Assembly (NCBI GenBank): GCA_050949505.1
Contig: JBMNFV010000001.1
Coordinates: 222,284-286,283, forward strand
Source of the DNA: Patescibacteria group bacterium
GTDB lineage: Bacteria > Patescibacteriota > Patescibacteriia > Patescibacteriales > UBA12465
Length of the DNA: 64,000 nucleotides
Direction of reading: 5' to 3'
Shown here: positions 1 to 64,000 of the stretch, piece after piece
Position numbering within the stretch: position 1 is the stretch's first letter
How the letters are laid out: each line of letters begins with the position of its first letter
The notes under the pieces: generated by a model
What the model saw: the letters and a program-made list of their open reading frames with translations, nothing else
Databases searched by the model: none
What the model was told of the DNA's origin: nothing
Position numbers and translations under genes: made by a program

Positions 1-688
1 CATAAAACCAACCATCACAATGACACTTTTCTAAGTCCAAGCTAACTCCGTCATCTTTTAGATAAGCGAGCCCTAGGCCCTCTTGAGTGATCTCTGAATT
101 AGGAAAAAGTTCTTCATTTTTTGTGGTTTGCTCAAAAATTAATTTAGATAAAGCTAGGTCATTATAAACTACTAGCCCTTCGGGGTTAATAGTCTCTCCA
201 GCCAGATTTAGAACATCTTCTATTTCCACTAAACCGTTAGAATCAAAGGTGAAGGTTTGAACATTGATAATCCCATTAGCTCCTCCAGTATACTCTTCAA
301 CGATGAATAGGTAAGAGACGGTGTCTAGGTCTGAGGAATTAAACTTTTGATAAAGAATGTTTAAGGTGTAGACCATCTTAGGTCTGTCAGGAAATTCTTG
401 GGCTACGGCTTGTTCAGCGTTATAAATTTCTCCACCTACTTCCCAGTCAGCCATTCTTTCTTCAACTAAATTAGTAACATAGGTTTTCATTATATTATCT
501 TTATCCAAGCTCTCCCGGGGATACTCGGCCTTTATCTCATAAAAATCACTAGAGCGCTCAATAGTGACAGTGTCATAGGTAGGTTCAATAAAACTCTCTT
601 TAAGCAGCTTAGCTCCGTAGGCCAAGATAATAACAATGACTGCGGTAATAAAAATACTTAAAGTGATTAAGAAGGTTTTCTTTTTCAT
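1..688 (-). CDS. Membrane-anchored DUF3298/RsiV-like domain protein (C-terminus cut by window edge)
   Basis: Absent from the ORF track because it runs off the window. My translation of the reverse strand from ATG at 688-686 gives MKKKTFLITLSIFITAVIVIILAYG (TM anchor), then ...YLFIVEEYTGGANGIINVQTFTFDSNG..., resembling the YTGGAH core of DUF3298-type domains. The frame stays open to position 1. Confidence 0.6.
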   Translation of the reverse strand, partial: MKKKTFLITLSIFITAVIVIILAYGAKLLKESFIEPTYDTVTIERSSDFYEIKAEYPRESLDKDNIMKTYVTNLVEERMADWEVGGEIYNAEQAVAQEFPDRPKMVYTLNILYQKFNSSDLDTVSYLFIVEEYTGGANGIINVQTFTFDSNGLVEIEDVLNLAGETINPEGLVVYNDLALSKLIFEQTTKNEELFPNSEITQEGLGLAYLKDDGVSLDLEKCHCDGWFY

Positions 689-720
689 AAAATTAGATTA
701 ATAAATTATTATTACTAAGG

Positions 721-794
721 TGGACCATGGCGGATTCGAACCGTCGACCTTTCCGATGTGAACGGAACGCTCTAACCAACTGAGCTAATGATCC
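721..794 (-). tRNA. tRNA-Val (anticodon CAC)
   Basis: The reverse complement folds as a cloverleaf: acceptor GGATCAT/ATGGTCC, D arm GCTC-AGTTGGTTA-GAGC, anticodon arm TTCCG-TTCACAT-CGGAA, T loop TTCGAAT. Discriminator A is followed by CC then T, so CCA is not fully encoded. One A-C mismatch in the T stem. Confidence 0.9.
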
Positions 795-801
795 CTTACG
801 G

Positions 802-885
802 TGGGCAAGAGAGGACTCGAACCTCCATGATATTGCTATCACTACGACCTGAACGTAGCGCGTCTGCCAATTTCGCCACTTGCCC
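802..885 (-). tRNA. tRNA-Leu (anticodon CAG), class II with long variable arm
   Basis: Reverse complement is GGGCAAG...CTTGCCCA. Anticodon arm CTACG-TTCAGGT-CGTAG, variable arm TGATA-GCAA-TATCA, T arm GGAGG-TTCGAGT-CCTCT. Discriminator A is followed by CC then G. Confidence 0.9.
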
Positions 886-916
886 TCTCGCTAAGAGTAT
901 AATAGAACGAATTAAT

Positions 917-1663
917 TTATTTTTCAAATAGTTGCCGAGCTTGCCAATAGGCGCAATGATCACAGTATTTGCTAGCGGGAGGAATCTGACTACTATCTAA
1001 GCAAGTCTTTATCTTTAGTAGGGTTTTTTCTACCCAAGCATCATTCCCTTCATAAGGAATAAGATGGACATCAAATTCAATCTTTTTATCAAAGGCCTGC
1101 CTGTCAGTCTTGCCAGTACAATAGACAAAGTAACCTAGGTTAGAAACAGGCAAGCCTTGGCGGCGTAAGAGCCATTGGTAAATTTCCAGCTGACGTTTAT
1201 AGATACGCTGCCATCCCTGATCCAAGGCCGTTACCGCCTCTTCTTTAGCGGTAGCCTTATAGTCCACTACTAAATATTCTCCCTGGGGATTGATCCACAG
1301 GTCATCAATTGCCCCAGAGATTGTTAAGCCGGTGGGAGCGTGAAAGTATTTTATCCCTCCAAAGTTACGGCGCCATTCAGGAAGTTCTTGATGGGAGACT
1401 GGCCGAGCCTCAACGCCATATTCCTGCTGTAGAGGATGTTGTTCGCCCTTAACACGGTAAATATCAAATTCTTGTTTAAGTAGTTGGTCAATGGCGTTAT
1501 TAATGTGAAAAGGGAAACCGGGCACTCGCCTAACTCCCAATTTGTTATCTAAGTAGAAGCAGCGTGGGCATTCTAAGAATAGTTCTATTTTGCTTCGGCT
1601 TAGCTGCCAATTCTTTCCACCATAGTTCCAGGCAGCTTGCCTTAGAGGGTTGTAGAAGGCCAT
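917..1663 (-). CDS. PD-(D/E)XK nuclease, Cas4/RecB-like, with 2+2 cysteine cluster
   Basis: 248 aa. Motifs: GAIDDLW...LVVDYKAT (D...DxK catalytic core), QLEIYQWLL (QxxxY), N-terminal CPRC and C-terminal CDHC cysteine pairs, as in Fe-S or Zn-stabilised Cas4/AddB-type nuclease domains. Confidence 0.7.
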   Translation of the reverse strand: MAFYNPLRQAAWNYGGKNWQLSRSKIELFLECPRCFYLDNKLGVRRVPGFPFHINNAIDQLLKQEFDIYRVKGEQHPLQQEYGVEARPVSHQELPEWRRNFGGIKYFHAPTGLTISGAIDDLWINPQGEYLVVDYKATAKEEAVTALDQGWQRIYKRQLEIYQWLLRRQGLPVSNLGYFVYCTGKTDRQAFDKKIEFDVHLIPYEGNDAWVEKTLLKIKTCLDSSQIPPASKYCDHCAYWQARQLFEK

Positions 1664-1824
1664 AGAGATAAAATTAGATTAGTTAGCCCTATTAGTTTAC
1701 AACAAAAAAAGCGGCCTGGCGAATGAGGTAAAAATAGGGCTAGAGCTAGCTTAATTTTTTTTATTTGCTATACTGAAGGTAGTTAATTAAATTTATAAAA
1801 ATAATTAATAAATAATAAAAATTT

Positions 1825-2298
1825 ATGAAGAAAATATTTTTATTGTCATTTTTAGCAATTGGAACAATTTTTTTTCTAACTGCTTGTTCTAGTCCTAGCA
1901 GTGAGCAAACCTTACCTAATGAAGAGGTGGCTGAGACTGAGAGCATTATCACTTGCACCAGTCCTAGTGAAGAGGGTTGTGAGTCTTGCTTAAGAGTTGA
2001 TGGAGAGGGAGAGGCTTGCGCCTTGCTCTCTTGGTCAGGTGGTGAAGATGCCGAGGTTGAGCCTTGGTACAACATGACGGAGACCGCTGAGTGTGGGACT
2101 GATGCTCCTCTTTGTGACTCTTGTTTAAAGAGAGATCAAAGTGAGTTAGCGGAATTGATGGAAAATCCTAACTTCCAAGAGTGTGACTGCGAGGCAGTTG
2201 ATTGGGAGAATCAAATAGATGCTTGTTTTATGCCAATGAGCTGCGAATGTCTCTGTGGTCGCTATGACCGCCTGTCTACCGCTTGTCCAGTAGAATAA
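1825..2298 (+). CDS. Cysteine-rich acidic lipoprotein, unknown function
   Basis: 157 aa. Signal peptide with lipobox (FFLTAC), a mature part rich in Cys/Glu/Asp, and a hairpin terminator downstream. Preferred over the overlapping antisense ORF 1761..2075, which has no recognisable features. Confidence 0.65.
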   Translation: MKKIFLLSFLAIGTIFFLTACSSPSSEQTLPNEEVAETESIITCTSPSEEGCESCLRVDGEGEACALLSWSGGEDAEVEPWYNMTETAECGTDAPLCDSCLKRDQSELAELMENPNFQECDCEAVDWENQIDACFMPMSCECLCGRYDRLSTACPVE

Positions 2299-2334
2299 GG
2301 AGCTAGGGGTAGCAATAAATAAAGCGATTAGAAA

Positions 2335-2370
2335 GAAAAAACCTCCGTAATTAAACGGAGGTTTTTGTTT
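2335..2370. terminator. Bidirectional rho-independent terminator
   Basis: 7-bp stem CCTCCGT/ACGGAGG (2342-2348 / 2355-2361), 6-nt loop, A-run upstream and TTTTTGTTT downstream. Confidence 0.7.
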
Positions 2371-2441
2371 GATAAGAGGTCTAGTATGATTTAAGAACTT
2401 GGCTCGTAGGTAGAAGATATATTGATATTATAATTTTAGAT

Positions 2442-2474
2442 AAATAAAAAAGGAAGCTGGTTTAGGGCTTCCTT
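2442..2474 (-). terminator. Rho-independent terminator for the 2492..3055 gene
   Basis: 8-bp stem AAGGAAGC/GCTTCCTT (2450-2457 / 2467-2474). On the minus strand it is followed by a T-run (complement of A-run 2446-2450), 18 nt past the stop codon. Confidence 0.65.
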
Positions 2475-2491
2475 ATAGATTTTGCGAGCAT

Positions 2492-3055
2492 TTAAGCGAC
2501 TGCTTTTAACAGCGCTATTTGCTTGAGAATGCCATCGGTGTGGCTTTTGACAAAACCCCCGCACTGGTAGTCGTTTATGAGATACCAGCTAGATGCCGGG
2601 TTTTCTGGATTTTTTGAGACATCCGGACGAAAAGTTTTTTCTAATCTTTCCTTTTCACCAAGCCAATAAGCAGCTGGCTTGGTCCAGAGGCCAAATACAT
2701 TTCCTAGAAAAACTTTTTCAGCAGTAACTACCTCGCCTTTAACAGTCCTATTGAAGCCATATTCACAACGTCCGGCGTTATGAAAATGTGCTTGTAAGGC
2801 CTCTAGGGCTTCAATTTGCGCATTGAGTTTGCCGTTGCGATTGCGTTTTTCAAGGTCAAGAATTTCTTGGCCGAATCCGCCAGCATCTTGAATTGGGGAA
2901 ATAACTTGGAAAAGGCGAACTATGGCCTCAACCTTGTTATTCATAGTGCTTATTTTTTGGATTTCTTTTTCCAGAACTTGGATTCTTGGCTGAATCCTTT
3001 CAATAATTTTTTTTGAACCTAAGAATAGGTTCGCAAGAGAATTTACTTTTTTCAT
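2492..3055 (-). CDS. Hypothetical protein (N-terminal coiled-coil-like region)
   Basis: 187-aa ORF with its own terminator. I recognise no family motif. The overlapping + strand ORF 2816..3016 is judged spurious. Confidence 0.5.
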   Translation of the reverse strand: MKKVNSLANLFLGSKKIIERIQPRIQVLEKEIQKISTMNNKVEAIVRLFQVISPIQDAGGFGQEILDLEKRNRNGKLNAQIEALEALQAHFHNAGRCEYGFNRTVKGEVVTAEKVFLGNVFGLWTKPAAYWLGEKERLEKTFRPDVSKNPENPASSWYLINDYQCGGFVKSHTDGILKQIALLKAVA

Positions 3056-3308
3056 GACTATCTTTTTTTAAATTGTTAATGAACTATCTCAATGGTTAAA
3101 TAATAGCATATTTATATTAAAATGTCAATAGCTTGAGCCCTACATTCTGCCCCCAATCTTAATTTTCTTTAAGCTGTTTCTATTTGTCTTTATTTGAAAA
3201 ATCTCTAATTAGAATAGGAGTTTAAATAATCTGCTAGCTAGCTATTACAAATAAGGGTTTAGCTGGAAAAATTATTAATATTAAATTTAAAGAGTCTCAT
3301 TTTTATCT

Positions 3309-3335
3309 ACAAAAGACTCCCTAAATGGGAGTCTT
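3309..3335 (-). terminator. Rho-independent terminator downstream of tRNA-Ala
   Basis: 9-bp stem AAGACTCCC/GGGAGTCTT (3313-3321 / 3327-3335), loop TAAAT. The minus strand reads stem then TTTTGT, 10 nt after the tRNA 3' end. Confidence 0.7.
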
Positions 3336-3344
3336 GGTTTAAGG

Positions 3345-3417
3345 TGGACCCTACAGGACTCGAACCTGCCGCCTCCTGCTTGCAAAGCAGGCGCTCTACC
3401 AGATGAGCTAAGGGCCC
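3345..3417 (-). tRNA. tRNA-Ala (anticodon UGC)
   Basis: Reverse complement is GGGCCCTTAGCTCATCTGGTAGAGCGCCTGCTTTGCAAGCAGGAGGCGGCAGGTTCGAGTCCTGTAGGGTCCA. The G3:U70 alanine identity pair is present. Anticodon loop is TTTGCAA. Discriminator A is followed by CC then T. Confidence 0.93.
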
Positions 3418-3465
3418 TTAATGACTAATTGAGTATAAGTAATAAAAAAGAATTAGTCCAGAGTT

Positions 3466-3714
3466 TTAGTTATATCTAGTTAGCGGAGAAGTTAGCCAAG
3501 TGAGAAAGTCAGTACTATTACCAGTTAAAGTGATAAGGCCCACAAAGACAAAAATTAGGCCAACCAATTTATAGCCTAAGCGACTACCACCACTAGAGCC
3601 GAGCTTTTGCTCAAACCAAGACATCCGGCCAAAGTTTTCTAGCAACCACTCAGTTTTAATAATAATTAAAATTCCTAGAGCTATTAAAATTAAGCCAAGA
3701 AAAAAACTGCCCAT
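3466..3714 (-). CDS. Small two-TM membrane protein
   Basis: 82 aa with two hydrophobic helices (FFLGLILIALGILIII, LVGLIFVFVGLITL). It lies 3 nt downstream of the M23 peptidase gene on the same strand. Confidence 0.5.
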   Translation of the reverse strand: MGSFFLGLILIALGILIIIKTEWLLENFGRMSWFEQKLGSSGGSRLGYKLVGLIFVFVGLITLTGNSTDFLTWLTSPLTRYN

Positions 3715-3717
3715 AAA

Positions 3718-5040
3718 TTAAAAGTTAGTGTAATTAAAAGGATTATATTTTATACCTCCAACTACAACTTCAAAGTGGAGGTGAGGTCCAGTAGAGCGAC
3801 CAGTGGAGCCAACGGTAGCGATTTGTTGCCCGCGGGTAACGGTTTCACCAACCTTAACATATAGTTTAGTGGCGTGACCGTAACGAGTCCTCATGCCGCT
3901 ACTATGTTCAAGTAGAATGGTATTACCATAGCCACCATTATAACCCCCTTGAGAAATAATTACCACTCCATCGTCAGCGGCATAAATAGGGGTGCCAATT
4001 GGACAGGCCACGTCTAGACCAGGGTGGCTAACGGAGAAGTATTGGGAAATTCTAGTACAGCCCACCGGCCAAACTAATTTATTAGAACTAGTTTTAGCGG
4101 TGCTAGGGTTAATCAGATCTTTAATAACCGAGGCCCCGGTATAGCTTGGGGTGCTAGGAGCGCTGGCGACTACAGGTGCGCTAATCTTTCTAGCTCCGGG
4201 AAGAATTAGTTCCTTGCCAATAGTTAAAGTGTTTCCTAGAGAATTAGCCGCTACAATCTTATCTATCTCTAGGTCATAGGTTTTAGCAATTTTAGCTAAA
4301 GTATCACCACTTTTAACAGTATAGAGCAGACCACTTTGAGCAGGGATAGTTAATTCTCGGCCAATCTTTAAAAGGCTAGTGGCACTCAGGTCATTAGCCC
4401 ATAAGATAGTATTAACAGTTAAACCAAAGCTTTGGGCAATAGAAGAAATAGTGTCACCAGGCTTAATGGTATAATAAGTGGTGCCTGACCTGATCGGAGT
4501 ACCAGTGTCACTGATGACGAGGTCAGTTTGTTGTTCTTTAGGTTTAGCAATTACATCAGGGTCACCGACAGGGAAGTTGATATTGCTAGCAACCACTCGC
4601 TCTTCCGTTGTTTCCAAGTCTTCATTTTTCTTTAGAGCCAGCAAATCGTCTTCATAGCTCTCAGTATCAGTTAAACTGGCCAATAAGCTTAAGGGAATTG
4701 AGCCCTCTTCAATTAACTCATCATCAAAGGTGTCGTAATAGCTATTATGGAACAAGCTAGAGGCAACAGTTTTCTTAATTTTAGTAGGCATCGCCTTAGC
4801 TCGTTGAGTATTGCCCGCTCCAGAGACCAAGACTACAGTTACTAAAATAGTAATTAGAGGGTAAAGAGGTTGTTTCCAAAGTAGTTCTAGGGGAGAGTCT
4901 TTGATCACCCCACTTCGTTTCCAGCGAAAAATTTGGTAATAGATTTTTACGAGAATTTTATAGAAAATGCCTTTAAAAAGGAAAAGAAGAATTCCGATTA
5001 ACAGCTTAATCGGGGCAATGATTAATTTCTTAAGTAGCAT
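3718..5040 (-). CDS. LysM-domain M23 family metallopeptidase (peptidoglycan endopeptidase)
   Basis: 440 aa. N-terminal TM segments, two LysM repeats (YYTIKPGDTISSIAQSFGL..., LYTVKSGDTLAKIAKTYDL...), and a C-terminal M23 core GYGNTILLEH...GSTGRSTGPHLHFEV. Confidence 0.9.
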   Translation of the reverse strand: MLLKKLIIAPIKLLIGILLFLFKGIFYKILVKIYYQIFRWKRSGVIKDSPLELLWKQPLYPLITILVTVVLVSGAGNTQRAKAMPTKIKKTVASSLFHNSYYDTFDDELIEEGSIPLSLLASLTDTESYEDDLLALKKNEDLETTEERVVASNINFPVGDPDVIAKPKEQQTDLVISDTGTPIRSGTTYYTIKPGDTISSIAQSFGLTVNTILWANDLSATSLLKIGRELTIPAQSGLLYTVKSGDTLAKIAKTYDLEIDKIVAANSLGNTLTIGKELILPGARKISAPVVASAPSTPSYTGASVIKDLINPSTAKTSSNKLVWPVGCTRISQYFSVSHPGLDVACPIGTPIYAADDGVVIISQGGYNGGYGNTILLEHSSGMRTRYGHATKLYVKVGETVTRGQQIATVGSTGRSTGPHLHFEVVVGGIKYNPFNYTNF

Positions 5041-5192
5041 TAAAGCTTTTAGAGAGATTAATCCTAAATCTATACCCAGTTTCTTTAATTGTTGGCCTAA
5101 ACGATGTTTGATATAATTGCGAAAAAGTAGGGTAAGCCTAGCATTTTTTAAGGGTTTTAGTCAATTTATAGAACTTTTTTAGCAGGGCTAGA

Positions 5193-6101
5193 TTAATCAA
5201 CTACTAGAGGAAAAGGCTTTTTTTGTCCATAAGCCTGGGGGCCACTTTTGACATAATTAGCAATATTTCTTTGGAAATAAGGAGGCTTGCTTTCTTGAAT
5301 TTTGCCGATTAGATAATAACTAAGAGCCATCACTAGGCCGGCTTGAGCCTGGGCGGGCAATTTAAGGAGGTAGCGATTTTCCGGTAGACCAAAGTGTTGA
5401 TTAGTTCCCCAACTAATTACCAATTCATGTTTATTAGGGTTAACGAACTTAGCATGTCTCGCTTCCCCAAAGCTAAAGGCCCGCAGAGATAGTTGAGAGC
5501 CAAAGAGTTCATCACGCTTAATGGTTAGCATGGGCGCTACCGCTGACAAGTGGTCAGGTAAAATGAAAGTAAAGGCCCGATATTTTTTAAAGTCAGGTAA
5601 TCGCAGGGATTTTAAGTATTTTTTAATAAACCGAGGATCTTCTTGAGTACTAGATAGAATCATACCAAGGTAGGTAGAGACATTATAGGTATAGGGCTCA
5701 GGAATCTTTTTATATAAAATAACCTGGTCGGCTAGTTGGGCAGCTGGGGAGTCTTTTTGGCAGGTTAAAAGAATAGTCTTTAGGCCAACCTGTTTAGCCA
5801 AGTCTATTTCCCAGACCGAATCTTTAGAACCAGAGGCGGAGATAATAATTGCCTCAGTAATGGTTTTATTTCTTATTAAAGGCCGGTAGGTACTAACTAC
5901 TTGAGCAAAGGTACTCTCATTAGCCACAAGGGCTCGCCGTTTGGCAAAGAGCACTTGGGCGGTATGATAAGCGTTACCACTACCGACGACAAGCGGGAAA
6001 GAACGAGCGGCTAAGCGAAGGCGACGGGGAGGGGTTTTAATAAAAAAGTCTAAAGCTTGCAGAGTGATCTCTGCTAGACTAGCTAGTTGAATTTTACTCA
6101 T
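5193..6101 (-). CDS. SIS-domain protein (possible phosphosugar isomerase)
   Basis: 302 aa. SIS-like signature IIISASGSKDSVWEIDLAKQVGLKTILLTCQKDSPAAQLADQVI. Substrate specificity is not determinable from sequence. Confidence 0.6.
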   Translation of the reverse strand: MSKIQLASLAEITLQALDFFIKTPPRRLRLAARSFPLVVGSGNAYHTAQVLFAKRRALVANESTFAQVVSTYRPLIRNKTITEAIIISASGSKDSVWEIDLAKQVGLKTILLTCQKDSPAAQLADQVILYKKIPEPYTYNVSTYLGMILSSTQEDPRFIKKYLKSLRLPDFKKYRAFTFILPDHLSAVAPMLTIKRDELFGSQLSLRAFSFGEARHAKFVNPNKHELVISWGTNQHFGLPENRYLLKLPAQAQAGLVMALSYYLIGKIQESKPPYFQRNIANYVKSGPQAYGQKKPFPLVVD

Positions 6102-6195
6102 ATTTTAGTTGTTTTATCTATTTTCCATTATAATTCATCTTGATTTTTATTTCAATTTGAGATAAGATAAAAGCACTAAAATTAAGAGAAATTTT

Positions 6196-6915
6196 ATGTC
6201 CGGACATTCTAAATGGGCAACAACTCATCGACAAAAATCAGTTGCGGATGCTAAGCGGGGGGCAATTTTTACCAAACTAGGCAATGTAATTACTATTGCC
6301 GCCAGAAAGGGGGGCGATCCTAGCGCTAACCCTTCTCTGCGAGCAGCAATAGATAGGGCGCGTGAGGCTAGTATGCCTAAGGATAATATAGAGCGAGCCA
6401 TTAAAAGGGGGACTGGAGAGCTGGGCGGTGAAGTGGTGGAGGAGCTTTATTATGAAGGAGTTTTGCCAGCTGGAGTGCAAGTAGTAGTTAAGTGTATTAC
6501 TGATAACAAGAACCGGAGCAGTGCTAGCGTGCGCCATGCTTTTACCAAGCACGGCGGCTCCTTGGGGGCGGTGCTTTGGAATTTTGATCAGCTAGGGGTG
6601 ATTATGATTTCCCGGGCTGAACTACGGGCAAAGGAAATTGAGCAAGCAGATCTAGAGTTAGCCTTGATTGACTTAAATGTCGCTGAGATTATCAGCGATG
6701 AAGAGGGCTTAATTATCCAAACAGAGATTAAGGATTTTATTACCATTAAAGACTACTTAGAAAATCAAGGTCTATCACTAGAGTCAGCGGAGATAGAGTA
6801 TGTGGCTAAAGACAAATTGTCGCTAGAGACAGCTGAACAAGAGACAGTTGATCGTTGCCTGGAGATGCTGGAAGATAATGAAGATGTTAGTGCTTGTTAT
6901 ACTAATTTAGAGTAA
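6196..6915 (+). CDS. yebC: YebC/PmpR family DNA-binding transcriptional regulator
   Basis: 239 aa. Canonical N-terminus MSGHSKWATTHRQKSVADAKRGAIFTKL. Confidence 0.95.
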   Translation: MSGHSKWATTHRQKSVADAKRGAIFTKLGNVITIAARKGGDPSANPSLRAAIDRAREASMPKDNIERAIKRGTGELGGEVVEELYYEGVLPAGVQVVVKCITDNKNRSSASVRHAFTKHGGSLGAVLWNFDQLGVIMISRAELRAKEIEQADLELALIDLNVAEIISDEEGLIIQTEIKDFITIKDYLENQGLSLESAEIEYVAKDKLSLETAEQETVDRCLEMLEDNEDVSACYTNLE

Positions 6916-6922
6916 ATAATTC

Positions 6923-7417
6923 ATGACTAAGGAGCGAATTATTCTAGGCATAGACCCGGGAACCGCGGATACTGGCTACGGGGTAATTAAGGTTAAGGGC
7001 AGCCAATTAACCTGCCTAACTTACGGAACAATAAAAACATCTGCTACTCAAAGTCTAGCCGAACGACTGTTTAGTTTAGACCAAGAGTTAAATAAAATAA
7101 TTAAACAATACCAGCCAAGCTATGTCGCGGTTGAGCAGTTATTTTTTAATAAAAATACTAAAACTGCCTTGGCCGTCGGACAGGCCCGAGGAGTAATTCT
7201 CTTAGCAATAGCTAAAAATAAGTTACCCTATTTTGAGTATACTCCGCCTCAAGTCAAGTTAGCGGTCACTAGCCACGGACAAGCTAATAAATTACAAGTA
7301 CAAAAAATGGTTAAATTAATATTAGGGCTGAAGGAAATTCCTCAACCAGATGATGCCGCTGATGCCCTAGCTATCGCCATCACGGCTTTAAATACTCGCT
7401 TATGTCAAAAAAATTAA
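6923..7417 (+). CDS. ruvC: Crossover junction endodeoxyribonuclease RuvC
   Basis: 164 aa. ILGIDPGTADTGYGVI...VAVEQLFF...DDAADALAIA matches the RuvC catalytic acidic residues. yebC-ruvC adjacency is common. Confidence 0.93.
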   Translation: MTKERIILGIDPGTADTGYGVIKVKGSQLTCLTYGTIKTSATQSLAERLFSLDQELNKIIKQYQPSYVAVEQLFFNKNTKTALAVGQARGVILLAIAKNKLPYFEYTPPQVKLAVTSHGQANKLQVQKMVKLILGLKEIPQPDDAADALAIAITALNTRLCQKN

Positions 7418-8865
7418 AATTAGTTCACATTGCTTCTGAGGTCGCTCCTTTTTCTAAAACAGGGGGACTGGGAGATGTTGCTCGCAGTCTGCCTAAAGCT
7501 TTAAATCGCTTAGGACACGAAGTGATGATTATCACTCCGCTGTATGGCAAGATTATTGACAAGAAGAAGTATAACTTAAAGTTAATTTCTAAAGATATTG
7601 ATGTTCGCCTAAATTCAGTAGAATCGGTGAAGGTTAATTATTGGCAAGGCTATTTAATGGAAGGCTTGCCAGTTTATTTTATTGAAAACACCGAATTCTT
7701 TTCTAAGCGAAAGAAAATTTATGGCTCTGACAGAGAAAATGCTCGCTTTCTAGTTTTTAGTGTGGCGGCGCTCAAGCTTTTGTCAGTACTAAAGATTCCC
7801 GTTGATATTATTCATTGTCATGACTGGCAAACTGGACTAATTCCTCACTATTTAAAAACAGATTTTCGCTATTCTAAAACACTTAGAAAAGCCAAAACAA
7901 TTTTCACTATTCATAATTTAATTTTTCAGATGGGGCGTAATTGGTGGGAAATTCCCACTGATAGGAAGGACTATGGTCGGGGTAAAATTCCTCATTTAAG
8001 CGACCCTCGCTTGGAGGATATTAATTTTGCCAAACGAGCAATCTTATCTGCAGATATTATTAATACGGTTAGTGAGCAATATCGGGAGGAAATTATGACC
8101 AAAAAGTTTGGGCAAGACTTGCAGCGGATTTTAAGAAACAGGGAAGATCGCTTATTTGGAATTATCAATGGGATAGACCATAATACTTATAATCCAGAGA
8201 AAGATGATAGTCTTTACCGACAATATACTCCGGAGCAGTTAGAGCTTAAACTAGAAAACAAGAAATATCTTCAGCAAAAAATTGGTTTGCCAGTAGCAGA
8301 TGTTCCAATCTTATGTACCACCTCTCGGGTTACCTTTCAGAAGGGTTTTAATTTAATCTTAGGAATCATTGAGCACCTGCTAAAGTTAAATATTCAAATT
8401 ATCTTTTTAGGGGATGGTAATGAAGAATATATTAAGCCCCTTAAAAAGATTCAAAGGAAATATCAGGATAAAACCATTTGGTTACCCTTTGATCAAAATA
8501 AGGAAAGCCTATTGTATGCGGCCGCTGACCTATTTTTGCTTCCCTCTAATCACGAGCCTTGTGGAATTAATCAATTGATTGCTATGCGCTATGGCTGTAT
8601 TCCCATTGTCCGAGCGGTAGGGGGCCTGCGAGATACGGTAGAGAATTTTAATCCGAGTACGGGGCGAGGAACTGGCTTTACCTTTAAAACGGAGGATGAG
8701 TTTCTGTTTTACGCGGCGATTATCAGGGCCCTGGAGAATTATAAACATAAAAAAGTGTGGCGCAATTTAGTTAGGCGAGCGATGAGTCAATCAACTAGTT
8801 GGCAAATTCCCGCTAAAAAATATGTTAATCTTTATCGCCGGGATTTACGTAGCAAAAAAGTATGA
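7402..8865 (+). CDS. glgA: Glycogen/starch synthase (GT5)
   Basis: 487 aa. KTGGLGDV motif near the N-terminus and a C-terminal PSNHEPCGINQL motif typical of GlgA. Overlaps ruvC by 16 nt. Confidence 0.92.
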   Translation: MSKKLKLVHIASEVAPFSKTGGLGDVARSLPKALNRLGHEVMIITPLYGKIIDKKKYNLKLISKDIDVRLNSVESVKVNYWQGYLMEGLPVYFIENTEFFSKRKKIYGSDRENARFLVFSVAALKLLSVLKIPVDIIHCHDWQTGLIPHYLKTDFRYSKTLRKAKTIFTIHNLIFQMGRNWWEIPTDRKDYGRGKIPHLSDPRLEDINFAKRAILSADIINTVSEQYREEIMTKKFGQDLQRILRNREDRLFGIINGIDHNTYNPEKDDSLYRQYTPEQLELKLENKKYLQQKIGLPVADVPILCTTSRVTFQKGFNLILGIIEHLLKLNIQIIFLGDGNEEYIKPLKKIQRKYQDKTIWLPFDQNKESLLYAAADLFLLPSNHEPCGINQLIAMRYGCIPIVRAVGGLRDTVENFNPSTGRGTGFTFKTEDEFLFYAAIIRALENYKHKKVWRNLVRRAMSQSTSWQIPAKKYVNLYRRDLRSKKV

Positions 8866-10055
8866 TTTGGCTTAATTTTTTACATTTTTATCAACCAGCT
8901 AATACGGAGTTTTATAATATAAAAACGGCCTTAGATAAAAGCTATTGGCGCTTGATTAGGCTCCTAGAAGAGCATCCTCAACTAAGGATGACGGCCAATA
9001 TCAGTGGCTGTCTTTTGGAGCGACTAGAGGATGCGGGCGAAACCAATTTTCTAGAACGCTTAAGAGTTTTAGTGAAAAAAGGACGTTTGGAATTAACGGG
9101 CTCTGCCTACTATCATGGTTTTCTACCACTCCTACCGGCGACTGAGGTGGCTAGGCAAATAAAAGACAATTTAGCTATTTTACAAAAAAACTTTGGTAAG
9201 AATTTTCAGCCCCGAGGCTTCTTTTTGCCGGAGATGGCCTATTCAGAGGCAGTCGCTAAAATAGTTAAAAGATTAGGCTATGAGTGGATTATTGTAGATG
9301 AAATTACTAGAGGAGATTTAAAGTTAGGACTAGACCTAAGGCAACGTTACCGAGATCAGGCTAGCGGCTTAAGGGTTATTTTTAGAGAAAGAGATCTATC
9401 TAACGCCTATCCGCCAGATGCCTTGTTAGAGATTTTAAAGCAGTCTCCGGAGCAAAAGCAGGGACAAGTTCCAGTTCAGATCACCGCTACTGATGCTGAG
9501 CTCTATGGCTTACGTCATGAAGATCCAACGGGAGAAATGGAAAAAATTGCTAAAGAGAAAAGAATCAAGACGATGACAATTTCCAGTTATCTAGACCAGT
9601 TGCCTAAGAAATTGAATTCAGTTAAGCTCGTGGCCTCTTCCTGGGAGTCAAGTCCTAAAGAATTGTCTCAAAACAACCCCTATTCTCTGTGGCAAAATAA
9701 AAATAATAAGATTCAGTTAGAGTTATGGAAATTAGCTAACTTCGCCCTAAGTTTAGACAAGAAATATCGGCGAGATAAAAACTATGCTTGGTATCGCTGG
9801 CACTTGTCTCGGGGCTTGGCTAGTTGTACCTTTTGGTGGGCGAGTGCTCATGATTTTTCTCAAGAATTTGGCCCCTTCGCTTGGAGCCCAGATGAAATAG
9901 AGCGGGGGGTGGGAGATTTAGTTAGAAGTGTTAGAGCTTTAAATAGTTTGACTAGCAAAAAGGATAAGTTAGCAGCGGAAAGACAGTCAATAAAAATCAG
10001 GAAGTTAATTTGGGAAACTCATTGGCAAAAATATTGGCACCAAGTATATGAATAA
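8862..10055 (+). CDS. GH57-family-like glycoside hydrolase
   Basis: 397 aa. The GH57 conserved regions are recognisable: LHFYQP (region I variant), GRLELTGSAYYHGFLPLL, GFFLPEMAYS (nucleophile Glu region), WIIVDE. ATGA overlap with glgA. Confidence 0.6.
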   Translation: MIWLNFLHFYQPANTEFYNIKTALDKSYWRLIRLLEEHPQLRMTANISGCLLERLEDAGETNFLERLRVLVKKGRLELTGSAYYHGFLPLLPATEVARQIKDNLAILQKNFGKNFQPRGFFLPEMAYSEAVAKIVKRLGYEWIIVDEITRGDLKLGLDLRQRYRDQASGLRVIFRERDLSNAYPPDALLEILKQSPEQKQGQVPVQITATDAELYGLRHEDPTGEMEKIAKEKRIKTMTISSYLDQLPKKLNSVKLVASSWESSPKELSQNNPYSLWQNKNNKIQLELWKLANFALSLDKKYRRDKNYAWYRWHLSRGLASCTFWWASAHDFSQEFGPFAWSPDEIERGVGDLVRSVRALNSLTSKKDKLAAERQSIKIRKLIWETHWQKYWHQVYE

Positions 10056-11085
10056 AATTTTACAGCTATTTGATGAAGAATTTGTTCTCACCTATTTTAA
10101 AGAGCAAGTTCTCCCCCTTTATTCGCAGTATACAGATATTGGTCAGGTAAAAATAAAGCCGTATAAAAAATTAATTTGGACCACTACCTATCACGTAGTA
10201 ATTAGTTTTCAGGTCTGGTTTAAAAAAGAATCGGGAGATAGGGAGCTAGTGCAAATAGTTTGTTCAGCTCATAGCAATGAGCCACGAGAAAATGTTTATC
10301 AGGTACTAACTTATTTAACTGAGCAGAATTTTAACAATCAAGCAGTTAGCATTCCGCGGCCCTTGTTTTACAGTTCAGAGTTTAACGCCACTTTTTATCA
10401 GGCCTTAGTGGGGGAAAATTTATTATATTACATCAAGGGGAATCAGCGAGAAGAGATTGTTAAGGTGGTAGTGGCAACAGCGCAGCTTTTTGCTCGTCTT
10501 CATAGTCTGCCAGCTATTAAAGCTCCTAACTTTAACCCTGATAGTGCTAGGATCAGGACAGTAGTGCCGGGAGTGGAAAATATTTTGCGAGAAATGTCCT
10601 TGCGCTTTAATCGTCAATATTCTGATGAGCTGGAGAAGTTTTACCACTACTTCATTACAGAAGAGGAAAGTTACTTAAGTCAAACTAAAGACTTGTGCTT
10701 AATCCATGGTGATGCGCACCCAGAGAATATAATCAAAACAGGAGAAAATTCTATTGGGGTGATCGACCTAACAGATATTTGCCAAGGAGACTACGCCCGA
10801 GACTTGGGAACATTTTTACAACAATTAGAGTATAAGATTTTAGTTAAAATAGGGAGCCAAGAGTTTGCTGATGAGATGAAAAAACTATTTTTAGATAATT
10901 ATTTTCTCGCCTCTGGTCAGTCAGATAGTCCTGCTCTACAAAAACGAATACAACTTTACTATGACTGGACAGCCATTAGAACTGCCACCTATTTATTCCT
11001 TAAGCATGACCCCAATGAAACTCAAGGGGAGAAATTATTTAATAAAGTTAAAGAAGATTTAATTATAGATAGCCATGAAAAATAA
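10048..11085 (+). CDS. APH/choline-kinase-fold phosphotransferase (possibly sugar or maltose kinase)
   Basis: 345 aa. Catalytic-loop motif LIHGDAHPENII and DLTDICQGDYARDLG (Brenner and DxD-like motifs of the aminoglycoside phosphotransferase fold). The substrate is inferred only from the glucan gene context. Confidence 0.6.
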   Translation: MNKILQLFDEEFVLTYFKEQVLPLYSQYTDIGQVKIKPYKKLIWTTTYHVVISFQVWFKKESGDRELVQIVCSAHSNEPRENVYQVLTYLTEQNFNNQAVSIPRPLFYSSEFNATFYQALVGENLLYYIKGNQREEIVKVVVATAQLFARLHSLPAIKAPNFNPDSARIRTVVPGVENILREMSLRFNRQYSDELEKFYHYFITEEESYLSQTKDLCLIHGDAHPENIIKTGENSIGVIDLTDICQGDYARDLGTFLQQLEYKILVKIGSQEFADEMKKLFLDNYFLASGQSDSPALQKRIQLYYDWTAIRTATYLFLKHDPNETQGEKLFNKVKEDLIIDSHEK

Positions 11086-12241
11086 AAAGTCAATCACAAT
11101 TGCTCATCTGCATGTTTGGGACAAGAAAAACAAGGGAGATGTGGCCATAGTGCTAGCCGTTCAAGAGTTATTGCGCCAACACTTTCCGGAAGCTAAGATT
11201 ATTGATTACCCAGTGTCTTTGCTAAAAACTGGAGGAGCGGTGGAGGCTAAGAAAATAAATCAAGCCGACTTTATTGTTATTGGCGGGGGTGGTATTTTTT
11301 ATTCTTACTTCCTGCCTTATAGCCAGAAGTTTATCAAACAGTTAAAAAAACCAATCATTATTTTCGGAGCTGGCTACATCAGAGAAGTGGGGGCACCGGC
11401 TTTAAGCAAGGCAGCGGCTTCAAGTGTTGCCTATTTAGCTAAGCAAGCAATTTTAGTAGGAGTTCGGGATGATAATACTAAAAAGTTTTTAATTGACCAC
11501 GGTTTAGCAGCAGAGAAAATTGAGGTAGTGGGGGACCCAGCCCTAGTTTTAAGTGAGCAGGCTCCTCAAGAGGAAGTTCTTAAAAAGTTAGCCCTCGCCA
11601 AGGGGGACATTATTCCCGCCAGAGATTTGAGTCAGGGTCAGGCTAAGCTGGCGCTACAAAAAAAGAAAAACACCGCTTCACCAATTAGAATTGGACTCAA
11701 TTTAAACTACTCAGGTTGGTTAGGTTTTGGTAAGTGGCAGGATGACATTTTAGGAGCTTATCAGGCGGTGATTGACTATTTTCAAGAAACTTATGGCGGA
11801 GAGACTGGTCCAGGGGTAGAGTTCTATTATCTTAAGCATCATCCGGGAGAGAGTCGGATCTATCCAAAGCTAAAAATCAAGAACAGGCATTTAGTAAACC
11901 TAAAACCGGGAGAACAGAAATATGTTTATGGCCGACTAGATTTAGTGATTGGCATGATGCTTCATGTGGGAGTAATGGCCTTTGGAGCAGAGACTCCCCA
12001 GATTAGCGTAGCTTATGATTTAAGAAATTATAGCTTCGCCGAATACGTTAAATTGCCAGAGTTGGTAATTAGTCTAGAGGACCTCAGTCAGGGAGCCTTG
12101 TTAGCGCGAGCTCAGGAGGTGTTTAAGAAAAGGAAGAAGTATGGCATAATATTTAAGTTAAGGAAGAGACAGATAGCGGATCGGCAAGCAGAGTTCTTAA
12201 TTAAAGCAAAAAAGGTCCTTAAGTCGTTTAAAAGTGATTAG
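11075..12241 (+). CDS. Polysaccharide pyruvyl transferase family protein
   Basis: 388 aa. N-terminal HVWDKKNKGDVAI and IIGGGGIF motifs typical of the CsaB/WcaK-type pyruvyl transferase family. Confidence 0.6.
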   Translation: MKNKKSITIAHLHVWDKKNKGDVAIVLAVQELLRQHFPEAKIIDYPVSLLKTGGAVEAKKINQADFIVIGGGGIFYSYFLPYSQKFIKQLKKPIIIFGAGYIREVGAPALSKAAASSVAYLAKQAILVGVRDDNTKKFLIDHGLAAEKIEVVGDPALVLSEQAPQEEVLKKLALAKGDIIPARDLSQGQAKLALQKKKNTASPIRIGLNLNYSGWLGFGKWQDDILGAYQAVIDYFQETYGGETGPGVEFYYLKHHPGESRIYPKLKIKNRHLVNLKPGEQKYVYGRLDLVIGMMLHVGVMAFGAETPQISVAYDLRNYSFAEYVKLPELVISLEDLSQGALLARAQEVFKKRKKYGIIFKLRKRQIADRQAEFLIKAKKVLKSFKSD

Positions 12242-14783
12242 TATGTCTAAAAAAAAGTCAACCAAGAAACAGAATAAGTCAAATGATTACCTTAGCCTAC
12301 CTCGCCTAGAGTTAAGTGATAAGGCAAAGCGTAGTATTTTAACTTTATTGTTAATCGGTTTAGGGCTACTTAGTTTTTTAGGACTATTTAATTTGTCTGG
12401 TCGCTTTGGAGGCTTCGTTTCTCAATGGCTACAATTAATTTTTGGCTTTGGTAAGTGGCTAGTGCCAGTGATGTTTATTTATTGGGCTTTAATTACCTAC
12501 CGACGCGAACGCCAGCCATTAAAGTTTGCCGACTACTTAGGACTGGGCTTATTATTCATTGCGTATCAGACTTTATTTCACTTTTTTTATGACCCTGAGG
12601 TTTGGCTAGCTCAGGCGGAGGGGGGAACTGGAGGAGGTTATTTAGGCTATTTCTTTGGTAGACTATTTTTCTATCTCTTTGGCTTTTGGGGAGGGTTAGT
12701 AGTGTTGCTGGCAATCTTATTAAGCTCTTTGGTGCTGGTATTTAATACCTCGTTAACTAAAATAATAGGCCGAGAAAGTCTAGTCTTTAGATTTGCTAAA
12801 CCATTTGGTTTATTTTTCCGCAATCTATTTTCTCAAAGTCATGAAGAGGAAGAGATAGAAGAGGAGGAAGAGGAGAATATTATTATAGAGGAAGAAGTAG
12901 AGTCAGATGAGGTCTTAAAGTCTTGGCAAGAAAAAGAACTATTTGAGGAAGAGTCGCCTAGTCCAGCTAGACAGCGGGCCAAGTCTAAGCGTCCGGCGGT
13001 TCAGGAGAAGATTGTTTGGCCCAAGCGTTCAGTTAAGATAGACCTGCCTTTAGAATTGTTAAACGATAAATATTCTCAGGCAATTGGAGGGGATACAGAA
13101 ATCAATGCTCTAAAAATTAGCAAGACCTTAGAAAAGTTTGGGATAGAAGTAGAAATGGGGGAGACTAAGGTAGGCCCAACCGTTACTCAATACACCTTCA
13201 GACCAGCAGCGGGAGTGAAGTTATCACGGATCACCACTCTAAATAATGACCTGTCCCTATCTTTAGCGGCTCATCCAATTAGAATTGAGGCCCCGATTCC
13301 GGGCAAGTCTTTGGTGGGAGTGGAGGTGCCTAACAAGGCTAAGGCGATTGTCGGGTTAAGAGAAATTTTAGCTGACCAAGTTTTTAAGGAGAGAAAGAAT
13401 AATCTCTTTGTAGTTTTAGGTAAAGACGTAGCGGGCACCGCTTGGCTTTATGATTTAACTAAAATGCCCCACTTATTAGTTGCCGGAGCAACTAACTCAG
13501 GTAAGTCGGTTTGTCTCAATGCTATTATTGTGAGTTTGTTATATCAAAATAACCCTGAAGACTTGCGCTTTATTATGGTGGACCCTAAGCGAGTTGAACT
13601 GCCGACCTATAATGGCATTCCGCACCTGCTCACTCCGGTGATTACTGATGTTAATAAAACAATTAATGCACTGAAGTGGTGCTTAAATGAAATGGAAAGA
13701 CGTTATGATCTGCTCAATCAGGCCGGGAAGCGCAATATTCAATCATACAATCAAACAGCAGCTGAAAGACTCCCCTATATCGTCTTTATCATTGATGAGC
13801 TAGCGGACTTTATGATGACTAGTGGTAAGGAAATGGAGGCAGCGATTATTAGACTAGCGCAAATGTCACGAGCAATAGGCATCCACCTTATCTTAGCCAC
13901 GCAGCGACCTAGCGTTGATGTGATCACGGGATTGATTAAAGCCAATGTTCCTACACGAATTGCTTTTTCGGTGGCTTCACTAGTGGATTCAAAAACAATT
14001 TTAGACTCATCAGGAGCCGAGAAATTATTAGGGCAAGGCGATATGTTGTTTTCCAGTGCGGAGTTTGCTAAGCCCAAGAGAATTCAAGGAGCCTACCTTA
14101 GCGATGAGGAAATTAATGATGTCGTTAATTATATTAAAGAAAAAAGTGGTCCAGCTGAGTATCTTGAGGGAGTGACGGATAGGCAAAAGGTAGGCGGCAA
14201 TGCCGGCGTGGGCCTAGATGGAACCCGGGGTGATGAAGATGAGTTATTTGAAGAAGCTAAGGAAATTATTGTTAGAGCTGGTAAGGCTTCTACCTCAATG
14301 CTGCAACGACGTTTGTCAATTGGTTATGGGCGAGCGGCTAAGATTTTAGATATGCTAGAAGACTCAGGAATTATCGGTCCTCCCAATGGTTCTAAGCCTC
14401 GGGAAGTGCTAGTTAGTCAGGAGCAATATGAGGCGATGAATGAAGGGGAGTTTATTGCCGGCATTCCAATTCATAATCGGGCTGAGTCTAAGCAGCCAGA
14501 CAGCTATCTAGCTGGCGATGAGGGCAATGACGATACTCTAGTTTTTAGCAATCAGTCAACTGAGGAAGATTTAGAGGCGGAGACTGAAGCGGAACTATCA
14601 TTAAGTCCTGAAGAATTAGAGGAAGTGGTTAATGATGAGACAGAAATCTTAGAAGAAATTAGGGAGGACGATGACGTAGAGGTTGATAGCGCTGTCAGTG
14701 AAGAAGAGGAAGAGCCAGCATTAGACGAAGAAGACAGGCCCAGCCCCTTAACTGATGATGATGAAATGTTCTTTGCTCGTTAA
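12234..14783 (+). CDS. ftsK: DNA translocase FtsK/SpoIIIE with unusual acidic C-terminal tail
   Basis: 849 aa. N-terminal TM helices, Walker A GATNSGKS, Walker B VFIIDELAD, gamma winged-helix ASTSMLQRRLSIGYGRAAKILDMLE. The start may be GTG 12234 (8-nt overlap) or ATG 12243. Confidence 0.95.
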   Translation: MISMSKKKSTKKQNKSNDYLSLPRLELSDKAKRSILTLLLIGLGLLSFLGLFNLSGRFGGFVSQWLQLIFGFGKWLVPVMFIYWALITYRRERQPLKFADYLGLGLLFIAYQTLFHFFYDPEVWLAQAEGGTGGGYLGYFFGRLFFYLFGFWGGLVVLLAILLSSLVLVFNTSLTKIIGRESLVFRFAKPFGLFFRNLFSQSHEEEEIEEEEEENIIIEEEVESDEVLKSWQEKELFEEESPSPARQRAKSKRPAVQEKIVWPKRSVKIDLPLELLNDKYSQAIGGDTEINALKISKTLEKFGIEVEMGETKVGPTVTQYTFRPAAGVKLSRITTLNNDLSLSLAAHPIRIEAPIPGKSLVGVEVPNKAKAIVGLREILADQVFKERKNNLFVVLGKDVAGTAWLYDLTKMPHLLVAGATNSGKSVCLNAIIVSLLYQNNPEDLRFIMVDPKRVELPTYNGIPHLLTPVITDVNKTINALKWCLNEMERRYDLLNQAGKRNIQSYNQTAAERLPYIVFIIDELADFMMTSGKEMEAAIIRLAQMSRAIGIHLILATQRPSVDVITGLIKANVPTRIAFSVASLVDSKTILDSSGAEKLLGQGDMLFSSAEFAKPKRIQGAYLSDEEINDVVNYIKEKSGPAEYLEGVTDRQKVGGNAGVGLDGTRGDEDELFEEAKEIIVRAGKASTSMLQRRLSIGYGRAAKILDMLEDSGIIGPPNGSKPREVLVSQEQYEAMNEGEFIAGIPIHNRAESKQPDSYLAGDEGNDDTLVFSNQSTEEDLEAETEAELSLSPEELEEVVNDETEILEEIREDDDVEVDSAVSEEEEEPALDEEDRPSPLTDDDEMFFAR

Positions 14784-14948
14784 GAGAAATGATTGATTTT
14801 CTAGCAAATCCTTTTACTTTTTATTTAACTATGCTATAGTGTTAGTAGTAATGCGGTGTAACAAAAAGCTTGTTATTACGTATTATTAGTATATAGCTAT
14901 TAACTTGATAAAAGTTTTTAGCCCACCGTGAAGAAAAATTTCACAAAA

Positions 14949-14979
14949 CCACTCGACGGAATCCGAGTGGTTTTTGTTT
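14949..14979 (+). terminator. Rho-independent terminator in the ftsK-murE spacer
   Basis: 7-bp stem CCACTCG/CGAGTGG (14949-14955 / 14964-14970), 8-nt loop, followed by TTTTTGTTTT. Confidence 0.7.
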
Positions 14980-15036
14980 TATTGTCACATTTAGTTTGAC
15001 GAGTTTGTTTTTCTATTATTTACTTTCTCCATTATC

Positions 15037-15045
15037 TGCTATAAT
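15037..15045 (+). promoter_or_regulatory. Extended -10 promoter (TGcTATAAT) for the murE-like gene, implying a leaderless transcript
   Basis: TGCTATAAT at 15037-15045. The ATG at 15054 is only 8 nt past the hexamer, so the predicted transcription start falls at or next to the start codon. There is no good -35 element. Confidence 0.45.
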
Positions 15046-15053
15046 AGAAGTCT

Positions 15054-16478
15054 ATGTTAGAAAAGATAAAAAAATTAGTACCGCGGCGTTTATTCAAATC
15101 CTTGCAGCCAATTTATCACTATTTTATTGCCTGGCTAGCTTTAATAGTCTATCGTTCGCCTAGTCAAGAGCTTGTCGTGATTGGAGTTACGGGCACGGCT
15201 GGCAAAACCTCAACGGTGTACTTAATTGCCAAGATATTAGCAGAAGCCGGATACAAAACAGGCTTCACTTCAACAGCTGTTTTTTCTGATGGGGATAGAG
15301 AGTGGTTGAATGATAAAAAAATGACCATGCCCGGCCGGTTCTTCATTCAAAGAAGCTTGCGAGCCATGCTTAAAAATGGTTGTCGCTACGCCATTGTTGA
15401 GACGACTTCAGAAGGAATCAAGCAGTTTAGACATCGCTTTATTAACTATGACACCCTAGTATTTACCAGTCTTTATCCCGAGCATATAGAGGCTCATGGG
15501 AATTTTGCTAATTACAAAAAGACTAAAGAACGCTTATTCAAACACTTAAAGACTGGCCGGACTAAATATATCAATGAGCAACATGAGGTAATAAGGCCAC
15601 GCAGTGGGCTTAAAAAGCTAGACTTAAGCAGGGTGAGAAAAACTATTATTATCAACGGGGATGATGAGCACGCCTTAGACTTCCTTAATCATTGGAGCGA
15701 AACTAAGCTGGCCTGTTCCTTTGCCTCCGATGTTCAAGCTGAACAGTTTCTTGGTCAGTTAAGCGCTGAGGCACAAGTTAAAGACTTTACGGTAGTTAGG
15801 GGTAGGGACCTTAGTGAAGAGGCGACGGGCTTAAGTTTCATAATAGATGACCAGCCAATAACCCTACCATTACTAGGCCGCTTTAACGCTATTAACGCCC
15901 TACTCGCTTATGCAGTTGGCCTCAGTCAAGGTATTTCGGCAGAAAAAATCAGCTCCGGTTTAGAGCAGGTGAAGGGTTTGGCGGGAAAGTTGGAGTTAAT
16001 TAAGGCAGGACAAGACTTCACGGCTATCGTTGACTATTCTTTTGAGCCAGTGGCTCTTCAGAAACTATATGAGACCCTAGAGCAGTTACCTAAAAACAAA
16101 ATTATTCACCTCTTGGGTTCGGCTGGAGGGGGACGCGATAAAACTAGACGGCCAATTTTAGGGGAATTAGCAGGCCGCCAGGCGGACATAGTTATTGTTA
16201 GTAATGAAGACCCCTATGATGAGGACCCTGAGGAAATAATCAAAGAAGTGGCGGCGGGAGCTAAGGCAGCTGGTAAAATAATGGATCAAAATTTATTCAC
16301 CATTTTAGATAGGCGCCAGGCAATAGCCAAGGCCCTATCTTTAGCCACGGCGGGAGATTTAGTACTATTTACCGGCAAAGGAGCCGAACAGCATATTTGT
16401 CTAGCCCAAGGAGAAAAATTGCCCTGGGATGAGCGAACAGTGGTTAGGGAAGAGCTGGATAAGTTGCTGTCTAAATAA
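15054..16478 (+). CDS. murE: Mur ligase family protein, MurE-like
   Basis: 474 aa. ATP-binding GVTGTAGKTST. The central and C-terminal Mur ligase domains align by eye. The region equivalent to the MurE DNPR motif reads SNEDPYDEDP, so amino-acid specificity is uncertain. Confidence 0.8.
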   Translation: MLEKIKKLVPRRLFKSLQPIYHYFIAWLALIVYRSPSQELVVIGVTGTAGKTSTVYLIAKILAEAGYKTGFTSTAVFSDGDREWLNDKKMTMPGRFFIQRSLRAMLKNGCRYAIVETTSEGIKQFRHRFINYDTLVFTSLYPEHIEAHGNFANYKKTKERLFKHLKTGRTKYINEQHEVIRPRSGLKKLDLSRVRKTIIINGDDEHALDFLNHWSETKLACSFASDVQAEQFLGQLSAEAQVKDFTVVRGRDLSEEATGLSFIIDDQPITLPLLGRFNAINALLAYAVGLSQGISAEKISSGLEQVKGLAGKLELIKAGQDFTAIVDYSFEPVALQKLYETLEQLPKNKIIHLLGSAGGGRDKTRRPILGELAGRQADIVIVSNEDPYDEDPEEIIKEVAAGAKAAGKIMDQNLFTILDRRQAIAKALSLATAGDLVLFTGKGAEQHICLAQGEKLPWDERTVVREELDKLLSK

Positions 16479-16541
16479 CCTAATTTTGAGTAAGCAAGGG
16501 AAGTTTTTTAGTTATTAACTTGCTTGTGGAAAAACTGTGTA

Positions 16542-16570
16542 TTGACAAAAGGAGTTTAATATTATATCAT
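16542..16570 (+). promoter_or_regulatory. Putative sigma-70 type promoter upstream of rpoB
   Basis: TTGACA (16542-16547), 17-nt spacer, TATCAT (16565-16570). It would give a leader of about 155 nt before the rpoB ATG. Confidence 0.4.
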
Positions 16571-16732
16571 AAAAACATTAACACTTTTTTAATTTAAAAA
16601 AAGTGATCAACCAAAAAACTAGTTAATTTAATACGAGATAAGCTCAAGCCAATTTGGGATTGGGTTTTTTTGCTGTAAATGCTATTTATTAGCGGTTTTT
16701 TGTCTAAATAAATTAATAAAAAGCCTAATCTT

Positions 16733-19700
16733 ATGACTAAAAGAAAATATTTTTCTGAAGTAAAAGAAGCTTTGCCAATGCCAGATTTAATAGAAATTCA
16801 GAAAGATTCTTATCACTGGTTTCTAAAAGAAGGTTTATTGGAATTGTTTGATGAAATCAATCCAATCACTGACTTCATTGGCCGTGATTTAGAATTGTAT
16901 TTAGACGACTACTATTTAGACGAACCTAAGTTTAGTGAAGCGGAGAGTCATGAAAAAAATATTACCTATGAATCTCCTTTGCGAATCAAGACTAGGTTAG
17001 TTAACAAAAAGACTAAAAAGGTGATCAGCCAGGAGGTCTTTCTAGGAGACCTACCGTTAATGACTGATAAAGGAACCTTTATTATCAATGGGATTGAGCG
17101 AGTGGTGGTTTCACAGCTGATTAGAAGTGCTGGGGTAATGTTTTCTTCAGAGTTTGTTAAGGGCAAAAAATGTTATGGCGCCAAAATTATCCCTAACCGA
17201 GGAGCTTGGCTAGAAATAGAGACGGATGCTAATAAAGTGTTGTGGGTTAGAATAGATCGTAAGCGAAAGGTGGCCGTTACCTCTTTGCTACGAGCCTTTG
17301 GCTATGAAACTGATGAAGAGATCAAGAAATTGTTTGCCGAAGTTGATCTGGTTAAGGACCAAGACGAACCTACTTACATTGAAGCCACGATAGAAAAAGA
17401 TTTGGCTAAAAATGAAGCTGAAGGACTGCAAGAAGTTTATCGTCGCATTCGTCCCGGAGACCTGGCTTCAGTGGAAAATGCTCGCCAATTAATTCATTCC
17501 ATGTTTTTTAGATTTGATCGCTATGACTTTGGCCGAGTGGGGCGCTATAAATTAAATCGTCGCTTTAATTTAGATTTACCTAGTAATAAAAAAGAGTATC
17601 GCATTTTGCGTCGTGAAGATCTAGTTTTGATTATTAAAGAGGTAATTAGATTGAATATCACTAAAGAGCCAGAAGATGACATTGATCACTTAGGTAATCG
17701 GCGAATCAGGGCGATTGGGGGCCTAATTCAAAATCGCTTCCGAGTGGGGCTAGCGAGAATGGAAAGAATTATTAAAGACCGGATGTCTACTGGAGAGGTT
17801 TCCTCCTTAACTCCTTCTAAGCTAATTAATTCCCGACCAATTATTGGAGTGGTGAGAGAATTCTTTATGTCTTCACAGTTATCTCAGTTTATGGATCAGG
17901 TTAATCCGCTAGCTGAACTGGAGCACAAAAGAAGGTTGTCGGCCATGGGCCCCGGGGGACTAACTAGAGAGCGAGCTGGTTTTGATGTGCGTGACGTGCA
18001 CACTACTCACTATGGTCGTATTTGTCCGATTGCTACTCCAGAAGGACCGAATATTGGTTTAGTTGGTCACTTAGTGTCTTATGCTAGATTAAATTCTTAT
18101 GGCTTTTTAGAGACCCCTTATCGCAAGATAGTGCATGAAAAAAAGGGTAGTCGGGTAACTGATGAGATAATCTACTTAGATGCCTTTGAAGAAGAAAAAT
18201 ATATTACCGTTGACGCCACAGCGCCAGTTGATGACCAAGGTTATTTCTTGGTAGATAAATTTGAAGTGAGGCGTTTTGGTCATCCGGACATGGAAGAGGT
18301 GGGAAAGATTGACTTAATGGGAGTGGCCGCTAATCAAATTATTTCTATCGCTACTTCTTTGATTCCGTTTACGGAACACAATGATGGACAGCGATCACTA
18401 ATGGGAACGAATATGCAACGCCAAGCAGTTCCTTTACTAAAGTCAGAGGCGCCAATTGTGGGTACCGGAGTGGAGGCCCGAGCCGCTCGGGATAGTGGTC
18501 ACTTAGTGATTGCTAAAGAGGACGGAGAAGTGATTACCGCTGAAGCCGCTTTGCTAGAGGTGAAAAACAAAAAAGGGGGAATAGATAGTTATCCACTTAA
18601 TAAATTTGTGCGCTCTAATTCATCCACGTGTATTAATCAGCATCCAATAGTTACGGTTGGCGAGAAGGTTAAAAAAGGTCAGGTCCTCTCAGATGGACCA
18701 GCCATTGATGAAGGAGAGCTGTCCTTGGGGAAGAATGTTTTGGTGGCCTTTATGACCTGGGAGGGCTTTAACTATGAAGACGCGGTTATTATCTCCGAGC
18801 GCTTGGTAAAAGAAGATGTTTATTCCTCTATCCATATAGAAAATTATACTATTGATGTTCGCGATACTAAATTAGGGCCAGAGGTGGTCACTAATGATAT
18901 TCCTAATATCAGTGAAGAGAAATTAAAAAACTTAGATGAAGATGGAATAATTAGAATTGGCGCCGAGGTCTCTAGTGGCGATATTCTAGTTGGTAAAATT
19001 ACCCCCAAGGGAGAGACAACTCTATCAGCGGAGGAAAGATTATTGCGAGCTATCTTTGGTGAGAAAGCTAAAGACGTGAGAGACTCTTCTTTGTATTTAG
19101 AGCACGGTGAGCATGGCAAGGTGGTGGATATCAAGGTATTTTCTCGAGAAGAAGGAGACAAGTTGTCAGCGGGAGTCTTGCAGTCAATTCAAATTTCGGT
19201 AGCTAATTTAAGAAAAATTCAAGTAGGCGATAAAATGGCCGGACGTCACGGGAACAAGGGAGTTATTTCTCAAGTAGTGCCAGTTGAAGATATGCCTTAC
19301 ACTGCCGATGGCACCCCAATAGATGTTATTCTTTCTCCTTTAGGAATTATCTCTAGAATGAACCTAGGACAGTTATTAGAAACCCATTTAGGCTTTGCTG
19401 CTCATAAGTTAGGCTACAAGGTTGCCACCCCAGCTTTAAATGGTGTCAGTGAAGAGCAGATTAAGGAGGAATTAGTTAAGGCGGGCTTACCTGAAGATGG
19501 CAAGATTACTCTTTATGATGGGAAGACAGGCGAGCCTTATGACAACAAGATAACGGTTGGCCATAAATATGTTCTAAAACTAAATCACATGGTGGAAGAC
19601 AAGATTCACCAACGCTCCATTGGCCCTTATTCGCTAATCACTCAGCAGCCACTAGGAGGAAAGGCGCAGTTTGGTGGTCAAAGATTTGGAGAGATGGAAG

Positions 19701-20017
19701 TCTGGGCCCTAGAAGGCTATGGCGCCGCTCACACTTTACAAGAAATGCTTACCATTAAGTCAGATGATGTTCCCGGACGATCTAAGACTTATGAGGCGGT
19801 TATCAAGGGGGAGGAAATAGAGAAGTTAAATGTTCCCGAGTCATTTAATGTCTTAATTAGAGAATTAAAAGGCTTAGGCCTTAATGTAGACTTGCTTAGC
19901 AGTCAGAGTAATCAACCAGCTTCAGAGGTGATTACTGACCTAGATCAAGAAGAAGAGTCAGACAGGGCAGAAGAGGAAACTACTAAAGAGGCGGAAGTTA
20001 GTGAAGAGGCTAGTTAG
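16733..20017 (+). CDS. rpoB: DNA-directed RNA polymerase subunit beta
   Basis: 1094 aa. Unmistakable RpoB blocks, e.g. GDKMAGRHGNKGVIS and FGGQRFGEMEVWALEGYGAAHTLQEMLT. Confidence 0.99.
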   Translation: MTKRKYFSEVKEALPMPDLIEIQKDSYHWFLKEGLLELFDEINPITDFIGRDLELYLDDYYLDEPKFSEAESHEKNITYESPLRIKTRLVNKKTKKVISQEVFLGDLPLMTDKGTFIINGIERVVVSQLIRSAGVMFSSEFVKGKKCYGAKIIPNRGAWLEIETDANKVLWVRIDRKRKVAVTSLLRAFGYETDEEIKKLFAEVDLVKDQDEPTYIEATIEKDLAKNEAEGLQEVYRRIRPGDLASVENARQLIHSMFFRFDRYDFGRVGRYKLNRRFNLDLPSNKKEYRILRREDLVLIIKEVIRLNITKEPEDDIDHLGNRRIRAIGGLIQNRFRVGLARMERIIKDRMSTGEVSSLTPSKLINSRPIIGVVREFFMSSQLSQFMDQVNPLAELEHKRRLSAMGPGGLTRERAGFDVRDVHTTHYGRICPIATPEGPNIGLVGHLVSYARLNSYGFLETPYRKIVHEKKGSRVTDEIIYLDAFEEEKYITVDATAPVDDQGYFLVDKFEVRRFGHPDMEEVGKIDLMGVAANQIISIATSLIPFTEHNDGQRSLMGTNMQRQAVPLLKSEAPIVGTGVEARAARDSGHLVIAKEDGEVITAEAALLEVKNKKGGIDSYPLNKFVRSNSSTCINQHPIVTVGEKVKKGQVLSDGPAIDEGELSLGKNVLVAFMTWEGFNYEDAVIISERLVKEDVYSSIHIENYTIDVRDTKLGPEVVTNDIPNISEEKLKNLDEDGIIRIGAEVSSGDILVGKITPKGETTLSAEERLLRAIFGEKAKDVRDSSLYLEHGEHGKVVDIKVFSREEGDKLSAGVLQSIQISVANLRKIQVGDKMAGRHGNKGVISQVVPVEDMPYTADGTPIDVILSPLGIISRMNLGQLLETHLGFAAHKLGYKVATPALNGVSEEQIKEELVKAGLPEDGKITLYDGKTGEPYDNKITVGHKYVLKLNHMVEDKIHQRSIGPYSLITQQPLGGKAQFGGQRFGEMEVWALEGYGAAHTLQEMLTIKSDDVPGRSKTYEAVIKGEEIEKLNVPESFNVLIRELKGLGLNVDLLSSQSNQPASEVITDLDQEEESDRAEEETTKEAEVSEEAS

Positions 20018-20055
20018 GTCTCAGTATTATTTTAAATTATTTTTATTTTTAAAAT

Positions 20056-23000
20056 ATGTTAAATCCAATTAAAACTAGCGATTTTGACGCTATTCGCCTT
20101 AAACTAGCTTCCCCCGAAGAGATTGCCAGCTGGTCACACGGTGAAGTCACTAAGCCAGAAACAATTAATTACCGAACCCAAAAGCCAGAGAGAGATGGAC
20201 TGTTTTGTGAGAAGATTTTTGGGCCCATTAAGGATTGGGAGTGTTCTTGTGGTAAGTATAAAAAGATTCGCTACAAAGGAATAGTCTGTGATAAGTGTGG
20301 AGTGGAAGTGACTCGTAGCGCCGTCCGCCGAGAAAGACTAGGCCATATTTCCTTACAAGTCCCTGCCTCACATATTTGGTTTTTAAGAGGCTTGTCATCT
20401 AAGATCGGTTTATTATTAAACCTCGGCATTCAATCTTTAGAAAAGGTAATCTATTACGCTAACTTTATTGTCACTGAGGTAGACGAAACCCTTAAGGAGG
20501 CCACCTTAGAGCAGATTAAGGCGGAGTATAAATCTAAGCAGAAAAGCATTAACAACGAGTATCAGGTTCAGTTAAAGAAGTTAACCGAAGAAGAGGGTCA
20601 AAGTGAGCTTAGTGAAAAGGACTTAGCTAAAGAGAGGGCTGATAAGCTAGAGCGGCTAGAGGCGGACTTTAGTACTACCCAAAAAGAACTAAAGGACCTT
20701 AAGCCTTTATTAATTTTATCAGAGCTAGATTATCAAAACTTAAGCCTAAAGTTTGGTCATATTTTTGAAGCCGCTATTGGCGCTGAAGCCATTAGATTGT
20801 TGCTGGAGAAAATAGACCTTCAGGCGAGTATCAAGAATCTAGAAGCTAAGCTAGAAGAGGCCACGGAAACGAAAAAAGAAAAATTAATTAAGCGCCTTAA
20901 GCTTTTAAAGAGTTTTCGCAATAACAATATTCGTCCCGAGTGGATGATCATGAAGACTTTGCCAGTAGTTCCTCCAGATCTAAGGCCAATGGTCGCACTA
21001 GATGGTGGCCGATTTGCTGCTTCAGATTTAAATGACCTGTATCGTCGGGTAATTAATCGCAATAATCGCTTAAGGCAATTAATTGAATTAAATGCTCCAG
21101 AGGTTATTTGTCGTAATGAAAAGAGAATGTTACAGGAGGCGGTGGATGCCTTAATTGACAATAGTGCCAGACACACTAAAACAGTTACTGCCTCTACTAG
21201 TCAAAAGCGACAGCTAAAATCTTTAGCCGATACTCTTAAGGGCAAGCAGGGACGTTTTCGTCAAAACTTGTTGGGTAAGCGAGTTGACTATTCGGGACGT
21301 TCAGTGATTGTGGTTAATCCTAAATTAAATCTTGATCAGTGTGGCTTGCCGAAAATTATGGCCTTGGAGCTATTTAAGCCTTTTATTATCTCACAGTTAA
21401 TTAAGCGGGAGATTGTTCATAATGTTCGCAGTGCCTCTCGCTATATTGAAGCTGGCCATGAGGAGGTTTGGGATATATTAGAAGAAACTGTTAAAGAGGC
21501 TTACGTGCTGCTTAACCGAGCTCCGACCTTGCATCGCTTGGGAATCCAAGCTTTTAAGCCAGTCTTAATTGAAGGAAAGGCGATTCAAATTCATCCGCTA
21601 GTCTGTACGGCTTTTAACGCTGACTTTGATGGAGACCAGATGGCGGTTCATGTTCCCTTGACTAAAGAGGCGAGGCGAGAAGCGGCTGAATTAATGTTAT
21701 CAACTCACAACCTACTTAAGCCCGCTACTGGGGACCCAATTGTAGCTCCCGGACAGGATATTGTTTGGGGAACTTATTACCTAACCTTAGTTGGAGCAGA
21801 ATATGAGCAACGGGAGGCCAAGGAGATGCCCTATTTCTATAGTGAAGAAGAAGCAATTTTAGCCTACGAGAATCATTTCATTAAACTACATGAGGCAATT
21901 AATGTTAGGTATAATGGGGAAATGCTTAAGACTAGTATAGGACGCTTGATCTTTAATTCATTGCTACCTGAAAAACTACGCTACATTAATGAGATCGTTG
22001 ACAAGGGAAAGCTGAAAGATTTAATTAAGGAAAGCTTACGACTATATGAGGAGGCTGAAACGGTTAAATTTATTGATGGCCTAAAAAATAGCGCCTTCGC
22101 CTTTATTACCAAGTCAGGACTGTCTTGGGGCTTTGGCGACCTACCAGAGTTGCCAGAAAAAGATCGCTTAGTAGAGGAGGCTAATAAAAAAGTAGAGTTA
22201 ATTCAAGAGCAATTTGAAGACGGACTGCTGACTGAGAGTGAACGCTATGCCAAGGTGATTGAAGAGTGGACTAATGTTAAGGAAAAAATTTCTGATATTT
22301 GTAAGGAAGAATTAGTTAATGTTTTGCCCGTATATTCAATGATCGACTCGGGGGCCCGAGGTTCTTGGGCTCAGCCAGTTCAGATTTTAGGAATGAAAGG
22401 CTTGGTGACCTCGCCTTCAGGGGCAATTATTGAGTTGCCGGTTAAGGGTAATTTTAAGAAAGGCTTTGGAGTGTTGGAATATTTCATTTCCACTCACGGA
22501 GTGCGAAAAGGTTTGTCAGATACCGCTCTAAGAACGGCTAACGCTGGGTATCTAACTAGACGATTAGTGGATGTCTCTCAGGACGTAATTATTGCTGAAG
22601 ATGATTGTGGTGATCAAGAGGGAATTAATCTTAACCGTGCAGAAATAGAGGCTGGAGGTGATGACTTCTTTAGACAGTTAACTGGTCGCTATTTAGCTAA
22701 AGACCTTAAAGATAGCCGGGGAAAAACTTTGCATTTAGCGGGAGAGCTAGTCAGTGATGAACTAGTTGAGAAGCTAAAGAGCCTAGAGATTAATGAGGCT
22801 GATGTTCGTTCGGTCTTAAATTGTCAGGTTAATAAAGGGGTTTGCGCTAAGTGTTATGGTTGGGATTTGGCCTATAATAAGCCGGTGAAAATGGGAGCCA
22901 CGGTAGGGATTATTGCCGCGCAGTCTATTGGTGAGCCAGGAACGCAGTTAACGATGAGAACTTTCCATTCAGGAGGAGTAGCGGGAGATGACATTACTCA

Positions 23001-23985
23001 AGGACTACCCCGAGTGGAAGAAATTTTTGAAGCCCGAAGTCCAAAAAAGAAGGCCTTGATGGCCGATGTGGCTGGTCGGGTTAAAATTGAATTTGCCCAA
23101 AAGACAATTACTGATGCCCAGGGGAAAGAAATTTTAGTTAACAATCCTCAAGCTAAAATTTTAAACATTATTTATCGCGGCGAAGACCAGGAGAAGTATT
23201 ATTTCTCAGAAAAAGTTAATGAGGTTAAGTTAGCGACAGGGGCGACTGCTAAGGATAAAAAGAAGTTAGAAGTTAAGGTTTTAGTTAAAGAGGGGGATAA
23301 AGTTTCCCGAGGGACAGAATTATTTAAAGTTGGCAGTGAAGTGGTTAAAGCCAAGAGCTCAGGGAAAGCGGCAATTGATCCAAAGTATGTGGGAATTATC
23401 AAGGAGGTTGATAAGGTCAAGGAGTTTCCTATTATGAAAGGCACCTTGTTAATGGTTGATGAGGGAGACCAGGTTGAGCGAGGGACACAATTAACTGAAG
23501 GTAGCTTGGACTTAAGAGAGCTATATAAATTAAAAGGCCGACTAGAGACACAGAAGTATATTATTAAAGAAATTCAATACGTTTACTCTTCTCAAGGCCA
23601 GCCACTTAATGATAAGCATATTGAAATTATTGCTAGGCAAATGTTTTCTCGCTATTTAATTAAAGATGCGGGAGAGACTAATCTATTGCCAGGTGAAACA
23701 GTTGAGGACGAGATTTTAGCAGAAGCCAATAAGTTGGCTAAAAAGAAGCCAGCCCAAGCAGAGAGGTTATTAATGGGAATCACTAAAGCCTCCTTAACGA
23801 CTGACAGCTTCTTATCGGCCGCTTCTTTCCAAGAGACCTCTAGAGTCTTAATTGATGCGGCGGTTAATGGTAAAATTGATTATCTAGACGGCTTAAAAGA
23901 AAATGTTATTATTGGTCGCCTTATTCCAGCAGGAACTGGTTATCAGGGAAAAAAGAAACGCTTTGACTATAAATTAGATGCTTAA
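20056..23985 (+). CDS. rpoC: DNA-directed RNA polymerase subunit beta'
   Basis: 1309 aa. Zn-finger CSCGKY...CDKCGVEV, catalytic NADFDGDQMAVH, trigger-loop and bridge-helix blocks. Confidence 0.99.
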   Translation: MLNPIKTSDFDAIRLKLASPEEIASWSHGEVTKPETINYRTQKPERDGLFCEKIFGPIKDWECSCGKYKKIRYKGIVCDKCGVEVTRSAVRRERLGHISLQVPASHIWFLRGLSSKIGLLLNLGIQSLEKVIYYANFIVTEVDETLKEATLEQIKAEYKSKQKSINNEYQVQLKKLTEEEGQSELSEKDLAKERADKLERLEADFSTTQKELKDLKPLLILSELDYQNLSLKFGHIFEAAIGAEAIRLLLEKIDLQASIKNLEAKLEEATETKKEKLIKRLKLLKSFRNNNIRPEWMIMKTLPVVPPDLRPMVALDGGRFAASDLNDLYRRVINRNNRLRQLIELNAPEVICRNEKRMLQEAVDALIDNSARHTKTVTASTSQKRQLKSLADTLKGKQGRFRQNLLGKRVDYSGRSVIVVNPKLNLDQCGLPKIMALELFKPFIISQLIKREIVHNVRSASRYIEAGHEEVWDILEETVKEAYVLLNRAPTLHRLGIQAFKPVLIEGKAIQIHPLVCTAFNADFDGDQMAVHVPLTKEARREAAELMLSTHNLLKPATGDPIVAPGQDIVWGTYYLTLVGAEYEQREAKEMPYFYSEEEAILAYENHFIKLHEAINVRYNGEMLKTSIGRLIFNSLLPEKLRYINEIVDKGKLKDLIKESLRLYEEAETVKFIDGLKNSAFAFITKSGLSWGFGDLPELPEKDRLVEEANKKVELIQEQFEDGLLTESERYAKVIEEWTNVKEKISDICKEELVNVLPVYSMIDSGARGSWAQPVQILGMKGLVTSPSGAIIELPVKGNFKKGFGVLEYFISTHGVRKGLSDTALRTANAGYLTRRLVDVSQDVIIAEDDCGDQEGINLNRAEIEAGGDDFFRQLTGRYLAKDLKDSRGKTLHLAGELVSDELVEKLKSLEINEADVRSVLNCQVNKGVCAKCYGWDLAYNKPVKMGATVGIIAAQSIGEPGTQLTMRTFHSGGVAGDDITQGLPRVEEIFEARSPKKKALMADVAGRVKIEFAQKTITDAQGKEILVNNPQAKILNIIYRGEDQEKYYFSEKVNEVKLATGATAKDKKKLEVKVLVKEGDKVSRGTELFKVGSEVVKAKSSGKAAIDPKYVGIIKEVDKVKEFPIMKGTLLMVDEGDQVERGTQLTEGSLDLRELYKLKGRLETQKYIIKEIQYVYSSQGQPLNDKHIEIIARQMFSRYLIKDAGETNLLPGETVEDEILAEANKLAKKKPAQAERLLMGITKASLTTDSFLSAASFQETSRVLIDAAVNGKIDYLDGLKENVIIGRLIPAGTGYQGKKKRFDYKLDA

Positions 23986-24008
23986 AGATTGAAAAATAAG
24001 GAGAGAAA

Positions 24009-24031
24009 AAAAGGGGTAAAACCCCTTTTTT
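24009..24031 (+). terminator. Rho-independent terminator after rpoC
   Basis: Stem AAGGGG/CCCCTT with loop TAAAA, followed by a T-run (24026-24031), 24 nt after the stop. Confidence 0.75.
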
Positions 24032-24047
24032 GGTATAAAGTAATTTA

Positions 24048-24076
24048 TTGTCAGAAAGGCAAAAATAGAGTAGAAT
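24048..24076 (+). promoter_or_regulatory. Putative sigma-70 type promoter, near-leaderless
   Basis: TTGTCA (24048-24053), 17-nt spacer, TAGAAT (24071-24076). ATG at 24086 is 9 nt after the -10 hexamer. Confidence 0.45.
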
Positions 24077-24085
24077 GATAGTATT

Positions 24086-25585
24086 ATGAGCAAAAAATAT
24101 TTTAAAAATTGGCCCCTAACTAGGCAGCTAAGAGGAGGATTCGGGGTTATTTTAGCTAGTCTAATATTAGTTTTATTATTTTTGAAAATAGTGCCTAATG
24201 GGCAAATTAAGTATTTTCGTGATTTTTCTCAAACGCCAATAATTGGCCGAGGCTTTATTGCCAATCTTGACCCTAAAGATAGAGTGGTAGTGGGAGATGA
24301 GTCATATCCGCAGATAATTGGTGACCCAGCTTATTTCTACGTCTTTACTCCCCGGACTTTTGATCGGGTTGATTTAAAAATAACTTATCAAGATAACTTA
24401 AGCATAGACTTGCCGATTATTGAAGCTGGAGTGCTAATGGATAAAGACCTCTGGCAATACAATCTACAACCTTTGAGCAATAAGTTTTTAGACTATTTAA
24501 GTTTGCGCTGGTCTAAGTTAGAAGCAGATGACTTATTATTGCTCCAAGAAACACCACATTATTCTAGTCTAAGTGATTTTCAGGCTGACTTAGCGAAGCG
24601 AAGTTTAGCGGGCTGTCAGCAGGGATTAGATAATTGCTTAGCGGTCTATAATTATGATTTGCCGTTTGATTATCAAATTAGTAATTATCAATCACGAGAT
24701 CCACTGGAAATAAAGCAGCTCTTACAAGGACCGCATCAATTTTATATTTATCACGCCCCCGGAACCTTGAACTTAGAGGTGGATTTTAGCCGAGAGACAG
24801 CTAAGAGTCAGCTACGACCACTAGAATTAATTCTCTTTTCTGCTGGAACAGAGCTTGCTCGGGAAACCATTTCGGAGGCTGAATTTTTAGCCACTGAGAG
24901 TCGGGGGGAGGTAAATAAAATAAGATTGTCGGTGCCCAACCTGCCGCTAGGAGTGTATAAGGTGGCGCTTAAAATTAGTGATGAAACTTTAATTAAAAGA
25001 ATTTACGTAACGGACAGCAAGCTGGCATTTAGTGGCAGACTGTGGTTAGCTAAAACAGATCAAGAAGCACCACTAGAACTATTTACAGATAGCAATAATT
25101 TACAAGTTAAGGTGATGGCTGCGGATAGTTTGCAAAGAATCATTTTTGGCGAAGAGGAACTGTTCTTAAATTCAGTTTATCGTCAAGAAGAGCAAACTAT
25201 TGCGACTACGGGTTTAAATAGGATATTTTTAGAGAGGCCTGGATTAATTTTAGCTAACAATGGAGTGTTCGCCTTTACTAAAGAGAGCTTATTTAATCCA
25301 GAGTTAAAAAAAGTCGATCGTTATTTCTCTATTCCTAGCGCTCCCCCATATATTATTGCTAAATATCAGAAGCCAGAGGAAGAGGAGCGAGTTAAGACTG
25401 CCGAGTTATCCTTTAATTTACAAGGAGCTCAACGCGACCAAGGGCGTTATCGTTTTATGATTTCGGTGCCAGGACTGAGAGTGGAGGACCCCGGTCAGGG
25501 CGGGGTGGAGATACAGTCTGTGGAGCTTAAGTTTTCAGGACGAACTTTGGGACAGAAAATTAAGTCTTTACTAAGGCATGACTAA
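24086..25585 (+). CDS. Hypothetical membrane-anchored extracytoplasmic protein (first gene of glycosylation cluster)
   Basis: 499 aa with one N-terminal TM (FGVILASLILVLLFLKIV). I recognise no family motif. Overlaps the next gene by 8 nt. Confidence 0.55.
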   Translation: MSKKYFKNWPLTRQLRGGFGVILASLILVLLFLKIVPNGQIKYFRDFSQTPIIGRGFIANLDPKDRVVVGDESYPQIIGDPAYFYVFTPRTFDRVDLKITYQDNLSIDLPIIEAGVLMDKDLWQYNLQPLSNKFLDYLSLRWSKLEADDLLLLQETPHYSSLSDFQADLAKRSLAGCQQGLDNCLAVYNYDLPFDYQISNYQSRDPLEIKQLLQGPHQFYIYHAPGTLNLEVDFSRETAKSQLRPLELILFSAGTELARETISEAEFLATESRGEVNKIRLSVPNLPLGVYKVALKISDETLIKRIYVTDSKLAFSGRLWLAKTDQEAPLELFTDSNNLQVKVMAADSLQRIIFGEEELFLNSVYRQEEQTIATTGLNRIFLERPGLILANNGVFAFTKESLFNPELKKVDRYFSIPSAPPYIIAKYQKPEEEERVKTAELSFNLQGAQRDQGRYRFMISVPGLRVEDPGQGGVEIQSVELKFSGRTLGQKIKSLLRHD

Positions 25586-25775
25586 GCAGACTAACAAAAA
25601 TATTATTATTCAAGAGTTATTTTATTTCCTAAGTTTCACGGTCTTAATTTTCTTTGGCCTAGAGCTTATTTGGCCTAACTTTATTATTGCTTACCTAAAT
25701 CTTAATTACCTAGTAATTTTATGGTTAGGGGTAGCAATTATTTATTTAAATTCAAGAAATAATGTCTCAAGCTAA
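25578..25775 (+). CDS. Small two-TM membrane protein
   Basis: 65 aa, two hydrophobic helices. It overlaps both neighbours (8 nt and 14 nt), which suggests translational coupling. Confidence 0.45.
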   Translation: MTKQTNKNIIIQELFYFLSFTVLIFFGLELIWPNFIIAYLNLNYLVILWLGVAIIYLNSRNNVSS

Positions 25776-26475
25776 GAAGGTCATTGTTGTTTTGCCTGCC
25801 TATAATGCTAGCGCCACGCTCAGACTAACGGTAGAGGATATTCCAGAAATAGTGGATGAGATTATTTTAGTTGATGACCGAAGTACTGATAATACCTTAG
25901 AAATTGCTCAAGAATTAGGGCTAACAGTTTTTCCCCGAGCAATTAATGAAGGCTACGGTGCTAATCAAAAAGATTGCTACCATCTAGCGCTAGAGCGCGG
26001 GGCCGAGATAGTGATCATGATTCACCCAGACTATCAGTATGACCCTAAATTAATTCCCTTTTTTGTAGAATTTATTACCAAGGATTATTATGATTTAGTT
26101 TTGGGAACAAGGATTAGGAGCCGACGAGAGGCCTTAGCGGGAGGGATGCCGAGATACAAATACCTAGCCAATCGTTTGCTCACTATTTTTGAAAATTTAG
26201 TCACGGGCCAGAATTTATCAGAGTGGCACACGGGTATGCGAGCTTATCGGCGAGAGGTTCTAGAAACAATTGATTGGCAGAACAATTCAAATGATTTTGT
26301 TTTTGATAGCGAGATGTTGTTTAAAGCAGTGGCTAAAAAATATCGCTTGGGAGAAATAGCGGTACCGGTTAAGTATTTTCCGGAGGCCTCTTCAATTAAC
26401 TTTTGGCGTAGTTGGCGTTATGGCTGGCAGACGGTGGGAGTGGCGATAAAGTATTTATTAGGTAGGTACAAATAA
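25762..26475 (+). CDS. GT2 family glycosyltransferase (polyprenol-phosphate sugar synthase-like)
   Basis: 237 aa. VVLPAYNASATL...ILVDDRSTDNT...HPDYQYDP are typical GT-A/GT2 DPM1-like motifs. Confidence 0.85.
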   Translation: MSQAKKVIVVLPAYNASATLRLTVEDIPEIVDEIILVDDRSTDNTLEIAQELGLTVFPRAINEGYGANQKDCYHLALERGAEIVIMIHPDYQYDPKLIPFFVEFITKDYYDLVLGTRIRSRREALAGGMPRYKYLANRLLTIFENLVTGQNLSEWHTGMRAYRREVLETIDWQNNSNDFVFDSEMLFKAVAKKYRLGEIAVPVKYFPEASSINFWRSWRYGWQTVGVAIKYLLGRYK

Positions 26476-28083
26476 ATGACTAAGAAAATTAAATTACAAT
26501 TAATTAATTGGCAAGAACTACGCTCTTGGCGACCCTATTTTATCTTAGTGGTCTTAGGTTTTGTTTTATACAGTCAAATTTTAAGCTTTGACTTAACTTA
26601 TTTGGATGACAATACCTTGATTATTGATAATTGGGAGATTATTAGTAATTTAAGAAATATTCCTTTAGCCTTTTCTAGTGATGCCTTTTTCTCTGGGACA
26701 AATTTTTATTATCGCCCCTTGCTCAATGTTTCTTTTATGTTAGACGCCCTTTGGGGGCAGGGGACTTTTTGGGTTTATTTTTTAAGCAATCTTTTGCTTC
26801 ACTTAGTAACTGCCTGTTTGGTATTTTTAAGCTTAACTAAGTTGAATACTCGCCGCCCCTTAGCTTTTTTATTAGCCCTAATATTTTTAGTTCATCCGGC
26901 GATTAGCCAAGCAGTGGCTTGGTTGCCAGGGCGCAATGACTCTTTGGTCACCTTATTTTCCGTCTTATCACTACTAGCCCTATTTAAGTTTGCAGCCAGA
27001 CCAAGACTGGGTTCACTTTTAGCGTATGCTGGCTGGTTTGCGCTTGCCCTATTTACTAAGGAGACAGTTATTTTTTTACCAGTTTTAGCCCTAGTCTATT
27101 TCCTAACTATCGGCAAAAAGCCAGATAGTCAAAAGACTGAGAAGCTGTTAGTATTACTACTGTCAATACTAGTGGGGACTATTTGGCTAGTGATGCGACG
27201 TTTGGCCTTTGTTCAGGAGAATATTTTGTTTAGCCAGGCCCTAAAGTCGCTAGGGGATAATTTATCAGCCGCTGTTATCTTAGCGGGTAAGCTAATTTTG
27301 CCAGTTAATTTATCAGTTTTGCCAGTGCCAGCCGATACCACCTTTCTTTGGAGCTTGTTGGCGATAATAATTTTAGTGGTGGCCTTAGTTAAATCTAAAA
27401 AAATTAATTATCCCCGGTTCATTTTTGGTTTAGCTTGGTTTTTAATCTTCCTCCTCCCGCCATTTATTATCTCTTCCGCCGCTCCATTTATTTTAGAGCA
27501 CCGCTTATATTTACCACTAATTGGATTCTTGATTATGATTTCTGAGATAGAGTTTATCAAAGAGCTTAACTTTAGAAAGACCGGGGTTAAATTGGGAGCG
27601 GGGTTAATCTTGTTAATATTAGCAATTATCACCTTCACTCATAGTCAAAACTTTTCTAATCGCTTAACTTTTTGGCAAAGAGCGGTAGCCGATTCACCTC
27701 ACTCAGAGCTAGCCCAAAAAAACATGGGAGCGATGTATTATTTAGCAGGAGACTTTCAGTTGGCTAAAGAGCATTATGAACTGGCTCTTAAGTTGAATCC
27801 AGACGAGCCAATGGTTTATAATAATTTAGGATTGATTTATTTTAATTTAGGAGAACTAGAGTTGGCTGAGGAATATTTTAAATTAGAGCTGGCCAGGTAT
27901 CCGCATTATGATAAAGCTTTAGCTAATTTAGGACAACTGTATTATCAGCAGGAAAAATTCATTGCCGCTAAGAATTTATTTGAACAAGCCCTTTATTACA
28001 ATCCTTATCAAGCTGAGGTGCAGCAACTCTTGGCAGAAACAATTAAGCAGATAAGCGACGCTCCGGTCGCTGATGATTTTTAA
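26476..28083 (+). CDS. Polytopic membrane protein with C-terminal TPR repeats (GT39/GT83 PMT/ArnT-like glycosyltransferase candidate)
   Basis: 535 aa. About 10 TM helices over the first ~400 aa, then TPR-like repeats (AQKNMGAMYYLAGDFQLAKEHYELALKLNPDEP..., YNNLGLIYFNLGELELAEEYF...). It starts 1 nt after the GT2 stop. Confidence 0.6.
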   Translation: MTKKIKLQLINWQELRSWRPYFILVVLGFVLYSQILSFDLTYLDDNTLIIDNWEIISNLRNIPLAFSSDAFFSGTNFYYRPLLNVSFMLDALWGQGTFWVYFLSNLLLHLVTACLVFLSLTKLNTRRPLAFLLALIFLVHPAISQAVAWLPGRNDSLVTLFSVLSLLALFKFAARPRLGSLLAYAGWFALALFTKETVIFLPVLALVYFLTIGKKPDSQKTEKLLVLLLSILVGTIWLVMRRLAFVQENILFSQALKSLGDNLSAAVILAGKLILPVNLSVLPVPADTTFLWSLLAIIILVVALVKSKKINYPRFIFGLAWFLIFLLPPFIISSAAPFILEHRLYLPLIGFLIMISEIEFIKELNFRKTGVKLGAGLILLILAIITFTHSQNFSNRLTFWQRAVADSPHSELAQKNMGAMYYLAGDFQLAKEHYELALKLNPDEPMVYNNLGLIYFNLGELELAEEYFKLELARYPHYDKALANLGQLYYQQEKFIAAKNLFEQALYYNPYQAEVQQLLAETIKQISDAPVADDF

Positions 28084-28095
28084 TTATTAATAAAC

Positions 28096-29742
28096 ATGAA
28101 ATTAGTCAAAATTCTTCATAAGCAAGTTAATAGTGTTATGTCAGCTGCTTTTTTGGTGGCGCTTTTTTCTCTGGCTTCTCGTTTCTTGGGAATATTCCGA
28201 GATAGAATTTTAGCGGGAAAGTTTGGCGCAGGCCCAGAATTGGATATTTATTATGCTGCCTTTAGGATTCCGGACTTAATTTTTAATCTATTAATTCTCG
28301 GCGCCCTTTCCGCTGGCTTTGTGCCAATCTTTACTTCGTTAATTAAAAGTTTTTCTAGCTCGGGACCCGCTAAGCAGCGAGAAGAGAATAATTCAGAGGC
28401 TTGGTTTTTAGTTAATAATGTTTTAGGGTTCTTAGTGCTAGGGGTAGGGATTATTTCTATTTTAGGAATTATTTTTGCCCAGCCCTTAACTAGACTAATA
28501 ACGCCAGGTTTTTCTCCAGAACAGCAGGTAGCGGTGGCGCGGCTTACCAGAATAATGTTCCTGTCCCCATTGTTCCTTGGTCTCTCGGGAGTATTTAGTG
28601 GTATTCTGCAATCATTTAAGCGATTTTTAGTTTATTCCTTATCACCCATTTTTTATAATCTAGGTATTATTGTTGGTGCTCTGTATTTCACCGATCGTTG
28701 GGGACTAACGGGCTTAGCTTGGGGAGTAGTGTTAGGAGCTTTTTTGCATTTCTTGGTTCAAGTTCCCATTGCTTATCAACTGGGCTATCGCTACCGACCA
28801 CTCTTAGTTTGGCGAGATAAAAATACTTTAACCATTTGGCGGATGATGATTCCTCGCACCTTAAGTCTAGCGGTTTCTCAGGTCAATTTAGTGGTGATTA
28901 CGATTCTAGCTTCAGGTTTAGCTAGTGGCTCTTTAGCAATTTTTAATTTAGCCAATAATCTCCAGTCATTTCCTATTGGCATTTTTGGCATTTCTTTTGC
29001 GGTGGCAGCCTTTCCGGCTTTATCATTAGTTGCTTTTGATTTAGAGAAATTAAGTGCTAACTTTTCCCAAACAGTTAGACAGATATTCTTCTTTGTTATT
29101 CCGGCGACGGTCCTAATGATTATCTTTAGAGCGCAAATAGTGAGAGTGGTGCTAGGGGCCGGGAGCTTTGATTGGGAGGACACTATTTTAACGATGAATA
29201 CTTTAGGGTTTTTTACCCTGAGCCTATTCGCTCAAGCCACTCTACCACTACTTACTAGAGTTTTTTATGCCCGCCAAGACTCTCGGACTCCTTTCTATTT
29301 TAGTGTGATTGCGGTAGTCTTAAACATTATCCTGTCCATTTATTTGGGCCCCAAGATGGGGGTAGTGGGCTTAGCCTTAGCTTTTTCTATTACCAGTATT
29401 CTTAACTTTTTATTCTTATGGATAGCGATTTGCGTCAAGATAGGTAATCTAGACATTAGCAATATTTTACAATCTGTTCTAAAATTCACTTTTAGCGCTA
29501 TTGTCGCTGGCCTGGTAGCTCAAGAGATGAAAGCAATTATTTGGCCCTTTATAGATATGACCAAGTTTAGTGGAGTGTTTACCCAGTTAACAGTATCAGC
29601 TAGCTTGGGAATCATTGTCTATTTCTTCCTCTGCTATCTTCTTAAAAGCCCAGAGGCGAGAGACTTATTACTAGCCCTACGAAAGAGACTACCCTTCCAT
29701 AAGATCAAGGTAGAGGATCAGACTGAGGCCCGAGGGATTTAA
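28096..29742 (+). CDS. murJ: Lipid II flippase MurJ (MviN)
   Basis: 548 aa, polytopic. N-terminal SRFLGIFRDRILAGKFGAG...DIYYAAFRIPD is the MurJ signature. Confidence 0.9.
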   Translation: MKLVKILHKQVNSVMSAAFLVALFSLASRFLGIFRDRILAGKFGAGPELDIYYAAFRIPDLIFNLLILGALSAGFVPIFTSLIKSFSSSGPAKQREENNSEAWFLVNNVLGFLVLGVGIISILGIIFAQPLTRLITPGFSPEQQVAVARLTRIMFLSPLFLGLSGVFSGILQSFKRFLVYSLSPIFYNLGIIVGALYFTDRWGLTGLAWGVVLGAFLHFLVQVPIAYQLGYRYRPLLVWRDKNTLTIWRMMIPRTLSLAVSQVNLVVITILASGLASGSLAIFNLANNLQSFPIGIFGISFAVAAFPALSLVAFDLEKLSANFSQTVRQIFFFVIPATVLMIIFRAQIVRVVLGAGSFDWEDTILTMNTLGFFTLSLFAQATLPLLTRVFYARQDSRTPFYFSVIAVVLNIILSIYLGPKMGVVGLALAFSITSILNFLFLWIAICVKIGNLDISNILQSVLKFTFSAIVAGLVAQEMKAIIWPFIDMTKFSGVFTQLTVSASLGIIVYFFLCYLLKSPEARDLLLALRKRLPFHKIKVEDQTEARGI

Positions 29743-29753
29743 AAAAGAGAAAT

Positions 29754-31577
29754 ATGAAACAAGAAGTTAATAAAATTAGAAATTTTTGCATCATTGCTCA
29801 CATTGACCACGGTAAGTCTACTTTAGCAGATAGAATGCTGGAGTTAACTCAGACGGTTGAAAAAAGAAAAATGAAAGATCAGCTGTTAGATGGTTTAGAG
29901 ATAGAGCAAAAGCGAGGTATCACTATCAAGCTACAGCCAGTGACCATGGATTATCAGGGCTATAAATTTAACCTGATTGACACTCCGGGTCACGTAGATT
30001 TTTCCTATGAAGTCTCTCGCTCCTTAGCAGCCGTGGAAACTGCTGTTTTGCTAGTTGATAGTACTCAGGGAATTCAGGCCCAAACGCTCGCCAATCTCTA
30101 TTTAGCTCTAGAGCAGAACCTGACAATTATTCCCGTTTTGAATAAAATAGATTTACCAGCTTCTGATGTAGCTAAGACTAAGCGAGAGATAGTTAAATTA
30201 TTGGGCTGCCAAGAAGAAGAGGTTTTGAGTTGCTCTGGGAAGACCGGCGAAGGAGTCTTAGAAATTCTAGATGAAGTGATCGCTAAGGGGCAGGCCCCTC
30301 AAGAAGAGGAGGAGAGTCAGACTAATTTGCCCCGAGCCTTAATTTTTGATTCTAAATATGATGTTTACCGAGGAGTGGTTGCCTATGTAAGAGTATTTGG
30401 GGGAACAATTAGCCGAGGAGATAAATTGCGACTATTATCTAGCCGAACAGAGAGTGAGGTCTTAGATTGCGGTATATTTAAACCGGACTATGTCTCAACT
30501 GATTCATTAAAAACCGGGGAGATAGGCTATATTATTACCGGCTTTAAATCAGTGGCAGACTGTCGGGTCGGAGATACCCTAACGGCCAATCAAGGAGTTA
30601 GTCGGGCAGCCGAGCTAGTGCCTTTGGCAGGCTATCAAGAAGTGAAGCCCATGGTTTTTGCGGGAATCTTTCCTAAGGAAGGTAGTGATTTCAAGGAATT
30701 GCGGGAGGCGATGGACAAGCTAAAGCTTAATGATGCTTCGCTCTATTACGAACCAGAGCGATCAGATGCGCTAGGTTTTGGTTTTCGTTGTGGGTTTTTA
30801 GGCTTGCTACACCTAGAGGTGTTTCAGGAAAGATTGAGAGAGGAATATAATTTAGATCTAATCGTTACCGTCCCTAGTGTGGCCTACCAGGTGCTTAAAA
30901 AGAATGGCGAGGAACTATTGGTAAGGACTCCGCAACGTTTACCAGAACCTCAAGAGATTGAAAGTATTTCCGAGCCCTGGGTGAAGTTAGATATAATTAG
31001 CCCCGAGTCTAGTCTGGGGAGTATTATGAATTTAGCTCAAGACAGACGAGGAGTTTATAAAAATACAGAGTATATCTCTAGTGGCGAGAGTGAATCACGA
31101 GTCATCTTGCATTACGAAATTCCCATGGCGGCGATTTTAACTGATTTTTATGATAAGATAAAAAGTGTCTCAGCAGGCTACGCTTCCATTAATTATGAGT
31201 ATTTAGACTATCGTCCAGCGGAGGTGGTTCGTCTAGATATATTAGTAGCGGAAGAAATGATCGAGGCCTTAGCTACCATTGTCTATCGTGATGAGGCGAT
31301 GAAGCAGGGCCGGGAAGTGGTAGAAATTTTAAAGGACAATTTACCTCGACAAATGTTTGCCGTTAAAATTCAAGCAGCCCTGCAGGGGAAAGTGATTGCA
31401 GCGGAGAGACTTTCTGCGATGCGCAAAGACGTGACCGCTAAGCTGTACGGGGGAGATGTTTCTCGGAAAAGAAAACTACTAGAAAAGCAGAAGAGAGGCA
31501 AAAAGAAAATGATGTTAGCTGGAAAGGGTAGCGTAGAAATCCCACCCGATACTTTTGTTAAAATTCTTAAAAGATAA
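29754..31577 (+). CDS. lepA: Elongation factor 4 (LepA)
   Basis: 607 aa. IRNFCIIAHIDHGKSTLADR, DTPGHVDF, NKIDL GTPase motifs and the LepA C-terminal domain. Confidence 0.98.
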   Translation: MKQEVNKIRNFCIIAHIDHGKSTLADRMLELTQTVEKRKMKDQLLDGLEIEQKRGITIKLQPVTMDYQGYKFNLIDTPGHVDFSYEVSRSLAAVETAVLLVDSTQGIQAQTLANLYLALEQNLTIIPVLNKIDLPASDVAKTKREIVKLLGCQEEEVLSCSGKTGEGVLEILDEVIAKGQAPQEEEESQTNLPRALIFDSKYDVYRGVVAYVRVFGGTISRGDKLRLLSSRTESEVLDCGIFKPDYVSTDSLKTGEIGYIITGFKSVADCRVGDTLTANQGVSRAAELVPLAGYQEVKPMVFAGIFPKEGSDFKELREAMDKLKLNDASLYYEPERSDALGFGFRCGFLGLLHLEVFQERLREEYNLDLIVTVPSVAYQVLKKNGEELLVRTPQRLPEPQEIESISEPWVKLDIISPESSLGSIMNLAQDRRGVYKNTEYISSGESESRVILHYEIPMAAILTDFYDKIKSVSAGYASINYEYLDYRPAEVVRLDILVAEEMIEALATIVYRDEAMKQGREVVEILKDNLPRQMFAVKIQAALQGKVIAAERLSAMRKDVTAKLYGGDVSRKRKLLEKQKRGKKKMMLAGKGSVEIPPDTFVKILKR

Positions 31578-31591
31578 ATTAATAAGCAGTT

Positions 31592-31693
31592 ATGAAAAAA
31601 AAGAAACTAACTAAAATAATCTGGATCTTTATTTCCGTGATCGTGACCGTGTCAATGGTAGCCCTATCCTTAGGGTCATTATTTTTTGAATAA
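31592..31693 (+). CDS. Possible 33-aa single-TM micropeptide
   Basis: My reading: ATG at 31592, MKKKKLTKIIWIFISVIVTVSMVALSLGSLFFE, stop TAA at 31691-31693. It is below the ORF-track length cutoff. Support is only the basic N-terminus plus a clean TM helix. Confidence 0.3.
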   Translation: MKKKKLTKIIWIFISVIVTVSMVALSLGSLFFE

Positions 31694-31791
31694 ATTAAAA
31701 AAATAATATTTCAATAAAAAAAGAGTGGACAATTCTCCCTCAGGCTCCTCAGGAATTTTTAGCCAGTCAACCGGACTTATCTCCGGTTCTT

Positions 31792-33537
31792 TTGCAATTA
31801 CTATTTAATCGTCAACTCAAAGACCGGGAGGAGATAGAGAGGTTTTTATCAGGAGAATTAAAGGAAGACAGAACCTTAGTGATTGGCGATAATGAGCAAG
31901 ATAGATTTTATGACCCCTTCTTATTTAAGGATATGGAGGCTAGTGTCCAGCTAATTATTGACCAAATTAAAGCGGGAGCGCCCGTTTTAATTTATGGTGA
32001 CTATGACGCGGACGGAGTGACCTCGTCAGCAGTCCTATTAGAAGTCCTGCAAATTTTACAAGCTCAGGTTGAGGTCTATCTACCAGATCGGGTAAGTGAG
32101 GGTTATGGCTTAAACAAGGCGGCGCTAGACTTAATCGCTAAGCAGGGATTTAAACTAATCATTACCGTTGACACTGGTATTCGTAATCAGGCTGAGGTTG
32201 CTTATGCTAAAAGCTTAGGACTAGAGATAATTATCACCGATCATCATTTGTTGCCAGAGACGGCTGAAGATTTGCCAGACTGTCTAATTATTAATCCGGC
32301 AGATAAAAGAAACAACTATCCAGGGCCAACCTTAGCGGGGGTGGGAGTGGCTTTTAAATTAGCGAGCGCTTTGATTCATAAAGCCAAATTACCCCTTAGG
32401 CAAAAGCAGTTAATTTTAGAAAAAATATTAGACTTAGTAGCGGTAGGAACGATTGCTGACCTAGTTAGTTTATTGGGAGAAAATAGACTATTAGTTAAGC
32501 GGGGCTTAGAAATAATTAATCGTCAGCGTCGCTTGGGCCTACGAGAGTTAATCAAGGTGGCCAAGATTAGTGAGAAAAAAGCAATAGAGGCTTGGCAAGT
32601 GGGTTGGCAGCTAGGACCCCGACTTAACGCGGCTAGCCGACTTAGTCATGCTAATACCGCCTTTAGCTTGCTAATAACTACTAATCAAGAAGAGGCTAGT
32701 TCGTTAGCTAATGAGCTAAATCAAAAAAATCTTAGTCGGCAAAAGATTACCGAAGAGATTAGGGTAGCGGTTGAGCAGCAGTTAGCTAAGACAGCGATTC
32801 CTAAAATAATTATTAGTGTCGCCCCCAAAGATCAAGTTTGGAATGAGGGAGTAATTGGTCTAGTGGCGGGCAAGATTACAGAAAAATATTATCGTCCCAG
32901 CTTGATAATAATCAGAGTAGTAGAAAAATTTGAATTTGATAGTCAACAAAAAAAGTTAGTCCCTAAAAAGTTTTCCTTTAAGGGCTCTGGTCGCTCTATC
33001 CCTGGCTTTAATTTAGTGAAAGCTCTAGAGAGTTGCGCCGCTTATTTAGATAAATATGGAGGGCATCCCTTGGCCTGTGGTTTTACGATTAGCTCTGAGG
33101 AAAATTTAGAAAAATTTAAGAAGCAACTAAGGGAAATAGCTAACCAGGAAATAGTGGGCAATATTCTAATTCCTAAATTAAGTTTAGAAATGGAATTAAA
33201 GTTTGCGCAAATAGATTTAGGATTAGTTGAAGAGATTAATCGCCTGGCCCCCTTTGGTCAAGATAATCAGCCGCCTAAATTTGCTAGTTATCAGCTTAAG
33301 ATAGAGGAGATTAACTTATTGGGCCTAGATAAGCAGCATATTAAAATTAGGTTCTCTCAACTGGGAGATCAGACCTCGTCATCTTTTTGGGGCCTAGCCT
33401 TTGGCGAAGCAGAACGTTATCAGGATTTAGTAGTAGGAGAGCAAGTTGCCTTAAGCTATTATTTAGAGATTAATGAATTTAATAATAAACGTGAGGTACA
33501 ATTAAAAATAATTGACTTAAAATTATGTCAAAAATGA
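31792..33537 (+). CDS. recJ: Single-stranded-DNA-specific exonuclease RecJ (true start probably upstream at a non-canonical codon)
   Basis: DHH motifs (YGDYDADGVTS, DTGI, ITDHH) and the DHHA1 GGHPLACG. The open frame with RecJ-like N-terminal sequence (KEWTILPQAPQEFLASQPDLSPVLLQLLFNR) extends back to 31699. It contains no ATG/GTG and only the TTG at 31792. Confidence 0.9.
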   Translation: MQLLFNRQLKDREEIERFLSGELKEDRTLVIGDNEQDRFYDPFLFKDMEASVQLIIDQIKAGAPVLIYGDYDADGVTSSAVLLEVLQILQAQVEVYLPDRVSEGYGLNKAALDLIAKQGFKLIITVDTGIRNQAEVAYAKSLGLEIIITDHHLLPETAEDLPDCLIINPADKRNNYPGPTLAGVGVAFKLASALIHKAKLPLRQKQLILEKILDLVAVGTIADLVSLLGENRLLVKRGLEIINRQRRLGLRELIKVAKISEKKAIEAWQVGWQLGPRLNAASRLSHANTAFSLLITTNQEEASSLANELNQKNLSRQKITEEIRVAVEQQLAKTAIPKIIISVAPKDQVWNEGVIGLVAGKITEKYYRPSLIIIRVVEKFEFDSQQKKLVPKKFSFKGSGRSIPGFNLVKALESCAAYLDKYGGHPLACGFTISSEENLEKFKKQLREIANQEIVGNILIPKLSLEMELKFAQIDLGLVEEINRLAPFGQDNQPPKFASYQLKIEEINLLGLDKQHIKIRFSQLGDQTSSSFWGLAFGEAERYQDLVVGEQVALSYYLEINEFNNKREVQLKIIDLKLCQK

Positions 33538-33941
33538 TTATTTTCTCTGACGGTGGGGCTCGGGGCAATCCGGGGCCAGCCGGTATCGGAGCAGTGATAT
33601 ATAATGAAAAAAAAGAAGTTTTAGCCACGATCTCCCAATATTTAGGAGAGACGACTAACAACCAAGCTGAGTATCATGCCTTGTTAGTTGCTTTAAAAAA
33701 AGCTCAAGAATTAGGAGCTGACCAAGTAGAGTGCTTTTTAGATAGTGAGTTAGTGGTTAAGCAGCTTAATTTAGAGTATAAAATAAAAAGCAAGGAATTA
33801 GCTCCCTTGTTTTTAGAAGTTTATAATCTTAGCTGGGAATTTGTGGGCATTAGCTTTACCCACATTCCCCGAGAACAAAATACGGTCGCTGACAAGTTAG
33901 CTAATCAAGCTATGGATAGAGGGGAGACTATTTCCCAGTAG
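33525..33941 (+). CDS. rnhA: Ribonuclease HI family protein
   Basis: 138 aa. SDGGARGNPGPAGIGAVI...NNQAEYHALLVAL...DSELVVKQL...NTVADKLAN covers the DEDD catalytic residues of type 1 RNase H. Overlaps recJ by 13 nt. Confidence 0.9.
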   Translation: MSKMIIFSDGGARGNPGPAGIGAVIYNEKKEVLATISQYLGETTNNQAEYHALLVALKKAQELGADQVECFLDSELVVKQLNLEYKIKSKELAPLFLEVYNLSWEFVGISFTHIPREQNTVADKLANQAMDRGETISQ

Positions 33942-35103
33942 GGGACCAGTGCCAAGGTTCTTGGGGATGAATTTCTGCCTTTAAGCCAACCGCGTTCATA
34001 CACTTGGTGAGGCTAGAGGAGTCATTAAATTTCCAGTCCATCTTCTGTCCATCTAAACGATTAATATCCATCGCTGTGCCGAGGCTATGGTTAGAACAGC
34101 AAGGAAAGGCAACCGGATTAGGATTCTCTCCGGCAGCTTTAGCAGCATCATAATTCTTTCTAAGTCTAACCTGCTCTTGAGGAGAGCGCCAGCCTTCACG
34201 GATGTAAAATAAACCCTGACCTTCATTTTCTTCTTTTACACATTCCATCGCTTGCAAATATTTACCCAAAGTCTCAGCTGCAACTAAGGTGTTGTCATGA
34301 CTTACTAATTCAATCCCTTCAGGGTAATTAGTGCCCAAAGCCTCACAAGTGGAATAGTCACCATTTCTTGAATCGTTACAAGCTTGTCGGTAATCAGCGT
34401 CAGTAATCTCTTCAATTTTTAGAGAAGTATTAAGGTCTAAAGGCTCAATTCCCGGGATAGTAATATTTTTTAAGTTAACCAGGTCGGGATTAATTAAAGA
34501 AAGTAGGGTATGGGAAGAGATCAGGATAATAAAACCTACAAAGCTGCCAGAGATTAAGTTTTTAGCTTTCTCAATTTTAGAGGCATCGCCGCGAGAGAGT
34601 AGCCAAAGCACTCCGCCGCCCATTAAGACCAGTGAGGTTATTATCCCTCCCGCAGCAATAGCATAGCGATAAATAGCCCTAATTAACAAAGTCATCCAAG
34701 GAATTTCACATTCTTCTCCCAAGGGACACTGAACGTCACTTAACTTTTCTAAACCAGGAATAGTTATTTCCAAGTCAGGGGCCTTGAACAATGGGGAGTA
34801 TTCGGGAGCAGAATAAGCAGAGACTTCGCAGCAACATTCATAAGAAGTATTCCACATAGCTGATCCTTTGGGAGCAGGAGACTCACAGTTAGCAGCGGGG
34901 AAACTAGTTAGACCCTTCGCTCGACAACCTCCAGTATATGAAGAACCAGTGTTACCAGTTACCGTTGATCCAGTAGAAAACTGTATTTTTTCCCAACTAC
35001 AGTTAGTGGCAGTCTGAGCTTGAGTAGGTTGAATAAAAAAAGACAAACAAGCAAATAACACTAAGGCAATTACTAAGAGAGTTTTTGATAAAAACTTAGA
35101 CAT
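33928..35103 (-). CDS. Secreted Cys-rich protein with VirB2/TrbC-like pilin module fused to M15 (VanY-type) peptidoglycan peptidase domain
   Basis: 391 aa. Signal peptide (cleavage near TQAQ), Cys-rich N-domain, then a two-helix hairpin at aa ~140-205 (IAAGGIITSLVLMGGGVLWLLSRGDASKIEKAKNLISGSFVGFIILISS). The C-terminal LAS/M15 motifs are SNHSLGTAMD (nt 34066-34095) and EPWHW. Confidence 0.8.
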   Translation of the reverse strand: MSKFLSKTLLVIALVLFACLSFFIQPTQAQTATNCSWEKIQFSTGSTVTGNTGSSYTGGCRAKGLTSFPAANCESPAPKGSAMWNTSYECCCEVSAYSAPEYSPLFKAPDLEITIPGLEKLSDVQCPLGEECEIPWMTLLIRAIYRYAIAAGGIITSLVLMGGGVLWLLSRGDASKIEKAKNLISGSFVGFIILISSHTLLSLINPDLVNLKNITIPGIEPLDLNTSLKIEEITDADYRQACNDSRNGDYSTCEALGTNYPEGIELVSHDNTLVAAETLGKYLQAMECVKEENEGQGLFYIREGWRSPQEQVRLRKNYDAAKAAGENPNPVAFPCCSNHSLGTAMDINRLDGQKMDWKFNDSSSLTKCMNAVGLKAEIHPQEPWHWSPTGK

Positions 35104-35140
35104 GGTTGAGAGTGAATAAAAATTATTTATTTTTTATCAC

Positions 35141-36289
35141 TTATTTTTTTAAATTATTTTCAGCATCATGCTGACAACAGACTAATCCCATATTGCAACC
35201 GCGCCCACCTTTATCAGATATACATTTTAGAGAATTATCTTTTAAATATTTATTTTGCAAGCACTTAGAATTATATTCTGTTCCACAAGGTTCATCTTCT
35301 TTACCACTCGTTCCTAAATAACATAAGTTATTATAGCAAAAACCATTATTACCTCCATAAGCAGCATTGCCAAGACCATAGGGATTGCATCTTTCTCCAG
35401 GGTCAGCGTTATCACAAACTTTAGGAATAACTTCAGAAGATGTAAGTTCTAAATCTCCACAATTATTATCTTTTTTTGTTTCAATTAAAGAAAAAATCAG
35501 ATTTTTATTTAATTCATTTTGAGCTAGAGTAATATCTCCACTATTAAATACTTCCTTGGTACTCGGACATTTTTCGCCAGCGTCACTGTTAACGGTAGAG
35601 TAAGAGTAGTAAGTGTTGTAGCCAGAGGCTCCTCGATATTCATAAACACAGCAAGTGGATCCTAGATGAGAACTACAAGCGTAGCCGTTAGTAGTTTTGG
35701 TGCAAAAGTAATTATCTTCACACATGACACTAGGGCTAGCGCACTCACCTTTAACTCCAATTGTTGAACCTGATTCAGGGTGGCAGCAAGCGACATCAGG
35801 CAAGATTACCTTGGTTTTTATAGCATCAAGTTCAGTTAGCTTGGGGTTGATGGTGTTTAAAATAACCCAAGAGAATAGCAGAATGGCGAGACCAATGAAG
35901 CTGCCGGAGATAAGTTTTTTAGCAGTCTCTATTTGCGAAGAACTGCCACGAGAGGTTAGCCACAATACTCCAGCTCCCATTAGAATCAAGGAAATAATAA
36001 TAGCGCTAGCGGAGACGGCATAGTTGAAAATACCAATAATCATTAGAGCGAGAAGATTGCTTTCCATGTCTCCAGAGGTCTTATTAAATGAGCCCACCTT
36101 AACAGCTTCCCCCGCTTTAATAAATCCAGGAATAGTTATTTCCGAAGTAAAGGTTAGGGGTTCAGCTGGGTCATTCTTAGCTAAACTAACTTGAGGAAGA
36201 AGGCAGATGAAGGAGGCGAGAACAATCAAGCCAACTAAGAGAAAAATTCTGGTTTTAAATTGTTTAGTAAGCTTATAGTTATTAAACAT
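35141..36289 (-). CDS. Secreted protein with VirB2/TrbC-like pilin module fused to a large Cys-rich C-terminal domain
   Basis: 382 aa. Signal/anchor, EITIPG box, then the hairpin YAVSASAIIISLILMGAGVLWLTSRGSSSQIETAKKLISGSFIGLAILLFS. This is clearly paralogous to the same module in 33928..35103. A Cys-dense domain of about 220 aa follows (CC, CxxC-like pairs). Confidence 0.75.
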   Translation of the reverse strand: MFNNYKLTKQFKTRIFLLVGLIVLASFICLLPQVSLAKNDPAEPLTFTSEITIPGFIKAGEAVKVGSFNKTSGDMESNLLALMIIGIFNYAVSASAIIISLILMGAGVLWLTSRGSSSQIETAKKLISGSFIGLAILLFSWVILNTINPKLTELDAIKTKVILPDVACCHPESGSTIGVKGECASPSVMCEDNYFCTKTTNGYACSSHLGSTCCVYEYRGASGYNTYYSYSTVNSDAGEKCPSTKEVFNSGDITLAQNELNKNLIFSLIETKKDNNCGDLELTSSEVIPKVCDNADPGERCNPYGLGNAAYGGNNGFCYNNLCYLGTSGKEDEPCGTEYNSKCLQNKYLKDNSLKCISDKGGRGCNMGLVCCQHDAENNLKK

Positions 36290-36305
36290 ATTAATTATCT
36301 TAAAG

Positions 36306-37082
36306 CTAATTTAAAGCATCGTGCCGCTCTATTTCCTCTAGGATATTGTCAAACAAGACTCTAAATTCTCCAGCGGGATAATAGCCAGTTAAAGGATAGC
36401 CGTTAATAAACCAGGTGGGTGTGCCGAGAATATCTAGAGCTAAACCATCTTCATAGTCTCTTCTAATTAAATCTAAATAGCGGCGCTCGTCATAACAGGT
36501 TTCAAATCTATCTAGGTCTAGGCCAATGATATCGCCCCAATAGAAAAGATTTTCTTTTAATTCCTCTCCTTTATCTTCTAGCAGGTCTTGCCCCAAGAAA
36601 ATAGCTTCATAACCTTCCCAGTAGCGACCTTGTTCGCCAGCGCAGCGCATGGCGACTGCCAGTTCAATGGAGTTATCGTGCAGAGGATAGTCCCTAATAA
36701 CCAGTTTAACGGTATCTTGATATTCGGCTAGCAGGGGGAGAATTTCTATAGCTGATTGACGGCAGTAAGGGCAGGCAAAGTCAGTAAACTCAATGATGGT
36801 AATCTTAGGGTCATTAGAACCTAGATAATAGCCCCCTTGTCCATAAAGAAGTTTTTCAAAGGTTTCGGTCGGGTCAGGAGTATTTAAAATTGTAGTTGGT
36901 TCGCCTTTAAGAATTTTACCTACCTCAGAGGTCACATAAATAGCAGAATAGATAAAAATGATAGCAAAAAAGGATAAGAAAATAATTAATAAAATTCCCC
37001 AAAACTTTTTATACCAAGGCCTGAGGGCGCGCTTATGCCGAGCCTTCATCTCAGCATATTTTATTCTTTCATCTAGACTCAT
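36306..37082 (-). CDS. Membrane-anchored DsbA-family thiol:disulfide oxidoreductase
   Basis: 258 aa. N-terminal TM (FWGILLIIFLSFFAIIFIYSAIYV) and a thioredoxin-fold active site FTDFACPYCRQ (CPYC at nt 36763-36774). First gene of the minus-strand operon. Confidence 0.88.
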   Translation of the reverse strand: MSLDERIKYAEMKARHKRALRPWYKKFWGILLIIFLSFFAIIFIYSAIYVTSEVGKILKGEPTTILNTPDPTETFEKLLYGQGGYYLGSNDPKITIIEFTDFACPYCRQSAIEILPLLAEYQDTVKLVIRDYPLHDNSIELAVAMRCAGEQGRYWEGYEAIFLGQDLLEDKGEELKENLFYWGDIIGLDLDRFETCYDERRYLDLIRRDYEDGLALDILGTPTWFINGYPLTGYYPAGEFRVLFDNILEEIERHDALN

Positions 37083-37109
37083 ATAATTAATTAAAAGATA
37101 AGTAATTAA

Positions 37110-37138
37110 TTGAAAAATAAACCTGATTCTACTATAAT
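37110..37138 (+). promoter_or_regulatory. Putative sigma-70 type promoter for the xth-leuS-rsmA-...-giant gene run
   Basis: TTGAAA (37110-37115), 17-nt spacer, TATAAT (37133-37138), 19 nt before the xth ATG. It lies in a 74-nt divergent spacer shared with the dsbA-like operon. Confidence 0.5.
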
Positions 37139-37156
37139 CAAATTATATCATAAATT

Positions 37157-37924
37157 ATGAAAATAATCTCTTGGAATGTAAATGGCCTTAGGGCAGTGCT
37201 AAAAAAAGGCTTCTTAGACTTTCTCAACAAGGAGTCTCCAGATATTCTTTGCTTGCAAGAAATAAAGATTTCATCAACCGCCTTAGCGGAGTTAAAGTTA
37301 GAAATTCCTGGATACCAAGCTTATTGGCATTCAGCAGAGCGAGCTGGCTATAGTGGCACGGCTATTTTAATTAAGCAGAGCTTATCTGAAAAACATCAAT
37401 ACAGTGAAGGTCTAGGAGTAGAGAAGTTTGACTCAGAAGGCAGAGCGCAAATTTTAGAGCTGCCTCAATTTTATTTAATCAATGCCTATTTCCCTAATGC
37501 TAATCCTGAGCTATCTCGGCTAGGGTATAAGCTAGAATTCAATGAAGCCCTGCTAGCTAAGGCTAAGCAATTAGAGAAAAAGAAACCAGTGATTATCACT
37601 GGAGATTATAATGTTGCTCATCAGGAAATAGACTTAGCTAGGCCTAAGGAAAATGTTGGTAGTCCAGGTTTTACCCCTCAAGAAAGAGAGTGGCTGGATA
37701 AATTTATTGCCGCCGGCTTTATAGACACCTTTAGAGAATTACAAGGTGATCAAGTTAAGTATTCTTGGTGGAGCTATCGGAGCGCTGCTCGGGCGAGAAA
37801 TATTGGTTGGCGGATAGACTATTTCTGCGTATCACCAGCTTTGAAGAAGAAATTAATTCAAGCCGACATACTAGACCAGGTTTTAGGCTCTGACCATGCG
37901 CCCGTAATTTTAGAAATTAGTTAA
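37157..37924 (+). CDS. xth: Exodeoxyribonuclease III
   Basis: 255 aa. MKIISWNVNGLRA, LCLQEIK, GDYNVAH, SDHAPV motifs of the EEP/ExoIII family. Confidence 0.95.
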   Translation: MKIISWNVNGLRAVLKKGFLDFLNKESPDILCLQEIKISSTALAELKLEIPGYQAYWHSAERAGYSGTAILIKQSLSEKHQYSEGLGVEKFDSEGRAQILELPQFYLINAYFPNANPELSRLGYKLEFNEALLAKAKQLEKKKPVIITGDYNVAHQEIDLARPKENVGSPGFTPQEREWLDKFIAAGFIDTFRELQGDQVKYSWWSYRSAARARNIGWRIDYFCVSPALKKKLIQADILDQVLGSDHAPVILEIS

Positions 37925-37935
37925 ATTAAATTATT

Positions 37936-40377
37936 ATGTATCGTCATCAGGAAATAGAAAAAAAATGGCAACAGCACTGGGAGTCTAGCGGGCTTTATCG
38001 GGTTAGCAATGATAGTAGTCGCCCCAAGTATTATATTTTAGATATGTTCCCCTATCCCTCAGGGGCAGGACTACACGTTGGCCACCCTAAGGGCTATATT
38101 GCTACCGATGTATTAGCCCGGCTGAAAATGATGCAAGGCTATAATGTTTTGCACCCCATGGGCTTTGATGCTTTTGGTCTGCCAGCAGAGAATTATGCTC
38201 TTAAGAACAAGGTTCAGCCTAGAGTGAGCACCGCTGAGAATGTAAAAAAATACAAAGAGCAATTAGCCAAGTTAGGCTTTACCTATGATTGGTCTAGGGA
38301 AATAAATACTACTGACCCCAGCTACTACAAATGGACGCAATGGATTTTTTTACAAATGTTTAAACGAGGTTTGGCCTATGAATCTGAAGCACCAATTAAT
38401 TGGTGTCCCTCTTGTCAGACTGGTTTAGCCAATGAGGATTTAGAAGGGGGAGCCTGTGAGCGCTGTGGCACCTTGGTAGAACAAAAGCCACTCAGACAAT
38501 GGGTGTTAAAAATAACTGACTATGCGGACCGACTCTTAACTGACCTAGAGCAATTGCCAGCTTGGAATGAGTCAATTAAGGAGATGCAAAGAAATTGGCT
38601 AGGAAAAAGCCAGGGAGCGGAGTTAGAATTTTCTTTACAACTAGGAACAGAGATCGTCCCTGAAAAAAAGATTAAAGTATTTACCACCAGACTAGATACT
38701 ATCTTTGGCTGCACTTATGTAGTCCTGGCCCCAGAGCATCCTTTAGTAGCGACACTTAAGGATAAAATAGATAATCAAGAAGAGCTAGCTAACTATTTAC
38801 AAGCAGTTAAAAACAAAACCAATTTAGAGCGAACTGATTTAAATAAAGACAAGACGGGAGTGAGGTTGGTAGGAGTGCAAGCCCTTAATCCCTTTAATCA
38901 AGAGGCGGTAGCGGTCTTTGTTGCTGACTACGTCTTAGCCTCTTACGGCACAGGGGCAGTTATGGCGGTACCGGCTCATGATGAACGAGATTATGAGTTT
39001 GCTCAGAAATTTAACTTAACCATTAGACCAGTTATCTCTCCTTCGGCTAAGGAGTTAATTAATACTACGGAGGTTTATACCGCTGATGGCTACTTACATA
39101 ATTCCGGAGCATATTCAGGCTTAAGTTCTCAAAAAGCCCGAGAACAGCTAACCGCTTGGCTAGAAGAGAAGCAGTTAGGGAGCGAAAAGGTTAATTTTAA
39201 AATAGAAGATTGGGTGTTTTCCCGACAGCGCTATTGGGGAGAGCCGATTCCCTTAATCCATTGTCAGCACTGTGGGGTGGTGCCAGTTCCTGAGGAAGAA
39301 CTGCCCCTAGTTTTGCCTGAGGTGGCTAGTTATGAGCCAACTGGTACCGGAGAATCGCCGCTAGCAGCAATTAGCGACTGGGTTAATACTCAGTGTCCAA
39401 AGTGTGGTGGTCAGGCTCAGCGAGAAACTAATACCATGCCTCAATGGGCTGGTTCTTGTTGGTATTATTTACGTTATCTTGACCCTCACAATGACCAGGC
39501 CTTGGTAGCAGCAGATTTGGAAAAATATTGGTCGCCAGTAGATGTTTATGTTGGGGGAGCGGAACACGCTACTCGTCATCTAATTTATGCCCGATTTTGG
39601 CATAAGTTCTTATTTGACGAAGGGCTAGTTAGCCAGAGTGAGCCCTTTAAGAAATTACAACAAGTGGGCTTGATCATGGGCGAGGATGGAAGAAAAATGA
39701 GCAAGCGTTGGGGCAATGTTATTAATCCCGATGAAATAGTTAATGAATATGGAGCAGACTCTTTACGGGTCTATGAAATGTTTATGGGCCCCTTTGGACA
39801 GGCCAGCGCCTGGAGCACTAACGGCTTAAGTGGTTGTCGTAAATTTTTAGAAAAAGTAGTTAGCTTAAGTGAGGCTCAGGAGTTTGCAGAAGTTAAGGAG
39901 CTAAAAATTTTGCTTCATAAAACAATTAAGAAAGTGGAGCATGATATTGAAAACTTTGCTTTCAATACCGCCATCTCCGCTTTAATGATTCTGGTTAATG
40001 AATTGTTAGCCGCAAAGAGTCAGCAATCAGTTATCCCTCTATCTGCAGATGACTACTTAAAATTCCTACAAATTCTATCCCCCTTTGCGCCCCATCTTAG
40101 CGAGGAGTTAGCGGAGCGATTAGAATTGGGTCGGAGTATTTTTAGCACCACCTGGCCAGCTTATGATGAGAGCCTAATAGCGGCGGGACAGATTAATTTA
40201 GTGGTCCAAGTAAATGGCAAATTGCGGGGAACCTTAACGGTAGCTAGAGAGATAAGTGAAGCTGAGGCTTTAGCGCTAGCTCAGGCACAGCCAGGCATTA
40301 GTCGCTGGCTAGCTGACAAAGAATTGGTGAAAGTTATTTATGTGCCAGGGAGGTTGCTTAATTTAGTAATTAAATAA
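37936..40377 (+). CDS. leuS: Leucine--tRNA ligase
   Basis: 813 aa. HVGH (HIGH) and KMSKR (KMSKS) class I motifs, CP1 editing domain, and the LeuS-specific N-terminus YRHQEIEKKWQQHWE. Confidence 0.98.
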   Translation: MYRHQEIEKKWQQHWESSGLYRVSNDSSRPKYYILDMFPYPSGAGLHVGHPKGYIATDVLARLKMMQGYNVLHPMGFDAFGLPAENYALKNKVQPRVSTAENVKKYKEQLAKLGFTYDWSREINTTDPSYYKWTQWIFLQMFKRGLAYESEAPINWCPSCQTGLANEDLEGGACERCGTLVEQKPLRQWVLKITDYADRLLTDLEQLPAWNESIKEMQRNWLGKSQGAELEFSLQLGTEIVPEKKIKVFTTRLDTIFGCTYVVLAPEHPLVATLKDKIDNQEELANYLQAVKNKTNLERTDLNKDKTGVRLVGVQALNPFNQEAVAVFVADYVLASYGTGAVMAVPAHDERDYEFAQKFNLTIRPVISPSAKELINTTEVYTADGYLHNSGAYSGLSSQKAREQLTAWLEEKQLGSEKVNFKIEDWVFSRQRYWGEPIPLIHCQHCGVVPVPEEELPLVLPEVASYEPTGTGESPLAAISDWVNTQCPKCGGQAQRETNTMPQWAGSCWYYLRYLDPHNDQALVAADLEKYWSPVDVYVGGAEHATRHLIYARFWHKFLFDEGLVSQSEPFKKLQQVGLIMGEDGRKMSKRWGNVINPDEIVNEYGADSLRVYEMFMGPFGQASAWSTNGLSGCRKFLEKVVSLSEAQEFAEVKELKILLHKTIKKVEHDIENFAFNTAISALMILVNELLAAKSQQSVIPLSADDYLKFLQILSPFAPHLSEELAERLELGRSIFSTTWPAYDESLIAAGQINLVVQVNGKLRGTLTVAREISEAEALALAQAQPGISRWLADKELVKVIYVPGRLLNLVIK

Positions 40378-40383
40378 TTTATT

Positions 40384-41229
40384 ATGGCCACACTCTTATC
40401 AGAAATTAGAGAAATTTGTCGACTATTAGAAATTAAGCCGGCGCGAAGCAAGGGGCAAAACTTTCTTATCAACGAACGGATTTATCAAAGAATAGTGGCT
40501 GAAGCAGACTTAAAAGATGATGAGACAGTGTTGGAGGTGGGGCCAGGTTTGGGATTCTTAACCCTAGCGCTAGCAGCCCAGGCCAAGCGAGTCTTGGCGG
40601 TGGAATTAGACGATCGACTCGCCCAGTACTTACAATCAGGAGTAGCGGCTGCTAACCTTAGTAATATTCAGATATTTAATGAAGATATTTTAAAGTTTAA
40701 TTTAGCTAAACAGCTTTTGCCAGGGGAGAGCTATAAAATAGTTGCTAATTTGCCGTATAATATTACGGCAATTTTTTTACGAATGTTTCTATCAGCCCCT
40801 CAACAACCACAGTTATTAGTATTAATGCTTCAGAAAGAAGTGGCCGAGCGATTAATTGCTCAACCTCCGAAAATGAATTTGCTGGCACTATCAGTTCAAT
40901 ATTATGCGAAGGTAACGATAGTTAGGGAAGTGAAGGCCGGCAATTTTTGGCCCGAACCTCAAGTGGATAGTGCGATAGTGAAGCTAGAAGTTAAAGAAGG
41001 TGCTCGTGATTTAGAAGAAGAAAAACTATTCTTTCGCCTACTCCGGTCAGGTTTTAGCGCTAAGCGTAAGATGCTAAAAAATAATTTAGCCAATAGTCTA
41101 AAAATATCAGGAGACTTAGTTAAAACAGCCCTAGAGAATAGTAAGTTAGATATGTCTCTTAGAGCAGAGCAATTGAGCCTGGCAGATTGGCAAAGATTAC
41201 TTGCTGAATTAAGGGATTTTATGTTATAA
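40384..41229 (+). CDS. rsmA: 16S rRNA (adenine1518/1519-N6)-dimethyltransferase
   Basis: 281 aa. KSKGQNFLIN, VLEVGPGLGFLT (SAM binding), NLPYNI motifs. Confidence 0.95.
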   Translation: MATLLSEIREICRLLEIKPARSKGQNFLINERIYQRIVAEADLKDDETVLEVGPGLGFLTLALAAQAKRVLAVELDDRLAQYLQSGVAAANLSNIQIFNEDILKFNLAKQLLPGESYKIVANLPYNITAIFLRMFLSAPQQPQLLVLMLQKEVAERLIAQPPKMNLLALSVQYYAKVTIVREVKAGNFWPEPQVDSAIVKLEVKEGARDLEEEKLFFRLLRSGFSAKRKMLKNNLANSLKISGDLVKTALENSKLDMSLRAEQLSLADWQRLLAELRDFML

Positions 41230-41263
41230 TTTAGGTGAATTAAGCTAAGTTAATAATTTTTTT

Positions 41264-41869
41264 ATGAATCAGCAGCGCTCACCTTATCAGTCAAAAAACA
41301 ATCCTGAGGACTTTTCTCGTCGCCAGAAAACTGCTTTAATTTTATTAACTTTTTTTTCCTTATTAATCTTAAGTATTTGGTTGGTGCAAATTAGTGAAGG
41401 GATCAAGGGGCCATTTAAGCTTCCTCGTAGAGAAGGCGCTACGACTATCACCGAGGAGACAGATTTACACAACAGGGACACGGATGGCGACGGTCTAAGT
41501 GATTATGATGAGATTTATGTTTATGGCACCTCGCCCTATCTAGAAGATACTGATGGGGACGGCATTAGTGATTATGACGAGATAATGGCCGGTACTGACC
41601 CGCTTTGCCCAGAGGGTGAAAATTGCTTTGGACTGTCTATCACTATTCCTGATGAGAAGCTAGATATAGAGGAGAACGAATGGTTATTGGAGGCTGAGGG
41701 TCAGGGAGACTTTGATTTAGCAACATTAGGTCCGGAGATAATTAGAGAAGTGCTAATTAGTGAAGGCTATGACCAAGCGGAGCTAGATAAGATTAGCGAT
41801 GAAGAGCTATTGGCCGCTTATCAGGAAGCCTTGATCGCCAGTGAACAAGAGTTAAAATTAAATAATTAA
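41264..41869 (+). CDS. Membrane-anchored protein with thrombospondin type-3-like Ca-binding repeats
   Basis: 201 aa. One TM (ALILLTFFSLLILSIWLV) and two near-identical DTDGDG(L/I)SDYDEI repeats (nt 41477-41512 and 41546-41581). Confidence 0.7.
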   Translation: MNQQRSPYQSKNNPEDFSRRQKTALILLTFFSLLILSIWLVQISEGIKGPFKLPRREGATTITEETDLHNRDTDGDGLSDYDEIYVYGTSPYLEDTDGDGISDYDEIMAGTDPLCPEGENCFGLSITIPDEKLDIEENEWLLEAEGQGDFDLATLGPEIIREVLISEGYDQAELDKISDEELLAAYQEALIASEQELKLNN

Positions 41870-41897
41870 TTTAGATTATTAGTTAAATAATAAACAA

Positions 41898-44800
41898 ATG
41901 AAATCTTTGTTTCCATTTTTAATTATTAAGAGCCCTAAGAGTCTAGCAGTCAAAGGGCTAGCTTCTTTTTTATTATTAATAATGTTACTGGGAGTTTTAG
42001 CTGTCCCTAAAGATGTTCAGGCGCAAGCAGTGGTAGTTGACCCCGCGGCCTCTGCTCAAAGAATTACTTTTGATATAAAAAGTGACTTTTGGCGAAAGAC
42101 TTTAGAGGGACTGACTAGGGCAGCCTCGATCTCTTTTCATAGATTTCTTAAAACTTCTCTAAATAAAATAGCTTATGATACCGCTACTTACATTGGCTCA
42201 GGAGACAGGGGGCAAAAGCCTTTATTTGTTACCGAGGAATGGGATGTGTATTTGAAGAAGGTGGCTGACCAGGCAGGGGGAGAGGCGATACAAACCTTTG
42301 TTAATGCCTTTGCTGATAGTTGGACTAACGATATAGGTAATACAAAAGGAGCCCAAAAAGAATTTCAAGAGTGTACTAGTAAATGTGGGGTGGAGGGGAT
42401 ATCCGAGTGTTATAAGAAATGCCAAGAGGCGTCTCAAAGTAAATTAGCTACTAGCACCCCAGGAGTGTCGGAGCGGAGAATGGTAGTTAATGTTTGTCAG
42501 CCCTCTTCTTTGCAGGCGGGGCTAAAAATATCCTTAGGTTTAGCCGCTCAGTCTCAGCCAGGAGCCCCTAAGTGTACGGCGACAGAGTTGATAAAGAATT
42601 GGGGAGATGGAATAGTCAGTGATTATCAAAAGTTCACTAATATAAATTATTTAAATGAGGTTAAGGGTATGTTTAACCCCATTTCTAATGATTTGGGAAT
42701 ATTTACCATTCTTAGCTCAGACTTAATGACGGCCGAGGAGAAAGCTAAGGTTAACAAGGAAAGAACCTTGGTAGCTGGTAACGGTTGGCTAGATGTTAGA
42801 AAGATTTCTGGAGAGTTAATCGGATCGCCTAATGCTGCTGAGCGGCAGGCCTTAATAACTCAACAGACAGCAGCCAGTGCTTTCCTGATGACTACGGGGG
42901 ACATAGTAGTTGATTCAGCTAATGTTTTCTTAAACCAATTAGCCCTTACCTCGTTTAATAGACTGATGGCCAACTTAGGAGACTTAGCTAGTCGAGGGAC
43001 TAGTTCTTTTGGCTCTGCTGGCTACGATAGCGATCCTAATGTGACCTATAAAGAGGCAGAGTTGGGAAAAACTATTGCTAAGGTAATTGCTCCAAATTAT
43101 CAATCTGACTCTGACTATGATGTCCTAATTAAATTATCTACTTGTCCTGACCCCAGTAATCCGGGGCCAAATGAATGTGTAATTGATGATCGTTTCTTGG
43201 AAGCAATTACTAAAAAGAAAACAATTGCTCAGGCAATGAATGATGGTAGTCTAAATCCTAATTGGCGATTTGTTAAAGAAGGCAAGATTGATGCCCAGGC
43301 TTTCTCGGCGCGCAATATTGATATTTTAATTAAACATCGGATATTGCCAACTATTTGGGCAGAGATTTTTAATAAATTAGATACTATACCTGAAGCAAAG
43401 GAAGCGACTTTAAGGGATTTAGTGTCTTGTTATGCCGAGGGAGATGAGTATAGTGGCTTTAGTAATAATTTCAATCCTCAAGATACTGCTTGGTGCAAGG
43501 GCCTAGTTGATCCTCATTGGGTGCTTAAGGCCCCATTAACATATTGTGCTAAGAAGGGGATCGGATCTCAGATTGTTAGCTCTATTAATATTCCTGGCTC
43601 CTCTCAAGGAGGGGTGAAGATAGCTAGTGTTTACAATATTTCTCGGGCTAGTGACTATTGTGCTGATGAGCAAACCTGTATTCAGGAGGACGGAAAGGGA
43701 AATTGTGATTATTTCGGCTATTGTAATGAAGAACGAAGAACTTGGGAATTTGACTCGGCTTCTTGTGAGCCAGTCTATAATACTTGTGAAACCTTTACTA
43801 ACGAAACTAGTCGGCAGAGATTCTCATTTTTGGAGAATACCTTAAATTATGGCAATTGTGATGCTGACAATGCGGGTTGTGCTAAATATTTATTAACAGG
43901 CAGCTATGCAAGTACTACTAATTTAATTTCCTGGAGCAATGAGCAGGGCGTTTACCTGACTAAGGCAGATGATTGTAGTCAGCGCAGCGAAGGGTGCACA
44001 GAATTAATCAGAGTCAAGCCTACTTGGGGAGCTAATTTAATTACTAGTACTTGGCTGGACGAGGAAGAGGTCAAAACAAATAATTTAGGGACAGGCATAG
44101 AAATAGTTTTCTCTGGTTGGCCTATCGCTTATTCTCAGAATTCAGCGGAAGGACAAAAACGGGTAGAAGTTATTACTGAGGACGAAGAAACCGAGATTCA
44201 TTTGTCAACAACTAGGCGATCAGTAGCGGCTGGGTCAACTGGGGGGAATTTAACCGCTAAGGTTTATTCTTCACCAGAGAAATCTTTATTACCAAATAAT
44301 TTTTCTCTAATTCCTGGCGAGTCATACACCCTAACAGCTGATGTTTATTTAGAGGAGGGAGATCGAGTGATTGCCTATCTAGGTAGCGATGCCTTATCGC
44401 CCACAGCAGTCACTAAAGAGACGTTAGCTAAAGGTGCTTGGCAAACCTTGCGAGTTACAAGACGAGCGGATAGTAGTTATCAAAGACCGGAATTTGGCAT
44501 TATGGGCTTAACCGCTAGTGGGGCGAGAGTCTCATTCTCGGTTAGTAATGTTAAATTTGAAGTTAGTAATGTTAGCAGTGACTTTAGTATTTATGGAAAT
44601 TATCGAGTTTACCAAAAACTAATTCCTCCTTATTTAGAAAATGTTTGCTATAAGGGAGGAGGGAACTATGAGCTAAAGGAAGATGCCCCCAGTATTTGTC
44701 TTAACTTTACTAGACAGTGTAATGCTAGCGAAGTTGGTTGTGAGTCATTTACCAGTGTTAAGAATCAGGTTAAGGTGACGGCGCAAGTAACGGGAGATGA

Positions 44801-47800
44801 CTATTGTAATCAAGAATGTGTTGGCTATAATCTATATTTTGCCCGAGCTAATTATTTTAACCCAGTTCAGGCTGAGAATATCATTCCTGCCAACTTAACC
44901 GCTTGTAGTGCTGCTGCGGTTGGTTGTAATGAGTTTACCAATTTAGACTCAGTTAGAGCTGGTGGGGAAGGGCGAGAATATTATCAAGAGTTAAGGCAGT
45001 GTATAAAGCCTAACCCCACGGAGTGTGATAGTTTTTATAGCTGGGAAGTGACTAAGAATGGTTCGCAGTTAAAGTTATTTACTTTGCAAAAAGATCAGCA
45101 GACAGGAGGACCAAAGACGGTTATTGATGACAGGGGGGAGTGTAATGAAGAAATTTATAAGAAAAAGCCAGGCGATCCCTTGTATAATTCTGACTGTCGG
45201 GAGTTTTATGACACTGACGGAAAAATCTTCTACCACTTGCTATCTAAAACAATTACTTGTTCAGAGAATTGCTTAACTTACCGAATGACAGAAAAGAATA
45301 TAGACCAAAGCAAGAAGAGTGAAGCGAGTTGTCAGGGCAGTGATGGTAATTGGGATAATGGCAATTGCTATATTTGTCTAAATGGTGGTCAGTGGGACGA
45401 GTCATTAAAGGCCTGTACTTATCAAGCGATTCCCGGAGAAGGTAAGGCTTGTTCAGCGGCAGCAGCTGGTTGCCGAGAGTATAGTGGTAGCAATGGCAAC
45501 AATATTAAGAATATCTATTCCTTTAACTTTGACAATGGCTTACAGGGCTGGGAGTCAAATTGTTCAAATGGAGTAACCGCCAGTCAGGTTTCTAATAATC
45601 GTAGTGGAGGGTCAATGCTGGTTTCAGGAACTATTGGTAACCAATGTTCAGTGGCAGGATTAAAACTAACTGATTCAACTGCTAATAATAACAGGCAGGC
45701 CGTTGCTCAGCTTCCAGTTGGGCAAGCAGTTACTCAAGGTAAGTCCTATAACTTACGCTTTATGGCTCGGTCAGAGAGACCGCTTACCTTGTTAGCTTAT
45801 TTCTCTAATGCCAATCCCGAGACGGGCGCTTTAGAGATAGCAGAATTTAATGAAGGGGAGCATATTAATATTAAGGGAGGAAATAGTTGGCAAATTTACG
45901 AACTAACCCTACAAGAATTAGACCATCAAGTTAGTGCAGGAGAGCTGTTAGTGATTGGTACTAATAATGATGGTGAATACTATCTAGACGACCTAGTTTT
46001 AACTGAAATTAGTGACCGCTATTATCTAATTAAAGACAGTGGTCGGATTCCTAATGTTTGCTATTTTGATGTTAATGGTGAATATCGGGGTGATAGCTAT
46101 AATCTAGGCTGCTCACTATACACTGATCGTGATAACCAAACTCATAGTTTGCTTAAATTCTCTAAACTTTGTGCTAACTCTTCAGTTGGTTGTGAGCAAA
46201 TGATTAGGACCCAAAACTCAGCCTCTCCTGAGATTGAGACTTGGAATGGCGAGCGAGATGATAAGTCGTGTCAGTCAGGAGATAAAGATTGTGTAACTGT
46301 TCCAGCTGATGAAACTATTTACGCTGTTTATGATCGCACTAAATCTTGTGGCGAAGCAGAAAAGGGTTGTCAGCTGACAGGCAGGGTAATAGATGATTCG
46401 GGTAATCAGTCAGATGAGTACAAAAAGATAGACCCTGATAAATTTAGAGAAACTATTTGTGGCCCTAGCGCCTTAGGCTGTTCTGCTTGGAGCTCTGGAA
46501 AGGGAACTGTTTATTTCAAGAATCCCGGCAATAACTATTGTGAATACCGCACAGGGTCATCCTCAGCGGCTGGCAAGAATTGGTATGAGGTCCGAGTTAA
46601 TCGTTGTGATATGAATAACAACGGACGAATAGATGCTAACGAGAGGCAAACTTGTCGTCAGGACCAGGATTGTGGTGGGGGGAAGTGTATCTTGGATAAA
46701 ACTGATCGTCTATGTGCGGTAACTACAGACAAAACCTTTGGCTATGGAGGTTTAGGTAAGGCGATTGATACGCCTGCCGATAAAGTAGGTCTATGTACAA
46801 CAGAGGCGGCTAGTTGTAGTGAGTATTTAGACCCAGTTAGTGCTATTTCCGCCACGATAGCCAAGAATGATGGCACTGGCCTAGTCTTTAATTTAGAGAC
46901 AAATAAACTATACTCAATCTCCTTTGATACTGTTCCCAAGTCAAAGGTAGAATTAAAATTCTCAGCTGGGGTTAGACAGCTATTAGAAAATAATTCTTTA
47001 AGAAACTCCACAACAACTATTTCATTAACCGGCCAACAGGGAGCAATTGTTCATACGGGGTCAGCCAGAGGAATGACTATGAGGGTGACCGGAACTAATG
47101 TTAGTCCGATTGTTAAAGAGGTGATTATTAACTATCAGCTAAGCAGAGAGATAGAGACTTGCGAGTCACCAAACTTAGATAATGGTTGTATTCTCTTTAA
47201 TGAGCGCAAGGTGTCTAGTGGAAACTCGGTGGGTAATCTGAGTTATGTTAGTAATAACTATAATGCCTTTGCTAGCGAAGATGGCAGGGCGGTCTCTAGT
47301 TGCAATTCTGGTGATTGTACAGCTAATAAACTAATCAAGGTAGCACCCAACCGAGAATGCTCTAGATGGCTAGATTGTCTTTCATATGGGTTTGATGAAA
47401 AGGGAGAGAAGGTTTGTTATGCTATTGGTGAATGCACTCAATTAGAAGAGGGAGAGTGTGTTAGTTGGGTAGAGACTTCAAGTGATAAGCAGGGATATGA
47501 TGAGATTAGCAGAAATGCCAGCGGCTACACCATGCTGGATAGGTACAACTTAGCGAGCATGCAAGAAGTGGGACTGAACTCAGACGTTCATTATGACTTT
47601 GAAGAGCTGATGCCCTATTTATCTTGCCAACAGAGCAATGGACAGTCATGTAATATTAATATTTATGACTATTTAATTAGAGAAAAACAGGACGCGCCGA
47701 ATAATATAGAGTATCCAGCTCATGGAAAATCCTTCCTTAAAGTGCCACAAAATCATTTAGTCACTATCACGCCAGATAGTGGGGTGAAGCTAGAGGAAAA

Positions 47801-50534
47801 TCAGGACTATTATCTAAACTATCTAGTTAACACTTCAGAGGGAACTGAAGGGATAATTAGATTAAAAACTGGCAATAAAGAGACGTCAATTGTAATTCCT
47901 CCTAGCGCTAAGGGCTGGGAGAGACGGATATATAAATTTAATACAGGCAGTAGTAATACTATTAATATAACCTTGTCGGTGGCTACCAGTGACTCGGGTA
48001 ATGCTTCAGTGTATTTTGATGACCTTAATATAGAGCCAGTGCTAGAGGTTGGCCCAAATCAATATGTAGCTAAAGAGTGTCGCTTGTACCCAACTGATGA
48101 TAGCTTCACTTGCGTTAATCAGGACGATGGTTCAATTAAAAATGGTTTAGAGGGCTATTGTCTTAAGCATGACCAGTATAATAAAAATGTCTGCTTAGTT
48201 TGGTACCCCTTAGACAAAATATCCGCTTCACGGATTAGTGAGAACATAGAGGGCTATCAAGGAGTCTACCCCCTAAACTACTGCGCTCTAGCTGATGGTA
48301 ATTTTGACCTAGTTAAGAAGGTGACCGCTCAGCCAATGGCTTTATCTGGGTTTGGTAAGGCAGGAACGATAAGAACGGGCGAAACTGATGGTAGTATATG
48401 TGCAGTTTGGGAGAATGAAGGAAAAGACGGAAAACCAGGCTGGAACACTTATAGTACAATAGGCAAATTGTCCACTTTCTGGAGTACACCAAGAAATGAA
48501 TCAGAGTTATTTCAATTTTTAGCTCAAGCGAGAAACTTTTCTCAAGCAATTTGTTCAGGTAACTATCGCCCAGCGATAGCCATTGGAGAAAAAAAAGGGA
48601 TGACTAAGTCATACTTTAAGATTATGTGTCTGCCTAGTGATACGGCAGAATTCTTGCTTCCTGAGGGAGGGGAGAAAAAAACTATTTCTAATATGGATGC
48701 CTGTGATGGGTATCCATACCAAGAAGGTTGGATTAAATATGATGGTACTCTAGTTGATCAAGAGTATGTAATCTTAGGAATGACAGAGAAGAAAGATATT
48801 TGGTTTAGACTTTTTAAGAATGGAGATGGAGTAGTGACTTACAATGGAGCAAGCTTTAATATTTATGAGGGCTACCGAGGCTCAGATTATTGTACCGAAG
48901 CGTATAATAAAGTTGGTGGCGACCCTTGGTGTCAGCAGCAGGGGGGTAGTAATTACATGGGAGTTATTGAAGGATCCATTGATAATCCAGTAAGGGTTTT
49001 AGATTACAATGCTCCCCCAGCAAGTGAGAGTGGCTTGAAATTAATTAATGGAAACGACCCTGATAAAAACTTTAAATTAACTTGTAATAACTTTATTGAA
49101 TTAGTTGACTCTTATGGTAATAACCAGGCTTTTGCTGATAGGGTAAGTTTATCTAATTTAGAGTATTCAACCAGTACTCCAGAAGGTTATTTTAAAGCAA
49201 CTTATCTAAAAAATTACGGATTAGATAGATATGGTCGTAATATTGATCAAGCGCCTTTTGGAGCGGCTTCCTTGCCAAGTGACTTTAATTTCCTTAACCA
49301 TCAAGGGGCAGTTAAGTTTAGAGATCAATATTCTGCGAAAAACAAGGAAGACGTTTTTGCTGGACGACCTTATGGTTGTAGTGGTTCAGGATGTGACAAT
49401 ATCGGTTATTGCAGTCTAAATCCTAATGTTTATTGCTTGTTAGCTAAAATAGATAGTAAAAATAGAGAAGGCGAAAGAATAAATTTGGAAATACTAGGTG
49501 ATGACTATTTTCAAATATACCTTAATGGGAAAAAAAGTGGGGAGTATAATAAGGAGTTGCAGAAAAAAGATTTAGTACTAAAAAAAGGAATTAATGTGAT
49601 AGCTGTCCAGGTTAAGGATGCTCCTAGCGACACATCAAAAGAAAATCGCTGGGGCTTAGAAGCGGCGATAAATGGAAAGTCTATAACCAGTGGCACAGAA
49701 GTGGGTAAATGGTTTTGTGCCCATAATCAGGATGCGAATGGCCTGAAAGAGAATGGCCATAATTGGTATAGTACAGATTATGACATTAACGCAGAGACCA
49801 ATTATAATACTGTCGACAATTTAATGGTTAATAAATGGGAGGTAGCAATACCTAGTGTTAGCAAGAAACTTACAGATAGTAAGGGTTATGGAGCTATTTG
49901 GGCAGCTCAAGATAATAATGATAGAACAAAAATTAAAGAAAATAATTTGAGCCCAACAAGTGAAATATTCTGTCGTTACACTATTTATGTAGGTGAGGGT
50001 CAAGAAAAAGACACCTACGTTTCTTCCCGAACTTGTTCAGAGGGTGGTTATGGCACCTGTGTTCCTTTGTGGGACAAATTCCCAGGTTCAGTAGCAAATG
50101 AGCCAGTGTATAAGGATGTCTTGAGTAGCTTCTTTAGAAAGTCATATAACTTCTACAGCTACAATCCCGGACTAGAAACTTATACAGTTGTCAGTGGCAA
50201 GGGGTCTGATGATTCAATAAGTGGTGGTGCTGTAAAACCAAAGGTAACTAATTTTAAATTTAATGGAGGAGCGGCAGCAAATACAAACAACGCAACAATA
50301 AATGTGGCTACTAGGGGTCTTTATAAGCTAGAATTTAACACTGAGGTTAATAAGTCACAGCAGCCACTGAAGCAAATTATTATTGATTGGGGAGATGGAC
50401 GATCACAGACTATTGTTGGCCAAGATAATCGCCCTCAGGCCGAAAATCCACATATCTTTTATCATTATTACAATACTACAGGCCCGATGAGTATCAAGAT
50501 TAAATTGATAGATAACTGGGAGATAACAAGCTAG
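41898..50534 (+). CDS. Giant (2,878 aa) secreted cysteine-rich surface protein with lectin-like modules and C-terminal PKD-like domain
   Basis: A single uninterrupted ORF. N-terminal signal peptide (LLIMLLGVLAVPKDVQAQA). At least nine C-x6-C-x-(E/K/A)-(F/Y) motifs. Three modules end in CBM4/9-like strands (VSNVKFEV, YYLDDLVLTEI, SVYFDDLNIEPV). The C-terminus IIIDWGDGRSQ...HIFYHYYNTTGPMSIKIKLIDNWE is PKD-like. A strong terminator follows. Confidence 0.85.
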   Translation: MKSLFPFLIIKSPKSLAVKGLASFLLLIMLLGVLAVPKDVQAQAVVVDPAASAQRITFDIKSDFWRKTLEGLTRAASISFHRFLKTSLNKIAYDTATYIGSGDRGQKPLFVTEEWDVYLKKVADQAGGEAIQTFVNAFADSWTNDIGNTKGAQKEFQECTSKCGVEGISECYKKCQEASQSKLATSTPGVSERRMVVNVCQPSSLQAGLKISLGLAAQSQPGAPKCTATELIKNWGDGIVSDYQKFTNINYLNEVKGMFNPISNDLGIFTILSSDLMTAEEKAKVNKERTLVAGNGWLDVRKISGELIGSPNAAERQALITQQTAASAFLMTTGDIVVDSANVFLNQLALTSFNRLMANLGDLASRGTSSFGSAGYDSDPNVTYKEAELGKTIAKVIAPNYQSDSDYDVLIKLSTCPDPSNPGPNECVIDDRFLEAITKKKTIAQAMNDGSLNPNWRFVKEGKIDAQAFSARNIDILIKHRILPTIWAEIFNKLDTIPEAKEATLRDLVSCYAEGDEYSGFSNNFNPQDTAWCKGLVDPHWVLKAPLTYCAKKGIGSQIVSSINIPGSSQGGVKIASVYNISRASDYCADEQTCIQEDGKGNCDYFGYCNEERRTWEFDSASCEPVYNTCETFTNETSRQRFSFLENTLNYGNCDADNAGCAKYLLTGSYASTTNLISWSNEQGVYLTKADDCSQRSEGCTELIRVKPTWGANLITSTWLDEEEVKTNNLGTGIEIVFSGWPIAYSQNSAEGQKRVEVITEDEETEIHLSTTRRSVAAGSTGGNLTAKVYSSPEKSLLPNNFSLIPGESYTLTADVYLEEGDRVIAYLGSDALSPTAVTKETLAKGAWQTLRVTRRADSSYQRPEFGIMGLTASGARVSFSVSNVKFEVSNVSSDFSIYGNYRVYQKLIPPYLENVCYKGGGNYELKEDAPSICLNFTRQCNASEVGCESFTSVKNQVKVTAQVTGDDYCNQECVGYNLYFARANYFNPVQAENIIPANLTACSAAAVGCNEFTNLDSVRAGGEGREYYQELRQCIKPNPTECDSFYSWEVTKNGSQLKLFTLQKDQQTGGPKTVIDDRGECNEEIYKKKPGDPLYNSDCREFYDTDGKIFYHLLSKTITCSENCLTYRMTEKNIDQSKKSEASCQGSDGNWDNGNCYICLNGGQWDESLKACTYQAIPGEGKACSAAAAGCREYSGSNGNNIKNIYSFNFDNGLQGWESNCSNGVTASQVSNNRSGGSMLVSGTIGNQCSVAGLKLTDSTANNNRQAVAQLPVGQAVTQGKSYNLRFMARSERPLTLLAYFSNANPETGALEIAEFNEGEHINIKGGNSWQIYELTLQELDHQVSAGELLVIGTNNDGEYYLDDLVLTEISDRYYLIKDSGRIPNVCYFDVNGEYRGDSYNLGCSLYTDRDNQTHSLLKFSKLCANSSVGCEQMIRTQNSASPEIETWNGERDDKSCQSGDKDCVTVPADETIYAVYDRTKSCGEAEKGCQLTGRVIDDSGNQSDEYKKIDPDKFRETICGPSALGCSAWSSGKGTVYFKNPGNNYCEYRTGSSSAAGKNWYEVRVNRCDMNNNGRIDANERQTCRQDQDCGGGKCILDKTDRLCAVTTDKTFGYGGLGKAIDTPADKVGLCTTEAASCSEYLDPVSAISATIAKNDGTGLVFNLETNKLYSISFDTVPKSKVELKFSAGVRQLLENNSLRNSTTTISLTGQQGAIVHTGSARGMTMRVTGTNVSPIVKEVIINYQLSREIETCESPNLDNGCILFNERKVSSGNSVGNLSYVSNNYNAFASEDGRAVSSCNSGDCTANKLIKVAPNRECSRWLDCLSYGFDEKGEKVCYAIGECTQLEEGECVSWVETSSDKQGYDEISRNASGYTMLDRYNLASMQEVGLNSDVHYDFEELMPYLSCQQSNGQSCNINIYDYLIREKQDAPNNIEYPAHGKSFLKVPQNHLVTITPDSGVKLEENQDYYLNYLVNTSEGTEGIIRLKTGNKETSIVIPPSAKGWERRIYKFNTGSSNTINITLSVATSDSGNASVYFDDLNIEPVLEVGPNQYVAKECRLYPTDDSFTCVNQDDGSIKNGLEGYCLKHDQYNKNVCLVWYPLDKISASRISENIEGYQGVYPLNYCALADGNFDLVKKVTAQPMALSGFGKAGTIRTGETDGSICAVWENEGKDGKPGWNTYSTIGKLSTFWSTPRNESELFQFLAQARNFSQAICSGNYRPAIAIGEKKGMTKSYFKIMCLPSDTAEFLLPEGGEKKTISNMDACDGYPYQEGWIKYDGTLVDQEYVILGMTEKKDIWFRLFKNGDGVVTYNGASFNIYEGYRGSDYCTEAYNKVGGDPWCQQQGGSNYMGVIEGSIDNPVRVLDYNAPPASESGLKLINGNDPDKNFKLTCNNFIELVDSYGNNQAFADRVSLSNLEYSTSTPEGYFKATYLKNYGLDRYGRNIDQAPFGAASLPSDFNFLNHQGAVKFRDQYSAKNKEDVFAGRPYGCSGSGCDNIGYCSLNPNVYCLLAKIDSKNREGERINLEILGDDYFQIYLNGKKSGEYNKELQKKDLVLKKGINVIAVQVKDAPSDTSKENRWGLEAAINGKSITSGTEVGKWFCAHNQDANGLKENGHNWYSTDYDINAETNYNTVDNLMVNKWEVAIPSVSKKLTDSKGYGAIWAAQDNNDRTKIKENNLSPTSEIFCRYTIYVGEGQEKDTYVSSRTCSEGGYGTCVPLWDKFPGSVANEPVYKDVLSSFFRKSYNFYSYNPGLETYTVVSGKGSDDSISGGAVKPKVTNFKFNGGAAANTNNATINVATRGLYKLEFNTEVNKSQQPLKQIIIDWGDGRSQTIVGQDNRPQAENPHIFYHYYNTTGPMSIKIKLIDNWEITS

Positions 50535-50565
50535 GAATAGCTATTATAAAAATAGATAAATAAGG

Positions 50566-50599
50566 ATAATAACCGCTTAAGTTAAGCGGTTATTATTTT
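50566..50599 (+). terminator. Strong hairpin terminator after the giant gene
   Basis: 14-bp perfect stem ATAATAACCGCTTA/TAAGCGGTTATTAT (50566-50579 / 50583-50596), 3-nt loop, short T tract. Confidence 0.65.
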
Positions 50600-50626
50600 G
50601 CCTAAAATCTCAGATTATTGTATAAT
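50598..50626 (+). promoter_or_regulatory. Near-consensus sigma-70 type promoter for the T4SS-like operon
   Basis: TTGCCT (50598-50603), 17-nt spacer, TATAAT (50621-50626), 29 nt upstream of ATG 50656. Confidence 0.55.
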
Positions 50627-50655
50627 AGCAAGTAGAAGAATAAGAAATATAAGAT

Positions 50656-51222
50656 ATGGCCCTAGATGAACAGTTGCTAGCTAAACAAGATTCGGTAGGC
50701 AGTAGTCAGGAGGATTATAACTCCCGGGTTTCTGAGTTTAATGCTAGCAAACAGGCTGACTGGCAAGAAAGTGAGACTGAGGAAGAGGAGGAGCTTGATG
50801 CTGAGAGTGAGGAAGGGGAAGTGGAGAGCGATCTAGAGCTACCGGTTGCCCCTAAAGGCAATCCGGCTACGAATAGATTGTTACGACAGGCCTGGATTAA
50901 CCTAATCCCTTCTTGGGGTCTAACCTTGATTTGGATAAATATTCATGTAATTTTAAGCATGGTTTTTGGTAAAGCAGCTTTTTGTAAGTTAGGCGATGAG
51001 TGGCTAGGGGGAGCAGCTATTGGTAAAAAAAACATAAGCGGTAGTCGGCTTAATTTATTGGAAAAGATAGGATTAGCACTTTTAGACTTGGGTTGTTTAG
51101 TAATTCTTATTGGTTTTTCAATAATAGCGATTATTGTCGCTAATTATTTATCCTTTAATTTAGAGTTCATTATTAACACCTTGGGTACTTTATGGGATGC
51201 GATAATAAGTATTTTTAAATAA
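50656..51222 (+). CDS. Membrane protein with acidic N-terminal region (T4SS-like operon gene 1)
   Basis: 188 aa. An acidic N-terminus of about 75 aa (ETEEEEELDAESEEGEVESD), then at least two TM helices. It ends 3 nt before the VirB6-like gene. Confidence 0.55.
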   Translation: MALDEQLLAKQDSVGSSQEDYNSRVSEFNASKQADWQESETEEEEELDAESEEGEVESDLELPVAPKGNPATNRLLRQAWINLIPSWGLTLIWINIHVILSMVFGKAAFCKLGDEWLGGAAIGKKNISGSRLNLLEKIGLALLDLGCLVILIGFSIIAIIVANYLSFNLEFIINTLGTLWDAIISIFK

Positions 51223-51225
51223 TTT

Positions 51226-54093
51226 ATGAGAAAAATAAAAATTAGTAAAAGAAGTGTTAAAGTTTTTTCTCTAATCTTTTTAGTAGTTTTAGCCATACTC
51301 TTATTGATTCAACCAGTTCAAGCTGCCCCAGGAGATTGGGCAGGAAAATTTATAGGAGGGTTTTTAGGCTGGATTATTGGCGCTTTAGGAGTACTACTGG
51401 CTTTAATTATAGAGGCTTTAATATCAATAGCCCAATTTAATACTTTTGTTAATCATGAGGCGGTAATAGCGGGTTGGTCATTGGTGAGAAATATTAGCAA
51501 CATGTTTTTTGTGGTGGCCTTGCTGGTAATTGCTTATGCGACCATTTTAAATCAAGAGAAGTATAGTTATAAGACCTGGTTGCCAAAGATAATTCTAATG
51601 GCCATACTGATCAACTATTCTAAAACCATTTGTGGCGTATTAATCACAGTTGCTCAGGTGGCGATGTTAACTTTTGTTAATGCTTTTAAATCAATTGCTG
51701 CCGCTAACTTAGTTCAAGGCCTAGGAATCACGGAAATAGTGAAGTTGGCCGATAGTGCTGATGATTTAGGATTTTTTGCTATAGTTGGCGCTTATATCTT
51801 AGGACTCCTTTACGTCTTGGTGGCGATAGTGGTAATTACTACGATGTTAGCGATGCTAGTGATAAGAATGGTAATGATTTGGATCTATGTTGTTCTATCG
51901 CCATTAGCCTATATCATGGCGGCCTTCCCTGGAGCACAAAAGTATTCTGCTAAATGGTGGAGTGATTTTACTAAACACTTAATAGTGGGCCCAGTCTTGG
52001 CGTTCTTTATCTGGTTATCATTTAATGCTATGCAAAATGATAAGACAGTAGAAAAAGAGCTAGAATTTCAGGAAAAGAGCGCAACAGAATTGGCGGCGGG
52101 AATAGGCATGAAGGTTGAAGCAACTAACAAAAAAAATACTTCCAGTGCTCAGGAAATAGACGTCTTCTTGAAATTTATTATCGGCATTGGAATGTTGGTT
52201 GGAGGCTTACAAATTACTAATGGAATTGGTGGCGTGGCCGGATCAATTGCTGGCAAGGGAATGGCTAAGTTGCAAAAAGGAGCCATGGCAGTTGGCAATT
52301 GGGGCAAGCGCCGAGTGACGGGAACAGCCAAAGCCTTGGGACGAGGGGCGGTAGGGGCGGTAAACAAACCGGGAGTGAGAAGTGCTTTGGATAAAGTAGC
52401 GTCACAACGAGGAGTAGCAGGGTTTGCCTTGCGAGCCACCGGGGTAAGAAAAATGTCAGAAAGTGCTTTGATCGGTTTAGGCAAAAACAAGGCAGAAACA
52501 GAAAAGAAAGCAAAAGAAAAGGTGGAAGAGTTGAGAGGGGCGGGTGGATTTAGGACTTTAGCAATGAAAGCTTCTCGTGCAGGCTACACTCCAGAAGGAA
52601 GGGCAGTTAAGGCGGAAGCTAGAAAGATATTCCCTGTCCCAGTAGAGAAATTAAACAATCAAGCGGGAGCATTAGCAACAACAGATCCTAAGGTTTTAGA
52701 AGAAGCGCGCGCGCGTATTCAAAAGAATGATTATGGCAATTCAGATAATAAGCTAACCAAGTCAATGGCCGTATGGATAGGAAAAATGGGCTTAAATTTG
52801 GAAGAGCCGGGGATGGAGGGGGCTAAGAAGATGATAGAAACTGACATTGACTTAGCGGGAGCCTTTAAATCAGGAAGAAAGGACGCTGGCTTAACTGATT
52901 TTGTGGAGGTACTCAAAAAGGATGGAAGTAAATTGGGGGGAAGATATGCTGAAGGAAGAGAGTTGAGTCCAAGTGAGCTGGATAATTATTTAGGCAGAAC
53001 TTCCGGAACTCCACCATTTAGACCAGAGCAGACTGATGCAGAAGATGATCGATTGAATTATGGAGGAACTCCAGTTCCAGGATATCAGAAATATAATTAT
53101 CCCACAGTAGCGGGAGGTCAGGCGGTACAAAATATAGTGAATGCTCAACGTCAAAATCTGGAAGTAATAACAGGAACAAATGATCTAGAGTCAGTGGAAG
53201 AAACGAGAAATAGATTGCATGAGTTAAATATTAGAGATGGGGCTGACTATTTCCAAGATGAAGATAAGGTCAAGGAGGTATTTGCTGGAGCTAAAAAAGA
53301 TGTTAGCGAGAAGAGATTGGTCGAGAGGAGAAGCGAATCACCAGGCGATCGAGACTTTGATGAGGCGAGATTAACTGCCGAAGGTAGGGGAAATTTGGCG
53401 ATTAATGGCTTTGCTAGAGGACAAGAAGATTATGTGGGAGTTGATTTTTCCAAGCTAGGAGCAGAGCTGCAGGATACAATTATTAGAGGCCTAAAGGCAG
53501 GAAATGGCCTAAGCGATGCCCGAGGATTCACAACCACTGATCCTGGGTTGATAGGCAAACTGGCGAGCAGTGTTTCAGGAATTATTGGACAAGAGATAAG
53601 TCAGCTAAAGGGCAAAGGGGGTAATTTATCAAAGAGCGATAGTCGCCGTTTGGCTAATTTAGAGAGTGCTCAGGCAAAGCTAGATAATCCTAATGAGCTA
53701 GGAACTCTAGAGATGATCAACACTAGCGCTAAAGGATTTAAGAGCCCCAATCAAGTTAAAGAGACTATTATGCATGAAGACTTGCATGGGGCGGGAGTGG
53801 ATAGAGAAGATGTGGTAGACTTTACGGTACGCAGCACAGACTCTAGAGATATGATTTCTACTAGAAAAGAAGCTAAGCAAAGTCGTCAGTTCCAGCAAAA
53901 AATGTTAGCCAATTTAATGGATTTTCAGAAGAGGAATAATAAAGTTAAACCAACTAGGGATATAATTGCTAAGGAAAAAAGAGACCCAGTTTTAGCTAAG
54001 CAGTATAATATGCTAGATAAAAATATTAAATCTACCGCTAAAACGATTGATGACTACTTTAAAGTGATGATGAGAGAAAATAGAAATATCTAG
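51226..54093 (+). CDS. VirB6/TrbL/PrgH-like polytopic membrane protein with long hydrophilic C-terminal domain
   Basis: 955 aa. Signal-like N-terminus, about 6-8 TM helices over the first ~330 aa in a VirB6/TrbL-like arrangement, a Gly/Ala/Lys-rich linker, then a soluble region of about 550 aa containing HEDLH. The call rests on topology and operon position relative to the PrgI and VirB4 genes. Confidence 0.55.
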   Translation: MRKIKISKRSVKVFSLIFLVVLAILLLIQPVQAAPGDWAGKFIGGFLGWIIGALGVLLALIIEALISIAQFNTFVNHEAVIAGWSLVRNISNMFFVVALLVIAYATILNQEKYSYKTWLPKIILMAILINYSKTICGVLITVAQVAMLTFVNAFKSIAAANLVQGLGITEIVKLADSADDLGFFAIVGAYILGLLYVLVAIVVITTMLAMLVIRMVMIWIYVVLSPLAYIMAAFPGAQKYSAKWWSDFTKHLIVGPVLAFFIWLSFNAMQNDKTVEKELEFQEKSATELAAGIGMKVEATNKKNTSSAQEIDVFLKFIIGIGMLVGGLQITNGIGGVAGSIAGKGMAKLQKGAMAVGNWGKRRVTGTAKALGRGAVGAVNKPGVRSALDKVASQRGVAGFALRATGVRKMSESALIGLGKNKAETEKKAKEKVEELRGAGGFRTLAMKASRAGYTPEGRAVKAEARKIFPVPVEKLNNQAGALATTDPKVLEEARARIQKNDYGNSDNKLTKSMAVWIGKMGLNLEEPGMEGAKKMIETDIDLAGAFKSGRKDAGLTDFVEVLKKDGSKLGGRYAEGRELSPSELDNYLGRTSGTPPFRPEQTDAEDDRLNYGGTPVPGYQKYNYPTVAGGQAVQNIVNAQRQNLEVITGTNDLESVEETRNRLHELNIRDGADYFQDEDKVKEVFAGAKKDVSEKRLVERRSESPGDRDFDEARLTAEGRGNLAINGFARGQEDYVGVDFSKLGAELQDTIIRGLKAGNGLSDARGFTTTDPGLIGKLASSVSGIIGQEISQLKGKGGNLSKSDSRRLANLESAQAKLDNPNELGTLEMINTSAKGFKSPNQVKETIMHEDLHGAGVDREDVVDFTVRSTDSRDMISTRKEAKQSRQFQQKMLANLMDFQKRNNKVKPTRDIIAKEKRDPVLAKQYNMLDKNIKSTAKTIDDYFKVMMRENRNI

Positions 54094-54135
54094 AAAAGAC
54101 AAGTAGTTAACGATTAATATAGCTATTAAATTATT

Positions 54136-55170
54136 ATGACTTATTTAGAAGAGTGTTTACAAGCGTTTAGAGAGTTGCCTGATTTTTTAAGGAATCAGGT
54201 GGATAGCCCTGAGGCTTTTCAGCGAATAACGGCCATAGAAGATGAGTATGGGGTGGATTTAAAGTTTTTAGTAATTTTATTGGCAATTGGCGAGCTTAGT
54301 TTTACGGAGATAGCCAACTATTTAATGGACAAGGAGGAGTTAGCCGAAGAGGATGCAATGGAAATTGAGGAGCAGTTGTCAGCCGAAATTTTTATAACCG
54401 GATTAGACACAGAGGCTTTAGACCAGGCTTTAAGGGAGGACGAATTTGATGACGCCTTAGAGGAGTCAGCGGGACTATTGTCCAGAGAAAGTATTTTAGA
54501 AATCATCCAGAAGGAAGTGGCCGAATATTTTAACGAAGGAGCAGAAAAGGAAAAAACAGAGCTTCTTAACAATTCCATTTTTTATGAATTTTCTCGGGAC
54601 GGTTCTTTTCAGGGTGAGATTGTTAAGGCTTTGCTAGCTAATCAGCAAGAAATTACCTCAAAGAGATTAAAGATCGGGGAGAAAGAAGGGGCGCCAACAA
54701 TTGCTAATTGGCTAGAAGATTTTTTTGAAGAGAATGGCGTGGAGGATTTTAATGATCTAGTTTTAATTCAATATCTCAATCATGGAGCTAATGTTAAAGG
54801 TTTGTCCACTGAAGACAAAGAGAAGGTAAAAAATCTCTTACGCGCTTATCGCAATCTTAGCTTTTTCCCAGATAGTTTAGCTAAAATTCCAATTGAAAAC
54901 TGGCAATTGATTCCTGAGCCAACGGAAAAAGGATTGCCATTAAGAGAAGAAAAGAAAACTTTAACCGCTAAGGGGCCAGTTGCTGCAAAGACTCAAGTGC
55001 CGAAGGAGCAACTCGGGGCGGAGAAGAAGTCTCAGCCCGAGGCAAAAAAGATGACCGCCACAGAGCGGCAGTTAGCAGAATTAGCGCAAGCGCTTGATAA
55101 TTATCCAGTTAATAGCTTGGAGCGCAAGGCAATTGAGCAAGAGATTAAGCGTTTGCGAAAAACTAAGTAG
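54136..55170 (+). CDS. Hypothetical acidic protein, paralogous N-terminal domain (copy 1)
   Basis: 344 aa. Its N-terminal ~85 aa align by eye with the next ORF (F..LP..LR...SPE....I..IE.EY..DL..LV). Lys-rich C-terminal tail. Confidence 0.55.
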   Translation: MTYLEECLQAFRELPDFLRNQVDSPEAFQRITAIEDEYGVDLKFLVILLAIGELSFTEIANYLMDKEELAEEDAMEIEEQLSAEIFITGLDTEALDQALREDEFDDALEESAGLLSRESILEIIQKEVAEYFNEGAEKEKTELLNNSIFYEFSRDGSFQGEIVKALLANQQEITSKRLKIGEKEGAPTIANWLEDFFEENGVEDFNDLVLIQYLNHGANVKGLSTEDKEKVKNLLRAYRNLSFFPDSLAKIPIENWQLIPEPTEKGLPLREEKKTLTAKGPVAAKTQVPKEQLGAEKKSQPEAKKMTATERQLAELAQALDNYPVNSLERKAIEQEIKRLRKTK

Positions 55171-55179
55171 TGATAAATA

Positions 55180-56775
55180 ATGTTTGATTATTTACAACAA
55201 TTTAATCGCCTCCCTAAAGAGTTGCGAGAAAAGATATCCACTCCAGAGATGATTAACATCATCTCTAAGTTGGAAGAGGAGTACCGTCTAGACCTAGCGG
55301 CTCTAGTGATGAAGGTGATGGTTAAGATAGTTAGCTGGCAAAACCTGGCCTTAACTCTAGTTGGCGAGTTTAATTTATCACAAACCGCAGCCGAATCTTT
55401 AGCGAAGAAGTTAAACGAGCAAGTATTTAGTCAGGTAGCTGGTCATTTAGGTTTAGAGTCTGCTAGTCCATCACTATCTAAAGAGGAGCAGGCAATTTTG
55501 ATTATCAAGAAATCAGCGATCAAGCTTTCTAGTAGTGAACTAGAGCAAAGGCTAAAGAGGATAATTATCACCTACCTTAAAGGAATTAGAGATAAAATTG
55601 CCATTCAGGACACCTTAGCCAAGTCAGTGGTCTATGGTGGCTTAAATCTACCAGAAGCAGAGATTCAAAAAATTATAGAACTGAGTGATAAATTTTTACA
55701 TTCTCCTGAAACGACAACCTCAGCAGTTGAGAGCAAAGTAGCTAGTCAGCCAGTTAGCAGTTCGCGCTTGCAAGAGATAATGGCGCAAGACTTATTAAAC
55801 ACGCCGGCAGAATATGACTTAAAGTCAGCCCTTCAAGAGCAAGGTCAGTTAAAGGCAGCTAGTCGGGAAACTCCCACCTTAGCCCCCTTAGACACTTCTC
55901 TGCAAGTCAAGGCACCAGACAAGCCAGAAACCTTAAAGTCTCCTGCTCAAGCTCAATCGCTACAGGCTCCAATTGAAGCGGAGAAATTAGCCCAACCTAA
56001 AGAAAGAAAGGCAATTGCGCAGCCAATTAAGCCTGAGAGCTTATCGCCAATTTCTCGTCCTGACAAGACCTTGGCAGAGGAACCGGTTAAGCCTACCGCT
56101 CCCCAGGCTAGTTCTCCGACTCCAGTGCCGACCTTGACTAAGCAGGAGTTAAAGTCAGTTCCAGATTCTCAGCAATCGGCTAAAGTCTCTAAGATGGCGA
56201 CAATGTTTGCACGGCTTAAATTTAAGCGAGACAAGCAATTAGCGCCAAAGAGTGAGGCTGAGAAAAAAGTTAGGTCAAATAAAGAGGCAGAAGCTTTATT
56301 ATCACGCCCTAAAGAACAAGTTAAGCCGCCGGCCAAGAAAGACTTAAGCTATCCCTTATCAGCTCCGGGCATTGCCGAGGCTCGTTCTCTGGCTTCCGCT
56401 GGACGACCAGCCACTAAACCGATAGTGAGAGATATAAAGCCCATGCCCCGATTGATGGGACCAATTGAGGAATTAAAGTATTTAGACTTGGAAAATTTCC
56501 GACGTTTAGGCAAGACTCCCGCAGAGATAGCTAATAAAATTATTGCGAAAATTAAATTGTTAGAAGGGGATGGTTATGATAGAATGATCAAAGGAATTCA
56601 GGCCTGGCGAAGCAGTCCAGTTAATGCCTTGTACCTAAAAATGGTTAAGGAAGCGATGGCGCAGGGCATTCCAGTAAAGAATTTAGCTAGCTATCATGAC
56701 AAACATCCCAATAAGTATTTAAGTGTAGCAGAAATAGAGGAAATTATAAGCCTAAATGCTAAGTTGATTTTATAA
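55180..56775 (+). CDS. Hypothetical protein, paralogous N-terminal domain (copy 2) with Pro/Lys-rich disordered linker
   Basis: 531 aa. N-terminal domain shared with 54136..55170, a central low-complexity P/K/A/Q region, and a conserved-looking C-terminal globular part. Confidence 0.55.
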   Translation: MFDYLQQFNRLPKELREKISTPEMINIISKLEEEYRLDLAALVMKVMVKIVSWQNLALTLVGEFNLSQTAAESLAKKLNEQVFSQVAGHLGLESASPSLSKEEQAILIIKKSAIKLSSSELEQRLKRIIITYLKGIRDKIAIQDTLAKSVVYGGLNLPEAEIQKIIELSDKFLHSPETTTSAVESKVASQPVSSSRLQEIMAQDLLNTPAEYDLKSALQEQGQLKAASRETPTLAPLDTSLQVKAPDKPETLKSPAQAQSLQAPIEAEKLAQPKERKAIAQPIKPESLSPISRPDKTLAEEPVKPTAPQASSPTPVPTLTKQELKSVPDSQQSAKVSKMATMFARLKFKRDKQLAPKSEAEKKVRSNKEAEALLSRPKEQVKPPAKKDLSYPLSAPGIAEARSLASAGRPATKPIVRDIKPMPRLMGPIEELKYLDLENFRRLGKTPAEIANKIIAKIKLLEGDGYDRMIKGIQAWRSSPVNALYLKMVKEAMAQGIPVKNLASYHDKHPNKYLSVAEIEEIISLNAKLIL

Positions 56776-56778
56776 GTT

Positions 56779-57213
56779 ATGCAGCAATTTACCGTTCCAC
56801 AATTTATTGATGTTGAGGCTAAAATTATTGGCCCGTTAACGGTCAGGCAGTTTTTGATTGTACTAGCAGCAGCCCTACTGGGAGGAATTTCTTATCGGCT
56901 TTTTGATTTTTCTCTATTTATCACCATTACCGTAATACTATTATTACTAGCCGCAACCTTTGCCTTTGTTAAAATTAATGCCCGTCCCTTTCATTTTTTC
57001 TTTTTAAATGTTTTGCAAACCCTGCGCCGTCCTCGGTTAAGATTATGGAGAAAAATTGATGCTGATCAACCACTAGAAGCAGTTAAGACCTATTCTAAAC
57101 CAGAGGTCCCGGTAGTGACTCATAAAGAATTCTATAAAAAATCACGGCTAGCTGAACTGGCCTTAGTGGTAGATACTCAAGGTAAATATAAAGGTGAGTC
57201 CGCAGATATTTAA
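56779..57213 (+). CDS. PrgI family (VirB3-like) T4SS membrane protein
   Basis: 144 aa. The N-terminus FTVPQFIDVEAKIIGPLTVRQFLIVLAAALLGGISY followed by a second TM helix is the characteristic PrgI-family pattern. It sits directly upstream of VirB4, as in Gram-positive T4SS operons. Confidence 0.75.
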   Translation: MQQFTVPQFIDVEAKIIGPLTVRQFLIVLAAALLGGISYRLFDFSLFITITVILLLLAATFAFVKINARPFHFFFLNVLQTLRRPRLRLWRKIDADQPLEAVKTYSKPEVPVVTHKEFYKKSRLAELALVVDTQGKYKGESADI

Positions 57214-57223
57214 TTTTTAAATT

Positions 57224-57901
57224 ATGGCTACTAAAAAATCCAATCAAAGCTCAGCTGCCTCCACTCAACAGTATTTAGATATAGCAGAAATTAAAGACAA
57301 TACCATTGTGCTAAAAGATGGCACTATTAGGGCAGTGTTATTAGCTTCTAGTATTAATTTTTCCCTAAAAAGTGAGGATGAACAAAATGCAGTAATTAGT
57401 GGTTATGTGCAGTTTTTAAATAATTTATCTTTCACCCTGCAAATAGTTATTCAATCTCGGGAGCTAGATATTGGTAGTTATTTAGAGTATTTAAAGGACA
57501 AAGAGAAGAAGCAGGTTAATCGTTTGCTTAAGGCTCAGACAGCTGATTATATAGAATATATAGATAGTCTAGCTTCGCTAGGACAGATAATGAATAAGCG
57601 GTTTTATGTGATTGTTCCCTATGACCCCCTCACTGATAAACATAAGAGCTTTTTTAGTTCTATCTCAGAAGCGCTTAGACCGGCGACGACTATCAAACTC
57701 AAGGAAAAAGTCTTTCGTAAATATCAGGATATGTTGGATCGTCGGGTGCAAAGTGTAGCGGGGGGACTAGAATCTATGGGAATTTCCGTTGCACGCTTAG
57801 ACACACAAAGTCTCATTGAGCTCTACTATAAAACATATAATCCAGAAACAGCTCGCAATCAGTCATTAGCTAATATTGAAGAGTTGCGAGTGGAGAACTA
57901 A
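57224..57901 (+). CDS. VirB4/PrgJ N-terminal domain encoded as a separate ORF
   Basis: 225 aa. YLDIAEIKDNTIVLKDGTIRAVLLASSINFSLKSEDEQNAVISGYVQFLNNLSFTLQIVIQS matches the N-terminal pattern of Gram-positive VirB4 homologues. It is in the same frame as the next ORF, separated by one TAA plus 9 nt. Confidence 0.65.
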   Translation: MATKKSNQSSAASTQQYLDIAEIKDNTIVLKDGTIRAVLLASSINFSLKSEDEQNAVISGYVQFLNNLSFTLQIVIQSRELDIGSYLEYLKDKEKKQVNRLLKAQTADYIEYIDSLASLGQIMNKRFYVIVPYDPLTDKHKSFFSSISEALRPATTIKLKEKVFRKYQDMLDRRVQSVAGGLESMGISVARLDTQSLIELYYKTYNPETARNQSLANIEELRVEN

Positions 57902-57910
57902 AAATTACTT

Positions 57911-59800
57911 ATGGTTAATTTTAAACAATCAGACAAGAAGAAAATAGATTTACAAGCGTCAGTTTTCTCAGGCAAAAAACCGGGAGCGCCCATTGAGCGA
58001 GACCCGCAACTAACCAGGGAAGTGATTGAGGAAGAAAAAGCCTTTCGTCGCGGAGTAGTGTCGGTAAAAGATATTATTGCTCCGGCTAGCTTGAAAGTGG
58101 ACACTAATCACTTGATGTTGGGCGGGAAGTTTGTCCGGACTATTTTCGTAATCAGTTATCCCCGTTATATTACCGTTGGTTGGTTTGCGCCGATTATTAA
58201 TTTAAATACCGCTTTTGATGTGGGGATGTTCTTTTATCCAGTCAAAAGTGCCATTATTTTAAAGCAATTAAAGAACCGGGTGGGAGTATTAGAGGCGCAA
58301 ATTATGTCTGACCATGAAAAGGGGGCCGCCCGAGACCCTTTACGAGAAACCGCTTTGCGCGATATTGAGTATTTACGCGATGCCTTAACCCAAGGAACAG
58401 AAAAGTTTTTTCAGTTCTCACTTTATGTCACTCTTTATGCTGATAATTTAGCAGAACTGGACCGCTTGTCAGATGAGGTAGAGGACATTTTTGGCTCCCG
58501 CTTAGTTTATTCACGACGAGTCTATTTCCAATCAGAGCAGGGCTTTAACTCTACTATGCCGTTAGGTAATGATGAGCTTTATATCACCTTTAACATGAAC
58601 TCTTCGCCCATTGCCTCGTCTTTTCCCTTTATTTCCAGCGAGTTAACCAGTGATGAGGGGATTCTTTATGGGATTAATCGCCATAATAATAGCTTAATAC
58701 TTTTTGATAGGTTTTCTCTTCAGAATGCTAATTCAGTAGTATTTGCTACTTCCGGAGCAGGAAAAAGTTATGCGATTAAGTTGGAGATTCTGCGCTCACT
58801 AATGCTAGGAACGGAGGTAATTGTGATTGATCCAGAGTATGAGTATAAGTACTTAGCGGAGGCAGTGGGAGGCACTTATATCAATATCTCACTGGCTTCA
58901 GAGAACAAGATTAATCCCTTTGACTTGCCGCGAGCAATTGGCCAAGATATGCGCCCCAAGGATATTATTCGTAGTGCAGTAATTACCCTTAAGGGCTTAG
59001 TGAGACTAATGATCGGCAATTTAAATCATGATGAGGATTCAATCGTAGATAGGGCTTTGCTGGAGACTTATGCGAAAAAGGACATCACTCCGGATGCGGA
59101 CTTATCTAAAATAGAGCCCCCTATTATGGCTGACCTAGAGCAAGTTTTGGATGGCATGGAAGGAGGGGCTGACCTAGCCTTACGCTTAAAGAAATATACA
59201 GAGGGAACTTTTTCAGGCTTGTTAAATAATCCTACCAATGTGGAGATGAATAATCAGCTGGTTTGTTTTTCAGTACGAGACTTAGAAGATGAATTGCGAC
59301 CCATTGCTATTTATACGATCATTAATTACATCTGGAATATAGTTAGAAGCGAAATGAGAAAGAGAATCCTGGTCATTGATGAGGCTTGGTGGATGATGCA
59401 ACACGAGGATTCGGCTAAGTTTATTTTCGCTTTAGTAAAACGCTGTCGGAAGTATTATTTGGGGGTAACTACTATCACTCAGGACGTTAACGACTTCTTA
59501 ACTTCTCCCTATGGGCAAGCGATTGTCACCAACTCTTCCTTGCAAATTCTCTTTAAGCAATCTCCAGCGGCGATTGAGCTGGTAAAAAAGACCTTCCTGT
59601 TAACGGAAGGAGAGAAGTTCTTATTATTAGAAAGTGGCCTTGGCGAAGGGATCTTCTTTGCGGGCAATAAACACGTGGCGATGAAAGTAGTTGCCTCTTA
59701 TACTGAAGATCAGCTAATCACCTCTGATCCGCGGCAACTCTTAGAGATTGAAGAGGCCAAAAAAGAATTCAAAAGAAGCCAGGCAGAAGCTGGCGACTAA
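57911..59800 (+). CDS. VirB4-family T4SS ATPase (middle and ATPase domains)
   Basis: 629 aa. IAPASLKVDTNHLMLGGKFVRTIFVISYPRYITVGWFAPIINL (VirB4 middle domain), Walker A ATSGAGKSYA, Walker B ILVIDEAWWMM, and C-terminal ITQDVNDF motifs. Confidence 0.9.
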   Translation: MVNFKQSDKKKIDLQASVFSGKKPGAPIERDPQLTREVIEEEKAFRRGVVSVKDIIAPASLKVDTNHLMLGGKFVRTIFVISYPRYITVGWFAPIINLNTAFDVGMFFYPVKSAIILKQLKNRVGVLEAQIMSDHEKGAARDPLRETALRDIEYLRDALTQGTEKFFQFSLYVTLYADNLAELDRLSDEVEDIFGSRLVYSRRVYFQSEQGFNSTMPLGNDELYITFNMNSSPIASSFPFISSELTSDEGILYGINRHNNSLILFDRFSLQNANSVVFATSGAGKSYAIKLEILRSLMLGTEVIVIDPEYEYKYLAEAVGGTYINISLASENKINPFDLPRAIGQDMRPKDIIRSAVITLKGLVRLMIGNLNHDEDSIVDRALLETYAKKDITPDADLSKIEPPIMADLEQVLDGMEGGADLALRLKKYTEGTFSGLLNNPTNVEMNNQLVCFSVRDLEDELRPIAIYTIINYIWNIVRSEMRKRILVIDEAWWMMQHEDSAKFIFALVKRCRKYYLGVTTITQDVNDFLTSPYGQAIVTNSSLQILFKQSPAAIELVKKTFLLTEGEKFLLLESGLGEGIFFAGNKHVAMKVVASYTEDQLITSDPRQLLEIEEAKKEFKRSQAEAGD

Positions 59801-59823
59801 ATTAATTATTAATTAATAATTAT

Positions 59824-60438
59824 ATGATGAGAAATAGAAAAGCCATTGGCATCTTGTTAATTTTACTAGGATTAATCATCATTGGTTTAATAGTATTTTA
59901 TTTATACAATACCCGAGAGACTAGAATGACTGAATTGCCAGTTATTCCGGGTCAGCCAGGGGAGGAAATCTCAGATGAACCTAGTAGTAATCCGGGTAAT
60001 GTAATTGCTGACTATCGCTCTTATGACTTAAGTCAGGTTAGTCCTAAGGCCGTAACGGCGGATGACTTAGGAAAGTTGGCGATGTCAGTCACTGAAAGGT
60101 TTGGCTCTTTTTCTAGTCAATCAAATTACAGTAATTTAACTGACCTAAAGATTATCATGACTGAAAGCCTAGGAACTTGGGTAGATACTTATGTAGGCAG
60201 CCTAAGAAAGGAGCATGGCAGCGAGTCATATTACGGAATAGTTACTAAAGCAATTAATTATCAAGTTTTAGAATTTGATGCTCAGGCTGGCCGAGCTGAG
60301 ATAGTCGTTTCTACACAGCGACAAGAAAGTACAGGGGAAATGTTTGGTGGTGACCCCTATAGCCAAGATTTACGGCTAGTCTTTTTGGAGGTAAATGGTG
60401 ACTGGCTATTTGATGCCGCTTATTGGAGCAAGGATTAG
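59824..60438 (+). CDS. Bitopic membrane protein, VirB8/PrgL-position candidate
   Basis: 204 aa. One N-terminal TM (AIGILLILLGLIIIGLIVFYLY) plus a C-terminal domain of about 140 aa ending VNGDWLFDAAYW. The architecture and position after VirB4 resemble VirB8-like NTF2-fold proteins. I see no direct sequence motif. Confidence 0.35.
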   Translation: MMRNRKAIGILLILLGLIIIGLIVFYLYNTRETRMTELPVIPGQPGEEISDEPSSNPGNVIADYRSYDLSQVSPKAVTADDLGKLAMSVTERFGSFSSQSNYSNLTDLKIIMTESLGTWVDTYVGSLRKEHGSESYYGIVTKAINYQVLEFDAQAGRAEIVVSTQRQESTGEMFGGDPYSQDLRLVFLEVNGDWLFDAAYWSKD

Positions 60439-60461
60439 TTAGAGGTAATAAATGATTAATT

Positions 60462-61808
60462 ATGAGTGAGATTAAGTCTATTTTTATTTGTCGTAATTGT
60501 GACGCCCAGCATCCAAAGTGGAGTGGGCGTTGTTTAGAGTGTGGCGCCTGGGGAACGTTAACCGAGGAAATTAGAGATACTCATAGCCAGAAACAGGTCC
60601 TAGCTAAAAAGGTAGGGGGAACAGAAATAATTAACTTAAAAACCATCAAGGAAAAATCCCTACCACGACTACTAACTAATATTTCAGAAATAGATCGAGT
60701 CTTAGGAGGCGGATTAGTGCCAGGTTCTTTAATTCTCTTAAGTGGTGAGCCGGGAGTGGGCAAGTCCACTCTAGTAGCGCAGATTATAGAAGCAGTGACC
60801 AAAAAGGCCAGAGCGGTCTATGTTAGTGGGGAAGAGTCGGCTAGTCAGGTTAAGGCTCGCTTAGATCGCTTAAATTGTTCAGTGGAGAAAATAGGATTTA
60901 TTGCTGAAACTAATGTTGAAAAGATTATTACAACAATTAGCCAGGACCAGCCAGAGGTCTTGGTGGTAGACTCTATTCAAACCGTTTATTCCTCCTTAGT
61001 TCCTGCTGAGGCTGGCAATATCTCTCAAATTAGGGCCGCTGCGGTAAAGTTTTTAGAATTAGCGAAGGGTAACAATATTGCCGTTATTTTAATTGGTCAT
61101 ATTACTAAAGATGGACAAATTGCCGGGCCAAAATCTTTAGAACATATTGTTGATACCGTTCTGTATTTAGAGCGAGAAATTAATCACAACTATTCTTTGC
61201 TCCGAGCGACTAAGAATCGGTTTGGCTCTATTAACGAATTAGGAGTATTAGAAATGACCAACACCGGTTTTCAAGAACTTAGTAATCCAAGCGCTATTTT
61301 CATAGACGAGCAACTAGGCTCAGTGCCCGGCTCGGTGGCTACTTGTGTCATAGAAGGGAGTCGGCCCTTTTTAGTTAATATACAAGCCTTGGTGAGCAAA
61401 ACAATTTTTGGTTATCCGCAACGTAAAGTGAGTGGCCTAGACCTAAGTCGCCTACAAGTTCTTAGTGCCGTTATTAGCAAGCGAACTAAGATTAATTTAG
61501 TGAGTGCCGATATTATTTTAAATATTGTGGGCGGACTGAAGATCAATGACCCAGCGCTAGACTTAGCTAGTTGTGCGGCAATCATTTCTTCTCAGTTAAA
61601 CAAAAGCTTTCCCAGTGACACGGTAGTGCTAGGAGAGGTAGGTCTAGGAGGGGAAGTGCGCTCAGTTTCCCGATTAGCTGAGCGACTAAAGGAAGCCAAG
61701 CGCTTGGGGTATAAAAAAGCGCTAGTGCCGGATAATGCTAAGGCAATCACTGGATTGGAATTAATAAAAGTTAAGGAGCTACAAGACTTAGTAAAGTTTA
61801 TAGCTTAA
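60462..61808 (+). CDS. radA: DNA repair protein RadA/Sms
   Basis: 448 aa. Zn-finger CRNCDAQHPKWSGRCLECGAW, Walker A GEPGVGKST, the KNRFG motif, and a Lon-like C-terminal domain. Confidence 0.97.
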   Translation: MSEIKSIFICRNCDAQHPKWSGRCLECGAWGTLTEEIRDTHSQKQVLAKKVGGTEIINLKTIKEKSLPRLLTNISEIDRVLGGGLVPGSLILLSGEPGVGKSTLVAQIIEAVTKKARAVYVSGEESASQVKARLDRLNCSVEKIGFIAETNVEKIITTISQDQPEVLVVDSIQTVYSSLVPAEAGNISQIRAAAVKFLELAKGNNIAVILIGHITKDGQIAGPKSLEHIVDTVLYLEREINHNYSLLRATKNRFGSINELGVLEMTNTGFQELSNPSAIFIDEQLGSVPGSVATCVIEGSRPFLVNIQALVSKTIFGYPQRKVSGLDLSRLQVLSAVISKRTKINLVSADIILNIVGGLKINDPALDLASCAAIISSQLNKSFPSDTVVLGEVGLGGEVRSVSRLAERLKEAKRLGYKKALVPDNAKAITGLELIKVKELQDLVKFIA

Positions 61809-61841
61809 ATTAATCATAGCTTAGACAAATTAATAGTTAAT

Positions 61842-61869
61842 AAAAAAAGCGAGATTATTCTCGCTTTTA
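61842..61869. terminator. Bidirectional terminator between radA and the convergent small gene
   Basis: 7-bp stem AGCGAGA/TCTCGCT (61848-61854 / 61859-61865), loop TTAT, a 7-A run upstream (T-run on the minus strand) and TTTAT downstream. Confidence 0.65.
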
Positions 61870-61872
61870 TGA

Positions 61873-62175
61873 TTATTTTCCGTTCCTTCTTTTAGATCTC
61901 CTCATAGTTGCTTTTAAAGACTCTTCTTTGAAAATAGTTTCTATTAATTCACGTCCTTTGGGGGTGAAATTAATAACCCGAGAGTCTATGTATTCAGCTC
62001 GGCTATCCTTTACGTCAGAGATTTTCTGACAGTGAAGGTAACAGGCGATCGCCACGTTAGTTCCGGTTTCGTTTACTAAAATTTGATTGAGATCAACCAA
62101 AATTTTATCTCCTTGGTACTGTGCTTCCATTAATTTTCCGTTCTCCATTTTTTTCTTTTTTTTTAGATTAGACAT
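61873..62175 (-). CDS. Small Lys/Arg-rich hypothetical protein
   Basis: 100 aa, with basic N-terminus (NLKKKKK) and C-terminus (RRSKRRNGK). Driven by a near-consensus promoter and followed by a terminator. An alternative start is the second ATG (Met10). Confidence 0.55.
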   Translation of the reverse strand: MSNLKKKKKMENGKLMEAQYQGDKILVDLNQILVNETGTNVAIACYLHCQKISDVKDSRAEYIDSRVINFTPKGRELIETIFKEESLKATMRRSKRRNGK

Positions 62176-62217
62176 AGCCTGTCTTTGGCAGGCTTTAAAT
62201 TTTAAAGTACTAAAGTT

Positions 62218-62245
62218 ATTATAACATATTTTAGGAAATTGTCAA
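62218..62245 (-). promoter_or_regulatory. Near-consensus sigma-70 promoter with extended -10 (minus strand)
   Basis: The minus strand reads TTGACA (62245-62240), 16-nt spacer ending in TGT, then TATAAT (62223-62218). It lies about 45 nt upstream of the 62175 start codon. Confidence 0.6.
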
Positions 62246-62278
62246 GAGAATGGCTTTAAATAGTGGTAATCTTAGCAA

Positions 62279-64000
62279 TTATTCTAAGTGAACTTCATTT
62301 TCCCAGTCGCCGAGTTTTTCTTTAAGAAGAGGGTATTTCTTAAGCTCAGGGTCATCAGAGATTAGGGAGACTGCTTCTTTTTGTGCTAGCTTGATTAGCT
62401 TATGGTCATAAAGTGAGGCAATTTGTAATTCTGAAAAGCCACTTTGGGCGAGGCCATAAAGGTCTCCAGCACCACGGAGCTTTAAATCTATTTCCGCTAA
62501 AGATAGGCCGTCTTGATATTTCAACAGAGAGTTTAGGCGAGTTAGGGTTTTAGGATTATTAATCTCTTCACTAGAAGGGAAGAGCAGACAATATGATTGA
62601 TGGGTGCTGCGACCAACTCGGCCACGAAATTGATGTAGGGTAGCTAAACCAAAGCGCTCTGCGCCTTCAATTACGATAATACTGGCATTAGGAATATCTA
62701 TGCCTACTTCAATAATGGAGGTGGCGACTAAAATATCTAATTCTTGTCTGAGAAATCTAGTCATTAATTCTTCTTTTTCTTTAGTCTTAAGTCGGCCGTG
62801 TAGCAAGCCAACTTCTAGGTCAGGGAACACCTCAGTGGCTAATTGGTGGTGGGCTTGTTTAGCTGATTTAACTTGCAGTTTGCTAGTGGGCTCAATCACT
62901 GGATAGACAAAGAAGGCTTGTCGGCCTGATTTGATCTGTTCGCGGATAAATTGATAGGCGCCCGCTCGGCGGTCCTCGCTAACTAGGTCAGTAATTACGG
63001 TTTGGCGGTTAGCCGGAAGTTCTTTGATAATAGAGAGCGATAGGTCGCCATAAATAGTTAGGGTTAAAGAGCGAGGAATGGGAGTGGCGGTCATAGACAG
63101 ATAGTGAGGGACTAAGGAACCAGCACTAGCTAGCTCTTGTCTTTGTCTAACCCCAAAGCGATGTTGTTCATCAACAACCACTAGGGCTAAGTTAGCGAAG
63201 TTAACATTTTTTTGAATTAGCGCTTGAGTGCCGATAATAATATCAGCTTGAGTAATTTCAGTTGGGGTAGCCCGATGCCCAGCAGTTAGCAAGATAATTT
63301 TAAGCTGGTAGGGCTTTAAAAAATTGCTAACAGTCTGATAGTGTTGCTGAGCAAGAATTTGACTAGGGGCCATTAGGGCGGCCTGGTGTTTGCTTAGGAC
63401 GGTGTTTAAGATAGCCATAATGGCTACAATAGTTTTTCCGCTACCAACATCACCTTCTAGCAGGCGATTCATGGGGACGGCTTTTTCTAGATCCTGAAGA
63501 ATTTCCCAAGCAACTTGACGTTGACTAGAGGTTAGGGGGAAGGGCAATTGAGCGACAAATTCTTTGATGGCCGTTTCTTGAAAGGGCAGAGGAGGGGCAG
63601 AGCGAGTTTGCAGGGATTTGATTAGTAGCTGAGAGCGCAGTTGTCGCAAAAATAGTTCGGAGAAAGCCAGGCGGCGCTTAGCTTGAAGCAGTTCAGTCTG
63701 ATCTTTAGGGAAGTGAATGCCTTGCAGGGCCTCAGCCAGGCTAGGTAAGTTTAATTTTTGGCTAATAGTTGCTGGTAGCCAGTCAGGGAGCTGATGACGA
63801 ATGGGAATTACCTGCTTCACTAAAGAGCGCAGTTGTTTTTGAGTTAGGGTGGCGCTCAGGTGGTAAATAGGAACCAGTCCCTGAGTATGAGTTAGGCCGT
63901 GTTCGGAGACTTTCTCATATTGCGGAGAAATCATTACCAGTTGACCTTGCTCATCACTAACCTTGCCGGCTAAAGAAACTCGGTCACCAACTTGGAGGGT
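62279..64000 (-). CDS. recG: ATP-dependent DNA helicase RecG (N-terminus beyond window edge)
   Basis: Helicase motifs GDVGSGKT, DEQHRFG, SMTATPIPRSL, QLHQFRGRVGR. The reverse-strand frame stays open upstream of the track Met at 63934 (TLQVGDRVSLAGKVSDEQGQLVMISPQYE, the wedge-domain region), so the gene continues past 64000. Confidence 0.95.
   Translation of the reverse strand, partial: TLQVGDRVSLAGKVSDEQGQLVMISPQYEKVSEHGLTHTQGLVPIYHLSATLTQKQLRSLVKQVIPIRHQLPDWLPATISQKLNLPSLAEALQGIHFPKDQTELLQAKRRLAFSELFLRQLRSQLLIKSLQTRSAPPLPFQETAIKEFVAQLPFPLTSSQRQVAWEILQDLEKAVPMNRLLEGDVGSGKTIVAIMAILNTVLSKHQAALMAPSQILAQQHYQTVSNFLKPYQLKIILLTAGHRATPTEITQADIIIGTQALIQKNVNFANLALVVVDEQHRFGVRQRQELASAGSLVPHYLSMTATPIPRSLTLTIYGDLSLSIIKELPANRQTVITDLVSEDRRAGAYQFIREQIKSGRQAFFVYPVIEPTSKLQVKSAKQAHHQLATEVFPDLEVGLLHGRLKTKEKEELMTRFLRQELDILVATSIIEVGIDIPNASIIVIEGAERFGLATLHQFRGRVGRSTHQSYCLLFPSSEEINNPKTLTRLNSLLKYQDGLSLAEIDLKLRGAGDLYGLAQSGFSELQIASLYDHKLIKLAQKEAVSLISDDPELKKYPLLKEKLGDWENEVHLE

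Follow-up and report, generated by a model that had tools for sequence, protein, structure and literature searches.

A probable Patescibacteria-type T4SS and separate Cys-rich surface-protein genes in a strongly syntenic chromosome stretch

Gene content and synteny of the region

Genes for a DsbA-like protein, two pilin-module proteins, a giant Cys-rich protein and a T4SS-like core lie close together in the window (the whole 64-kb stretch of DNA analysed here), which raises the question of whether they build one machine. A first-pass annotation had proposed as much, i.e. one disulfide-stabilised apparatus for episymbiotic attachment or transfer, uniting DsbA, the hairpin fusions, a TSP3-repeat protein with its giant neighbour, and the T4SS, with an M15 peptidase substituting for VirB1; in such a composite the giant protein would be the adhesin or distal structure. 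Its gene list is accurate: ORF calls placed every gene where it had been described, and profile-HMM searches returned T4SS_pilin (sub-threshold), PrgI, VanY and DsbA matches, with none direct for TrbL. The single-apparatus claim is, overall, partly supported, and we regard the full composite as rather unlikely. The reading that we favour, and hold to be moderately probable when taken jointly with the mechanism proposed below, is of a vertically inherited, strongly syntenic chromosome stretch containing a Patescibacteria-type T4SS and separately transcribed surface-protein genes. On this reading the window belongs to a Falkowbacteria-like patescibacterium of class ABY1.

The whole gene order is kept in 80 related species. 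Because it is kept, the co-location is not due to chance, and the modules stay within ~27-30 kb in nearly all adequately sequenced relatives (b6 43/46, DsbA 57/58, pilin 53/58), as a composite apparatus would have it. However, whilst the linkage that was to be checked in relatives is indeed conserved, the housekeeping genes inside the block (xth, leuS and rsmA, 37157-41229, plus strand, supported by ORF translations, Pfam annotation of orthologues and junction statistics) are held as firmly or more so, at 58/58, 55/58 and 58/58, respectively; co-location of the modules is no stronger than that of these interspersed genes. Three blocks are rigid, namely xth-leuS-rsmA-TSP3-giant, o188-VirB6like-o344 and o531-PrgI-TrsD-VirB4-o204-radA. 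Unrelated genes are inserted between them, at the giant|o188 and o344|o531 junctions, which also counts against the composite; the cluster in relatives is often split at the latter.

The T4SS core

The core runs in the order small membrane protein, VirB6/TrbL-like protein, o344, o531, PrgI/VirB3, TrsD, VirB4, VirB8-position protein, radA and recG, with all but recG on the plus strand. The small membrane protein o188 (50656-51222), which has an acidic N-terminus, two TM segments and no family match in Pfam or NCBIfam, is always encoded directly 5' of the VirB6-like gene (junction tight in 47/50 loci). The next protein (51226-54093, 955 aa) has about eight TM segments in residues 1-331 followed by a hydrophilic 620-aa tail, in which an HExxH motif occurs at residue 850 and in 25/40 homologues. 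It has no direct Pfam match; its tentative description as VirB6/TrbL-like is transitive, through a relative that aligns to it at 99.5% probability in hhalign and itself matches Pfam TrbL (E 1.3e-4), and through two homologues bearing precomputed TrbL_3. Beyond o344 and o531 (54136-56775), conserved hydrophilic proteins with a common N-terminal domain of ~80 aa, the assignments of PrgI, TrsD and VirB4 are direct. PrgI (VirB3-like; 56779-57213, two TM segments) matches Pfam PrgI at 2.1e-8 (35 bits, cutoff 27) and has a median identity to relatives of 59%. TrsD (57224-57901, 225 aa), the N-terminal part of a split VirB4, gives TrsD and VirB4_plasma N-terminal matches, and the VirB4 ATPase of the CD1110 family (57911-59800, 629 aa) scores 354 bits against NCBIfam conju_CD1110 (cutoff 325), with Walker A ATSGAGKS and Walker B ILVIDE. 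Across relatives the median identity of VirB4 (85%) exceeds that of LeuS (66.5%), TrsD standing at 73%, and the comparison with LeuS therefore speaks for a core function that is strongly constrained. The last core protein, o204 (59824-60438), has a TM anchor and a C-terminal alpha+beta domain and is without a Pfam, NCBIfam or PDB-sequence match; its possible identity as VirB8 follows from its position, always between virB4 and radA, rather than from demonstrated homology. The relaxase-less VirB3/VirB4/VirB6-type core anticipated by the first-pass annotation is accordingly present, VirB6 by the transitive route.

Such systems have precedents. Patescibacteria T4SSs with VirB2-like pilins and no relaxase are published (PMC12102498, PMC10633639, PMC12857230), and the T4SS genes are experimentally essential in the Saccharibacteria S. 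epibionticum (PMC10633639). Like the Patescibacteria-clade systems (Quinonero-Coronel et al. 2025, PMC12102498; S. epibionticum SEML1_0006-0019, Wang et al. 2023, PMC10633639), that of the window is chromosomal, with an MPF-FATA-type VirB4, a separate TrsD, and PrgI/VirB3, VirB6-like and PF18895 VirB2-like proteins within 20 CDS, and with no relaxase or T4CP nearby; its radA/recG and ksgA neighbourhood is the published ABY1 context (radA/recG, PMC12102498 section 14; ksgA near virB4). It differs in that its pilin-like proteins are 380-390 aa long, Cys-rich and domain-fused (including an M15 peptidase), in that these are encoded 13 CDS upstream on the opposite strand rather than in a pilin array, and in the addition of conserved o188, o344 and o531 and of a giant Cys-rich gene upstream. 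The combination had been called uncharacterised: this holds for the lineage-specific accessories but not for the relaxase-less T4SS with VirB2-like pilins, and the window system is a known kind of T4SS with uncharacterised lineage-specific accessories. With the Gram-positive systems of pGO1/pSK41 (TrsC/D/E) and pCF10 (PrgH/I/J/K/L) it shares the split TrsD and VirB4-type ATPase, PrgI, a polytopic VirB6-type protein, a bitopic protein after the ATPase and the lack of an outer-membrane core; unlike them it has VirB2-like hairpin proteins and is without a relaxase, T4CP, VirB1-type TrsG/PrgK hydrolase or PrgB adhesin. The 955-aa protein resembles extended VirB6 (Rickettsiales VirB6 paralogues; review PMC12857230) in its polytopic N-terminal domain and large hydrophilic C-terminal extension, although its link to VirB6/TrbL is transitive and part of its family carries the HExxH tail. 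We propose that TrsD and the VirB4 ATPase, anchored by PrgI/VirB3, would form with the extended VirB6/TrbL-like and VirB8-position proteins a translocon of Gram-positive (MPF-FATA) descent in the cytoplasmic membrane; because relaxase and coupling protein are absent, it would not be a conjugation machine.

The occurrence of MPF-FATA-type VirB4, TrsD and PrgI on Gram-positive plasmids and ICEs might suggest an integrative conjugative element, whether active or a remnant. This we consider highly improbable: neither a relaxase, VirD4 or other T4CP, nor an integrase or flanking tRNA or att site was found in the 64-kb window, GC content is even across the region, at least 40 species have the cluster at an identical chromosomal position, and conservation is higher for VirB4 than for LeuS.

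Improbable too, if less so, is a ComB-like system in which the relaxase-less, T4CP-less core imports DNA in coupling with radA/recG, the hairpin and giant proteins being unrelated surface proteins. H. pylori ComB provides a precedent (PMC11665869), comF, recG and radA lie near ABY1 T4SS loci, where coordination has been suggested (PMC12102498), and the o204-radA junction is tight in 6/6 loci (gap of at most 28 bp, or overlap), with 23 bp separating o204 from radA (60462-61808) in the window, where recG (62279-63934, minus strand) is its ABY1-typical neighbour. However, adjacency to radA carries little information, because unrelated genes, too, are tightly joined here, e.g. rsmA and TSP3 in 69/69 loci; moreover, Pfam and NCBIfam searches of the cluster turned up nothing DNA-binding or ComEC-like, and S. 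epibionticum can dispense with comEC but not with its T4SS.

VirB2-like hairpin proteins and the M15 peptidase

The case for functional partners of the favoured Patescibacteria-type T4SS is best for two minus-strand genes, at 33928-35103 (391 aa, 15 Cys) and 35141-36289 (382 aa, 21 Cys; orthologues in 53/58 relatives), in both of which Cys-rich, predicted extracytoplasmic domains flank a VirB2-like helical hairpin. They match Pfam T4SS_pilin PF18895 at E 8.9e-6 and 2.7e-4, respectively, just under the gathering score, which homologues exceed; their hairpin cores are 47% identical, and a lineage-specific hairpin HMM (E 6e-31 for 35141-36289) bears out that the window has no pilin modules other than those of these two fusion proteins. 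The two hydrophobic helices, short basic loop and PF18895 match are those of VirB2/TrbC conjugative pilins, and a relative in the distantly related L006 matches PF04956 too. Unlike those pilins, the window proteins are 3-4 times larger, and their hairpin is flanked on either side by globular domains that are Cys-rich or enzymatic. The genes lie 13 CDS upstream of virB4, within the +/-20 CDS by which PMC12102498 counts a pilin as near virB4, as VirB2-like pilins are in 1,135/1,948 assemblies. In L006 the PrgI-TrsD-VirB4 operon itself encodes three large hairpin proteins, of 630, 359 and 410 aa. This supports the composite in part, although neither a giant gene nor DsbA lies within 10 kb there. 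The link between pilins and T4SS has independent support, and we infer that they cooperate: the hairpin proteins, predicted to cross the membrane twice and to carry Cys-rich domains at both ends on the cell exterior, would be clients or partners of the translocon. At 350-390 aa they are far above the size of any pilin that, to our knowledge, has been shown to polymerise, and for this reason the hairpin may simply be a membrane anchor.

The protein at 33928-35103, for which only 15 homologue clusters were found, comprises a signal peptide, a small Cys-rich beta domain, the hairpin (~135-204) and an M15/VanY-fold peptidase (~236-391), whereas 35141-36289 ends in a Cys-rich domain of ~220 aa. The VanY match (E 1.5e-6) is over the cutoff, the C-terminal domain is modelled by AF2 with pLDDT ~90, and Foldseek matches this model to VanXY/VanY/LdcB at probability 1.0; on the model, the VanY/LdcB fold is real. 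The SxHxxGxAxD and ExxH zinc-ligand motifs of these MEROPS M15B carboxypeptidases are intact, and are kept in 12/14 sequences, but the window protein is set apart by the VirB2-like membrane hairpin and Cys-rich N-domain to which its peptidase is fused. In relatives, lysozyme-like SLT_3 or 3D domains are found on sister hairpin proteins, and this recurrence of hairpin-peptidoglycan hydrolase fusions, a point in favour of the composite, fits a VirB1-like role. The active-looking peptidase could remodel the cell's own or a host wall at the machine site, the job of VirB1/PrgK. Of the proposed substitution for VirB1/PrgK, the fold, zinc motifs and sister fusions stand; equivalence to VirB1 is unproven, since carboxypeptidases of the VanY/LdcB kind trim stem peptides without opening the wall.

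The giant Cys-rich protein, its TSP3 partner and DsbA

The giant secreted protein (41898-50534, plus strand; 2,878 aa) contains 92 Cys (3.2%), a signal-like helix at its N-terminus, a helical N-terminal domain, CBM-like stretches, 11 C-x6-C motifs and a C-terminal WGDG (PKD-like) motif. Clustering at 50% identity divides its family into 1,056 clusters, almost all of 2.4-3.0k aa and with about 90 Cys conserved; it has no PDB relative by sequence, and an AF2 model of residues 38-700 was poor (pLDDT 54). The gene for a TM-anchored TSP3-repeat protein of Ca-binding type (41264-41869, plus strand; TSP3_bac 2.9e-14) always sits between rsmA and the giant gene, the TSP3-giant junction being tight in 70/72 loci and the gap at most 43 bp in 67/69. 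By comparison, the giant-T4SS junction is tight in 23/51, with gaps of up to 7.3 kb holding unrelated genes, and the T4SS is not within 3 kb of the giant gene in 10 loci. The giant is hence tied to rsmA-TSP3 rather than to the T4SS. A palindromic hairpin (50566-50596) and a promoter-like site (50598-50626, plus strand), recognised by consensus matches only, are a likely candidate for the boundary between the giant and T4SS transcription units, and relatives have variable insertions at this same giant|o188 junction. No common domain was found in the giant and hairpin proteins, a further point against the composite, and a tie of the giant to the T4SS is without independent support; nevertheless, its steady place upstream of the T4SS (43/46 species) could yet reflect function. 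We suggest that the TSP3 and giant proteins are a conserved surface pair, probably a disulfide-braced adhesin or scaffold, that would be expressed with xth-leuS-rsmA and not with the T4SS.

The DsbA-like thiol:disulfide oxidoreductase (36306-37082, minus strand) matches Thioredoxin_4 (E 9e-23) and DSBA (E 2e-10), with CPYC at residue 104 and an N-terminal TM helix (30-48) as membrane anchor. DsbA heads a POR/pilin cluster, and four pyruvate:ferredoxin oxidoreductase (POR) genes are interleaved with the DsbA and pilin genes in 47/50 relatives. The compact DsbA-pilin-pilin operon of the first-pass annotation is therefore a derived state, and this interleaving joins the equal housekeeping synteny, the rsmA-TSP3 tie and the site before o188 in arguing against one dedicated apparatus. 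A tie of DsbA to the T4SS likewise lacks independent support; it would act as a general extracytoplasmic oxidase that oxidises the hairpin and giant proteins without being dedicated to them. In favour of the composite, only these exported proteins are enriched in Cys (3.2-5.5% in the giant and both hairpin proteins against 0-1.6% in the remaining window ORFs), the exception being a small lipoprotein-like ORF at 1825-2298.

Another Cys-rich exported ORF stands far from DsbA, in line with the reading that we favour.

T4SS core of the locus

All genes listed in the first-pass annotation were found among the ORFs of the window, placed as it had them. On the plus strand these run xth, leuS and rsmA, then the genes for a TSP3-repeat protein (41264-41869) and a giant Cys-rich protein (41898-50534), o188, a 955-residue VirB6-like protein (51226-54093), o344, o531, PrgI, a TrsD-like protein, VirB4, o204 (59824-60438) and radA, with recG convergent (o188, o204, o344 and o531 are ORFs named by their length in residues). 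The description of this cluster as a relaxase-less T4SS-like core holds, VirB4, TrsD and PrgI being assigned by family match. VirB4, of FATA/CD1110 type, scores 353.9 bits against NCBIfam conju_CD1110 (cutoff 325), matches P-loop_TraG (2e-27) and contains both Walker A (ATSGAGKS) and Walker B (ILVIDE) motifs. The adjoining TrsD-like protein matches VirB4_plasma (positions 93-249, E 3.6e-12) and, under that family's cutoff, TrsD/TraD (4.5e-7), and its orthologues carry the annotation PF26593 (TraC-like); PrgI, the VirB3 homologue, scores 35 bits against PF12666 (cutoff 27). No relaxase or T4CP/VirD4 was found among the ORFs of the 64-kb window, nor were an integrase, att sites or a nearby tRNA; GC content is uniform along its length, and the locus is fixed in chromosomal position across at least 40 species. 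The alternative that the cluster is an integrative conjugative element was accordingly rejected, and may be considered effectively excluded.

The window T4SS is a member of an already described kind, the MPF-FATA-derived Patescibacteria clade. Quinonero-Coronel et al. 2025 (PMC12102498) report a monophyletic Patescibacteria VirB4 clade of MPF-FATA origin, in which virB4 has TrsD, PrgI/VirB3, VirB6 and VirB2-like PF18895 proteins encoded nearby, but a relaxase or T4CP almost never; in class ABY1 the neighbourhood comprises radA, recG and comF, with ksgA (rsmA) common nearby. In Southlakia epibionticum the homologous cluster is essential to growth as an epibiont (PMC10633639, PMC12857230, PMC11665869). 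The closest database relatives of the window are labelled Patescibacteria or Candidatus Falkowbacteria. Many MAGs with this locus, which is specific to Patescibacteria, appear in public records as 'uncultured Gammaproteobacteria bacterium', 'Bacillota bacterium' or 'Saccharimonadales' (including those of loci L014, L015, L017, L018, L039 and L057), and these titles are probably taxonomic mislabels.

Profile-HMM searches, put forward in the first-pass annotation as a check, succeeded in part: VirB4, PrgI, T4SS_pilin, VanY and DsbA-type (Thioredoxin_4) matches were obtained, whilst Pfam and NCBIfam gave no direct match for the 955-residue protein, o188, o344, o531 or o204. The 955-residue protein has ~8 TM segments, and among 40 of its homologues Pfam returned TrbL for one only, marginally. 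Its family aligns at an hhalign probability of 99.5% with a protein of L006, the locus of a distant relative (GCA_030617105.1), which in turn scores 22.2 bits against Pfam TrbL, just under the gathering score of 25.9; by this evidence, which is only transitive, it is a putative VirB6/TrbL homologue. Its hydrophilic tail carries an HExxH motif at residue 850 (~53773-53787), within a conserved block (NSSA..K..DVKE..HE..HG.G) present in 25 of 40 homologues, and this may be a zincin-like site. When VirB6-like homologues were sought beyond the lineage that carries the giant, two candidate loci, P0108 and P0095, proved to have the giant as well. The TM-anchored, 204-residue o204 has an alpha-then-beta pattern and gave nothing significant in a profile search of PDB sequences; by position and topology it is a candidate for the VirB8-like (NTF2-like) bitopic protein. 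o344 and o531 (54136-56775) are hydrophilic, have in common an N-terminal domain of ~80 residues (30% identity, E 3e-9), and are conserved T4SS-cluster proteins without known family.

Compared across species, the window proteins have a median identity of 85% for VirB4, 73% for TrsD, 66.5% for LeuS, 63% for Xth, 59% for PrgI, 41% for DsbA, 39% for the giant, 38.5% for TSP3 and 30% for the Cys-rich hairpin protein. VirB4 (57911-59800) is better conserved than leucyl-tRNA synthetase (37936-40377): the motor is more tightly constrained than an aminoacyl-tRNA synthetase. Parts exposed at the surface evolve fast, as expected of a core machine with host-facing accessories.

Linkage across related genomes

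The first-pass annotation proposed that the DsbA-like protein, the pilin modules, the giant/TSP3 pair and the T4SS core form one attachment or transfer apparatus, with linkage across relatives as a test. One genome per species was scanned, giant relatives being present in 193 species, and 80 loci with 10-kb flanks formed the analysis set. Across these loci the order pilin(s)-DsbA-xth-leuS-rsmA-TSP3-giant-o188-VirB6-like-o344-o531-PrgI-TrsD-VirB4-o204-radA is kept almost everywhere, with the VirB6-like gene within 10 kb downstream of the giant in 43 of 46 loci; DsbA (57/58) and pilin (53/58) are nearly always there too. The modules do, then, co-occur in conserved order; however, the housekeeping genes are kept equally well (xth 58/58, leuS 55/58, rsmA 58/58), and the flanking lepA, recJ, murJ and recG are likewise syntenic.

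Junctions were scored as tight at 200 bp or less, and a partner as absent if not within 3 kb. By this measure rsmA to TSP3 is tight in 69 of 69 cases (partner absent in 5), TSP3 to giant in 70 of 72 (absent in none), giant to o188 in 23 of 51 (absent in 10) and o344 to o531 in 24 of 28 (absent in 17), and every junction from o531 to radA is tight. GlnRS, peptidase S66, NUDIX, ABC transporter and SAM-cycle genes are among those inserted at the loose junctions, giant to o188 and o344 to o531. The junction statistics therefore define three rigid blocks, xth-leuS-rsmA-TSP3-giant, o188-VirB6-like-o344 and o531-PrgI-TrsD-VirB4-o204-radA. A ComB-like DNA-uptake T4SS tied to radA is a further reading, which we consider distinctly improbable. 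Splitting of the T4SS cluster at o344/o531 recurs in many relatives (e.g. L009 13653-21490, L091 13528-22622, L092 14151-15305), the inserted genes being those of the SAM cycle (metK, ahcY, PfkB), an ABC transporter or a PEP-utilising enzyme. The giant/o188 junction of the window contains a palindromic hairpin (50566-50596) followed by a promoter-like site (50598-50626), i.e. a perfect 14-bp stem, ATAATAACCGCTTAA/TTAAGCGGTTATTAT, and then TTGCCT-17-TATAAT (50566-50626 overall).

The DsbA-like protein (36306-37082, minus strand) is membrane-anchored and matches Thioredoxin_4 (E 9e-23, 81.7 bits); its thioredoxin fold, CxxC motif (CPYC) and predicted placement outside the cytoplasm by an N-terminal TM anchor are those of DsbA, whereas the window showed neither a DsbB nor a VKOR partner. 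The corresponding cluster reads DsbA-PORgamma-PORdelta-PORalpha-pilin-PORbeta-pilin(VanY) in 47 of 50 relatives, where the four POR (pyruvate:ferredoxin oxidoreductase) subunits constitute a 2-oxoacid:ferredoxin oxidoreductase; the window has lost all four, and POR genes are lost also in L030, L044 and L084. An ancestral dedicated DsbA-pilin-pilin operon was rejected on these grounds, and the compact cluster of the window is secondary. Start and stop codons overlap within the POR-interleaved cluster of relatives (L001 5263-11107; upstream flanks of L011-L089, e.g. L013 422-4364).

Given this interleaving and the equally strict synteny of the housekeeping genes, adjacency is no sign of shared function in this lineage. 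The linkage evidence thus does not support DsbA, giant/TSP3 and T4SS as one dedicated machine: the conserved order extends as strictly to housekeeping genes, the giant-to-o188 junction is loose and POR genes are interleaved, and we retain that reading as a minority possibility. In the part of the PMC12102498 supplement that was searched, no DsbA, TSP3, VanY or POR Pfam accessions were found near virB4. More generally, adjacency and operon membership should be treated with caution in streamlined syntenic genomes, as poor evidence of shared function; pilin genes within a POR operon and the welding of TSP3 to rsmA are examples. A small lipoprotein-like ORF at 1825-2298 (plus strand), with a signal peptide, an LTAC lipobox and 15 Cys in 157 residues, overlaps a probably spurious 104-residue minus-strand ORF; it adds a Cys-rich exported protein to the window, and its distance from DsbA fits a general-purpose oxidase.

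The giant protein and its TSP3 neighbour

The TSP3-repeat protein is TM-anchored (TSP3 E 2.9e-14). The giant, of 2,878 residues, has a signal-like N-terminus and 92 Cys, of which ~90 are invariant in a 12-sequence alignment; full-length relatives contain 85-126 Cys, and 50 of 63 have an even count. The giant has at least 237 close clusters, each of 2.2-2.95k residues and 37-48% identical to it, and a query with the N-terminal domain alone retrieves 1,056 clusters (50% identity), of which almost all are 2.4-3.0k residues long. The motif C-x6-C, often as C-x5-G-C-x-E-aromatic, is present in 11 copies, where shuffled sequences would give 2.7, and the C-terminal stretch IDWGDG...HxFYHYY...DNWG is PKD-domain-like, with no Pfam match. 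CBM-like similarity is marginal only, and a profile search of PDB sequences returned nothing significant; an AF2 model of residues 38-700 (46 homologues) had a pLDDT of 54, too poor to use, its Foldseek matches being meaningless. BLAST comparison of the giant with itself detected no long internal repeats, and comparison with the hairpin and TSP3 proteins no shared domain; a literature search found nothing on the family.

VirB2-like hairpins fused to wall enzymes

The minus-strand proteins of 382 residues (35141-36289) and 391 residues (33928-35103) each contain one T4SS_pilin hairpin (PF18895, E 2.7e-4 and 8.9e-6, respectively); the hairpins are 47% identical and the flanking domains unrelated. 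One of the two scores 26.1 bits and the other 21.4, just below the gathering score of 26.6, homologues reaching 29-43, and a lineage hairpin HMM built from relatives matches just these ORFs, confirming them as the only pilin modules in the window. They show the pattern of VirB2/TrbC pilins, in which a short basic loop lies between two hydrophobic helices (TM segments 148-166 and 183-201 in one protein, 91-109 and 126-144 in the other), and their genes lie 13-14 CDS upstream of virB4, within a 20-CDS criterion. At 382 and 391 residues, however, they are well beyond the ~70-120 residues of a mature VirB2/TrbC pilin that polymerises into a pilus, and we know of no pilin of such a size that polymerises. 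Complete hairpin ORFs in related loci (73 in all) have a median of 359 residues and 18 Cys, the N-terminal extension measuring 73 residues and the C-terminal one 185.

In an AF2 model of the 391-residue protein (14-sequence alignment, mean pLDDT 70), a signal helix is followed by a small beta domain rich in Cys, a disordered linker, the hairpin (helices 135-169 and 174-204) and a confident C-terminal domain (pLDDT ~90), in that order. The last resembles VanXY, VanY and LdcB structures (4mus, 5hnm, 4mph) at a Foldseek probability of 1.0, has the LAS fold and zinc ligands of M15B VanY/LdcB enzymes, and belongs to a protein scoring 28.5 bits for VanY (cutoff 25); the motifs SxHxxGxAxD and ExxH (ligands H, D, H) occur in 12 of 14 homologues. 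From the positive-inside rule and Cys distribution, the flanking domains of both hairpin proteins should be extracytoplasmic. The exact 391-residue architecture is rare (15 clusters in 5.8 billion proteins), though its theme is widespread in the lineage, and some relatives have hairpin ORFs with a sub-threshold (E ~1e-3) SLT_3 (lysozyme-like) or 3D domain in place of VanY, so that wall-hydrolase domains appear to have been swapped onto the same pilin-like hairpin. Some relatives encode a third hairpin protein (L003 11114-12187; L084 2060-3220; P0013), its C-terminus matching SLT_3 (E 9e-4) or 3D (E 9.5e-4).

In the distant L006, hairpin proteins of 630, 359 and 410 residues are encoded inside the PrgI-TrsD-VirB4 operon, and the 410-residue protein also matches TrbC/VirB2 (PF04956). 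This operon and the hydrolase-domain fusions therefore make it reasonable that the pilin modules serve the T4SS, and that a fused M15 enzyme stands in for the missing VirB1, as the first-pass annotation had proposed. Both ideas are plausible, with two caveats: the size of the hairpin proteins, noted above, and the fact that VanY/LdcB-type enzymes are carboxypeptidases and not wall-opening. A more elaborate reading, which we regard as rather unlikely, is an enzyme-decorated T4SS organelle that breaches or grips the host wall in epibiosis. The T4SS would extract the VirB2-like hairpin proteins from the membrane and assemble them as a surface filament or patch showing M15, SLT-like and 3D enzymes and Cys-rich binding modules toward the host, with the TSP3/giant pair as a matching adhesin platform.

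Searching the literature for PF18896 or pilin-hydrolase fusions brought up no relevant work, and hairpin-hydrolase fusions are, as far as could be found, undescribed. Two testable leads on the essential Patescibacteria T4SS are provided for another major class (ABY1). The hairpin-hydrolase fusions suggest how a pilin-bearing monoderm T4SS handles peptidoglycan without VirB1, and the giant family is length-conserved, disulfide-rich, occupies ~1% of a sub-megabase genome and comprises over 1,000 sequence clusters. Unlinked to the T4SS, a LysM + M23 peptidase encoded at 3718-5040 (minus strand) is another secreted peptidoglycan hydrolase of the window, the second one.
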